A stretch of DNA of 63,885 nt, counting the filler, from Octopus bimaculoides (Eukaryota), in NCBI RefSeq assembly GCF_001194135.2. It is 7 parts of 7 records of this genome, joined end to end, with 100 filler letters (N's around TTAATTAATTAA, not from the genome) between each part and the next. Parts side by side here need not be neighbours in the genome. Positions count along the whole stretch, not along the records: positions 1 to 15,265 come from NC_069000.1; positions 15,366 to 27,235 come from NC_068998.1; positions 27,336 to 39,266 come from NC_068981.1; positions 39,367 to 48,621 come from NC_069004.1; positions 48,722 to 56,551 come from NC_068984.1; 2 more parts are not named here. One strand, written 5' to 3'. Below, piece by piece: positions 1 to 63,885 of the stretch (positions within the stretch are counted from its first letter, which is position 1; each line of letters starts with the position of its first letter). The position numbers were made by a program, and so were the translations under genes. Under the pieces are notes generated by a model. That model made no database searches, had not been told where the DNA came from, and saw only the letters and a list, made by a program, of their open reading frames with translations.

Positions 1-56
<56 letters not shown>
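1..56. repeat. (GA)n microsatellite
   Basis: Perfect GA dinucleotide run at the window start. Confidence 0.99.
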
Positions 57-58
<2 letters not shown>

Positions 59-165
59 CATACACCTGTCAACAATACAAAATAAGAATGTCTCGACCTG
101 CTAGAAATAGCAGCCAAATATCCTTCAAATGACGCAAGAAGCATAAATTTGATAATGTCTTCGAT

Positions 166-275
166 ACATAACGTAAACAGGGGGGAAACAGTGTAGACGG
201 AGGAAAGGTAGGATTGTCTTCAGTGACCAGCAGCTGAATAGCCTGGAGAAGAGGTTCGAAGCTCAGCGGTTCTGA
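166..275 (+). pseudogene. Truncated duplicate of part of the Bsx homeobox exon ([29 protein letters not shown])
   Basis: 166-270 aligns to 2106-2209; 4 mismatches over 186-269, a 1-nt indel upstream, in-frame TAA at 174-176 and TGA at 273-275. Confidence 0.9.
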
Positions 276-607
276 AAATAACATTGGATTAGTATGCTCA
301 TGTCTGTAACGTTTCCGATAAAATATCTGCTGGTCGTGAGGTAATAGGCATTAGCTAGTATTAACATCACTATTTAAAGTTATTTCTAGAGATTTTGTTT
401 AGAGATTAGAGCCAGCGCTGGAAGTTACAACGTTTCGTATACGAATACGTGTATGTAAACAATGCGATCAAAAACAGAAAAATAGCTAACGGGTGTACAT
501 GCGTATTTCAGGAGTTATAGCACCTTCTGCAGCATTACATGGTTAATGGGTTCAGTAACTATCCACGAAAACATTGCTTAAATAGCTACCAGATGTAGTG
601 ATGTAAC

Positions 608-772
608 CACTAGCGTAGCTGGATGGGGCGGTAGGGGCGGTCCGCCCCGGGCAGCACTTTTAAAGAGGTGGCACTTTTGTGTCTGCTGTAGGCAATATGT
701 GTTTTTTTATGGAGTCCGAGGGCGACAAAGGAAGGGCCACCCCGGGTGGCACACACTCTAGCTACGCTAGTG
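608..772. mobile_element. Non-autonomous DNA transposon (MITE), hAT-like by its 8-bp TSD
   Basis: 13-bp TIRs CACTAGCGTAGCT/AGCTACGCTAGTG; flanks GATGTAAC (600-607) and GGTGTAAC (773-780); empty site GGTGTAAC in the paralogous segment at 1168-1175. Confidence 0.85.
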
Positions 773-1203
773 GGTGTAACACAAGTGGATTTTACAAAAT
801 TAAACACATTCCTGGCAACTAGCGCAAACATATTAATTGCTGGTTTGAACACCGTATTCCATTATGTAACCATAATATACCAAGTATATTAAAGGTTTAT
901 AAGTTAATACTGTACCCCACCTGTGTTAGTGGTGGAATTAAATCATTTTTAAAAGTTATTTCTACAGTTTTGTATTGAAATTAGAGCCAGTGCTGAAAGT
1001 TACGACGTTTCGTAAACGAATACGTATATGTAAGCAATGTGATAGAAGACAGAAAAATAGGTAACGGGTGTGTACATGCACGTTTCAGTTCTTACTCCCT
1101 CTTCAGCACCACATCCAACCCATTAACCATCCAGTAACTCATTGCTTAAATAGCCATTCAATTTAACGGTGTAACATAATTGGATATACCAATTTTACAT
1201 ATT

Positions 1204-1422
1204 GGTTTCAAATTTTGTCACAAGGCCAGCAATTTCGGGGGAGGGGTTAAGTCGATTACAATGATCCCAGTGCTCGACTGGTACTAATTTTATCGATATC
1301 GAAAGGATGAAAGGCAAGGTCGACCTTGGCAGAATTTTAACTCAGAACCTAAAAACAGACGAAATGCGTCAAAGCATTTGGTCCGGTTTACTAACGATTC
1401 TGCCTGCTCACCACCCGACTAG
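1204..1422 (-). mobile_element. tRNA-derived SINE, family A
   Basis: Reverse complement matches the + copy at 21362-21574; 11-bp TSD TTTTACATATT at 1193-1203 and 1423-1433. Confidence 0.85.
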
Positions 1423-2080
1423 TTTTACATATTAAACACATTCCTGGTACTACTACCACCAAAACCCCTGTCGCCACTACCTTCACAACTGCTACCATAA
1501 CAATTACAAAAATACCATCATCCTTATTACTGCCACCAACACCGCCAATCCCACCACATTATTACAACTACTACCTTGCCAATCGTCACAAGTATCACTA
1601 ATGACCATCACTACCACCTCCAAAACCATTAGTACTACTACAACCAGTAATGCCACGAGCAATCTTCTATATGGTCACACAGCAAGCTAGAAATATCAAC
1701 CAAATCTCCACAAATCACTCTTTACTCTGAAAAATATATGGAACGACACATCAAATATTGTTTATCGCCACTTAAACGTCGATGTTCTGTTAGAACAAAC
1801 TATACTGCGGTAGATGCCATGGGAGTAACTCCTGTATTGGCTCTCTGGTGCAAAACGCACTCTTGTTTATGTCGCTAGCGGGGATATAAATCTCCACCAC
1901 CTCCACCACAACGACGACCACTACTAATGCCACCAGCAATACCACCATCTCCACTATCACTGCCATCATCACCATCATCACAACCACAACCATCACCGTT
2001 ATCTAATTGATTATTCTTTCTCACTCTCTCTTTCTTTTCTCTTTCTCCTCTTCCTCCTCCTCCTCCTCCTACCACTACAG

Positions 2081-2268
2081 GGTTCCCGTTGCCGCCATTA
2101 TTCCAACATGACGTAAACGGAGGAAAACAGTGTAGACGGAGGAAAGCTAGGACTGTCTTCAGTGACCAGCAGCTGAATGGCCTGGAGAAGAGGTTCGAAG
2201 CCCAGCGGTACCTGTCCACACCAGAGAGAGTAGAACTCGCTTCGCAGCTCAGTTTGTCGGAAACCCAG
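2081..2268 (+). CDS. Bsx: Brain-specific homeobox (Bsx/bsh), internal exon carrying homeodomain residues 1-44
   Basis: Polypyrimidine tract plus CAG acceptor at 2078-2080; [45 protein letters not shown] is nearly identical to the Bsx-family homeodomain; donor GTATGT at 2269. Confidence 0.95.
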
Positions 2269-2519
2269 GTATGTCTATCATCATTATCATCATTATCATC
2301 ATCCTCAGCATCATCATCATCATCATAACCAACACCTCCACCATCACCACCATCACCACCATCATCATCACTGCGACTATCTTCATTATCGAAACTATCA
2401 GTACTACCAACACCAGCATCATCATCATCGCCATTATTCATAACCTTACCTATCATTCTATTATATACCAACTAAACGTCAACAACAATAACAATATTCT
2501 CCTACATCACTCTGCGCAC

Positions 2520-2840
2520 ATGAGATGAGATGGTCACGGTTGGAATATCTTTGATCATAGGTCTGCTCGTTTAGTGCAGACTTGAGGCAAAACAACAACA
2601 GCAGCAACACTCCGATCCAACGAGTAAGCGTCTATGTAGCTGCTTGATCTGTTAGAAACAGCAGTCAACACCCTCTCAAATTACACATTTTCTTCTTTAA
2701 AAGAAACACACAGGAAAATGCATAGAGTAATGGTGCTTTAGATATGCTATGTCTGAATAAAGTCGAGATGGACATGACTGTAAAACCTTTGTCTGTGGGT
2801 TTACTGGGTCAGGGTTGACCAGGAGCTAAACAACTACAAC
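2520..2840. mobile_element. Degenerate interspersed repeat (SINE-like) in the Bsx intron; related pieces near 49100-49200 and 50230-50350
   Basis: Shared motifs (GATGGTC.CGGTTGGAAT, G.TGACC.GG.G.TAAACAAC) recur elsewhere in the window. Confidence 0.45.
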
Positions 2841-4232
2841 GGTACCACTACGCAACAACATTGTCAATAAATACAAGTGAAAACACTACACTACACCCAA
2901 TACCACCACAATAAAACATTACCACCACCGCTATACATACTCCACTACTACAATATGACCCTACGGATTATACAAAATCAGTAATACCTAATACAATGCT
3001 ACCAACAATGCTACTACATCTGCCTACTCCTACCCCAAATGATCCAATTGGTAAACCTCTATGCGCTCATTCGATCTACTAAAACTAATGGCTACCATCT
3101 TAAAGAGAATCTTATTGTTAAACTCAATATTACATACCATAGAAAGATGAGACGATCAGAACTGGAATGGCGGTTGAACGAGGGTAAGTCACCAAAAGCA
3201 CCAAATTTTCTTCCACTGCATACATAAATAGATAAATAGAAAAGGACAAAATTCTTAGACACCAACTTAAAGCACCAGAAAATTTACACAACTCAAAACA
3301 CAGAGTACTAAAATGTCACCTTAACTCACTCCAAATCACAATATCCAGCAACAACCGACGTAGCCAGTGTACACGCTACAATATTAAAAATACGTAACCA
3401 TACTGTAATACAAAATTGACACGTTTCATCATCAGGCATAGATACTCACATTGCAAAAACTCACCAAGCAATTAACTTATTAAGCCATTAATTATAAATT
3501 ATACGTTGATATGATAGAACAAACCAAACTATGCTGTGAGCCTCATAAGTTATATACACTTCTATATTTTGTACAAAGCAAAAACGACTTTAGAATTTTA
3601 TAGGTCACAACATTACACTGGAAATGCCAAAAGTCAACAAAGATGCAAGCATCATGAATGACATTAATATAATAAACATAGAGATACATGCATCCACCTT
3701 ACCAACTATCTCACGAGGCTATGATGCATGATAACCGAACATATTCCCAAACATCATTACTAGGAATGACTCCAATGCAAACAACACATCCTGGTGTTAA
3801 AACAAAACTGACAACACATGAGTGACATTTTATCTAGGATTCGATTATTTTAGATACTAAACATAATAACCCCAAATAACATTACCCAACATCCCATCAG
3901 GAAGCAAACACCTTATCAGACAGTCTTCTAACATCAGGCCAATGTTCTACCTCACTCCAACCAAACCATGTAAAAATAAAATCTTGAAACCCCTGAAACC
4001 AAGATTCGTTGAGCCTGAAAAACTAGTCAATATGGGCACAATTGGAATGCCTTTTATGAAAAGTCGATTCGAATCAGGGCTGTTCATGGTTAACAACAAA
4101 TAACAAGTATTACTAACACACTACAAAACAAACACTATCACCACTAAAAAAACTAGCACTTCCCACTTCACCCCCATCATTCCTCACCATCACCATCACC
4201 ATCCTTATTAGTTTCTGTGTTGTTGTTTGCAG

Positions 4233-4553
4233 GTGAAAACATGGTTCCAGAACAGGAGAATGAAACACAAAAAGATGCAGAGAAAAGTGCACGAGGATCA
4301 CGAGATGCGCAAAACTTCGAAATCGACAGAACCGGGTAACCACACAGCTACATCGAGTTGCAACCGGAAGCAGTCGGGTCTCGATGACTTGACATTGGTT
4401 TCGGTCGATGCTGAAGTGGATGTTGATTCGGAAATGGATAGTTCCCGGGAACTCAGCCACCATGGGGATCCTTGTTCAGACATTGATACCGTTGAGATCA
4501 ACGTGGTGGATACGGACGCAGCTCGCTACCGGCGAGCCCTCTTAAATAGCTGA
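4233..4553 (+). CDS. Bsx: Bsx terminal coding exon (VKTWFQNRRMKHKK...DIDTVEINVVD...LLNS*)
   Basis: Acceptor TTTGCAG at 4226-4232, phase 0 joins ETQ|VKTWFQN; the MKHKK ending is diagnostic of Bsx; acidic C-terminus; TGA at 4551-4553. Confidence 0.95.
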   Translation: MKTWFQNRRMKHKKMQRKVHEDHEMRKTSKSTEPGNHTATSSCNRKQSGLDDLTLVSVDAEVDVDSEMDSSRELSHHGDPCSDIDTVEINVVDTDAARYRRALLNS

Positions 4554-5073
4554 TTCTACTGGCCTTGCTGTGTTGGCTTGGCGGCACACATCAGCGATAG
4601 ACATAACGAAAAGAGAGACAATGTGACAGAGGCAGAAAGAGAGAAGGGGAAATTGAAAGAGACAGAGAAAGAGACAGGAGAGAGAGACAGACAGACAAAC
4701 AGACAGATTGACATGCAGACATACAGACATCAGACAGACAAACTGAGAGAACTAAAGTGAGAGCGCGGGTATAGAGAAGAGTGAGTGAGAGATAATCAGA
4801 TTGACAGAGAAAAAGAAGGAGGAAGGCAAGACAAAAGAAAGAAAATAAGAAAGTGATAGAAATGAAGACTATTATTATTATTATTATTATTGACTACTAC
4901 CACCCCCACCACTATAATTACTATTATTTATCGTTATTAATATTATTCTGTGCTCAAATAGAGCCAAGAAACAATCTTTTGTTTTACATTCTTTTATTCT
5001 TTCCGAGGAAGGGTTGGAAACTATGGAACCAGTAAAACACTAGAGTCGATTCTAATGACTTCACTTGGTTTCA

Positions 5074-5119
<46 letters not shown>

Positions 5120-6692
5120 ACATATATGTATATATANNNNNNNNNNNNNNNNNNNNNNNNNNNNNNNNNNNNNNNNNNNNNNNNNNNNNNNNNNNNNNNN
5201 NNNNNNNNNNNNNNATATATATATATATATATGGACAAAAAGAAAACTAAATTGGTTTTGTACCAAAAATATTATATACATTATTATTATTATTATTATT
5301 ATCATTTTAACATCAATTCATTATTATTCTGGTGCATGCGCAGTGGTGCGGCGGTAAGTTCTGAACAAAAAAAAATAACAACACTGCACCTTGCGTTCGC
5401 AAAACAAAAAATGCTCTCTGTGTGTGAAAGGCACAAATTATAGAAACACATCACAAAGTTTGCGAGCGCAGTTAAGCATGAACATCATTAAATCTCACTC
5501 ACACACACACACATATACACACATTCCATATTTTATTAACCTCAAGGGTCTTGTGCCTACATATTAAAGAAAACATGATTTTTTAAAAATCAAACGAGAA
5601 ACTATAAGAAATTATATGTAAAGACATATTTCCAAGCAGTCGAGGCAGCGTCACATTTTCCATTCTCGATTGAAACCATTTCACATCACATGTGTAACTA
5701 ATGCTTCTTTTGTTTGTTTGTGTCCTTGTTTGTNNNNNNNNNNNNNNNNNNNNNNNNNNNNNNNNNNNNNNNNNNNNNNNNNNNNNNNNNNNNNNNNNNN
5801 NNNNNNNNNNNNNNNNNNNNNNNNNNNNNNNNNNNNNNNNNNNNNNNNNNNNNNNNNNNNNNNNNNNNNNNNNNNNNNNNNNNNNNNNNNNNNNNNNNNN
5901 NNNNNNNNNNNNNNNNNNNNNNNNNNNNNNNNNNNNNNNNNNNNNNNNNNNNNNNNNNNNNNNNNNNNNNNNNNNNNNNNNNNNNNNNNNNNNNNNNNNN
6001 NNNNNNNNNNNNNNNNNNNNNNNNNNNNNNNNNNNNNNNNNNNNNNNNNNNNNNNNNNNNNNNNNNNNNNNNNNNNNNNNNNNNNNNNNNNNNNNNNNNN
6101 NNNNNNNNNNNNNNNNNNNNNNNNNNNNNNNNNNNNNNNNNNNNNNNNNNNNNNNNNNNNNNNNNNNNNNNNNNNNNNNNNNNNNNNNNNNNNNNNNNNN
6201 NNNNNNNNNNNNNNNNNNNNNNNNNNNNNNNNNNNNNNNNNNNNNNNNNNNNNNNNNNNNNNNNNNNNNNNNNNNNNNNNNNNNNNNNNNNNNNNNNNNN
6301 NNNNNNNNNNNNNNNNNNNNNNNNNNNNNNNNNNNNNNNNNNNNNNNNNNNNNNNNNNNNNNNNNNNNNNNNNNNNNNNNNNNNNNNNNNNNNNNNNNNN
6401 NNNNNNNNNNNNNNNNNNNNNNNNNNNNNNNNNNNNNNNNNNNNNNNNNNNNNNNNNNNNNNNNNNNNNNNNNNNNNNNNNNNNNNNNNNNNNNNNNNNN
6501 NNNNNNNNNNNNNNNNNNNNNNNNNNNNNNNNNNNNNNNNNNNNNNNNNNNNNNNNNNNNNNNNNNNNNNNNNNNNNNNNNNNNNNNNNNNNNNNNNNNN
6601 NNNNNNNNNNNNNNNNNNNNNNNNNNNNNNNNNNNNNNNNNNNNNNNNNNNNNNNNNNNNNNNNNNNNNNNNNNNNNNNNNNNNNNNNNNNN

Positions 6693-6958
6693 CGCTAAGT
6701 TACGCGGACATAAACACACCAGCATCGGTTGTCAAGCGATGTTGGGGGGACAAATACAGACACACAAACACATACATATATATATACATATATACAACAG
6801 GCTTCTTTCAGTTTCCGTCTACCAAATCCACTCACAAGGCTTTGGTCGGCCCGAGGCTATAGTAGAATACACTTGCCCAAGATGCCACGCAGTGGGACTG
6901 AACCCGGGACCATGTGGTTGGTAAGCAAGCTATTTACCACACAGCCACTCCTACGCCT
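6693..6958 (-). mobile_element. tRNA-headed SINE, family B (internal TA/TG microsatellite), truncated by a gap
   Basis: Reverse complement matches 59955-60350 (GGTTC.GGGTTCAGTCCCACTGCGTGGCA.CTTGGGCAAGTG). Confidence 0.85.
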
Positions 6959-7529
6959 ATATATATATAACTAAATGTATATGTGGACGAAAACAACTTG
7001 TTTGTAGATAAAATATGTTCGTGGAAAGAAAACCTAGATCTGGGCCAGTATTTCTTTCGACGGATATATATTACATATAGACGAGTTGCTTATATCCGTC
7101 GATACATAACGTTTTGGATAAAAAGTCTATTGGTACATTGTACATGTTTGGTTAGACACACATGTTTGGTACATATCATCTGTACTAATGGCACAAAAAA
7201 CTTCAGCTGTTTCGTATATATTTAACATTCCTCAGCAATCACATCGTCTTCAACTGCTGATATTCGTCAGACTCTGTTCTCTTTGAAGAATCGAAGCTCT
7301 TCTGGTTTGTCCACAGATTAAATGTCATAGTGAGAGAAAAAGATAAGTTTATCAAAAATACTGTACATGATTTACATATACGTATTTATATGCATGTAAA
7401 TATTATCATTATTATTTTCGTATGTGTATTTCGTGTGCAAGATTCTTGATGTGGATACGTGTGTTGAAAGAAATACAATTAAACCTTGGGAGAGGCTTTA
7501 TGCCGGTAATAAACACACGCACTGGTTCA

Positions 7530-7740
7530 GTCCTTTATTAATTTATATAGTTTTTTGTTAAATTATTTCATTGCACTCTTGCAATCTCTTCAGTAACTTG
7601 TCTCTCCACTTCCATTTATTTTGAATATATATTCAAAATATATATTCAAAATAAATGGAAGTGGAGAGACAAGTTACTGAAGAGATTGCAAGAGTGCAAT
7701 GAAATAATTTAACAAAAAACTATATAAATTAATAAAGGAC
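7530..7740. repeat. Perfect 104-bp-arm inverted repeat (3-nt loop) ending at an N-gap
   Basis: 7530-7633 is the exact reverse complement of 7637-7740. Confidence 0.95.
7673..7713 (+). ncRNA. Minimal type-I hammerhead ribozyme motif (mirror copy at 7557-7597, minus)
   Basis: GTTA-CTGAAGA-G-ATTGCA(AGAG)TGCAAT-GAAA-TA-ATT-TAAC: intact core, 4-bp helix I, 6-bp helix II, minimal helix III. Confidence 0.7.
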
Positions 7741-8212
7741 NNNNNNNNNNNNNNNNNNNNNNNNNNNNNNNNNNNNNNNNNNNNNNNNNNNNNNNNNNNN
7801 NNNNNNNNNNNNNNNNNNNNNNNNNNNNNNNNNNNNNNNNNNNNNNNNNNNNNNNNNNNNNNNNNNNNNNNNNNNNNNNNNNNNNNNNNNNNNNNNNNNN
7901 NNNNNNNNNNNNNNNNNNNNNNNNNNNNNNNNNNNNNNNNNNNNNNNNNNNNNNNNNNNNNNNNNNNNNNNNNNNNNNNNNNNNNNNNNNNNNNNNNNNN
8001 NNNNNNNNNNNNNNNNNNNNNNNNNNNNNNNNNNNNNNNNNNNNNNNNNNNNNNNNNNNNNNNNNNNNNNNNNNNNNNNNNNNNNNNNNNNNNNNNNNNN
8101 NNNNNNNNNNNNNNNNNNNNNNNNNNNNNNNNNNNNNNNNNNNNNNNNNNNNNNNNNNNNNNNNNNNNNNNNNNNNNNNNNNNNNNNNNNNNNNNNNNNN
8201 NNNNNNNNNNNN

Positions 8213-8570
8213 CATGGTTCTGGGTTCAGTCCCACTGCGTGGCACCTTTGGCAAGTGTCTTCTACTATAGCCTAGGGCCGACCAAAGCCTTGTGAGTGGA
8301 TTTGGTAGACGGAAACTGTCGTATATATGTATATATATATGTATGTGTGTATGTGTTTGTGTGTCTGTATTTGTTCCCCCCAACATCGCTTGACAACCGA
8401 TGCTGGTGTGTTTACGTCCCCATAACTTAGCGGTTCGGCAAAAGAAACTGATAGAATAAGTAGTAGGCTTACAAAGAATAAGTCCTGAGGTCGATGTGCT
8501 CGACTAAAGGTGGTGCTCCAGCATGGCCGCAGTCAAATGACTGAAACAAGTAAAAGAGTATAAAAGAGTA
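8213..8570 (+). mobile_element. SINE family B
   Basis: High similarity to the other family-B copies, including the tail GGCCGCAGTCAAATGACTGAAACAAGTAAAAGAG. Confidence 0.88.
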
Positions 8571-8591
8571 AATGAAATATTATTCCATGTG

Positions 8592-8990
8592 CATATTACA
8601 AAGATGGCAACAAAATGCGGGGGACAAGCTGGGTGGATTCTGAGATGATTCAGAACAAAGAAAAGATTTTTAAAAACCAAGACGCTTCGATTACTGCTCC
8701 CAATTATGGTTACCACAAAGTGTTAAACAAACGGCGGATCTTGGGTCAATCAGACGCTGTTATACCGGGAAGATTGTTCAACAGATAAGCAACTGGGAGA
8801 AGCTAAAAGAACCGATGATCTACTCCCTAGAACGAAAACATGAAAGGTTTGCAGTTACCTTTATAAATATGTAGATTAATCTTGGAAACTCTAACACCAA
8901 ACCTAGGGTCTGAAAGCTATACCAACTCCAAAACTGGACGACACTGCATGGTGAAAAAAGGTCTGCCTGATCCAGCTAGAGTAACACTCG
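8592..8990 (+). mobile_element. CR1/L2-group LINE, ORF2 C-terminal relic
   Basis: Frameshifted peptides HITKMATKCGGQAGWILR*FRT and NWEKLKEPMIYSLERKHERFAV; homologous to 25365-26175. Confidence 0.75.
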
Positions 8991-9129
8991 ATGCTTTAAC
9001 AGTTTAGGATTCAAAGGGCAGCAATTATTCAATATTTTACCTAAAAACCTAACATGTTTATGTTCACATTTACACCTCAAAGATGTAAATGCATCCATTC
9101 ATTCATCTTCTCCCTCCACTATGTCTGGG

Positions 9130-9760
9130 TGGAGTGCCGTCGGGTTACTGTCCTCAGGCACTTCTTCCAAGATGTCCCGTTGAAGCAACCGTCATTACAC
9201 TTTCCAGCTGAATTCCCAAACATGACCAACTGAGATTATGGATATTTTTTAATCATCATGTTCTGACACTACTGCTACATCTTCTACAGTCGCGGCTCGA
9301 AGAATCCATTTTGAGATTTTTTCCTGCGACATTCTAATCAGATGTCCGTAGTACTAGACCTGCGACCTCTCAGTGCAGAGAAGTAGTGGCTTCGCCTGGA
9401 GAAACTCCTTGATTTCCGAACTACGCACCCCGTCAAATAACATTACTCCAGAGATCTTTCAGAAGAATCCCATTTCGGCTGCTTGTATTCATGATCGAAA
9501 TCTTTCGAATATTATGCAATATTCCTGACCATATGTGAAGATAAGCACGAATACCGAACTGAAGATATAGAGTTTGGCGTCTTTAGAGCAACCTCTCCTA
9601 TTTTGAAGATCAAATGCGAGAAATGGCGCATTACCGTGCCAGCATATGCAATTCTAGTATACAATTCAACCTGCTGGTTCCCATCACATAAATGTAGATT
9701 TATTAAAAAAACACACATAGACATCCTTTTACCTGTGATTCCAGGTGAACTTACGTTACG
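9130..9760 (-). mobile_element. RTE-clade LINE (Rex3/Expander-like) 3' relic
   Basis: Minus-strand peptides IQAAEMGFF*KISGVMLFDGVRSSEIKEFLQAKPLLLCTERSQV*YYGHLIRM. Confidence 0.75.
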
Positions 9761-10063
9761 CTAAGAAATACAAATGACGACGGCGATATCCAAAACCATC
9801 CAAGGAAAGATCACCATAGAAATTAAATAAATAGAAAGTAAGACCAATGTCTGTGCTCAGGCATGACCACAGTCAATGACTAGAAAAGGAACAAAGAGTA
9901 AAGGTGTAAAAGAGTAGAGGGAATATTTTTGTTGGATTCGTTTACTGGTTTCTGTCGCTGAACTGTGGTCATGCTGCAGCATTGATCTTAATACTTTATA
10001 ATACATCATATCAACACTTGCGTTTCAACCAGGTCCTATATTTGTCGATATCATGTGTGTGTG

Positions 10064-10097
<34 letters not shown>

Positions 10098-10186
10098 CGC
10101 GTGTGTGTATATGTATATACATATATATATTGTGTATATGTGCGTGTCTGCGTATGAGTCTATACGTGTACGTGTGTGTGTCTATA

Positions 10187-11059
10187 CACTGGGTGGTCGG
10201 GCTAAATTTGATGACTTTTATGTCTCCTTTTCTCAGGATTAGCTTGATGTATTGGTGAACAGTTAACGGCGCTGAAGAGTACAACGATTAAAGTTGTAGT
10301 GGAGAAAAAGTTACCTGACATGGAGGACTGGAAGCCATCTGAATATTGGGAAAAAGTTACCTGTACGATGGTGATTCGCGCCGGCTATCAAAATGTTGGC
10401 CCGATGACTGCTGCTCAGTATTTTGTAAACATTGTAAACATTGTAAGAGCTATAGGACATGACATGGACACCATGAAAAGCAAATTCTCTCAAACCGTAA
10501 TGGTCTTTGGGTATGTTTCCAGTGAAGGTGACGTCATGCTGCTCCACGTTTTTGAACAGGGCCTTAGGCTCTATTCAGACGACTAATGTGAAGCTGCTGG
10601 AGATTGTGATCAATCCCAGGCTAGAGAGAGTTGCTGCTGGAAGGTCATATGTGTAGCAGCAGGATCGAGCTCCTTTCCGTACCTTTCTACGACTTCATTA
10701 GCCCCGATTTCTAGCCTCCTAATTCCCTCAATGTAAACCCATGCGCTACTATGTGTGAGGGGGAGCCGCGGTTGAGAAAGACACCGAGCATTCTACCAGC
10801 AACACCAAGGCCGAGCTGGTGGCCGAAATCAACGAAATGATCGATGTTCCTAGAGACACAGTGAGAAACGCATGCGCAAGGTTCCGGAGCTGTGTTCAGG
10901 CCATGACAGAAGCCGAAGGCCGCTACTCCGAGTAAACTGTTATCTCTCAACTATAATCTTGCTGATGTTTTGATTCTTTCAAATACTTTTATCTTTCGAT
11001 GAGACATTTTTCTTTCTTCTCTTTTTATACAAACTGTCGAATTTAGGCTGAACACACTG
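10187..11059 (+). mobile_element. Tc1/mariner DD37D (maT-like) internally deleted transposon
   Basis: Degenerate TIRs flanked by TA; KSKFSQTVMVFGYVSSEGDVMLLHVFEQGLRL and QQD/NPxxYYVW-type C-terminal segments. Confidence 0.8.
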
Positions 11060-11134
11060 TATAAGCATAACTTTAGTGAACGAAATTATTTCCGCATACT
11101 TTAGTTTTCTTCACATTACCTTTCTTCACATTAC

Positions 11135-11480
11135 GCGCAGGCGTGGTTAAGTTTACTTCCCAACTACATGGTTCTGGATTCAATCCCAATGCGTAACAAT
11201 ATGAGTAATATCTTCTACTACAGCCCCGGACCAATCAAAGCCCTGATTGAATTTGATTGATGGAAACTGAAAAAATAAAGTCGTACATGTGTGTGTGTGT
11301 CTGTGTTTTTGTTTGTCCCCCAGCACCACTCGACAACTAGTGTTGGTTTATTTACGACTCCGTGACCTAGCGGTTCGGCAAAAGAAAACCGATAGAATAG
11401 GAACCAGGCTTTAAAAATAAGAAGTACTAAGCTCTATTCGCTCGGCTAAAACCCTTCAAGGAACTGAAGCAAGTAAAAGA
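11135..11480 (+). mobile_element. SINE family B (diverged)
   Basis: Head GCGCAGGCGTGG..., body and tail similar to 59955-60350. Confidence 0.8.
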
Positions 11481-11546
11481 TAAGACAAGAAATCAGTGAA
11501 AAGTACCTCCCAACGAACCTTGATTAACAAGAACAACAACATCACG

Positions 11547-11587
<41 letters not shown>

Positions 11588-12644
11588 NNNNNNNNNNNNN
11601 NNNNNNNNNNNNNNNNNNNNNNNNNNNNNNNNNNNNNNNNNNNNNNNNNNNNNNNNNNNNNNNNNNNNNNNNNNNNNNNNNNNNNNNNNNNNNNNNNNNN
11701 NNNNNNNNNNNNNNNNNNNNNNNNNNNNNNNNNNNNNNNNNNNNNNNNNNNNNNNNNNNNNNNNNNNNNNNNNNNNNNNNNNNNNNNNNNNNNNNNNNNN
11801 NNNNNNNNNNNNNNNNNNNNNNNNNNNNNNNNNNNNNNNNNNNNNNNNNNNNNNNNNNNNNNNNNNNNNNNNNNNNNNNNNNNNNNNNNNNNNNNNNNNN
11901 NNNNNNNNNNNNNNNNNNNNNNNNNNNNNNNNNNNNNNNNNNNNNNNNNNNNNNNNNNNNNNNNNNNNNNNNNNNNNNNNNNNNNNNNNNNNNNNNNNNN
12001 NNNNNNNNNNNNNNNNNNNNNNNNNNNNNNNNNNNNNNNNNNNNNNNNNNNNNNNNNNNNNNNNNNNNNNNNNNNNNNNNNNNNNNNNNNNNNNNNNNNN
12101 NNNNNNNNNNNNNNNNNNNNNNNNNNNNNNNNNNNNNNNNNNNNNNNNNNNNNNNNNNNNNNNNNNNNNNNNNNNNNNNNNNNNNNNNNNNNNNNNNNNN
12201 NNNNNNNNNNNNNNNNNNNNNNNNNNNNNNNNNNNNNNNNNNNNNNNNNNNNNNNNNNNNNNNNNNNNNNNNNNNNNNNNNNNNNNNNNNNNNNNNNNNN
12301 NNNNNNNNNNNNNNNNNNNNNNNNNNNNNNNNNNNNNNNNNNNNNNNNNNNNNNNNNNNNNNNNNNNNNNNNNNNNNNNNNNNNNNNNNNNNNNNNNNNN
12401 NNNAAAACAAATACAATACTCATTTATTTTTATCAAAAACTTCATAAATTAAGAATAAAAGTATTATTATAGTCATGATAAATGTATTATTATGATTAAT
12501 ATCATAATAATACATCAAATATGAGGCTAACTAATTTAATGTACTAATAATTTTAATGAATTAAATATAACATTGATGTGATACATACTGTATACCTACT
12601 TTTGCACCACCCCTCACACACACACACACACACACACATACATT

Positions 12645-12676
<32 letters not shown>

Positions 12677-12679
12677 AAT

Positions 12680-12810
12680 ATATACGACGGGTTTCTTTCA
12701 GTTTACGTCTACCAAATCCACTCACAAGACTTGCCTAAGTTGCCACACAGTGGACTGAACCTCGAACTATGTGGTTGAGAAGCATATTTCTTACCTCAGA
12801 GCCACGCCTG
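12680..12810 (-). mobile_element. SINE family B head fragment (internal deletion)
   Basis: TTTCTTTCAGTTT.CGTCTACCAAATCCACTCACAAG...CCAC.CAGTGG.CTGAAC. Confidence 0.75.
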
Positions 12811-13785
12811 CATTTAGATGTGTGTTTGTGTGTGTGTGTGTGCGTGTGTGTGTGTGTAGGTAATGTAGAAATACTCATGTATACATACACTCATAATATA
12901 AACGTACAATCAGACGGATCAGCCGAAGGTTTTGTACATACACTCACACACTCATATATACCAAAGATTAAGAGAAAACTTTCAGCTGGTAGCAACTGCA
13001 CGGTAAATACCACCAGCCCAGAGATTAAGCGCAAATCTAGTATATGTTATATATTAAGTGCAAATCTAAATGTACTATACCTTATGAGATTCGTTAAAGA
13101 GCTACTCCAATGCTAAAACTAGTATAGGAGTAGCGACCCCCAGAATAAGTGAAAGAATCTACATAGTATCTACACTATATCAATATACCCAACTGAAACA
13201 GCAGATCTTTCAATGATATTGAAATAAAAGTTCTTTTCACACATCCAAAAGATGAAGCCTTACGATACATTGCAGAAGCTGAACGAATTTAGGAAATAGA
13301 TTTGGACCACACACACACACACACACACACACAATCATGATAAGTTGTTGGCAACAACAAAATCAAGCAAATAAATGAAATGAATACCATTTATACCAAA
13401 AGAGTCACACGACTTACCGTAGAAATCAGACATAAACATCATAACATACAATTAAAAACCAGTTGGAGAATGTAAACCTATCATGGTCGCAGAAGAAGTG
13501 GGATGAAGATTTCAAAGAATATAACCAAACAACAAGAAGTGAATCACCAAACAGTGAGTATGATATCGGCTTTAATACGACTCTGCAAGATGATTATAAA
13601 ATTGGATTCGACACACGGTCTCAGATCAATAATGTTTGAAAAACAAATTCAAAATTACATAATATGTCTGTGTTTGATACAGATGAACAGTGAACTTGAA
13701 GTAATGCAACGTGTATGTGTGTGCATGTATAACTGATGAGGTGTGAGTGAAATGATGAAGTCTAAGAGGGTATTTAGAGACACCG

Positions 13786-13824
<39 letters not shown>

Positions 13825-13924
13825 NNNNNNNNNNNNNNNNNNNNNNNNNNNNNNNNNNNNNNNNNNNNNNNNNNNNNNNNNNNNNNNNNNNNNNNNNNNN
13901 NNNNNNNNNNNNNNNNNNNNNNNN

Positions 13925-13958
<34 letters not shown>

Positions 13959-14540
13959 TGTATGAATACATGCATACACACACTCATACAGAGACCTTAC
14001 GATTATAGTACCATACTATTTCACTGTGCTCCTCATCGCCATCACAACCACGACGAACGTCGCCATCGTCGCGATCAGACCACCGCCACCATTACTAAAT
14101 AATCTCAACACTACTCGTGCAACAACAACAATAACTGCAGCTACAACACCAATGAGAACATCACCGCTACCACTTCATACAACTAAACAAACTATATTGC
14201 CTTGAGAGATCCAAAGAAAAACAACAGACTTTGCTGTGGTTCCCAAAGCTGGCATAAAAATCATTCCTTTTGATATGCTGTTGTAAGAAATGGCGAACGC
14301 AAATATGTCTGTGTTTATATACAATTTTACACACACAGACTTATAAGCGTTCCAAGCATACTTAGATATTTACATATCAAATTACCTGTACCCATATTAT
14401 ATGTATATATGAAGCACACAAGCACACACATATTTACATCCACACACATACACGCGCACACACATCGTACACTATCTAGTGATCTATTTATATCTCCCTA
14501 GATATCTGTGCAGTTATGTATCCACTTCTCTTTCACATTC

Positions 14541-14595
<55 letters not shown>

Positions 14596-14695
14596 TATGT
14601 ATGTATGTATCTATATATATATATTAACACACATACATTTATTCACACACACATATACATATGTATATACATGTATGTATCTATTTTCACCCCTC

Positions 14696-14729
<34 letters not shown>

Positions 14730-14894
14730 ATATATAAATCCATACATATACATATATATACATACATGCATACATGCATACATAATACATACATTTATAT
14801 ATATATATATATATAGTTGAAACTTACTTGCAAATGGACACGTGCGTTCGATGATATAATAATACAAATGATATATAAGCATACGCATGTATAC

Positions 14895-15200
14895 ATACAT
14901 ATATGTACATACCTACATCTACATGTATATATAGATGCATATCTGGGTACAGAACGTTAGAAAAATGAACGGGGACGTAAAAACAAAACAGACAATGTTT
15001 ACAGACAACAAAACGAACACATAGGAAAACAAACACACTTATGGAATTATTCCTTCATCAGCTACCTCTATTCCTAAACTAGGCGTTTCGAAGATAAGGC
15101 AGGCCGCACTCTTAGAATAGTTTCTTCCTGAGTAGTGGATTAACCCACTAAACAGAGGATTCCAAGGTAGCAAACACAAACCAAGACAAGAAAAATTAGA
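14895..15200. repeat. Interspersed repeat shared with 53440-53760, carrying a CUGANGA-hairpin motif on the minus strand
   Basis: Shared ATATATGTACATACCTACATCTA.ATGTATA.ATA.ATGCATAT.TGGGTACAG and CCTTC.TCAG segments. Confidence 0.7.
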
Positions 15201-15265
15201 CAGTGAAAACAACATTAAAAAGCTGTAGGGCCAAACGCGATGGGATATTGAATGCTGTGATATGA

Positions 15266-15365
15266 NNNNNNNNNNNNNNNNNNNNNNNNNNNNNNNNNNN
15301 NNNNNNNNNTTAATTAATTAANNNNNNNNNNNNNNNNNNNNNNNNNNNNNNNNNNNNNNNNNNNN
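15266..15365. other. Artificial 100-bp gap: N44-TTAATTAATTAA-N44 (same at 27236, 39267, 48622, 56552, 61229)
   Basis: Identical layout six times; the palindromic 12-mer has stops in all six frames. Confidence 0.95.
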
Positions 15366-16179
15366 ATATATATGCATGCATGTATATACGCTTGTATCAT
15401 TTTTTACTGTGACTCTTATTGCGTAGCTCAACTCCAAAAACATCAATACTTGTATAACGACATTATTAAAATATTTTCTGTTTATTTCAATATCGCAGAA
15501 AAAAATAAATATTTTTCCATTTCGATCAGCAGAACGGTAGTAACACGTTTAATATATTTCTTCTCGAAATTTCCTGAGATGATTGGATGTTGTCGAAGGT
15601 TAGTTATCGATTTTCTTTTTTTTTTCCCTTTTTTTTTTGTAAAATTAAACATTAACGTAGCTCCCTGTCGTTTGGCGAGCAGCCATTTTGATGAAGTGAG
15701 TTAAGATCGTTTAGTCATTCATAAATAAACCTCATTTTACATCCAGAAAGCATTGGATATTAAATATAAATATAAACACATTTATGTAATCGTTAATTTG
15801 CGCAATTGCAAAGTCTCTAGAGATATTAAATAAATGAATTCATACACGCATACACATTCACACGCGCACATATATGCATATGTATATATGTATATATATA
15901 TATTATATCCGAGTGTATGTATGTATAAGTTTATATATAAGTTTTGGGTGTATATCCTGATACGGAAAATTGTTAAGTTATATGTTTGTACGCTTTGTCA
16001 TAGTGCTTTACAAAGATGTAGACGCACACATACATACATATATGTGTACATATACATATGCGTCCATATACATATGTGTATATATATTCATATATATATT
16101 TATATATAATACACACACACACTCACACATATATATAGCAAGTAATTCTTGATACTTGAAGCAATTTCACAGATATTAG

Positions 16180-16300
16180 TTTCAAATTTTGGCACAAGGC
16201 CAGGAATTTCGAGGGAGATGCTAAGTCGAGTACCTAAGTCGAGTACCAGCTGAGCACTGGTGCTCAGCTGGTACTTATTCTATCGCCACCCCCGCCACAA
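16180..16300 (-). mobile_element. SINE family A 3' fragment with a local fold-back rearrangement
   Basis: TTTCAAATTTTGGCACAAGGCCAG.AATTTCG.GGGAG matches 1204-1245. Confidence 0.75.
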
Positions 16301-16757
16301 GCATGAATAGCAAAGTCAACGTACTCCAGCAATTCCACAGACACTGGATATCAGAAAACTGAGAAGTGGGGAGGTCTATGTATATGTATGTATCTCTCAC
16401 ACTATGTGTATGTATGTATGTATGTATGTATGTATGTATGTATGTATGTATATATGTATATATANNNNNNNNNNNNNNNNNNNNNNNNNNNNNNNNNNNN
16501 NNNNNNNNNNNNNNNNNNNNNNNNNNNNNNNNNNNNNNNNNNNNNNNNNNNNNNNNNNNNNNNNNNNNNNNNNNNNNNNNNNNNNNNNNNNNNNNNNNNN
16601 NNNNNNNNNNNNNNNNNNNNNNNNNNNNNNNNNNNNNNNNNNNNNNNNNNNNNNNNNNNNNNNNNNNNNNNNNNNATTTATAGAAAAACAAATGACGAAG
16701 ACAGGTGTATGAACAACAAGCAAGTGTATTAGTTTGACGCTCGGGAAAATGAAGAAG

Positions 16758-16795
16758 TGTTTTATGTTTCGAGCCTAAGCTCTTCAACAGAAAGG
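16758..16795 (-). ncRNA. Degenerate minimal hammerhead (family shared with 53891-53929 and 54302-54337)
   Basis: Minus strand CCTTT-CTGTTGA-A-GAGC(TTAG)GCTC-GAAAC-ATA-AAAC. Confidence 0.6.
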
Positions 16796-17321
16796 AACGA
16801 GAAAATAAACAGAAAGAGAATGTAAAAAACTAGAAGATTTAACGGTCAAGCATGGTGAATGATTAGAAAAAGATGTTTGAAAGAAAAGGAGATAATGATA
16901 GAGGTTGAAGGGAAGGGAGTTAATAAAGTGCTGGTGATCCCAAATGAAAGTGCGTGTGTGAGAAAATGGTGAGTGTGAGTGTGTGAATAGGGACTAGTGA
17001 CTCTGACATGTTTGAGTGTGTGCATGTGCTAGTGTGGCGTCTGTAACGTGTATTTGTGTGTTGCAGTTGAGCTGTGCTTGCTCACGTGGTGTGTGTCTGT
17101 GACCAAACACTTGTATGGTGTATATATGTGAGTGAAAGTTATCTTTGTCTATGTATGTAGCATGTGTTAGTACGTGTTGCGTATGTATGTATGTATATCT
17201 AGCCTGTGTTGAGGTATTGTGTCTGTGTGTGTGTTGGAGTATGTATTATCTGTGTTATATATATATAAGTAGGTCTAATTCAGCGGTTTCTCTGTAGATT
17301 GAAGAATTCTACATTATGAAC

Positions 17322-17366
17322 AACCTTAATCGATTTTTGAATCGTATTGGATTCTCATCAGAGGTT
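17322..17366 (-). ncRNA. Minimal type-I hammerhead, single core change (G12 to A)
   Basis: Minus strand AACCT-CTGATGA-GAATC(CAATAC)GATTC-AAAA-ATCGAT-TA-AGGTT; 5-bp helices I and II, palindromic helix III AATCGATT. Confidence 0.75.
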
Positions 17367-17712
17367 TTTTGCATCAATTTGACCAATTCCGGAGAAATAA
17401 GACATCAATCATTCTATATACTCGACAATTATAGTAGCCATAATAGACTGGAGATGCTAATTTGCATAGCATTAGTGTTAACGCTTTATTTTAAAACCTA
17501 TAGCTTCAAATATTGTTTTTTCTTATGTAGTCATTTTTTTTCTCTCCTTCATTTCATTTGTGGGATTATTTTTCTTGCTTGCTTGACAGGTACAAATCAT
17601 TCCATGACCTTTTACTGCCTATCGCTCGAAATATGACAATGATGTATGTGTGTATATATATCCATCCATCCATCCATCCACCAATCCATCCAACCGTCCG
17701 TCCGTTCGTCCG

Positions 17713-17784
<72 letters not shown>

Positions 17785-17948
17785 ATTTCTTTATTGCCCA
17801 CAAGGGGCTAAACACAGAGGAGACAAGCAAAGGGGTTAAGTCGATTACATCGACTCCAGTGCGTAACTGGTACTTAATTTATCGACCCCGAAGGATGAAA
17901 GGCAAAGTCGACCTCGGTGGAATTTGAACTCGGAACGTAACGGCAGAC
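17785..17948 (-). mobile_element. SINE family A variant, truncated by a gap
   Basis: ATCGACCCCGAAGGATGAAAGGCAAAGTCGACCTCGG.GGAATTTGAACTC (B-box GAGTTCAAATTCC on minus). Confidence 0.85.
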
Positions 17949-18553
17949 NNNNNNNNNNNNNNNNNNNNNNNNNNNNNNNNNNNNNNNNNNNNNNNNNNNN
18001 NNNNNNNNNNNNNNNNNNNNNNNNNNNNNNNNNNNNNNNNNNNNNNNNNNNNNNNNNNNNNNNNNNNNNNNNNNNNNNNNNNNNNNNNNNNNNNNNNNNN
18101 NNNNNNNNNNNNNNNNNNNNNNNNNNNNNNNNNNNNNNNNNNNNNNNNNNNNNNNNNNNNNNNNNNNNNNNNNNNNNNNNNNNNNNNNNNNNNNNNNNNN
18201 NNNNNNNNNNNNNNNNNNNNNNNNNNNNNNNNNNNNNNNNNNNNNNNNNNNNNNNNNNNNNNNNNNNNNNNNNNNNNNNNNNNNNNNNNNNNNNNNNNNN
18301 NNNNNNNNNNNNNNNNNNNNNNNNNNNNNNNNNNNNNNNNNNNNNNNNNNNNNNNNNNNNNNNNNNNNNNNNNNNNNNNNNNNNNNNNNNNNNNNNNNNN
18401 NNNNNNNNNNNNNNNNNNNNNNNNNNNNNNNNNNNNNCTAACGAGAACAAACAACCATTTTGTTTTCGTTGCTTCTCTGAAATTCTTTTCCTGAACAAGC
18501 ACGACACGCAACGACACCGAAGCATGACGCATGCGTAAAGAAAATATTTGCAA

Positions 18554-18622
<69 letters not shown>

Positions 18623-19036
18623 TGCCGTCGTAAATAAACACACATGCACATACAAACACACAAACACTGTACACATGTTTGCAGAAAAGATCCGGAAAAT
18701 GTAATAAAAAACATCAGTTGTATTTTGGTTTGTGACTCTGTGGAAATAAAATTCAAACAGGCGATCAAACAAATCATTATCGATAATCACCGTATTGCAG
18801 ATAATTAAACAGAATCTATGTTATTATCAGTTGTAATGCTGTTGTATTTCTCAGTAGAGCTGGTTGTGATTTTGGTTTAAATTTTAAAAAATTTATCGAT
18901 GAAATTTTTATCCAGAATTCCTCAGTAATTCCACTCATGGAGATGAATATCTGCTGGAATTTTCCAGTTTAGCTTTGATTATCCCCGGTTATTACATTAC
19001 ATTAGTGTACCCCTCTTCTCCTCTCCATCCTTCATC

Positions 19037-19087
<51 letters not shown>

Positions 19088-19629
19088 ATATATATATATG
19101 TGTGTATATACACATATATATACACATATATATGTATATATATACATAGATGTATGTATGTATTTATGTATGTATTTATGTATGTATGTATGTATGTATG
19201 TGTGTATGTATGTATGTATTTATGTATGTATGTATGTATGTGTATGTATGTATGTATTTATGTATGTATGTATAGGCATGTTTAAATATACACCCGCACC
19301 CTAATCCTTATGCATTCTTTTATCCTTTAACTTGTTGGATTGGTTGAAACGAGAAAGCAGGTATGCCAGGGGTTGGCATTGATGAATTCACACGATCAAA
19401 TCGTCACTGGTACTTATTTTTACTTTTAGTTACCTTTCGAACATCTACTAAGATTACAGGGACGTAAATAAGCCAACACCGCTTCTGTTAGTCGGTTAGA
19501 GGTAAACAGAATCACGAAGACGCACACACACACACATATATATATATATACATGACGGACTTCCGTACAGTTTTCATCTACGAAATACAACTAAAGTCAT
19601 TGTTCGGACAGGGATGTTACAGAAAGTAG

Positions 19630-20091
19630 GTGTGTATGTGTGTATGTATATGTATATATACGACAGCTAACACCACCTGTCTCAATACCACAACTACTAC
19701 CACCCGCTACAAAGATTTCCACCAGTATTTATACCAATATTACTACCAACTTGAACACCACAACAAACATTATCTGTGCCAAAACCACAACTGCCACCAC
19801 CACCACCACCAGTAGTAGTAGTAGAAGTAGGACGACCATCACCACCATAACTGCTGCCACCACCACCATCTTTCTCATAAACAACAATAGGAACACGACT
19901 ACCACGTCGAACACCGCCACAGCAAACACCATCTTTGCCAATATCAACACGGTCGTCTTAACAGTAACCATCACTATTACTACCAAGAGCAACAGCAATA
20001 CCTACACCACTACCACCGAAGCACCACCACAGCAAATACCATCCACAGGAATGCCACCACCAGCACCAGCACCACCACCACCACCAGCACC

Positions 20092-20122
<31 letters not shown>

Positions 20123-20260
20123 GTAACAGCAACAGCAACAGTGCTAATACAACTGCCACCTTTGAACTCCTCAACAAACCTTAGCTGCACCAATACCACC
20201 ACCACCACCACCACCACAACCACCATCTCCACCATTAACAACAACAACAACGCCTATAAC
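19630..20260. repeat. Low-complexity (ACC/ACA/CAT)n trinucleotide field
   Basis: Degenerate triplet repeats that generate the Thr/Pro-rich and Val/Gly-rich ORFs. Confidence 0.85.
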
Positions 20261-20979
20261 CCATCCACCGTGTTTCGTATAGCTATGGATCCCCTTCCCC
20301 CTTACTGCCATGTCTTAAATCCGCCATGTTGCATATGTTCACCATGTCTCATATCCGCCATGTTCTTCCTAAGCTGTTCATAATAAGCAACAAACAGTTT
20401 TTTTCCTTCCTTTCTATGACGTTTATGGAAATTTACTGCAGTTTATCCTCTCCATATTTTTTCTTGGCGATTCAGGAAACTTTGGCTCTTCCAGCATTTC
20501 TTCTCGAAGATAATAAAAATGACGACACCACCACCACCACCACTAACAACAACAACAACAACACTACAGTCACCATCTTTATTTCTTCAGTTTATTCCAG
20601 CCATTACAGACACGGTCACACTGGAGCAAACCTTTATGTAAAAAACCGGATTCTTTATTGTATTTAACTATAAACTTTGCCAGCAAATGTCGTTTGTAAA
20701 TTGCTTTTATTCATTATCAGTACGACCTCATTAATTCAATCACCTTCCGGTTTATTCTATCTCTGTCGTACTTTATTACAGACTCAACTGACGTATCAAT
20801 GGACATGACTCAGTTCTCAATATTCTTATACATTTTTTTCTTCTTCCCCCTTCATTAGACAAAGCTATCTCGCCTGTATAATATTTCTTGTCTTTATTTT
20901 TTCCCTTTCATTTTATGACGTTGTATTCAGGCTTTCTCAAAAAGTCTCACATTATCATTATTATTATTATTATTATTAT

Positions 20980-21011
<32 letters not shown>

Positions 21012-21361
21012 ATAGTATTTGTATTAGTAGTATTATTAGTAGTCGTAGTAGTAGTAGCAGCCACAGCAGCAATGGTTATGTAATCTTTATTATTAATGCG
21101 ATATAAATGTTGAATATTCAACATGTAACAAGAGCAATGAATTCATGTAAGAAAAAGAGTGAAAAAGAAAGAAAATTTGACGTATCGTTTTCTTCAAAAT
21201 TCTTTTTAAGTTTGCAAAATCTTGTTTTGCAAAAGGATTAAAAAAAAAAAGACATGCTGGATACTGCAAAAATATTCAAAGAAGAACATGAGAGCCTTTT
21301 GCACTATTCGAACCCCTATCAAGACCTCCCCTTGCTTCCAATTAATAATATGTTGCTTCTA

Positions 21362-21574
21362 CGGCGGCGAACTGGCAGAGACGTTAGCACGCCGGGCGAA
21401 ATGCTTAGAGGTATTGCGTCTGTCTTTACGTTCTGAGTTCAAATTCCGCCGAGGTCGGCTTTGCCTTTCATCCTTTCGGGGTCGATAAATTAAATACCAG
21501 TTGCGTACTGGGGTCGATCTAATCGACTGGCCCCCTCCCCCAAAATTTCGGGCCTTGTGCCTAGAGTAAAAAAG
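21362..21574 (+). mobile_element. Full-length tRNA-derived SINE family A with 18-bp TSD
   Basis: A-box-like GGCGAACTGGCAG, B-box GAGTTCAAATTCC; TSD AATAATATGTTGCTTCTA (21344-21361) / AATAATATATTGCTTCTA (21575-21592). Confidence 0.9.
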
Positions 21575-21688
21575 AATAATATATTGCTTCTATCTGAGCC
21601 TTAGTTCCAGTTTGAGATTCACAGAAAGAATAAATAAATAAATAATAGAAGTATTTGGGAAGAAGACGAGATTCTAAAGCTGCTAAAG

Positions 21689-21901
21689 TTCTTTTCTAGT
21701 ATAAGGGCAAGGACTGAAATTTTGGGGAGGGGTCTTGTCGATTACATTGACACCAGTGCTCAACTATTGCTTGTTTAGTTGACTCCGAAAGGGTGAAAGG
21801 TATAGTCAAGTTCGGATGAATTTGAATTCTGATCGTAAATCCGGAAGAAATACCGCTGAGCATTTTGTCCTGCGTGCTAATGATTCTGCCGACGCACTGC
21901 C
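21689..21901 (-). mobile_element. SINE family A (older copy), tail-to-tail with the previous one
   Basis: Reverse complement aligns along its length to 21362-21574. Confidence 0.82.
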
Positions 21902-21949
21902 TTTGTACTCCTGGTAATGATGGTATCCTACGTGAATTACAAATTAACC

Positions 21950-22265
21950 GGCATTCCATCGGTTATAACGACGAGGGTTCCAGTTGATCCGATCATCAGA
22001 ACAGCCTACGCGTGAAATTAACGTACTGAGCTTTCCACAGACACGCGTACCCTTAACGTAGTTCTCAGGGAGATTCAGCGTGACACAGAATGTGGCTAGA
22101 CTGGGTTTTTTGAATTACGAATACAATTAATTTTTTGCCAGCTGAGTGAACTGGAACATCGTGAAATAAAGTGCCTTGCTGAAAGACACAACGCGTCACC
22201 GGAAGTCGAACTCACAATCTTACGATCGTGAGCCGAATATCCTTAACCATTGTGACACGCACCCT
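21950..22265 (-). mobile_element. tRNA-headed SINE family C variant
   Basis: GGGTTCCAGTTGATCCGATCA...CGTGAAATTAACGT...CCTTAACGTAGTTCTC shared with 32290-32706 and 47003-47391. Confidence 0.82.
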
Positions 22266-22299
22266 CACCACATGAATTACAAATAAGGCCATGTAATAA

Positions 22300-22316
22300 C
22301 AATATTATTACTATTA

Positions 22317-22371
<55 letters not shown>

Positions 22372-22376
22372 TATCA

Positions 22377-22432
<56 letters not shown>

Positions 22433-22520
22433 GCTGTTGTTATTAGAAGCAACAGCTGCTGTGCTAGTAATAATTTTAGTAGTAGCACATAGTGGGAGTA
22501 ATATACAATACTAAAATTTT

Positions 22521-22572
<52 letters not shown>
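22300..22572. repeat. (ATT)n and (CTA)n microsatellites
   Basis: Direct reading. Confidence 0.95.
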
Positions 22573-22573
<1 letters not shown>

Positions 22574-22872
22574 GATGGCCGTCTTTGATGTTAAACGATT
22601 TTCAAAGTTAAAATTGTGTTACAAGTAATTTTGTTTTGAAAATTGAAAAAATGTTTAAGTTAATAACAATAAAGTATTGATTTCAGACACTGGAACAATG
22701 AAACATGTTTGGGTTTGACGCGGTTGAATAATGGAATCTATTCCTCAAAGGGTACTTTACGAGTGTTTGACTGATTGCATTGATTCTAGTGTATAACGGC
22801 TACTTTTCGGTGTGACATCGTTGTTGATGACGATGATGATGTTGCTGTTAATAATTATAATGATAATAATGA

Positions 22873-22978
22873 TGGCTTCAGACTTTGGTACAAGAGGATG
22901 AATCGATTACATCGACCCTATTGATCAACTGGTACTTATTTTATCGACCCCGAAAGGATGAAAGGCAAAGTCGGCTGG
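22873..22978 (-). mobile_element. SINE family A central fragment
   Basis: GGTACTTATTTTATCGACCCCGAAAGGATGAAAGGCAAAGTCG. Confidence 0.8.
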
Positions 22979-23523
22979 GCTACTCGACCTGAAAAAAATT
23001 CTAACTGGGCCCCACCTGCAAGGTCATGTGTTGTTTATTTTGGTATGAGGTCACCACGTCGTGCACATATGTTTGTGATGTATATGCTTGCGGCACCTTG
23101 ATCAGACGGGTAGTCATGATGGATATATTGGAATTTATTTATTTGTTCTCCAGTCTCACTTTCGTGGCATAACGCTAGATAAAGAAACAGAAACAAAAGA
23201 ATCACAATAAGTACTTAAGAATCAACGAATTAAACAGTTGAACACGTACACATGAAAGGATTTATGAAAGAATATTACAGAAGCATTAGATAAGTACTTA
23301 AAACTGAGCTAAATGAAAAACAGCCATCAGTATTTTAGCTGTAACAGTAATAAGTAATAATTATAAAATTCTCAGCTAAACGCTTAATCGAACTAGTAAG
23401 ACTCGAAATATAAAGTAAAATAATGAGTGAATAGAGAATAATCTAAAATGTGACATACAAATAATATCAATGATAACAAATACACGGAAACTGGCGCCTT
23501 ACACAACTAGAAGACTATTATCG

Positions 23524-23558
23524 CTGACGATGTGAAATAACGCAGAAACGCACGCGTC
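23524..23558 (+). ncRNA. Hammerhead-like core lacking a clear helix I
   Basis: CTGACGA-TGT(GAAATAAC)GCA-GAA-ACGC(AC)GCGT-C; core and helices II/III present, helix I not found. Confidence 0.45.
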
Positions 23559-23879
23559 TCACAGCCAGTGACGTCATTAATAACTCAATGGTGCGTTTTC
23601 ACATATTGTGTGTGTTTTATCTCGAGACAATTTCTGCATTGCATGACTTGCTGTGTCTGAGTGTACACGTTAAATATGATTGTATAAGCCCATGTTTTTG
23701 CTGTAGAACAGCAAAAATATTAAGAAAATGATAATAGGAAACTAATACAAGCATCTACAAAATATGAACAAAACGAAACTTCTTTGTTGTGTTTTCAGAG
23801 AAAATATAAAACAGCGGTTGAAGTGACAGGGACTTAGGAGAAGAAAAATAAAATAACGACAGAAATTGGAAAATAGCAA

Positions 23880-24285
23880 AAAATAGGCCCGTAGAATTCC
23901 TTGACAAATCAATGGTCAAAGCGAATGAATGGAAATGGACAAAGAAAAGTTACAACACTGTTGAAGACCGAAGGAGTCTAGATGGTAGCACAGGATGAAC
24001 ATCTTCTCATCAGATACCAAATGTATGTAAAGGAGTAGAACAGAGTCACTGCAGAATGTGTGGAGATGGAGAAAAAACAATTAACCATATTTTCTCTGGT
24101 TGTCCAGTCTTAACCAAGAAAGAATATATTCATACACATGAGAGAATTGAGCCTTACAATGAAAATTATGGCAGCATAATCGAAGTATCAGTGCCATCAG
24201 ACAATACGGTATCTCTCAGAGAAATGGAGAAATTATCCACATTTATAAATCTGGAAATAAAGATAACCAAAATGTGGGTGTATTA
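23880..24285 (+). mobile_element. RLE-type non-LTR retrotransposon (R4/NeSL-like) C-terminal relic
   Basis: KTEGV*MVAQDE; CCHC knuckle CRMCGDGEKTINHIFSGC; endonuclease-like IIEVSVPSDNTVSLREMEKLSTFINLEIKITKMW. Confidence 0.75.
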
Positions 24286-25364
24286 GATCCATAATTTATT
24301 ATTCCTATTTTATATCGATACTTGACTGCTCCCTCATTATATCGATCTCTGAAGAATGAAAGGCAAAGTCTATTTTGACGTTGTCAGCCAGTCTGTAACA
24401 ATTCATAACTGAATCCCGCAGTATTATTGCTATTCTTAGGATTAGCAGACTTTCACCGATCTATTGTCTGTAACTATTGTCTGTAACTATGATTTTTATG
24501 AAGAATATTGATTATTGATTTATAACATAGACAGCACGAAGCTGCACAATTTTCTGCAGATTATAATTGGTTGATTAACCTCTTCAATTCAGCTTGCAAT
24601 TTACCATTTAGTTTATCGACATTAGCAGCATAAACACAGAGCCGATGTTTGGCGGATTTTAGATTCAGACCACAAGGGGACATAACTGCATAACACTACG
24701 TCACGGCTCAATAGGGATTCTTCAAATACCGTCCCACCATCAAGAACAGGAACAAGCAACAACAGGAACAAGCAACAACAACAACAACATTAAAATTAAA
24801 ATGATGATTGACGTCATAGCAATTTAATAAACTTTCGAGAGACCATGAAACAAGGCTGTAATAGCTATAATAGCTTGATATGCTTCGAGATCTACTGTTC
24901 CAAAAAAGTATTCAACCAAATGCTTACATGCTGTTATTTATATTTTTACAAACTTCGAGATCTACTAACCCTTAAAAGAAAAATATCACTTCAATTATTT
25001 GAAAAAACATATCTTTAATGGCATTACATGGAGACAAAACTGCTTATCTGTATGATGAGGAAATCTCTTAGCAATTGGTTCTATACTGAAGAATATCAAC
25101 CTCAAAAATGGTAATTTACATCGTGGAAACGCATTAGAGTAACAGTGTAATCAGGCGATATGATGAGATCAAAGACAAAATCGATATGCTATGTGTTTAA
25201 ATGTAAATGGAATACAGCAACCAGAATGTGGAATTTTAGTCTGAATATGAATATTATACATATATAAAGCATAATGTATAANNNNNNNNNNNNNNNNNNN
25301 NNNNNNNNNNNNNNNNNNNNNNNNNNNNNNNNTATATATATATATATATGCATGCATATGCGAT

Positions 25365-26175
25365 GAGTCAATGGACAGACAAAAACAAAATGCAACTAAA
25401 CGAGGGAAAATTTGAGCTAATGCATTTTGGTAGAAAGGCTATACTAAAACAGCCATACTCTCTTCCTTCAGGGGAACCACTCACAGCATCTAATAATATC
25501 AGAGACCTAGGAGTAATTGTTGGTAACAATCTCAGTTGGAGTGCCCATATCAACAATAAGGTTGATATAGCTCGTAGAATGAGCTCCTGGATCTTAATAA
25601 CCTTCCGGTCCAGAGAACAAGGTTGTCATCATTCCACTTTTCTCCTCTTTTGTACGGCCACACCTCGAATACTACTACCCGCTGTGGTCTTCTCATACAA
25701 AACAAAACATCTCGAAAATTGAATCACCCCAGAGGGCATTCACGAAATGAATTAAGGGCATGACTGATCTCGATTACTGGGACCGCCTTTAAGCCATGAA
25801 ACTCTACTCCCTCCAGCGCCGCTGCGAGCGGTACGTCATTTGCACGATGTGGAGAATATACCGCCAGTACTGACCAAACTACCTGAACGTTATCTTCAAG
25901 GTTCATCCAAGGCTAGGACCACGGGCCATACGCTCCCTGCCCAATTCAGGATCAGAACAGATGGGTACACTGCGACACAATTTCTTTTCCTCAATAGGCC
26001 CTGCCCTATTTAACATCGTCCCAAAACTGATCAAAGAGGAAAAGGATCCCATCACCTTTAAACGGAGTCTGGACAAATTTCTTCAAGGAATACCAGATAA
26101 GCCACCTATATCTGGATACAACTCAACAAGAACTCCCTAGTTGAATGGACCATAATACCACAAAACTTGACTTAA
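25365..26175 (+). mobile_element. CR1/L2-group LINE 3' end (late RT domain and C-terminus), disrupted
   Basis: QWTDKNKMQLNEGKFELMHFG...RDLGVIVGNNLSWSAHIN...YWDRL*AMKLYSLQRRCERY...FKRSLDKFLQGIPDKP. Confidence 0.88.
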
Positions 26176-26440
26176 AAAGGATTTAGATAATCCTATCAGG
26201 TTGTGCTATTAAGTTAGACATGGCCTGGACCAATTTTTGGTCGTAACATTTCNNNNNNNNNNNNNNNNNNNNNNNNNNNNNNNNNNNNNNNNNNNNNNNN
26301 NNNNNNNNNNNNNNNNNNNNNNNNNNNNNNNNNNNNNNNNNNNNNNNNNNNNNNNNNNNNNNNNNNNNNNNNNNNNNNNNNNNNNNNNNNNNNNNNNNNN
26401 NNNNNNNNNNNNNNNNNNNNNNNNNNNNNNNNNNNNNNNN

Positions 26441-26516
<76 letters not shown>

Positions 26517-27200
26517 ATACACATATATATATACATACATATATAAATGTAAATATATATTTACATATATTTATATATATATATGTATATATATATACAC
26601 ATATACATATATATATGTATACATACCTAAATATATGTATATATATATATATATATGTATATAAATATATATGTGTAAGCATACATACACAAACAGAAGC
26701 ACACACACGCACGCACACACGCACGCACGCACGCACACACGCACGCACACACGCACACACATGTATAGCTGTACAGTTGTAGAAAGCTATTAAATCGCAT
26801 ACATATGTATATACCTAACTACTTCAAAGACCATTTTGACACTTCAGCACATGTAACGATGTTAACATATTTATTTATTCAACATCTAATGTTTTAGGAT
26901 GTCTGTGTGTCACGTATTGTCACTTTTTGCATGTATAATATAAAGAAGAGATGGCTCCCTGTTGGCATACTGTCAATTCAGTATGGAGACACCTTGCGGC
27001 AGAGTTCCACCATGCCGAAATCTTCACACTTTTATATACACACACACACATGCTCACATCCGTACGTAATAATGCATGAATGCATCCATACATTCTTCCA
27101 TACAAGTATGATATATGTATGTTAGTATGCATGTATATATGTGAGTATATATATGCATATATATACTCATCATTTCTAGGTAATTTAGGCGGTATTAGAA

Positions 27201-27235
<35 letters not shown>

Positions 27236-28651
27236 NNNNNNNNNNNNNNNNNNNNNNNNNNNNNNNNNNNNNNNNNNNNTTAATTAATTAANNNNNNNNN
27301 NNNNNNNNNNNNNNNNNNNNNNNNNNNNNNNNNNNTATGTATATATGTTTGTGTGTGTGCATATATGTATGCATATCTATATATATTATATGTATATATA
27401 TACTTCCATATATACATACATACATATACATATATGAAAGGTAATTTGTAAATCGTAATAGAAGTAAAATAGTTTACAATTACTATTTTGATTGTAGATT
27501 AAAATGGATTATATTAATATTGCCTCCGGATAACATTAATTTCTCCAACATATTTAGCTGAGTTTCCAGATTCTCTTGACTGAGCACACATTTGGATATT
27601 TACTCCTATTCGCATATTTGGGTAGATAGTATTACTTAGTTTCCACTGAATGTTATTTTTTCATATTTATCTCCTCCAAGGCTTTATATTCCCAAAGAAG
27701 AGATATGTAAATCTAACAAAAATATAAATGAAATAAGCAATATTTGATTATTCTCCTTTTTTTCCTTTATTATTATTTAGAGAGATTCTTTATATTATTG
27801 TCTTAGAGAAAAATGAATGACACGCACTATTGAAAGAATGAAATATATAATATGAGAAAAAATTGCGGTAATGACTTGTCTCTTCATATCCTGAAATCAA
27901 ATCTCCTCGAGTCGAACTTTGATTTTCTTCTCTGCAGGTCCGATAAACTAAGGTACTAATGCACTTAATTTTAATATAGAGCGTTTTCAATGTCCAGTGA
28001 ATTATAATGGAAAACAAGACGGTATTTATTGAACGTTAGCGAAATATAGGAGAGATTAACCACGAATAATTCCTACTTAATCAAATGCAATCCGAAAGCA
28101 TATAAGCCAGCTACTGATAACACTCGTACCAGACATTTAATCCTTAGCGATTATAAAATTTAACAAATACGTAGATCAGTGTCTGTATAATATGCACAGC
28201 TGCTTTACTACCTTTACTACAAATTTGTTATAAAATATTGTAGCTATGACGGTATCTTCTTCACTAGCATACCGAACTTATTCAACTAATATGATTTACA
28301 ATACACTAAAAACGAATTTATTTCATTGTCCGGTATAAATAAGGTTTTACTGCATAAGCATGGCACCAGAAAATGGAAATGTTCTATCTTCGTTGCATTG
28401 AATTCAAAACTCGAAAACATAGATACTAAGCTATGATAATGCCAAAGTAGTTAATTTTAGAAACAAAAATATACAGCAACGGGAATAATTTCCAATAATT
28501 CCATCTCAGTGCCAGACAAATATGCTACCGAGTAGCTTCTGTGAATCCAAAGTATGATATAGGTGCATTAGTAACATAGTACACACACAAAAGCACACAT
28601 ATAAATGCACACTCAGACAAAGCGAACCGCATGCAAATATATGTACGTAGT

Positions 28652-28688
<37 letters not shown>

Positions 28689-29016
28689 NNNNNNNNNNNN
28701 NNNNNNNNNNNNNNNNNNNNNNNNNNNNNNNNNNNNNNNNNNNNNNNNNNNNNNNNNNNNNNNNNNNNNNNNNNNNNNNNNNNNNNNNNNNNNNNNNNNN
28801 NNNNNNNNNNNNNNNNNNNNNNNNNNNNNNNNNNNNNNNNNNNNNNNNNNNNNNNNNNNNNNNNNNNNNNNNNNNNNNNNNNNNNNNNNNNNNNNNNNNN
28901 NNNNNNNNNNNNNNNNNNNNNNNNNNNNNNNNNNNNNNNNNNNNNNNNNNNNNNNNNNNNNNNNNNNNNNNNNNNNNNNNNNNNNNNNNNNNNNNNNNNN
29001 NNNNNNNNNNNNNNNN

Positions 29017-29048
<32 letters not shown>

Positions 29049-29639
29049 ACACACACAAACACACAGACAAACACACACACATATATACATATATACGACA
29101 GATTTTTTTCAGTTTTCCGACTACCAAATCCACTCACAAGGCTTTGTTCTGCCCAAGACTATAGTAGAAGACACTTGCCCAAGGTGCCACGCAGTGGGAA
29201 AGAACCAAGAACCATGTGGTTGGTAAGCAAGCTACTTACCACACAGCCACTCCTCCGTTATATGTATGAAACATATTTAAAAAATAATAAAGATACATTT
29301 TCAGAAAACAAACGTTACCGTCTCACTGTTCAACTGAAATTAGATTGTTCTACATATCTTAAAGGTGTGTTTGGCTTATATAATTTATATAAACATATAT
29401 AAGTAGTAATACAAGCCTATGTTTCTCAGATGAGGATGTTATGTACATTATCTACATTTATTAAACTGGTATTCTCATTCTGATTGTTGCTCCCACAAAG
29501 CTTCGTCTCTTGTTTGCTTCTGTCTTCTTCGAGTGTCTTGTTTCGAACTCGTTTGTTGTATCCGAATTTCGAAACTAACACACGGAGTTGCAATAGGTTG
29601 TGAGACTAGATGAGGTAAATCTGTGTAGCAAACTGATGG

Positions 29640-29870
29640 AGCATTATAAGGGATTCGTAACAAACTATTAGGGGTCATCCTATGCAACTGCGAAAGGAGA
29701 AACATGCAGCATCCCTAAAGTAAGATTAGCTGAACATCGAAAAACTGTGATATGATGGGACATTGAAAAGTTCTATAGCCGATCAAGTAAGGTTGAGGAA
29801 ATAAATGAGAAAATTAGGAAATGTAAGGAAGCAGTACTTATGGTAGGATATACCCACCTGAAATAGCGGT
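29640..29870 (+). mobile_element. Penelope-like GIY-YIG relic
   Basis: GETCSIPKVRLAEHRKTVI*WDIEK, homologous to 34200-34280. Confidence 0.6.
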
Positions 29871-29989
29871 GATCGAAGAATTCGTGCGTGAGACCTGTGA
29901 AGCACATTCTTACTCCATGACAAAAGTTTAGAAGGTTGGAGAAGGCAAAGTGAAGCATGATCCTGCAGTGACCTTTACACTGCTGAGAG

Positions 29990-30660
29990 GAATTTCACCC
30001 AAGATATGCTCACAAACAGAAGCAACTGCTGCCTTATGGTTTCAGATTCTCATGAGAGAGCTAAATATGTTATTTTCAATTGCCAAAACCCTGCCAAGGT
30101 GGTGCCAATGTGCTGGCCTCTGATGGCAAGAAAACACCATTGACCATGTTTGAGAATGCTGAAAGACTGACAGGAGTTTGTTATATTCAAGTTTTGGAAA
30201 ATGCAAAAACCTGGATTCGTTCTGAATATCTTAAAACAAGTGACGAAGGTAAACCCAACAAGGTCACTCAGAACTTCAAGTTTACATTCCAGCAAAATAG
30301 AGTTCCTTGTTACATGCGGTGGCTCAAAAAGTTGTCAGAAATGAGTTTGGGAACAGGTTTGGAGAGACGAATACTTTGCCCACTTTTTCACTTCATATGA
30401 ACACTTTTGATATCAGTATCTGGAATGAACAGGTCAGGAAAGCTTGGGAGAAGCCCCACAATAACCTTCAAGTTCTCAAAAACCATCCATAGGACGTAGG
30501 GGGGTAGAACATTGATGAAGAATTCATTAAAAAAGCTTGTAGTGCAGTCAGGAAGAGGATTCAGGAAGTCATTGTCAAACGACGAGCAACACTTGATGTC
30601 TGTGTAGGATTCAAACACTTTGAAAGAAAACTTTAAGCATCTATTCGAACTTTATTCCAA
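29990..30660 (+). mobile_element. Tc1/mariner transposase relic (catalytic domain, DD37D-like)
   Basis: ASDGKKTPL...FTFQQNRVPCY...NTFDISIWN...KKACSAVRKRIQEVI. Confidence 0.75.
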
Positions 30661-30920
30661 CTTTTTATGAGCTCTCAATCCTGGGTTATGGTTAACTATC
30701 TATGAAATTGTCATGTTCGTCCATAATGAACTTCATCACGATTCGTCTGGTAAGCTCAGTCGGCAATCAACACTATTTCTTGCTCAAAGCAGAATCCAAG
30801 AATGCTAGATAAATTTCATTTGGTTATATTTATTTAAACATTCCTGAGATGCAAAGTTCGAATTTGAATATAAAATATAGACAATTGTGCTGCTGTGTAT
30901 ACATACATATATTCATACAT

Positions 30921-30972
<52 letters not shown>

Positions 30973-32289
30973 GCATACATACATGCATATACGTACACAC
31001 ACACACACACATATATGCATGTGTTCCAGTCACTTTATATTCCTACAGTGGTCGTTGACCCCATATACCAGGACTTCGTTTTCAAATATTACTGTATTTG
31101 TAAGTTTTATGAGCTAACAAGGGAGTTTATGTTACGGGAACAACAGTCGATTACGGGATGATTTTTGTACGTGATGACATACACATATATGTCTGCAAAT
31201 TTTGTGAAAGGTCACAGTGTTAATATGAGAGCTATGACAATACCTGGATATGTGGGAAAACTATGAACCATATATTCCAGCTTTTTTGTCCATGTACAAT
31301 GTTTGTATTGTATTCCAGAAATGTAAGCAATATATAATTTAGGATGCAATAAATTCTCCGATGTATGCGATAAATTTGCTGGATATAACACAATCAAAAA
31401 CAAAAAAAAAATCATGGAAGCTATATAAATGCAGTGCTTGTAACATTAATTATATACTGTATAGTTACTGTATTCAGCATAAATCAAATTTCCTGACTAC
31501 TTTGTAGCTATCCGTTTAATACGCAGCTCATCGGATGCAGTACAAAATCACTGAACGTATGGAGCAATACTCTCACAAAATTATTGCTGTGTGATCCAAA
31601 TAGTGTTTAAAACTTTTGCAACCACGTATACGTTTTATTTTCAAAATGAAGTTATACATAATCCACATATATTTGTAGTTAGACATTAAGCTCAGTGAAC
31701 TATGAATTTTGGTGTGGTTGAAATTTAATTAATTATTTAACAAAATTAAATGCATTACTACACAATCGTGGTATTATAGCTTATATTTCTCAACCTTTAC
31801 TTTTATTCAGTTTCTGGTGGAACGTGAAACTCCATACTGATTTTTTTTTTCTGGAAATATAGCTTTCCTCCATTGTCTATATACATGTAGCAATTTTCAT
31901 GCACTTGGAGATTTCAAAACGTATGTTGTTTTAATTGTATTTTGGATGCTGAAATAAATTGAAGAGAAAAGTAATATACTAAACTTTCCGTACAGAGAGA
32001 ATCACGTTATGACTCGAAGAATTAAACAAAATCTTTCTAAGGTCTCAGCCTGCGATCATGTGTATTCATTCGTAGAATCAGTAGCTCTTGTTATCACTTT
32101 TGTCAGAGATACTGAAAGAAGATGTTTGAAAACTTGAATCGCTACTAGACTCTGGATGACATGAGTGTCTATCAGTGATATTTGTGTGTAGAATATCATG
32201 TAATATTGGAACAATATACTTTCGTGCAGAAATGAATTTCAAATAATTATTTTAAGGAATGAGCTAAACAATTCACATTTACGATTATG

Positions 32290-32706
32290 GTTACAAAGGC
32301 AGAAGTCTCCGCACCGAACGAGCAATAGTAGTGGCACTCCGTCAGTTACGACAATGACGGTTCCAGTTGATCTGATCAACTGAAACAGCCTGCTCGTGAA
32401 ATTAACGTGCAAGTGGCTGAGCACTCCACAGGCAGGCGTATAAATAACGTAGTTCTATGGGTGACTCAGCGTGACAAACTGTGACAAGACTGGTCTTTTG
32501 AAATACAGATACAACAGAAACAGAAAGAAAGAGTAAAAGCTTTGGTGAAAGAATACAGCAGGTTTCGCCACCATAACCTGCCGGAGCCGCGTGGAGATGT
32601 ATGTGTTTTCGCTCAATAAACACTCATAACGCCCGGTCGGGGAATCGAAACCGCGAACCTATGACCGCAAGTCCGCTGCCCTAACCACTGGGCCATTGCA
32701 CCTCCA
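32290..32706 (-). mobile_element. tRNA-headed SINE family C
   Basis: Minus-strand head TGGAGGTGCAATGGCCCAGTGGTTAGGGCAGCGGAC...GGTTTCGATTCCC. Confidence 0.88.
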
Positions 32707-34019
32707 CGAATGATTAGTAGTATTAGAACGAAAGATATACTAGAATACGACATTTCATACAATACGTTAATATATTTACTTTTCTCGCTTCATCATATAG
32801 CAATCACCAAAGGTAACCTAGTTCTCCAATCATTCATTTAACCGAGGTCTTACATCTAGTATAATTGCTTTTGCCAAAGCGTCGGCAATGCGAATATATT
32901 TCATATTCCCACTAAACTTATATATCATTAAATTACATAAAGGTTCAGTCCCATTCTATTAGAATACAAATGAGTTTGTCATTGCGAGTAGGATAACATT
33001 TCCTAAATAGCGACGTACAGATCCCTCGTCCTCTATTTGTCTCTCATCCTCAATGAGATATTAACTCAAAATCCTCTAATATATGCATGGAAACCTATGC
33101 AAATTCTTCAAATATATAATTAGACAACATGTAAGTAATGCATCAGCTTCCCTGAAATGATAGAGACCGCTGTCAGTTACTTCACGCTCTACTCCTACGA
33201 AATAAGGCACGTTCAATAATGTACGCTACTTGAAAAATAAATCTATATTATCCGAATTTCTTGGCATAATATTAAAACTCAAGCCCAAATACTACAACTG
33301 CCATTGTTTAAGGAGTGTATTCAAAACTCGTCTGCCCAAAGCAAAACTTCACATGCAGAGATGTTAGGTTATTTAACTTCATGGTGTTTTTAAAGTGAAA
33401 TGTACTTGCTCCCTACACCAGAAATGTAATTTATATAGAGGCAAAAATCAAACTACATTCATAATGTCATTATGTTGTCAATCTACGCTTAACCATGTTT
33501 AATGAAATTAAAATGTTGGGATTTAAATGTAATACTAAAAATATTGACACCTGAAGAAAGTGTTAACGAAATAGGTGAACAAATGGGTATACACGCACAC
33601 AAATACCTTCCAGGCACACGTACAGGCACATACCCGTCTAAAAGTATCTGTGTGTGAATTTGTGAATGTTATATAAAATAATCGGACATATCCAAGTATC
33701 ATCTATCTATGAAGTATTTTCCATAATTCGTTTGAATTCCTTTATCTTTCGCTGATAATAACTATGTCGCTAACACCCTTAATTCGTGGAAGTTTCGAGA
33801 TATTTACAATGCTATATGTTAATAACAGCGTGTTGCTTTTATATATAACGAAGACCACACTATATCAGTTTTGTACTCCTACATCTAACAGATGCTGGAT
33901 GTCTATGCTGCATCTTAAAAATAGCAACTCGAGGTCATGGTTCCTTTCATTGATTATGTTATATATGTTGTATCCGTGTCGATTTGTCCTTTGTATTTTA
34001 TTACAATTAAACCATCCAC

Positions 34020-34500
34020 AGTCATAAGTCCTAAATTCAGCATCTCCGAAAAGATACAAAAGATATGCGGCCCATATGACATCAGGACTTATTAAAGAGT
34101 AATACAACACTTCGCAAATATCTCCTTCGGGTAAAACCACCAATAGAAGAGAATATGACCCAAAACTGCGTGTATTCCATCCCCTGTAGCTGTGGTAGGT
34201 TATACAATGGCAAAACATACCGCCCCCTCAAAATAGGAGTAGAGGAACATCGCAAAGCTGTGACACGATGAGATATTGATAAATCGGGTATAGCTGATCA
34301 TGTAAGGAAAAATGGAGACCACCTCCGCTTACGGAGTGACGTTAAGATAAATAGACAGAGAACACCACTGGAAAATACGAAAACTAAAAGAAACAGCACA
34401 TATGCTAGGACACAACATCCTCCTAAGCAGACCGAGTGCAGATATGAATAGTATATGGGAACATGTATTAAGAACGGATAGGAATTATTAGATTTATAAG
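34020..34500 (+). mobile_element. Penelope-like element, GIY-YIG endonuclease 3' end (disrupted)
   Basis: ISEKIQKICGPYDIR...NTTLRKYLLRVKPPIEENMTQNCVYSIPCSCGRLYNGKTYRPLKIGVEEHRKAV...HWKIRKLKETAHM. Confidence 0.85.
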
Positions 34501-34533
34501 CCCTAAAATTCACCTCATAATTGCCTACGAACA

Positions 34534-34745
34534 TATGGCGTAATGGTTAATATTGCGGGCTACTAACCCTAATATTCCAAGTTCGATTCCCGATAATGAC
34601 CTGAATAATAATAATAATAATGATAATAATAACATGGGAAAATAACCCAGGTTCGAAATTTCTCCAAGACACCTGATAAAGTCTGGAGGGTATTTCAGCC
34701 GAAACAAGGTGAGGACAAATATCCGTCAAATGTAAATACTGTAAA
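34534..34745 (+). mobile_element. tRNA-like Pol III head plus (AAT)n plus decayed hammerhead, directly after the Penelope ORF
   Basis: A-box TGGCGTAATGG, B-box GTTCGATTCC; CTGATAA-A-GTCTGG(AGGGTATT)TCAGCC-GAAAC at 34673-34705. Confidence 0.55.
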
Positions 34746-34764
34746 TAGAGCATTCATTTAGTTT

Positions 34765-35070
34765 TTACATGTTTTGGTCATTGGACTACGGCCATGCTAG
34801 GGCACTGCCTTGCAGGGTTTTGTAGAAATAATCGACCCCATAACTTATTTCTCTTAAGTCTGATTCTTGGTTTATCGTCTCTGGAGACGCAAACCAATTA
34901 AAACCATTTGTCAAACTTCTTCCAGTTTCTCTTTGCTAATTTCCCTCACAAGACATTGGTCATCCCTGAGCTATGATAGAAAACTGCTGCCCAATGTGCC
35001 ACGCAACGGAACTGAACCCGGGAGTATGGAATTCAATAGAAACGTCTTACCACACAGTCACGACTATGCC
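34765..35070 (-). mobile_element. SINE family B (diverged, deleted)
   Basis: TTTTACATGTTT.GGTCATTGGACT.CGGCCATGCT.G.GCAC.GCC and CTGCCCAA.GTGCCACGCA..GG.ACTGAACCC. Confidence 0.72.
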
Positions 35071-38000
35071 AAATACAACTACATGAATTCTAGGTTGTGT
35101 CGTGCATATGACAATTACGTACATACTAACGCAGTATGTAAATACACGTTCGAAACACATTTGGTATTCGTTAATATATATGTTCATCAATAGGCATTGT
35201 AGAGATATAAATTTCTAGAAGCCACGTCTTTTCTTGAAAGAGAAAATCAGATTCTTTTTAACCGGATCTTCTACCTCTCTAAAAAGATATACTTTTTTTT
35301 AGCTTAGAATCAAGTAGAGTTAAGTTCGAACTGCTTTGGTCTATTATTGATTGTATTAGACGTTTCCAGAGAATAGGTTCAATTTATCAATTACAACAAC
35401 TGAAATATGAGTGACTTTTATGGGTGATATGTGTTAAATTAGTAAACGAATTAGTTATTATTGTAGTTTAATTCAGTAACAAAATAGCACGGAAGTAATA
35501 GATGTCGACATACGAGTAGTAAGTTCATCATAGGCTGTTACACGTAAACCATCTACATGCAAAGGACATTTGCAGATATTTTCGAGCGCTCCTATAAATG
35601 TTGCTTCATATATATGTGTGATTTGTCTAGAAACAACACCGTTTGCTTGTGCAGGGTAAATAGGTGTCATATAAAATTGATGAAATATATTACGAATGAT
35701 ATTTTAAAATATCCTTTCATCGCAGGTATTGGATTAATAATAGGAAAGTTTAATGAAAATTTTACCTTGACAAGTTACATTCACATGCATCCGCACACAT
35801 ACTCACAGTCACTATTATGGAAGTGAATATACTTTATGTATATATATATACAGGTGTATAAGAAAATATGTCTGTGTATTTATGATTATATGACAGGAAT
35901 GTTTGTATTTTTTAATCTAGTCTGAAATTCTAAGTAAATGCGTTTGATGTAAACGTTGCAAAACTCGTTTCCAGAGTTACTGCAATGTAATGTAATCACC
36001 AAGACTCTTTCGTTCAGTTATTAGAAATACAATGCGCTTGTCTGATATTTCTCGCTGTTCATTTCATATATGTATGTGTCAGGGGTTTCATTGTCGAATA
36101 AATGCATCAAATATCTTACGCAATGGTCAATACATGCATATCTCTTTTCATGGTTGCAACACATTAATTTTACCGTAAAATAAAATGATATACATTATAT
36201 TTTCCTATAGAGTGTAATGAAAATACTTATAAAAAAAGCATATGGTGTAAATTCATTTTCAGGTCAGAACAAAATTTTATCCCGCACAATTTGCTCTTAA
36301 ATAACTGCATGAATCCCATTTCCTTTTATGATTGAATTTCTGTCGTTTAACCATTCAGTTCGCACCACTTATATATTAACATTCGAAATTTAATTTTTTA
36401 AAGAAGAAATCATTCAATATCGTACCATAATGAGCATTAAAGAAAAGAAATGAAGAAAAAAATTAATAAAAAAAAGTTTCAAGCCAAAATGTTGAAAACC
36501 AATTAGAAGCAACTATTTTAATAATCATTAGAAGAAAACAAACGTGCAATATTCATATCTTCCAATATATTTTCTAATATTCATTTAACTATGGAAAAAA
36601 ATGAATTAATTATTTAAAGATTGAAGAAAAGCTCAAACAATACGTAGAGACTTTGTCGAACTGGTTACTGACTGCAAGAAAAAAAATTTAATAAATCTAT
36701 AAAAGCAATTACTTTCTTTAATGAATAACAATTATCAGAGAATTTAAATTTGATTAATTTCATTATATTAAAAGACTTTTTAATGATTTTAATTTTCTTG
36801 TTATGAAATAATAATGATAACAGTAACAATATTTTTATTTGCCACAAGGGCCCACGACGTCGGCAGTTACTTTATCAGAATTCAAAAAGAAACTTGTCTC
36901 AGTTGGAAATATATTGAAAAAAGAAATGAATTCTACAGAGATGTATTATAATGCAATAAGTAAAACTGCTTTAAGTAAATTATTAGGGCAAATGTTTTTT
37001 TTTTCATAAAAAGGAATGAACATCATAGCATGGTTCGTGGGGCGTTAATACAAAATTCAAAATATCCGTGCGTGGCAAATTCAGTTCTTCCTTCCTGGAT
37101 ATATATATAGCAGCGTATTTCTAACACAAATGAGGCGAATTTTGCCTACACAAGGCAATTACAAGTCCACAAGGACAGGGTTCGAAGGCAGAGAAAGTGA
37201 GAGCGAGGGAGAAAGGAAGAGAGAGTGATCGGGAGAGAGTGCCAGGGGGTGACAATGTACAAGAGAAAGGAATTTTACATAAATGTATATAAATATAGAA
37301 ATTAGTGCCGAATATTAAAATAATCTGTATTAAACAACGCATGGGCGATATTTTCTCATGGTATAGCATTAAGCAATTTCTTAGCCTAAGTTTACAGGTG
37401 TGGCTAGTATAGCAGTAGAGTAGATGCGATACTTTAGCGACATTGCATTCATCTCACCATTGCCAGATTGCTGAAATCGGTTAGAGAAACTTATGTGGTG
37501 TCAGACGACAAATCGAATCACCAATTTGAAGAATTGCATTACTGCAAACTTCTAAACACGATGGACATGAAGGTTGTTACAAAAACAAGTAAAAAAAGAA
37601 ATATCAAATCAATACATCAGTAATATAAAAAAATAGATCTCCATATCAGATCACGTACGTGCCAGAAAGTCAGGAACGCATTTTGCTGTGGAGCCTACAG
37701 GCAAGGGCTTTGTATCTGAGGGTTCAGCTGCAGTTCCAAGCTAAAGTCTCACCAATAATAATTGTCAACACACACCCTTCAGCATTTTATATTCAAACTC
37801 CAAATTCCATTAGCCAACTATGTTAAGCGGTGGTATCTAATGCATTATATATGGAAAAAATAGAGATATCCGTATTAGTTCAGCTTGGGAAGACTCAACG
37901 CACTCAAACTACGGAGCAGGAGGAACATTTCAGACGTGTAGAATGAATTTCCTTCCTAGACTGATCGTTACAATAATCAAAAGGAATCCAGGCAAGGGAA

Positions 38001-39759
38001 TTTTCTCATGCTGTAACCAAACTAAATATATTTTCATTAGTTTTTGACAAATTCCGAAACACCCAACACTTGTGTTTCTTGAACAAGTGTTTGAAATAGG
38101 CCTCACCGAAATTATGCCTTCAATCATTAAACTATCTAGCAAGTTGTGATAATCGAAGTCTTCACATGCTAGATTTCATCACCAGAATTAATGGATATGG
38201 AAAATACAAATTTCAAAGAAGAGATATATTTATGGACACACATATTTCAATGGTGTCAACATTTGTCTCCGCTATATATTCAGGAAATATAACCTATAAA
38301 ACAGAAGTGTAAGCTTTCAGTCGCATGATAATTTTGAAGGATAATAAATCTGATAATCGAATGCTACTACCAGAATTTGGCTGAGCTTCCGTTTGAAGAA
38401 AAAAGTATAAACTCACCTTATAAGATATGCACAGGTAACAAGTAATTTACGCCAACAATACACCAAAGCTATAAAATACACGATGGAGGGGGCGAAAACT
38501 GTAATTTAATCCAACCTTCTAATGCAACGAATTGTAGAGCTGTTAACAGTCATCTATAAATAGTAGGAGAATGCTTTCCTATGAATATGTAAACCAAACA
38601 CATTCTCCAACAGGATTCTCATGCAATTAACGAGAAACACAAATAATTTAAGAGTGCTTCTCATATAATATCAACAAAACACCGGAAGAAATATCAAATT
38701 CAAGTAATTCCACCTGATTCTTACGGACACCTACGAATTTGCCCAAGAAAATTATGAAATATATTGATAAGGAATTGGCTGTTATTACACATACAGCACC
38801 AAACATCAACCTGAATGTGAAAACCCTAGCTGTTAGATATATGAAAATTAGAAATATATTCATCTGTCTACGTATATGTCTGCGTGTATGCTTTTATGTA
38901 TTATATGTTTGTATGTGACTATGTTTGTGTATGAGAATCTCTATCTTTCTCTTTCTTTGTCTCTCTCTCTCTCTTTCTGTGTCTCTCTATCTTCCATTGT
39001 CTGTCTCTCTGTATGAATACAGGGAAGAAGTCAAACCGTTACCCAGTAAGACCACTTCTTAAGCTAAGTGTATGCAAATGTTCCAAGAATTCAAGAAGTC
39101 CCTCAGCGCGAATTCGAAGTTGCTTTGAGTGGGTAAAGTGTTGCACAGCAATAAACTGCGGTTGCATATTACTCAAATCATAGAAATTGCGAACCAGGAC
39201 GCCTCTACATACGTACACCTGTTACTATCACCAACCATCACCCATATATATATATATATATATATANNNNNNNNNNNNNNNNNNNNNNNNNNNNNNNNNN
39301 NNNNNNNNNNTTAATTAATTAANNNNNNNNNNNNNNNNNNNNNNNNNNNNNNNNNNNNNNNNNNNNCTTATTAAAACTTCAGAAGTTCTTACAACGTTGG
39401 TCGTCGTAATGCGTTGCTTTCGCTTTCGTTTGTTTAATAAAAATTCCTCCTCGTAATGATTTTGCTTTCATTTTGTGATAGACAGCTATCGTGCAGAAAA
39501 CGCTAGCTTCCAAATCCTGTTTCCTGATTAGGTAAAACTGATTAAATTTTAAACCTCAGTAACACTTTTCTGCAATTTCCCTGGAACAAATAAATAACAA
39601 AATCGGATTTAATGTGGAAAATTATTTCAATATACCAAATTTGAAAATTTTGACGAAATTTTAAAATTTCACAATATGTGACAACGTCAGGGAAGACCCT
39701 ATAGAAGTAGAGAGACAGGTAGTTATAGGACGTGACGTACGCACACACACACGTGCGCG

Positions 39760-39790
<31 letters not shown>

Positions 39791-39871
39791 ACATTTACTA
39801 ACGTACACATAAGTTACCACGAGTTTAAAATGGAGTATAGTAGACATATGTATGTATGTATGTATGTATGA

Positions 39872-39919
<48 letters not shown>

Positions 39920-40432
39920 CTGTGTCTGAGTGTTTTTTTGCGATGGACACACCCACCTTTCTTTCCCTTCCTTGGCGTTTTAAAAGTTACTTAAGTGTAT
40001 TTGCATGTGTGCAGTGAATGTGTGTGTGTATATATGTGTGTATGCATGCATGTATCTATGTATTTACGAAAGTATGTATACAGCGTCGCGTGTATATCCC
40101 TGAATGACAGCTGTATTAACGTTAACGTCCCACTGCCAATCCATATTTGTCGCTTACAGAATGCTGCTCTCCCTTTCCCTAATATCAATCACACTCATTA
40201 TGCCACCACATTTCCCTCATACTAACACTCTTGCACCCTTCTCATTTTATCAAATAATAGCTCACCCCATCCCATTATAGATTTTTATTGAAATCCAGTT
40301 AGCTTATAATTTAACTGGATGTTAGTTTAACGTATATACAAAGTTTCGTCAAGATTAGTTCACTGGTGTAGGCAGTAAGATGGTGGTAACAGATAGATCG
40401 ACAAACAGAAATTGCTATTTATGTATAAGATA

Positions 40433-41262
40433 CAGGGTGCGATGGGTAAATTGTCATCTTTTCATATTTTTAATTACGTGCATGCGCATTGTTTGTTTTT
40501 TATTTTGTCGACTACGCAGTATAGTAGGGTCAGTTTGGCACCGTCAGTGAGAAAAAAAGCACCATGACGCAACGACATGCTGTGCTGTTAGGCACTCGCA
40601 CCGAAAGCTCCAATACAAACATTTTAAAGTGTTTGGGTGTCAATCTGAGGATTTGGAAAGAGTTGGGTGAATCTAATGGTTATTACGAAGGTGTTTGGAG
40701 AGATCTCTAGTGATGGCGACGTTATGCTTCCATTCATCTTCCAACGCGGTCTCAGACTCAACACATAGGCCTACATCAAGTGCTTTGAGGAGGTAGTGCT
40801 GCCCGGGATCAAGAGGTTGATTGCTGGAAGACCCTATGTCACAACAGGACTCTGCATCATGCCACACAAGCAGGAGAACCCAGTCATGGCTGTCAGACAA
40901 TTTCTGTGACCACATCACTCTTAACATCTGGCCACCTAACTCCTCAGACCGCAACCCCTTGATTATTATGTGTGGGGTGCAGTTGAGCACGACAGATGAA
41001 CTGAAGGCAAGAATTATGGCAGCATTGACTGTCCAGAAGGGGATTCCGGAGTTGTCTGGAGGTCATGGTTGAAGCCAATGGCAATTTTATTGAATAAATT
41101 TACTCTTTAGTATTTTCAGGATATTTTAATGTAATTTTGGTGAATATATCTGTTAAAATGAGATGTCAGTGTTATTTTCATTATTGTGTAATTTAGACGA
41201 CAATTTATTCACCACACCAAGTACGCGCACGCGCACATATGTATGTATGTATGTATGTATGC

Positions 41263-41293
<31 letters not shown>

Positions 41294-41356
41294 ATGAAAT
41301 GTAAAGGTAAGATCATTTTTGCGTAGTTTAGACGACAGTTTATTCACTGCACCCTG
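40433..41356 (+). mobile_element. Tc1/mariner DD37D (maT-like) deletion derivative with TIRs
   Basis: TIRs CAGGGTGC..TG..TAAA.TGTC at both ends; QQDSASCH...WPPNSSDRNP(L)DYY gives 37 residues between catalytic D2 and D3 once a 1-nt frameshift is corrected. Confidence 0.88.
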
Positions 41357-41783
41357 CATATATACAATTAATAACGAAGAGGAGAGTGGAGATTTATTAA
41401 CATCCAAAATTCTTTATTAAAATGTTTTCTACAGCATGTATAACTCTGACCAACATATGTTTTGGCTGCAGCGACAACACATTGCTCTATATGCAATTAT
41501 GTATTCTAGTCGCTGCAGTTTCATCAAAAGGTCCATCACTCACGACGTTTTCAAAATGAGCTGATCCAAACAAGCGTCCTGCGTTGGTATTCAGCTGTAG
41601 GTGATAGCGTTACTTTTTAAATCCAATAACATATGGTTCACGATAGGGTAAAACAATTATGAAGGCACTGTGTGTTTGTAGGATACTGTTGATGTGTAAG
41701 TACCAAATCTAATTTAAACCGTTGACCGGACTCGGGGCTGGTTCTAGGTGTGGCGTTAGTATAAAAAAAACAAAACAAATGGG

Positions 41784-41884
41784 GTTTAAAATTTATGACA
41801 GTTGTTTCGGCAGAACTTTATATTGATGTATTCATAGATTACATCATAGCATACAATCCACCATCTTCAGATAAAATTTTAAAG
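41784..41884 (-). ncRNA. Type-I hammerhead ribozyme, intact core, extended helix II
   Basis: Minus: TTTAAAATTTTAT-CTGAAGA-T-GGTGGA...TCTGCC-GAAAC(AACT)GTC-ATAAATTTTAAA; 12-bp helix I with one bulge; predicted GUC cleavage between 41797 and 41796. Confidence 0.85.
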
Positions 41885-41963
41885 TTATAAACAGGTGAAG
41901 TAAAACCTTGATGATGACATATGCAACACCATATTGGATAAGTGCTATTTTAATATCTATCTA

Positions 41964-42003
<40 letters not shown>

Positions 42004-42147
42004 NNNNNNNNNNNNNNNNNNNNNNNNNNNNNNNNNNNNNNNNNNNNNNNNNNNNNNNNNNNNNNNNNNNNNNNNNNNNNNNNNNNNNNNNNNNNNNNNN
42101 NNNNNNNNNNNNNNNNNNNNNNNNNNNNNNNNNNNNNNNNNNNNNNN

Positions 42148-42202
<55 letters not shown>

Positions 42203-42302
42203 CATAGGTCTATCACATAATCAGATCTAGCCCTTGAGTCACGTGAGCTTTTGCAGCTAAATGTCAAACACGTACATACATATCTGTCTATTATTATATA
42301 AC

Positions 42303-42335
<33 letters not shown>

Positions 42336-42508
42336 GCACACACGCAGACACAGGCACACACATACGAACATACACAGAGACACAGACACACACACATATA
42401 CACATACACACAGACACACACGCATATCACTGTTTTTCTTTTGAATCAGAGTGACGTGATACAATTGTTGCATGCTGACTGTTATGTCATAACAAATGAC
42501 TACACAAC

Positions 42509-42565
<57 letters not shown>

Positions 42566-42574
42566 CATCCATCC

Positions 42575-42634
<60 letters not shown>

Positions 42635-42754
42635 CTATAAACATATACACACATCTTTCTTCATAACTGTGTCCCCTCTCTTTCTCTCTCCCTCTCTCTC
42701 TCTCTCTCATTATATGTTACTGAATCTGTCGTCTGTTACCCAATATCTTATCAT

Positions 42755-42796
<42 letters not shown>

Positions 42797-44053
42797 TTTT
42801 CCTTTACTCTATATTATGACTATCATGAAATACATTCTCATTTTCTCTAGTTNNNNNNNNNNNNNNNNNNNNNNNNNNNNNNNNNNNNNNNNNNNNNNNN
42901 NNNNNNNNNNNNNNNNNNNNNNNNNNNNNNNNNNNNNNNNNNNNNNNNNNNNNNNNNNNNNNNNNNNNNNNNNNNNNNNNNNNNNNNNNNNNNNNNNNNN
43001 NNNNNNNNNNNNNNNNNNNNNNNNNNNNNNNNNNNNNNNNNNNNNNNNNNNNNNNNNNNNNNNNNNNNNNNNNNNNNNNNNNNNNNNNNNNNNNNNNNNN
43101 NNNNNNNNNNNNNNNNNNNNNNNNNNNNNNNNNNNNNNNNNNNNNNNNNNNNNNNNNNNNNNNNNNNNNNNNNNNNNNNNNNNNNNNNNNNNNNNNNNNN
43201 NNNNNNNNNNNNNNNNNNNNNNNNNNNNNNNNNNNNNNNNNNNNNNNNNNNNNNNNNNNNNNNNNNNNNNNNNNNNNNNNNNNNNNNNNNNNNNNNNNNN
43301 NNNNNNNNNNNNNNNNNNNNNNNNNNNNNNNNNNNNNNNNNNNNNNNNNNNNNNNNNNNNNNNNNNNNNNNNNNNNNNNNNNNNNNNNNNNNNNNNNNNN
43401 NNNNNNNNNNNNNNNNNNNNNNNNNNNNNNNNNNNNNNNNNNNNNNNNNNNNNNNNNNNNNNNNNNNNNNNNNCCTATCAATCTTCTCTCTCTTTCCTCC
43501 CACTCTCTTTCCTCCCACTCTCTTTTACGTTCTTCCATCCTCTCCTCGTTTAATCTTATTCGCTCTCACTCTTATTTCTTCCCTCTCTCCACCCTCTATC
43601 TCACACCCAATCAATTCTTTCTCTTTCTTTCTCTCTCAGTCAAATTCTCTCTGTCAGTTTGCATCTTTGATATTTTGATAAACCCGCCTTCTCTCCCTCC
43701 TCCTCTCTCTCATCTCTCCATTTGTATTTTTTCTGTTTTCTTTTCCTACTTATTCTTTCTCTTTTCACTATCTCCCGTTCTATTCATGAAACTGTCACAT
43801 TCTTTCTTTCTTTTTCATTCTTGTCTTTCCATTTTCATTCTTTCTTTTTTATTTCGTTCCTTTGTTTCTTTCTTTATCTCCCCATCTCTCTAATTTCTCC
43901 TCCCTCTATTTTCCTCTTCATTTTTCTCTATATCATTTTATCACTTCTATATATCTATTGAAATGATATCTATTTCTATATATCAGTAGTTTGATAACAG
44001 CTAACGTACGAAACTCTCAATGCCTAATCACTCTGTTGCTTCTGACATATATA

Positions 44054-44960
44054 TTGGGTCATCCCACAAATAATGCAGTTTTTTAAATTGCATGAATTAT
44101 AAGTCGGAGGGGGACGGAATGAACTATCTACATCAACTTGCTATAAAAGCAGGTAGTAATTTTACCTTGGACTAATTCTTAGTGCAAGATTTGAAGAGTG
44201 CAGTTCGATTTTAACAGTTATTTTTTTCAAAGCTATAATGGAAGTGACAAAAGACCATATTCGGTATATTTTGCTTTATGAGTTCAATAAAGACAACAAC
44301 GCAACGAAAAGTGCGAGGAATATTAATGCAGTAGATGGGGATCGGACAACAAGCGCAAACCAGTGTCAACGGTGGTTCCAGAAATTCCGAGCCGGAAACT
44401 ACAGCCGAGAAAATGAGCCTCGTTCTAGAAGATATGTAAAGCTCAACGAGGTCGTCCTACAAACCCTGGGGGAACAAAATCATTTCGTAACTGTTGAAGA
44501 ACTAGCAGAGAAGCTTGGATTTAAGCATTCAACTAGGCATTCAAGTCAGCGCTAGAAAAAAAAAATGACCATGTTTGATTTCAAGACGAAAGGTGTTCTT
44601 CCTTTCGGATGATTAATACTCGGTGACATACAGCGAGGATGACATTCCAAAGGCTGGAGCATTTTGAATGGGAAACGATGTCCCACCAAGACATTGCCCC
44701 ATCTGATTACCTTTTATTCCGCAGTCTTCGGAATCATTCGGACGGGGAAAATATGAATTCTGTAGACGACGTCAGAACAGTAGTGCAGGAGTATTTTTCT
44801 CCACAGACAAGTAAATTTTGGAAGAGAAGCCTTGAAAATTTATCAGACAGAGCATTGTAGAAAATGAAGGAGAGTATATTTTAGATTTCAAAAAGAACTT
44901 TGTATATATTAATTTTGAAAAATATAAGAAGTATAAAATTTTTTACTTCATTTAATGTTT
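44054..44960 (+). mobile_element. mariner (DD34D) element, internally deleted, right TIR lost in gap
   Basis: TA|TTGGGTCATCCC left TIR; HTH MEVTKDHIRYILLYEF...QCQRWFQKFRAGNYS; C-terminal WETMSH..DIAPSDYLLFRSLRNH. Confidence 0.9.
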
Positions 44961-45475
44961 NNNNNNNNNNNNNNNNNNNNNNNNNNNNNNNNNNNNNNNN
45001 NNNNNNNNNNNNNNNNNNNNNNNNNNNNNNNNNNNNNNNNNNNNNNNNNNNNNNNNNNNNNNNNNNNNNNNNNNNNNNNNNNNNNNNNNNNNNNNNNNNN
45101 NNNNNNNNNNNNNNNNNNNNNNNNNNNNNNNNNNNNNNNNNNNNNNNNNNNNNNNNNNNNNNNNNNNNNNNNNNNNNNNNNNNNNNNNNNNNNNNNNNNN
45201 NNNNNNNNNNNNNNNNNNNNNNNNNNNNNNNNNNNNNNNNNNNNNNNNNNNNNNNNNNNNNNNNNNNNNNNNNNNNNNNNNNNNNNNNNNNNNNNNNNNN
45301 NNNNNNNNNNNNNNNNNNNNNNNNNNNNNNNNNNNNNNNNNNNNNNNNNNNNNNNNNNNNNNNNNNNNNNNNNNNNNNNNNNNNNNNNNNNNNNNNNNNN
45401 NNNNNNNNNNNNNNNNNNNNNNNNNNNNNNNNNNNNNNNNNNNNNNNNNNNNNNNNNNNNNNNNNNNNNNNNNNN

Positions 45476-46110
45476 TTCAAGTTGATGGTCAAGCCAAAAT
45501 CATCACAAGCTGAGTCAAATGCAGATACAAGAGATTGCAGATTTGTTTCAGAATGACTGACAAGATCGCAATCCTCAGCGTATAAAAGTTCCCTAATGAG
45601 GGAAGTAAAAACCTTCGTTTTGAATTTCTGTCTGGTCAGATTAAAAACATTCCCTGTTGTTCGATATTTTATGTAAATACACCTCCTCAGAGTTTTGAAA
45701 AGCGTGTGACAACACAACTGCAAAGTATATTGCAAGGAGGGTGGGTGCATCAAGATCTCCTTGTTTTACTCCATTTTCCACGGCAAAAGATTCTATCGTC
45801 CTTGTGTCAGCAGATGATGATCTATTCAAAAGTGCAGAAAAAATGTTCTGCCCAGCGCTTATGAATAGAAGTGGTGTCAGTCAGAAGTAAATGCCCATTT
45901 CCTATTCTCACTAGAACTATTGAAGAAGATTTTGGGCCATATGCCTTCTTAACATAAGAGTACAAACCCTTGGCATCATTTCTATCAGATGCTTCTTGTG
46001 CCCCTTTTGCTCTATCATTCCACTGTTCCTGTTTAAGTTTTCTTCGAGCAGTCTGAACTTTCCCTTTCAGCTTTCTGTAAGCCCAACTGACCCTGCTATA
46101 CTGTGTAGTT
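45476..46110 (-). mobile_element. RTE (BovB-like) LINE ORF2 relic with a large internal deletion
   Basis: KRWAEHF joined almost directly to FAVENGVKQGDLDAPTLLAIYF...RELLYAEDCDLVSHSE...FGLTINL. Confidence 0.88.
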
Positions 46111-47002
46111 GACAAAATCAAAAACAAACTATACGCACGCGCGAAATAAAANNNNNNNNNNTACAACACACAAACATACAACATACAACACATATACATA
46201 CAAGGTACAACAGATATAGATACAACACATATATATGCATATGCACACTCATAAAATGTCAGAAACTCAACAGTAGAAACGAGAAGAGCAGTTTAGAGGT
46301 TGATTATTTGAAACTTTAAACTCTAAACTTCCTCAGATGAAACAAGAACTAAGAGTCAAAGCTGAAAAAGTAAAAATATAAATTACCATAAATCTGCATA
46401 AATTAGAAACACTTTATAATGTTGAGCAGACTATTTTCCAGAGAACTTAAATCAGTCTGTCGTAGCGTCATCATAAACCACCTCTTAATCTCTGTAAAAA
46501 ATACTCTTATCGGACGAAAATGTTGAAAGATACTGGTGGTGTATATGGGTAACACATGATACTTACAATAATAACTAGAGCAGAGATGCTGCTAATACTT
46601 TCAGCGAAGAATATTTGGACTTAAGGAATATTACCGAAAGCAACTCTGCAGAAAATGGCTTAGAAAATTCACAGGCATAGATCTTATAACAGGATATTGA
46701 TAGAAGCATCTTACGTTTTGTTTGCTGAGATTTGATAACAGTTTGGAAAGAGCGTGACGCCCAAATTGCCTGCAAGCTGCTCTTATTTTACTCAATAAAA
46801 AGCACGTACTGACAAATATACGCACACATCTGCATGGTAGTAATTATTTCTCAATCACTGGACAAAACATTATTGTGAGTAGTCCATAATGAAAACCATA
46901 AACAAAACCCAAAGGCCCAATCCTTGTAGCAGGATATTAATATAACATTAACTGCCGGTATGGACACCTTATTTTATTTTGTTGTCATAGTATACTACCA
47001 AG

Positions 47003-47391
47003 TATGTGTGTTGGCACTCCGTCGCTTACGACGTCGAGGGTTCCAGTTGATCCGATCAACGAAACAGCCTGCTCGTGAGATTAACGTGCAAGTGGCTAAG
47101 CACTCCACAGACACATGTACCCTTAACGTAGTTCTCGGGGATATTCAGCGTGACACAGAGTGTGACAAGGCTGACCCTTTGAATTACAGGTACAACAGAA
47201 ACAGGAAGTAAGAGTTAGAGAAAGTTGTGGTGATAGAGTACAACAGGGTTTACCACCATACCCTGCTGGAGCCTCGTGGAGCTTTAGGTGTTTTCGCTCA
47301 ATAAACACTCACAACGCCCGGTTTGGGAATCGAAACTGCGATCCTATGACCGCGAGTCCGCTGCCCTAACCACTGGGCCATTGCGCCTCCA
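47003..47391 (-). mobile_element. tRNA(Arg-like)-headed SINE family C, full length
   Basis: Head TGGAGGCGCAATGGCCCAGTGGTTAGGGCAGCGGACTCGCGGTC...TTTCGATTCCC on minus; body matches 32290-32706. Confidence 0.9.
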
Positions 47392-47483
47392 ACTACCAAG
47401 TATAATAATGATTTATAGGTCAATGTTATGTCCTGTTTGTTGTGTTAGCAGTGCAATTCGACCACTTTAAGTTTTCTCTGTAA

Positions 47484-47880
47484 CAAGGGTCACCAAACTA
47501 CGGGCCACGAGGTCAGTTCATCCGGCCCGCTACCGCACTGTACTTTTGGTGCAAGTACCTGCAATGAGAGTTCATTTGCCTCTGGTTTGGCATCAGAATG
47601 TCAAACAACTTAGGAACAGCTTAGAAACAACTTATGTCTGTGAGCAAACATTTTCAAAAATGAAGTATATAAAGTCAGCACATCAAACGAGGTTGACTGA
47701 TGAACATTTGAAAGCAATTCTGTTGGCTGGATGCAGCAATTCCAAAGCAAATATTGATGATATCTTCAAAGTTAAGCACCAGTTTCACAAATCTCACCAA
47801 CCATTTTTGCTGCTTAGTTTGTGAGATTCGGATATGTGTGCTCTGTCTGTGATGTAACCAGCTTACTGCTAATGAAGCCT
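47484..47880 (+). mobile_element. hAT (Buster/Charlie/SPIN-like) deletion derivative
   Basis: Left end CAAGGGTCACCAAACTACGG...ATCCGGCCCGC; hATC motif TYVCEQTFSKMKYIKSAHQTRLTDEHL. Confidence 0.82.
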
Positions 47881-49257
47881 TCTTTGATAACTTTTTGGTA
47901 AATAAATTCGTTGGTTGTCTTTATTTTTTGTGTATTAAACAAAATGGTTATGCGTATGGAACACGAGGACACGAATGGAATAAAGAGGACACGTATGGAA
48001 CATTGAAGAAGGGTTCGAAAATCCAGTACCCAAGATACACTTTCAGTTTCATACCTATTATTATTGAAGCAGCATGGTAAGTACCAAACCGCTTGGAGTA
48101 AAGTAGGATTCTTGAGGAAAGAAAGCAATTCCTTGATTTAGACGTTACATATAATTCTCGTATCTGGAACAATAAAAGTGTGCAAGATATTCTTTAGTTT
48201 TAAAGAATGATAAACTAAAAGAGAGAGAAAAAAAGACGCTTTCTTTCACAACTTTGCCACAAAGCAGGTTAAAGTTAAGTCTTAAATTTAAGAGAGGAAA
48301 ATAAAATAAACAAGCACACGCGCGCGCGCATACACACTTATGCGTGCGCGCCCACATACACTTATTATACGTATATGCACACACATATATACATACATAT
48401 TTGTATACACACACACACACATATATATATATATGCACACACATACATATATATTTACATATACACATATATACATGCATAAATACAAATATATATAGCT
48501 ATATGTATACACACACATATATGTATGCATGTATGTATGTATGTATGTATGTATATATAGATACACACACACATACATGTATGTATATCTATATGCATAC
48601 ACACACATATATACATGTATANNNNNNNNNNNNNNNNNNNNNNNNNNNNNNNNNNNNNNNNNNNNTTAATTAATTAANNNNNNNNNNNNNNNNNNNNNNN
48701 NNNNNNNNNNNNNNNNNNNNNGTACTATATTATCACACTGTATTTCTCACTTCACTACTCCTTTAAACTGGATTAACACATCAGGCTGGATTAAGAGGAG
48801 GATTATAGTAAACACTACACCTCTGAGAATGTTTTACTGGGTTAAGTATTATCAGAATATTGATCTGCTTAATTCTAGTGTTCCATTCTTAACTCTGATC
48901 GGATTTTAGGTTTTTTTTAAAACTCTGCCTTTTTTTTTTCTCTTTAGCTTTATTGCAACCGTATATGCATTTACTGCACTCGTAATGCATGTTGCTACCT
49001 TTTCCCCATGATTCTGATTCTCAAATATCTGGGCCTGCATTGTAGCTGCTATATACAAACATTTAAGACTACGTCTAAAAGAGCCAATGTAGGACCCTCT
49101 GTGTGTCACACCCTATCAAAAATAGCTGCCAAATCTCCTCAAATCACAACTCACTGTTTTAAAAAACAACATGTTTGACAATGTAGTCTTGAGTAGACAG
49201 TACCTTTCTCTGCAGAGTCAAAACCCTAACTATGAAGGAGAAACAGCAAGATTGCCC

Positions 49258-49985
49258 TTAACCCTTTCATTACCAACCTGGCTGAAACCACCTCTGGCTC
49301 TGTAGTACAAATGTCTTGTTTTCATAAGTTTTGAATTAAGATCTTCCACCAAACCTTAGTCACAATTTATGTTCCTAACACTAGCTGAATGATAAATAAG
49401 TTATTTTACTAAATTCTTTGTTATATTTAAAATTAATTGAAAGAAACATAGAGCATCTCAAAATAAATAAGGTTACAAAAGGGTTAAAATATATAAGTGA
49501 GAAACAATTCTTAACCTTTTCAATACCAACCCGGCTGAAACTGCCTCTGAGTACAAATGTGTTGTTTTCATAAGTTTAGAATTAAAATCTTCCACTAAAC
49601 CTTAGTCACAATTTATGTTCCTAACACTAGCTGAATGATAACTAAGTTATTTGACTAAATTCTTTGTTATATTTAAAGTAATTGAAAGAAACAGAGAGCA
49701 TCTCAAAATAAATACGGTAACAAAAGGGTTAAAATATATATAATAGAGAAACAATTCTTAACCCTTTCGATACCAACCCGGCTGAAACCAGCTCTGGCTC
49801 TGAGTACAAATGTCTTGTTTTCATAAGTTTTGAATTAAGATCTTCCACCAAACCTTAGTCACAATTTATGTTCTTAACACTAGCTGAATGATAACTAAGT
49901 TATTTGACTAAATTCTTTGTTATATTTAAAGTAACTGAAAGAAACAGAGAGCATCTCAACAGAAATACAGCAATGAAAGGGTTAG
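49258..49985. mobile_element. Three tandem piggyBac-like MITEs (49262-49483, 49515-49728, 49762-49981)
   Basis: Each runs TTAA|CC(C/T)TT...AAGGG|TTAA (last flank TTAG), is ~220 bp and similar to the others; separated by a repeated ~24-bp spacer. Confidence 0.88.
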
Positions 49986-50789
49986 TGGTAGATACACTGG
50001 CTTTCCAGGGCTCAAAATATCTCATAGCATGAGCACAAATCATTGAGAAGATTTATAGATACATGATCAGTGTCATCCAGGTCATATTGAATGCTATATT
50101 CTGCAGAGCTCTGCATCCTAATCGAAGACGAAGCCCACTCAACAGTATTTTGAGAGTACTGGCAGTGACATAAAACATTAAACTGAAGACTGACCAAATC
50201 AAATAAGGGGACAGATTCCTGTGTAGCATGGTGAGATGTATCTCAGTTGTAGCCACTTGGAAAAACAGGAAAAGGTAGGATGGTCCCGGTTGGAATGTCT
50301 GATCCTATACATCTACTGCTTGATTAGGACTGACCTGGGGTTAAACAAACAACCTCCACCACATATATATATATATATATGAAGGCCATCCCAAAACACA
50401 ACCTCTTTTACCTTTACTATTATTACCTGTACAATGGCCTCTGTTCCTTTAAACTACCAGTTTTAGCTACCCTCTTTCCACCCAGGCCACCTAACCTGAT
50501 TCCTGCCTACCACCCCCTCTCTCTCTCTTTCCTGTCACTTTCTACTCAGCCCCTCTACCCCAGTGACAATAAATATACAAATTCATATTTATATCTGGCA
50601 ACCATTAACTTACAACTTTTCAACAGCAATGTTAACCTGGTCAATCTCACAATGCTACACATCCAGCATTGATCATGGCCACAACTTCTTCCTCCAGACC
50701 AAAGGTTCTCAAGGAGGCATTAGGCTATAGGGGGCAGTGAGGTAACATTATGAAAACACTGAATTTTATCTATAGTAGTAATTACATTG

Positions 50790-51302
50790 GAAATATTGCA
50801 TTTCTAAATCTCTCCGAGAGAGAGTTATACAGGAGCAGCAGGATAAAGTGATGGTTTGCTGCCAACTTAATGTGGCAGTCCCAGGAAAGGGAAGAATGCT
50901 ACTGCTATTTAACCCCAGGAAACACCATTTCTAGTTGGCAATGTGACACAAGTGTTCTATGTTCCTAAGTTTTCAAACAGGGTAGATAAGCACCTCCACC
51001 CAACAATGCCAGCATCCAGAGACTAGTTTCAGGGTTGTTGCTCTTCATCGGTTTAGAGTAGTTTGGCCTTGCTAGCTGTCAGTGCTAAATTGCTGTTGAA
51101 AACTTATAGAATTTCAAGTGAAATAAATTCACTGATCTACAAAATTAGAAATATTGCATTTCTAAATCTCTCAGAGAGAGAATTATAGAGGAGCAGCACG
51201 ATAAAGTGATGGTTTGTTGCCAACTTAACGTGGCAGTCTCAGGAAAGGGAAGACTGCTACTGCTATTTAGCCAAGAAACACCGTTTCTAGTTGCCTACGT
51301 GA
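50790..51302 (+). repeat. ~155-bp direct repeats (50790-50946, 51148-51302), period 358 nt
   Basis: GAAATATTGCATTTCTAAATCTCTC...CC.TTTCTAGTTG..A.GTGA present twice. Confidence 0.9.
51015..51057 (-). ncRNA. Degenerate minimal hammerhead between the direct repeats
   Basis: Minus: TCTAAA-CCGATGA-AGAG(CAACAA)CCCT-GAAAC(TA)GTC-TCTGGA; U4 to C plus one mismatch each in helices I and II. Confidence 0.6.
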
Positions 51303-51655
51303 TTATATTATATACAATAAAACAAGTAATGGTTATTAAAATAAAATGAGATCTCATCAAACACAGGAAAGTCATTAACTTGCAATGTTTAAAATAAATT
51401 TACAACTTCTGTCTTTACTAATTGTTTATCATTTCACTGTTAATAACTTATAAAATCCATTTTATAGTAAAATTTTTAGATTATCATCCATGTTTTATTA
51501 GTTTTGTCGTGATTTCTCACTCACCAATTGGGTGGGTGTTATGCATAATAACTACTTAAAAGGATGTGGGGGAGGGTGTTACAAAAAAAACAAATGATGT
51601 TTATGAACAACAGCTCCAGACCTATCAAATAAGATAAAAAATATTTAGCCTCAAT

Positions 51656-51812
51656 GGGTGCAGGCATGGCTGTTTGCTAAGAAACTTGCTTCCCAACCAC
51701 ATGGTTCTGGGCTCAGTTCCACCTTAGGCAATTGTCTTCTACAATAGTCTTGGACTGACTAAAGCTCTGTGAGTAGATTTGGTAGATGGAAACTGAAAGA
51801 AGCCTACTGTAT
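51656..51812 (+). mobile_element. SINE family B head
   Basis: GGTGCAGGCATGGCTGT...TGCTTCCCAACCACATGGTTCTGGG.TCAG...GATGGAAACTGAAAGAAGCC. Confidence 0.8.
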
Positions 51813-51817
51813 GTCAA

Positions 51818-51995
51818 CATCATCATCGTTTAACATCCGTTTTCCATTTTGGCATGGGTTGGACGGTTTGACTGAGGTCTAGGGAGACCAGCAGCTGCAC
51901 CAAGCCCCAATCTGATCTGGCAACGTTTCTACAGCTGGATGCCCTTCCAAACACCAACCACTCCAAGAGTGTAGTGGGTGCTTTTTTCATGCCAC
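51818..51995 (-). mobile_element. LINE 3' UTR/tail with (GAT)n end (RTE-type, tentative)
   Basis: CATCATCATCGTTTAAC start followed by TTTCTACAGCTGGATGCCCTTCC, recognised from memory as a retroposon tail. Confidence 0.55.
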
Positions 51996-52420
51996 ATAAA
52001 AATAATTGTAAAAAGAATATACGTGGGATCTAAATGGAAAAAAAGTGAGACAAGAAGAGAACTAGTAAGAATTTTTTTTCAATACTAAAATTAAGAGTGG
52101 TTAAGAGTGTCTAACAATTCCAATTAATAAATCATTGAAGTTCAATCTGTTTTTAAAAAATATAAATTGTACATAATACAGTAAGAGGAAAATTACTTTC
52201 TACAGTCGTTTTCAGAGGAGCAGCCGGAACGCGGAAGAAGCATGTTCATGTCTGCATGGACCAGGACAAGCAGGGGAGAGTGGAGGAAGGCAAGCTATCG
52301 GTTGATGATGAGGGTGGACGCGATCAGGCACTGGTCTTCCACCAGGCACCCAGCAGCCTATGCCAACTGCTGTTGAGTGCAGAGCAGCGCAGAGGAGACC
52401 AAACTCAGCTGACCAGCTCG

Positions 52421-52505
52421 TACCCCTTATAGTTGTCTGGTTGCCCTTTTAGTTGTCTGGTACCCCTTATAGTTGTCTGGTCACCCCTTATAGTTGTCTG
52501 GTCAC
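52421..52505 (+). repeat. 20-21 bp minisatellite x4 (TACCCCTTATAGTTGTCTGG)
   Basis: Four adjacent near-identical units. Confidence 0.92.
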
Positions 52506-52659
52506 GACACTTGCCTCATATATACCTAAGAGATAGCAACATTGATTATACTTTATCCTGGTCCATAATTACAGAGCCCCCTACCTTGTAGTGCTAGTTT
52601 GAATAGATGCAGGTTATGTATAAGGGAATCATATAGTTCAAACACATTAAATTCTCTGA

Positions 52660-53265
52660 TGGGGCATGGCTGTGTGGTTAGGAAGCTTGCTTCCCAGCTA
52701 CATGGTTTCGGGTTCAGTCCAACCGCATGGCACCTTGGGCAAGTGTCTTCTGCTATAGCCCCGAGCCAACTGAAGCTTTGTGATTGAATTTGGTAGGTGG
52801 AAGTTACTGCCGTGTGTGTATATGTCTGTGTATGTGCTTGTGCCTCTCTGCTAGAGAGAGAGAGAGGGATATACACACACACATACATACATACAGGGGC
52901 ATAGCTAGAGTAAATGGCACCCAGGGCAAGCATTAAAATTGTGCCCCCTCCCCAACCAAAAAGCAGAACATGCATTTTCTAAGCTCAAGTAATAACACCT
53001 ATTCTGTTTACACCCCCATGTATATACATACATATATGTATGTGTGTATACATATATGTGTGTATCTGTTTATCCCCCACCACTACTTGACAACCGGTGA
53101 TGGTGTGTTTACGTCCCTTTAACTTAGAAAGTTCAGCAAAAGGGACCAATAGAATAAATACTAGGCGTAAGAAATAAATCCTGGGGTAGATTTGTTCAAC
53201 TAAATCCCGTCGAGGCGGTGCTCCAGCATGACCGCAGTCAAATGACTGAAACAAATTGAAAAAAA
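52660..53265 (+). mobile_element. SINE family B interrupted in its internal microsatellite by a MITE-like fragment (~52894-53019)
   Basis: Head 52660-52830 and tail 53040-53265; the insert starts CAGGGGCATAGCTAGAGT...GCACCCAGGG, resembling one end of the 608-772 MITE. Confidence 0.75.
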
Positions 53266-53396
53266 AAAAAATAGAAGATAACATCTTGCTGATGATTAGT
53301 AGCTGAAAACTCCTTTTGTATAAAGATGAAAAAAAATTATGCCAGGCACCACCTATTTGCATGAGAGTACATGTAATCTTTCATAGTTTAGGAGGG

Positions 53397-53444
<48 letters not shown>

Positions 53445-53890
53445 CATATATGTACATACCTACATCTATATGTATACATACATGCATATATGGGTACAGG
53501 ACATCAAAAACACATTAAACACAATGAGAAACGAAAACAAAAAAACGAAAACAGAAAACAAACTTTTTTCAAACAACGAAAAAACAGAGAAACGAGACAT
53601 GCAACATAAAGAGTATACCCCTTCGTCAGTTGTCCCTGTTCCACCTACTCCGCAACAGTCCTTCCCGCAAAGCAAATTAAATAAAATTTGGAATTTTTTG
53701 CAGAGGGTGAAAGTGTTAGTGAGAACAGGACAGTGAAACCAAACGGTGAGGGCTGTTGAGCCAAGACGACAGAAAAATTATTATGAACGCTAGGTTCATA
53801 ATATATACATATATACATATAGTTGAAATTTACAGAAAAGCAAAAGACAAAGACAGGTGTATAAACAACAAGCAGGCGGGAGGTGAGAAA

Positions 53891-53929
53891 GTCTTTCAGG
53901 TGTCGAGCCTAAGCTCTTCAACAGAAAGG
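53891..53929 (-). ncRNA. Dead minimal hammerhead (family of 16758-16795)
   Basis: CCTTT-CTGTTGA-A-GAGC(TTAG)GCTC-GACAC-CTG-AAAG. Confidence 0.55.
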
Positions 53930-54301
53930 CACACGAGGAAATAAACAGAGAGAGAATAAAAAAACTTTTGGTGTTAGTGGTCAATCATGGCAATATATAT
54001 ATATTACAGAGATGTACTTGCATGGCAAGTGACTTGATCTGAGATCGTGTGCTGAAAGAAAAACAAGAGATGCAGCACAAAATTTTGACAGAAAGGAATG
54101 AGAGGAAATAAACAGAGAGAGAAAGAAAAACAACATGTAGAGTTCAGTGGTCCAACATGGTGAATAAATAAATATATATATATATATCCATACAAACACA
54201 CACGTATAGTCAATTCAAATAAATGAATAACACAAACGAAAAAACAAATTTGAGGACGTTCACAAGAAATGTATTTGCTTGAGGCTTGGTGAAGGGAGAG
54301 A

Positions 54302-54337
54302 GTTTGATATTTTGAGCATAGCTCTTCATCAGAAAGG
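54302..54337 (-). ncRNA. Decayed minimal hammerhead (same family, CTGATGA intact)
   Basis: CCTTT-CTGATGA-A-GAGC(TAT)GCTC-AAAA-TA-TC-AAAC; the changes fit CpG decay of GCTCGAAACGTC. Confidence 0.6.
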
Positions 54338-54407
54338 AGAATGGAAAAAGTCCAAACATGGAAAAGAAACCACCAATGGCCCATGTGTAGTTACATTGCT
54401 CAAGTCT

Positions 54408-54439
<32 letters not shown>

Positions 54440-54514
54440 CATATGAGGGAATAGACAAACGAAAGACATTTATTGGAAGTTACATGTTTTGATGAAAATA
54501 GTTTGATTCAGACG

Positions 54515-54558
54515 CCTTGGTACTCTGAGTTTCAAGTGTGTGGCTAGTCTTCAGCCAA
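54515..54558 (-). ncRNA. Minimal type-I hammerhead, intact core, weak helix II
   Basis: TTGG-CTGAAGA-CTAG(CCACACA)CTT-GAA-ACTC(A)GAGT-A-CCAA; 4-bp helices I and III, GUA site. Confidence 0.68.
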
Positions 54559-55598
54559 TGGGGTTTGAATGAGAGTTCGATTGAAGAGGGTCAATGTTTA
54601 TTACTGGACATTAGCCTGCAATTGGTTGAGAAAGGTCACATGGTATAGCAGTGTGATGCTGGTATTTCAACAACAACATTTAGTTGGAAAATATTGTATA
54701 GTGAACAGGAAATCAATCACATGGTGAACAGGAAATCAACTACATGGTGGACAAGAAATCGGTTGTGTGGTGGTGGCGGTGGTGGTAGATGTGGGGGTAT
54801 ATATGTGTATATATGTACATGTATATGCCCATATATCTGCATGTATGCATCCATACTTATACGAGTATGTATGTGTGCCTTGATGTACATTCACATATCT
54901 ATGTATGTACACATACATGAAGGCACACATACACACGCACACACACACGTGCATGCACACCTTTATCTCCATGTACATATGCACATGAGCACATGCACAC
55001 GTGTACATAAACACATGTGCATGTGTACACACATACACATGCATGGGTGCACATGTATATGGGTGCTTGTGCATGCACAAATCTGTGCACATGCATATGA
55101 TGAGCAGATGCATATGCATACACATGCACACATTTTGTCATGTAGTCATGCATAAGGAGGGATGTACAATGGGTGAGTATGTGATAGATGCACTGGGAGA
55201 GTATGCACTATGAGCACACCACAAATTCATCCTCTTGAATGCCTGAATGGCTCACCGGTGATAGTTGAGGGATTACTGTACATGCTTCTGAACAAAGCAT
55301 TAGTTGAGTACAGAGTGGTAATAAGAAAATGAGAGGACACAGGAATAAACAATTATGGTATGGACTTTGTTTGCTTACAGCCGTTTCTGCTATTAGATGT
55401 TGTGGACGTATAATTGAGTGCCTGAGTAATATTTTACAGCTTCTCCAGAGCGTCAGATATGAAGTCATATTCAAGACTCCAATGAAGCTAAAAGGTGTTA
55501 CTCAGACATTCAGTCATGAGCCCATTGCATCTTATAATAGGAACAGCTGTAAGATAATGAAGTTCATAAGATAATCGTTTATTCCTGTGTCCTTTCAT

Positions 55599-55635
<37 letters not shown>

Positions 55636-56262
55636 NNNNNNNNNNNNNNNNNNNNNNNNNNNNNNNNNNNNNNNNNNNNNNNNNNNNNNNNNNNNNNNNN
55701 NNNNNNNNNNNNNNNNNNNNNNNNNNNNNNNNNNNNNNNNNNNNNNNNNNNNNNNNNNNNNNNNNNNNNNNNNNNNNNNNNNNNNNNNNNNNNNNNNNNN
55801 NNNNNNNNNNNNNNNNNNNNNNNNNNNNNNNNNNNNNNNNNNNNNNNNNNNNNNNNNNNNNNNNNNNNNNNNNNNNNNNNNNNNNNNNNNNNNNNNNNNN
55901 NNNNNNNNNNNNNNNNNNNNNNNNNNNNNNNNNNNNNNNNNNNNNNNNNNNNNNNNNNNNNNNNNNNNNNNNNNNNNNNNNNNNNNNNNNNNNNNNNNNN
56001 NNNNNNNNNNNNNNNNNNNNNNNNNNNNNNNNNNNNNNNNNNNNNNNNNNNNNNNNNNNNNNNNNNNNNNNNNNNNNNNNNNNNNNNNNNNNNNNNNNNN
56101 NNNNNNNNNNNNNNNNNNNNNNNNNNNNNNNNNNNNNNNNNNNNNNNNNNNNNNNNNNNNNNNNNNNNNNNNNNNNNNNNNNNNNNNNNNNNNNNNNNNN
56201 NNNNNNNNNNNNNNNNNNNNNNNNNNNNNNNNNNNNNNNNNNNNNNNNNNNNNNNNNNNNNN

Positions 56263-56551
56263 GATGGTACATCTTATGTGCCACCCGCACAAGAGCCAGT
56301 CCAGGGGCACTGGCAACGATCTTACTTGGCTTGCCGGGTCTTCTCACACACAGCACATTTCCAAAGGTCTCGGTCAGTAGTCATCGCCTCGGTGAGGTCC
56401 AATGTTCGAAGGTCTTGCCTCACCACCTCAACGCCCAGGTCCTCCTGGGCCTACCTCTTCCACGGGTTCCCTCAACTGTCAGGGAGTGGCACTTTTTCAC
56501 GCAGCTATCCTCATTCATTCTCACCACATGTCCAAACCAGCGCAATCGTCT
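56263..56551 (-). mobile_element. RTE LINE 3' end
   Basis: RRLRWFGHVVRMNEDSCVKKCHSLTVEGTRGRGRPRRTW on the minus strand. Confidence 0.88.
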
Positions 56552-56651
56552 NNNNNNNNNNNNNNNNNNNNNNNNNNNNNNNNNNNNNNNNNNNNTTAAT
56601 TAATTAANNNNNNNNNNNNNNNNNNNNNNNNNNNNNNNNNNNNNNNNNNNN

Positions 56652-56683
<32 letters not shown>

Positions 56684-56719
56684 GATGGATAGATAGATAA
56701 ATAGATAGATAGATAGATT

Positions 56720-56800
<81 letters not shown>

Positions 56801-57845
56801 GTAGGTAGGTAGGTAGGTAGGTAGATAACAATCGAACTACAGGCAGTGACTGGCAGATTAACCATTCTACTGCTTGGAGCAAAGACCGAAGAGATGCGCT
56901 GTGATATACATATGGAAGATACTCGAGCACCTGAACAAGAGATTCATAAACTGTTCTAAACGTCCTATCCATCACGTCTGCTAGAAATAATAATCCAAGA
57001 GTTCACAGCAATTCAAGTCCTGATAAATCAACGTGGGGAGGATATTCTCAAGATATATCCTGACCTTCAGCTGTTCAAGATCCCAGATGAAACTACATTG
57101 CAGCATGAAACTCAAAAGAGGGTAGCAATACTACGCTCCCACTTTCACCAACAGACGACCACATGAAAATAGCCATTGACGATAATGGTGGTACCCCAGC
57201 CTGACCACAGTATTTTCAATGAAATGCGTAAAAGGATAAAAGAATACACACACAAAAACGCACCCACGGACACACAGACTTATATGTGTGGGAGGGGTGT
57301 GTGTTTGTCGTTTCATTTAAGCCGACTAAAGTCTTCTCTTGAAGTTATTCAGACTAAAGAAGCATATAGCGAATGCACAAACCGTCAGCCGTGCGTGTAT
57401 TCAGACGTCGTATAACATTCGAATGTCTACATCTCCTATGCACTAGGTCAAAGGAACAAACCGAGTCAATACAAATAGAATGTAAATAAACCTAAGGAGT
57501 AAATACACAATGATGAATGAAGTTTTGTCGCGATATATTTTTTGTAAATGATAGATGTTATAAAAATAGTGTAGTCGTTTCAATAAGACATGTCTCGCTA
57601 TATTCATCCACGTTTACATGACTATCAATGTATCAGCCTCAAGACTGTTTGCCGATATAAACAGGACCAGTAATAAGATGAAAAATGAAAAAAATAATAA
57701 TAAGTATACATAAATGCAAGCTCCCATCTATCCAATCATTCGCCCATGCAAACATTAATAGTTTCTCTCACATTCACACAAACACACATCCGTTTATAAT
57801 ATGAGTACATGCACATACTGATATACACAAGTGTATGTATGCATG

Positions 57846-58058
57846 CTCTTTTACTCTTTTACTTGTTTCAGTCATTTGACTGTGGCCATGCTGGAGCACC
57901 GCCTTTAGTCGAGCAAATCAACCCCAGGACTTATTCTTTGGAAGCCTAGTACTTATTCTATCGGTCTCTTTTGCCGAACCGCTAGGTTACGGGGACGTAA
58001 ACACACCACCATCGGTTGTCAAGCAATGGTGGGGGGCGGGGCAAACAGAGACACGCAA

Positions 58059-58072
<14 letters not shown>
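57846..58072 (-). mobile_element. SINE family B tail half, truncated by a gap
   Basis: Reverse complement of the family-B tail. Confidence 0.88.
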
Positions 58073-58093
<21 letters not shown>

Positions 58094-58872
58094 NNNNNNN
58101 NNNNNNNNNNNNNNNNNNNNNNNNNNNNNNNNNNNNNNNNNNNNNNNNNNNNNNNNNNNNNNNNNNNNNNNNNNNNNNNNNNNNNNNNNNNNNNNNNNNN
58201 NNNNNNNNNNNNNNNNNNNNNNNNNNNNNNNNNNNNNNNNNNNNNNNNNNNNNNNNNNNNNNNNNNNNNNNNNNNNNNNNNNNNNNNNNNNNNNNNNNNN
58301 NNNNNNNNNNNNNNNNNNNNNNNNNNNNNNNNNNNNNNNNNNNNNNNNNNNNNNNNNNNNNNNNNNNNNNNNNNNNNNNNNNNNNNNNNNNNNNNNNNNN
58401 NNNNNNNNNNNNNNNNNNNNNNNNNNNNNNNNNNNNNNNNNNNNNNNNNNNNNNNNNNNNNNNNNNNNNNNNNNNNNNNNNNNNNNNNNNNNNNNNNNNN
58501 NNNNNNNNNNNNNNNNNNNNNNNNNNNNNNNNNNNNNNNNNNNNNNNNNNNNNNNNNNNNNNNNNNNNNNNNNNNNNNNNNNNNNNNNNNNNNNNNNNNN
58601 NNNNNNNNNNNNNNNNNNNNNNNNNNNNNNNNNNNNNNNNNNNNNNNNNNNNNNNNNNNNNNNNNNNNNNNNNNNNNNNNNNNNNNNNNNNNNNNNNNNN
58701 NNNNNNNNNNNNNNNNNNNNNNNNNNNNNNNNNNNNNNNNNNNNNNNNNNNNNNNNNNNNNNNNNNNNNNNNNNNNNNNNNNNNNNNNNNNNNNNNNNNN
58801 NNNNNNNNNNNNNNNNNNNNNNNNNNNNNNNNNNNNNNNNNNNNNNNNNNNNNNNNNNNNNNNNNNNNCGGT

Positions 58873-58989
<117 letters not shown>

Positions 58990-59954
58990 ATATGCATGTT
59001 TGTATGTATGTATACGTGTGTAAATGTATGCTTGTGTGTGTGTGTGTGTTTGTGTGTACGTATCTATTATTTAATAACAGACTGATGCCTTCTAGATACC
59101 TAGTTACCATCCTACAGAGCTTGAAGTTTCACGGTACTGAGTCAATTTCTATTTGATATGTGTAACTCCTACAATATGTGTTCTTTCGTATGTTCACTCA
59201 CTTGTATACACTTATGATATTAATTTATGTATTTATATATTATGATCTTAGAGACAATTTGAATATCATGTTTACACGTTTCAAGATACCATAGATAGAT
59301 TTATTCCAAGCTGTGTCCAATTTCTCCTCTCTTCGTTAGGTTGCTTTCCTTTATATCTCAAAGTAGCCGACAGTGAAATGTTGGGAGAAAAATGCCGTTG
59401 TCTACTTACCTCTTTGTCGAGGTACCTTAGCCTCAATTTTAAATCTGATAGAACAGACATATCATAGTAGGTTTATCAAAAATCTTCAGTTTTTAGACAT
59501 TATATTATTCTGTTATTTCATTAAACTTAAATTATTTTAATGATGTCACACGAGGTATTCCACTACTATTTTCGGTTGGTTGAACCGCATAGCGACTTAG
59601 ACATTTTGACAATACGCACGTAGTTTGAAACCATGACTAATATTTGTTACATTTTTGTAACCAACTCCTTTTCACAAAATATCACATACAGTTTATATAC
59701 AAATTTGTATGCGCGAGCACAAGCATTCCCGTGTTATCTTTTATCATTTATTTATTCAGATGATTGGATTGCACCTATGTTGAAACAAAACCTTGAGGGG
59801 TTTTAATCGAATAAATCGAATCTAGTCCTCATTTCTATCGCCCTTCTATGCCGAACTAAGACCAGCTGTCGATCATTAAAAGAGACAGACACAAGCACAA
59901 AGTTACACACACACAGACAGACACACACATAATATTACATTATAGATATATGTA

Positions 59955-60350
59955 TAGGCGTCGGTATGGCTTTGTGTTAAGATGCTTGCTTCTCAACCAC
60001 ATGGGTCTAGATTCAGTACCACTGCGTGGCACCTTGGGCTAGTGTCTTGGGCAAGGCCGACCAAAGCCTTGTGAGTGAATTTAGTAGACGGAAACTGAAA
60101 GAAACCCACCGTGTATATATAGATATATGTTTATATGTTTGTGTGTCTGTGTTTGTCTCCCCACCACCGTCGCTTGACTACCGATGTTGGTGTGTTTATG
60201 TGCCCATAACTTAGCGGTTCGGCAAAACAGACCAATGGAATACGTACTAGGCTTACAAAGAATAAGTACTCAGGTCGATTTGTTCGACTAAAAGCGGTGC
60301 TCCATCATGGCCGCCGTCAAGTGACTGAAACAAGTAAAAGGATAAAAGAA
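59955..60350 (+). mobile_element. SINE family B, full length
   Basis: tRNA-like head, GGCACCTTGGGC.AGTGTCTT (CORE-like box), internal TA/TG repeat, tail GACTGAAACAAGTAAAAGGATAAAAG. Confidence 0.88.
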
Positions 60351-61031
60351 AAAAAGAATATATATAGCATTTCTTTCGGTTTCTGTCTACTGTATTTACT
60401 CACCAATCTATGTTCGGCTCAGAGCTATAGAAGAAAGCAGTTGTTCAATGTGGCCGGCAGTGGGCCTGAACTCAGAAGCTTGAGGTTGAGAAAGAATCTT
60501 CTTACTATACTGATGCGTATGAGCATATCATTTCACAATTGTCTAAAATATATATAACTTTACACAGGTGACTATATTGGGTATAACGAATATGTTATAA
60601 AGTTATAACGAATATGCTCCGTCATTTTCTGTAACTCCATTATGTGTTTATACTTCTATTCATTTGATATATGAAGGAAAATAGCGGTATGTCTAGAGAC
60701 TACATATGACTAGCATAGTTTTTTCAAAATTATGTCTCTGCATTGATTTATTTGTAAATGTCAAATTGCTCGCACTGCATTGTGTATTAATGCTTAAATC
60801 TACATATATAATTGTATATGTGTATGTTCATGTGTGTGTATATATTTGTACTAAGCGTATGCGTACGTGAAGGCATTTTGAGCTATTCCAATTGTGATAT
60901 TGCAAATAGTTTAAATGTTTTAAATATCTAGAGCGGCATGCAAAAAAAAAAAAAAAGCACACACACACACAATAACAAATTAGTTTACATTGAGAGGTGG
61001 TCTACCCACTTAAAGATAATTCTAAATAGTC

Positions 61032-61228
61032 TATCATTATTATTATTATTATTATTTTATGTTTGACTTTTGTTTTGCATTTGTACAAGTTGGATCCAAG
61101 TCTCACCCAGAGACCTCAAGAGACAACAAGTTAGAAGTTCATGTAGGTGTTATGCCTAGGGTACCATATATTTGGATTTGTACAGTTTTGTTCAAGTGAA
61201 TGTTTAAGAAACCATATGAAAATTATGT
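61032..61228 (-). mobile_element. Probable non-LTR retrotransposon 3' end with (AAT)n tail
   Basis: Minus strand ends GAGGTCTCTGGGTGAGACTTGGA...AAAATAATAATAAT; family not identified. Confidence 0.4.
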
Positions 61229-61328
61229 NNNNNNNNNNNNNNNNNNNNNNNNNNNNNNNNNNNNNNNNNNNNTTAATTAATTAANNNNNNNNNNNNNNNN
61301 NNNNNNNNNNNNNNNNNNNNNNNNNNNN

Positions 61329-61364
<36 letters not shown>

Positions 61365-61389
61365 TATATGCGTATGTATGTATATATGC

Positions 61390-61780
61390 ATAAGTAGCCT
61401 GCTTACCAACCACATGCTTCCGGATTCAATCCCACTGCGTGGCACCTTGTGAGTGAATTTGGAAGACGGAAACTGAAAGAAATCCGACGTGTATATATAT
61501 ATATATATGAATGCATGTATGAATATATGTATGTATGCATGTATGTATGTATGTATGTGCGTGTGTGTATATGTTCGTGTGTTCTCCCCCCTCCAACTTC
61601 ACTTGACAACCGATGACGGTGTGTTTACGTTCCCGTAATTTAACAGCTCTACAAAAAACACCGATAGAATAAGTACAAGGCTTACAAAGGATAAATCTTG
61701 GGGTCGATTTGCTCGACTGAAGGCCGGGCTCCAGCATGGCCGTAGTCATACGAGTGAAACAAATAAAAGAAATAAAAATT
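61390..61780 (+). mobile_element. SINE family B (internal deletion)
   Basis: Head and tail match the other copies. Confidence 0.85.
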
Positions 61781-63537
61781 GTAATAGTTCCACATTTCAG
61801 TAAAAGATCCTTATTTCCCTCGAATGCATTAATTCATTAGTTTATTATTTTGTAACCCCCGAAAGGCAAAGGTGAATTTGACGCATTTTGAACCCTGTGC
61901 TACCCAAGGTGCATCTAAATATTGTATCCGAGACGCTAACGATACCGCTAACTGAATTCGTTAATTCGCACATTCACACACTCACAAAACCATAGATATT
62001 TCGCATATGTGTGTTCACGTAGCAACGTGAATGTGTACGGATATATATGCATATATGCATATATATATATATTTATATANNNNNNNNNNNNNNNNNNNNN
62101 NNNNNNNNNNNNNNNNNNNNNNNNNNNNNNNNNNNNNNNNNNNNNNNNNNNNNNNNNNNNNNNNNNNNNNNNNNNNNNNNNNNNNNNNNNNNNNNNNNNN
62201 NNNNNNNNNNNNNNNNNNNNNNNNNNNNNNNNNNNNNNNNNNNNNNNNNNNNNNNNNNNNNNNNNNNNNNNNNNNNNNNNNNNNNNNNNNNNNNNNNNNN
62301 NNNNNNNNNNNNNNNNNNNNNNNNNNNNNNNNNNNNNNNNNNNNNNNNNNNNNNNNNNNNNNNNNNNNNNNNNNNNNNNNNNNNNNNNNNNNNNNNNNNN
62401 NNNNNNNNNNNNNNNNNNNNNNNNNNNNNNNNNNNNNNNNNNNNNNNNNNNNNNNNNNNNNNNNNNNNNNNNNNNNNNNNNNNNNNNNNNNNNNNNNNNN
62501 NNNNNNNNNNNNNNNNNNNNNNNNNNNNNNNNNNNNNNNNNNNNNNNNNNNNNNNNNNNNNNNNNNNNNNNNNNNNNNNNNNNNNNNNNNNNNNNNNNNN
62601 NNNNNNNNNNNNNNNNNNNNNNNNNNNNNNNNNNNNNNNNNNNNNNNNNNNNNNNNNNNNNNNNNNNNNNNNNNNNNNNNNNNNNNNNNNNNNNNNNNNN
62701 NNNNNNNNNNNNNNNNNNNNNNNNNNNNNNNNNNNNNNNNNNNNNNNNNNNNNNNNNNNNNNNNNNNNNNNNNNNNNNNNNNNNNNNNNNNNNNNNNNNN
62801 NNNNNNNNNNNNNNNNNNNNNNNNNNNNNNNNNNNNNNNNNNNNNNNNNNNNNNNNNNNNNNNNNNNNNNNNNNNNNNNNNNNNNNNNNNNNNNNNNNNN
62901 NNNNNNNNNNNNNNNNNNNNNNNNNNNNNNNNNNNNNNNNNNNNNNNNNNNNNNNNNNNNNNNNNNNNNNNNNNNNNNNNNNNNNNNNNNNNNNNATATA
63001 TATATATATATATACATAGGTATATATTATATTATATATATTATGTACGATTTTCAGCGGTACTTGACTGAATTCGTCCACACAAACCTCAGTGAACGCG
63101 TCTGGATTTCGGTGTTTTAGAATTAGTTAATAATTGTGTGAATATGCATATATAATTTTATATATACATACATATCTCATATGCATTTATATATAGGTTT
63201 GGGTCTATGTATATATATGCACACACAATTATGCTTATACATATATATGTACACACACACACGCACACACGCTTATATACATTAAATGGATGGATATTAG
63301 TTATAAAAGAGACATTAATATAAATATATTTATATATATATATATGTATGTATGTATGTACATGTATATATACATATATAAAGATATATATGTATACATA
63401 TATATAGATATATATGTATAAATATATGAGTTCATTTATGTATATATATATATATACAGAGTGATATGTGTACATATTTATATATGTATATATGTGTATA
63501 TATGTGTGCGTGTGTTCTTGCGTTTGTATGCATTTAT

Positions 63538-63577
<40 letters not shown>

Positions 63578-63812
63578 ACACACATGTATGAGACGTATTT
63601 AGGAGGAAATAGGAAAAATTGAAAAAGGAGACGACAATTTTCCCTATTTTCTCCTATATACGACTTACTAATCCTGGAATCAAACCACACACAATTGTGT
63701 CCATTGTTTCCCAGAACACTTAAGCAACATTTAGCTACCTTGTAATTATTCCCTTGGATTTATCCCATAGCTTGTACACAGACATACACATGCACACACA
63801 CACACACGCACG

Positions 63813-63843
<31 letters not shown>

Positions 63844-63885
63844 TCCACCCACAAACATGTAACCATACGAATACACATATACTCA

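Follow-up and report, generated by a model that had tools for sequence, protein, structure and literature searches.

Mostly decayed minimal type I hammerheads in a window of octopus DNA, including one within a Penelope-like 3' end

The window analysed here, a stretch of 63,885 nucleotides joined from seven parts of the Octopus bimaculoides genome, holds a set of minimal type I hammerheads, most of them damaged, whose helix III is palindromic. The 3' end of a Penelope-like element contains one of them; the rest likely derive from further Penelope-like families and from non-autonomous derivatives of these, an explanation to which we assign a probability of roughly 0.8. Within it, we infer that the other families stem from Penelope, and likewise the order of copying, cleavage as dimers and the neutrality of the decay. 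We read the set as 3' ends left as fossils by many Penelope-like families, a sequence type already known, of which the papers searched gave no description in octopus.

The window was scanned (56 kb of non-N sequence) with a scored descriptor of the type I hammerhead that was composed after the motifs had already been seen, and chance levels were obtained from 100 local dinucleotide shuffles in 200-nt or 1000-nt blocks and from the reversed window. With the mirror copy counted once, 11, 9 and 6 sites were detected at thresholds of at least 16, 18 and 22 bits, respectively, compared to means of 1.61, 0.65 and 0.09 (maxima 6, 3 and 1) in the 200-nt-block shuffles, means of 1.22, 0.33 and 0.02 in the 1000-nt-block shuffles and no site at any of these thresholds in the reversed window. 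The original prediction had listed ten motifs, all with correct coordinates and strands, but it overlooked five relics (1106-, 532-, 55448-, 41527- and ~55479+), and two of its motifs are incomplete, as 23524+ has no helix I and 34673+ no 3' arm. Its caution over the minus-strand excess was justified (7:3, p 0.34); the extended set gives 10:2 (p 0.04), or 8:2 (p 0.11) when neighbouring paralogues are merged.

The only site recovered by a strict scan (zero core mismatches, contiguous helices) was 7677+ (7673–7713, plus strand; 27.9 bits) with its mirror 7593- (7557–7597, minus strand; 27.9 bits). They form the arms of a 98.6% palindrome at 7530–7740 that adjoins an N gap and may be an assembly artefact. 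In 7677+, helix I has 4 bp and helix II 6 bp, U occupies the cleavage position, and RNAfold forms both helices. Among the other listed motifs, 54554- (54515–54558, minus; 27.4 bits) has a 9-nt odd palindrome and a mismatch in helix II, and its minimum free energy (MFE) fold takes a shape other than the hammerhead, and 17361- (17322–17366, minus; 27.1 bits) has a perfect 8-nt palindrome and helices I and II of 5 bp each. In 41870- (41784–41884, minus; 23.1 bits), which has C17, a long helix II and an 8-nt palindrome with one mismatch, the MFE fold contains a 10-bp helix I as well as helix II, and this motif is predicted to be the best candidate for activity. A helix II and a 10-nt near-palindrome are present in 23524+ (23521–23561, plus; 22.3 bits), where helix I is reduced to one of three pairs, a G-U; a possible endonuclease tail at 23151–23309 gave no match in a protein search. 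The hammerhead 51051- (51015–51057, minus; 18.1 bits) carries the palindrome ACTAGT. A three-copy family comprises the decayed motifs 16790- (16758–16795, minus; 16.5 bits, broken palindrome), 53924- (53891–53929, minus; 14.6 bits) and 54332- (54302–54337, minus; 19.0 bits, CUGAUGA intact); the copies at 53891 and 16758 are 74% identical across 182 nt, and protein searches with frames spanning the family found no match.

Regarding the overlooked relics, 1106- (1070–1109, minus; 23.8 bits, 10-nt near-palindrome) and the decayed 532- (493–535, minus; 16.1 bits) are paralogues, the latter sitting in a repeat (360–586 and 937–1154) of 77% identity; the 3' strand of helix II is retained in 532- and shortened in 1106-. 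A homeobox gene lies at 2011–4550. The decayed 41527- (41448–41533, minus; 13.5 bits), with a long branched helix II, scores within the chance range, but its fold includes helices I and II and is more stable than that of any of 200 shuffles (z -4.3). An old head-to-head inverted pair at 55321–55606, with arms 72% identical, holds a decayed long-helix-II hammerhead in each arm, namely 55448- (55373–55451, minus; 19.2 bits) and ~55479+ (about 55476–55554, plus), the latter a mirrored copy of the former; the lesions of the two arms are mutually complementary. Four further candidates, 7270-, 31534- (15.6 bits), 53629- and 33551+, were dropped, their scores being in or near the chance range with no second line of support.

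The core order CUGANGA / GAAA / UH is perfect in the 7677+/7593- pair, 1106-, 23524+, 41870- and 54554-, and every other motif carries one or two core lesions, including U at core position 6 in 16790- and 53924-, C at core position 4 in 51051- and G12 to A in 17361- and 54332-. The statement that topology and core are kept across families was therefore too strong, given the single strict-scan site. Likewise, many core lesions had been said to fit CpG transitions; about five of about 14, or about a third, do so, with ancestral states deduced from symmetry; the CpG observed/expected ratio of the window is 0.71.

The motifs were grouped by masked self-blastn at E 1e-4, which has low power for short decayed motifs. 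The ten listed motifs fell into eight groups without a between-group match at this cut-off, so the proposal of at least six unrelated families stands. The predicted palindromic nature of helix III was confirmed in a test that was not circular, as palindromy was excluded from the score: 17 of 24 inner pairs were self-complementary, compared to 130 of 450 (29%) in shuffles (p 3e-5). Between A9 and helix II, a base is left unpaired in seven of ten motifs vs. 96 of 192 in shuffles, an unclear enrichment. The G10.1-C11.1 pair was found in 17361-, 41870- and the three-copy family and is missing from 7677+ and 54554-. A double-hammerhead dimer was the predicted cofold minimum for one of the 12 motifs folded (17361-, -19.3 kcal/mol), in folds of decayed copies under a nearest-neighbour model without tertiary terms. 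Three or four motifs have a long helix II of 50–60 nt, and the downstream end, where readable, lies roughly 50–150 nt 3' of the motif. The window contains two head-to-head inverted pairs and one 1.45-unit tandem, which are forms described for Penelope or retrozyme insertions.

These results bear on whether most of the motifs could have arisen by chance in DNA rich in AT and in repeats. Such a reading would agree with the shuffles at lower thresholds (about nine matches at 12 bits, one or two at 16 bits), with the MFE comparison, in which most monomer folds were no stabler than shuffles, and with Rfam, which named no hammerhead among the 150 matches listed of 265 for the window, nor in three small stretches. 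However, helices I and II are found around the core well above chance, with nine sites against 0.3–0.65 in shuffles at 18 bits, which also answers, for this window, the question raised beforehand of whether shuffled sequence would yield similar numbers, and the ratio at 22 bits is six to less than 0.1. The independent palindromy signal and the family reads that restore the missing arm at 34705 (see below) also speak against chance. For the motifs taken together, chance is thereby refuted and is an extremely improbable account, although one or two weaker sites may be chance matches. The helices-around-core pattern is absent from 23524+, through helix I, and from the window copy 34673+. The scores of 53924- and of 34673+ (10.6 bits) are in the chance range; both sites are supported through homology. 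As Rfam names none of the motifs, standard annotation would undercount such hammerheads. A pattern scan of metagenome contigs gave no match.

The link to Penelope is shown for one family, that of the element at 34003–34747, of which the window copy is 5'-truncated and retains the 3' part only. Its decayed ORF end (34003–34482, plus strand), with one stop and frameshifts, encodes a linker and, C-terminally, a GIY-YIG endonuclease. It matches P0004, an RVT_1 protein in which that domain lies upstream, with a tblastn E value of 3e-46, and 129 of 160 relatives match it; the best named match is an Octopus sinensis protein (74%), and one relative is named a GIY-YIG endonuclease by its source. Pfam leaves this fragment unscored. 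The hammerhead 34673+ (34666–34705, plus) lies about 190 nt downstream of the endonuclease remnant on the same strand. In it, G8 is changed to A, and about 18 nt have been lost, and with them helix III and the 3' arm of helix I. Both lost pieces, the ACGT palindrome and an arm of helix I, are supplied by the overhanging ends of 1818 and 1308 RNA reads and of 215 and 222 contigs. We assign 34673+ to a Penelope-like element of the EN+ type with a C-terminal endonuclease, as the hammerhead in the terminal repeat behind the ORF.

According to the reads, this family is high-copy in two organisms, and 262 and 298 contigs, respectively, pass at 34747 out of the element and into heterogeneous flanks. 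The summed contig depth is 41–43 in the flanks, 1e5–1e6 over most of the endonuclease, 1.8–2.1e6 at the ribozyme and 3.4–4.1e6 in the last bin, a gradient that also reflects closeness of this copy to the family and contig overlap and hence is weak evidence on copying order.

For the other motifs, neither 160 relatives near one clade nor two further protein searches revealed the association with Penelope put forward originally, so that a Penelope protein is linked to one of the roughly eleven groups. Of 444 ORFs, 289 passed a complexity filter, and in 237 of these Pfam detected no reverse transcriptase or GIY-YIG family at its cut-off; behind a weak match to Penelope relatives at 29687–29860 (E 1e-3) no hammerhead was found. 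Solo copies are expected without reverse transcriptase or GIY-YIG sequence.

Between the ORF and the ribozyme of this element, a tRNA-gene-like A box / B box pair followed by (AAT)n is present in the 3' untranslated part (34536–34589, plus strand). It was matched to the Pol III consensus, and is the sole such pair in the window against 0.01 per shuffle, in a post hoc comparison. From its sequence it is likely a relic of a Pol III promoter; ARAGORN reported no tRNA, and Rfam gave no tRNA match. The boxes are covered by family reads. A separate tRNA-headed SINE at 34530–34747 was considered but is not supported, since depth at the box (1.9–3.1e5) is not above that of the endonuclease, with no step at the head, and contigs run from the ORF end into it.

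The box pair is relevant to a second account, in which most motifs would be non-autonomous hammerhead repeats, either non-LTR retrozymes or Pol III SINEs of the schistosome type, spread via small circular or Pol III RNAs and not as shortened Penelope ends. Schistosome hammerhead SINEs, reportedly described by Ferbeyre et al. according to a review, seem to be Pol III transcripts, and neighbouring paralogues such as 532-/1106- and 53924-/54332- would fit this account. So would the tandem at 50786–51302 (minus strand) that encloses 51051-, with 161-nt direct repeats (blastn 89%) and a period of about 358, a size also seen among animal retrozymes; this insertion of 1.45 units with one damaged hammerhead can tentatively be called retrozyme-like. 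On the other hand, the window has no tandem with two intact hammerheads, and the depth and contig data tie the box to the Penelope ORF. Moreover, animal retrozymes are argued to derive from Penelope, which makes this account, unlikely in itself, a sub-case more than an alternative to fossil Penelope 3' ends.

Under the Penelope explanation, which draws here on the literature, the live element would carry the ribozyme within a terminal repeat, and two copies would pair via the palindrome to cut the tandem transcript; dimer cleavage was reportedly described by Lunse et al., by a review's account. Reverse transcription would start shortly downstream of the ribozyme and usually halt early, so that the ribozyme would nearly always be copied and the ORF seldom, and the genome would accumulate solo, promoter-less hammerheads that decay neutrally. 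Most copies are predicted to be catalytically dead, and RNA reads of the 34673+ family showed no pile-up of cleavage ends, for which fragmented RNA-seq is a poor test; the term ribozyme population was thus an overstatement. A very improbable reading is that the host keeps a good part of the motifs as working RNA switches that cut, for instance, intronic or 3' UTR RNA near the homeobox gene. The perfect cores of four unmirrored sites and of the mirrored pair, that gene itself and the presence of family sequence in RNA (7044 and 4914 reads) could be cited for it, but lesions in the core or the helices affect most copies, the positions of decay differ between paralogues, and the RNA reads occur equally in both orientations without defined ends.

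The density of hammerhead relics in the window may be unusually high. Extrapolation from this one selected window would perhaps give several hundred thousand relics genome-wide. It is a tentative and rather doubtful proposition that octopus genomes hold such numbers from dozens of Penelope families, at least 10 times denser than any animal count found in print. Under it, one of these families would have captured a Pol III promoter of the tRNA type immediately before its ribozyme, and one sub-family would have spread with its catalytic core damaged. If true, the relics would offer a natural series for testing the need of Penelope elements for the ribozyme and the origin of Pol III hammerhead SINEs. 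Many parallel families with datable decay in one genome would likewise allow testing whether the masters that amplify retain an active core. In Octopus vulgaris, 30 Penelope families have been active recently and an older expansion of Penelope is also present, and 235 Rfam hammerheads are listed in a paper on the giant squid. Penelope hammerheads and octopus Penelope expansions are each known. Their joining was not found in the literature searched, where two cephalopod repeat papers lack the word ribozyme; the motif alignments that supplement PMC4209133 and the work of Lunse et al. might contain octopus sequences, which would bear on novelty.

Several known systems resemble the motifs described here. 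In the schistosome Sm-alpha/Sj-alpha SINEs (reviewed in PMC6765202), a Pol III-type promoter precedes the hammerhead, as the promoter-like boxes do here, whereas the boxes of the octopus element adjoin the ORF inside a Penelope 3' end, and depth shows no amplification of their own. Animal non-LTR retrozymes carry a type I hammerhead in a 150–450-nt repeat unit (PMC7229834; bioRxiv 10.64898/2026.07.22.740005); the insertion at 50786–51302 fits this unit size but, unlike them, the window has no tandem with two intact ribozymes. Poseidon PAc of Anolis (PMC11167929) shares the C-terminal GIY-YIG, the hammerhead in the terminal repeat and, in RNA-seq, the lack of reads that stop where the ribozyme would cut, with cleavage dispensable for its insertion in vitro; PAc is intact and assayed, whereas the element at 34003–34747 is decayed. 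The minimal hammerheads of metazoan Penelope-like elements (Cervera and de la Pena 2014, PMC4209133) have a short helix I, frequently an unpaired base before helix II and a palindromic helix III, are mostly solo and form many heterogeneous families per genome, with about 2,000–9,000 per genome under a strict descriptor. The octopus host falls outside the coverage of that paper's text, and the motifs differ by the 50–60-nt helix II in three or four of them and by the A/B box before one ribozyme. They agree in being type I, with a short helix I and palindromic helix III, in forming many unrelated, mostly solo families and, for one family, in the placement behind a reverse transcriptase/GIY-YIG ORF.

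Type I hammerheads were sought with a log-odds scan that scored the core, helices I and II, an optional unpaired base and a short helix III, and that was controlled with dinucleotide shuffles in local blocks of two sizes (100 shuffles each) and with the reversed window. With a mirror pair counted once, 11, 9 and 6 sites were detected at 16, 18 and 22 bits, against shuffle means of 1.2-1.6, 0.33-0.65 and 0.02-0.09, respectively, and the reversed window gave none at these three thresholds. All ten motifs of the original prediction were located where it had placed them, and the outcome it had named as its refutation, similar counts in shuffled sequence, did not appear within the window (9 sites vs. 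0.33-0.65 at 18 bits). As the descriptor was composed after the motifs were known, a rerun with palindromy unscored was the less circular test, and it revealed 10 sites of at least 16 bits compared to 1.6 expected. The inner positions of helix III, likewise unscored, were self-complementary in 17/24 cases, compared to 130/450 in 120 shuffles (p ~3e-5), bearing out the claim that several motifs have a palindromic helix III. As a set, the motifs are real and follow the palindromic design; among the weaker members, one or two could still be chance matches. The ten motifs form 8 groups (at least six families had been claimed) and the extended set about 11. No hammerhead name was found among the Rfam matches listed for the window (150 of 265), nor in three small stretches.

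The claim that core and topology are kept held only in part. Some cores are perfect, but a strict scan without core mismatches passed only the motif at 7673-7713 (+) and its mirror at 7557-7597 (-), within a 211-nt palindrome (7530-7740, 98.6% perfect) that adjoins an N gap and is either a recent inverted insertion or an assembly artefact. The motif at 41784-41884 (-) is the best candidate for activity: its core is perfect, helix II is closed by a G-C pair, the cleavage site has C, and helices I and II both form in the predicted fold. The motifs at 54515-54558 (-) and 1070-1109 (-) have a perfect core but a damaged helix II, that near 23524 is devoid of helix I, and damage to the core is present in all the rest. 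Roughly one lesion in three was consistent with CpG decay, judged against inferred ancestral states, where the original prediction had spoken of many; the CpG o/e of the window is 0.71. A double-hammerhead dimer was the predicted minimum in one of 12 folded motifs, that at 17322-17366 (-), which is without G12. Relics additional to the ten were the paralogues at 1070-1109 and 493-535 (-), with lesions complementary to one another, an old inverted pair at 55321-55606, and a motif at 41448-41533 (-) with a fold z of -4.3.

A Penelope carrier was clear for one hammerhead, that at 34666-34705 (+). At 34003-34482 lies the decayed 3' portion of an ORF, which matches (E 3e-46) a protein of 449 residues that carries RVT_1 and, C-terminally, an endonuclease. 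It was matched by 129/160 relatives, against a best E of 0.03 in the reversed window; the best named relative of this retrotransposon fragment is an Octopus sinensis protein with 74% identity, which makes an octopus the likely host. The hammerhead lies about 190 nt past the endonuclease ORF on the same strand.

Two RNA runs of one organism, the richest in matches, and contig sets of two organisms were mapped on 33850-34900. Contig depth was 41-43 in the flanks, and the element spans ~34040 to 34747, where summed depth, which is not copy number, was 1e5-1e6 across most bins of the endonuclease, rising to 1.8-2.1e6 at the ribozyme and to 3.4-4.1e6 in the final bin. The raw ribozyme/flank ratio of ~45,000 would still be ~1,400 once an inflation of up to 31-fold by overlapping short contigs, by our own reasoning, is allowed for. 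In the two organisms, 262 and 298 contigs exit the element at one position into mixed flanks. The loose ends of 1,818 and 1,308 reads and of 215 and 222 contigs carry the ACGT palindrome and the strand pairing in helix I, both deleted in the window copy, whose stop and one frameshift are also absent from most family reads; we infer an intact core, position 8 included, for the wider family. The 7,044 and 4,914 RNA reads on the family were about equally in both orientations (the libraries are possibly unstranded), and no cleavage-type pile-up of read ends was found in the two runs, fragmented RNA-seq being a poor test. Both observations fit passive inclusion in host transcripts. Separately, at 34181, 317 RNA reads of one run share a single upstream flank (agreement 0.99), which is one expressed locus elsewhere with a truncated copy of this family.

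The sole tRNA-like A-box/B-box pair of the window (34536-34589, +; 0.01 per shuffle) lies between this ORF and the ribozyme and is followed by (AAT)n to 34632. A separate SINE headed by these boxes was considered and rejected, as contigs join the boxes to the ORF end and depth shows no step; together with their cover by family reads, this makes the boxes part of the Penelope element. A literature search on tRNA-like segments within Penelope terminal repeats listed a single plant review.

None of the other groups could be linked to a Penelope protein by Pfam, by 160 relatives near one clade or by further protein searches. An older GIY-YIG-like remnant at 29687-29860 (+; E ~1e-3, 10/160 queries) is followed by transposase-like sequence, and no hammerhead scored 3' of it. 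Frames at 23151-23330 (+), ~200 nt 5' of the motif near 23524, look like the C-terminal end of a Penelope endonuclease, with no database match in protein searches. Two head-to-head inverted pairs among the copies, a form described for Penelope insertions, a 1.45-unit tandem (period ~358) surrounding the motif at 51015-51057 (-), and readable repeat ends ~50-150 nt downstream of the motifs are indirect signs of Penelope-type carriers. In a three-copy family (-), the copies at 16784-16790 and 53918-53924 are identical in helix II and both have U at core position 6, where the third has A. By analogy with a phage ribozyme, in which an A6C change reportedly gave low activity, a weakened core may have been carried along as this subfamily spread.

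The window (7,828 N, 56,057 called bases, 36.5% GC) is dense in microsatellites. Pfam matches included two exons of a homeodomain gene (2011-2325 and 4212-4550, +), presumably Bsx-like, and a mariner transposase piece with HTH (44160-44552, E 9e-19). Part of the homeobox exon recurs, as a decayed duplicate, 1.9 kb 5' of the gene (166-270 vs. 2106-2209, 92% identity). DNA-transposon remains form an 84% identical pair (32332-32706 vs. 47012-47391), a hAT dimerisation domain was weakly matched at 47471-47821, and LINE and hAT fragments were read by eye. Two or three kinds of SINE-like repeats without hammerheads occur in many copies (6693-6957, 8213-8580, 57846-58058, 59941-60363 and others). A 253-nt unit in 2.9 tandem copies at 49257-49984 (90% identity, short inverted ends, no hammerhead) is probably a MITE-like repeat.

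Penelope insertions are described as mostly 5'-truncated with a single terminal repeat kept, and for the Anolis element reverse transcription is reported to begin inside the RNA, with the ribozyme overlapping the ORF start (PMC11167929). The ribozyme would therefore fall within the part copied first, leaving many more solo hammerheads than ORFs, which agrees with the depth gradient. Pairing of two ribozymes via helix III would lead to cutting in a tandem master; low activity is reported for palindromic minimal motifs (PMC4209133), and insertion of the Anolis element in vitro reportedly proceeds without cleavage (PMC11167929). Solo copies, with neither partner nor selection, would decay.

Nine sites in 56 kb amount to 161 per Mb (95% interval 73-305), in a window chosen for its motifs and with some copies being neighbouring paralogues; extrapolated from this one motif-selected window, a 2.8-Gb genome would hold 2-8 x 10^5 relics. 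A very large total is plausible, given the high copy number of the tested family and the 30 recently active Penelope families reported for O. vulgaris. With strict descriptors, ~9,000 hammerheads are reported for Xenopus tropicalis and ~4,000 for coelacanth (PMC4209133), up to 120,000 retrozymes for the 28-Gb axolotl and 235 Rfam matches for giant squid. Counted as strictly as these, the window has one event (18 per Mb, interval about 0-99), which does not prove an excess over published genomes. No paper on octopus hammerheads was found in the literature searched, which covered few subscription papers (further sources: PMC7229834, bioRxiv 10.64898/2026.07.22.740005, PMC13282606, 10.1101/2021.04.23.441226, PMC6962438, PMC3088659, PMC8967140, PMC10886601). 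The window motifs are real, mostly fossil, Penelope-type minimal hammerheads of a kind already known. Their interest lies in a possible record density and in the A/B-box Penelope family, which recalls the Pol III hammerhead SINEs described in schistosomes (PMC6765202).
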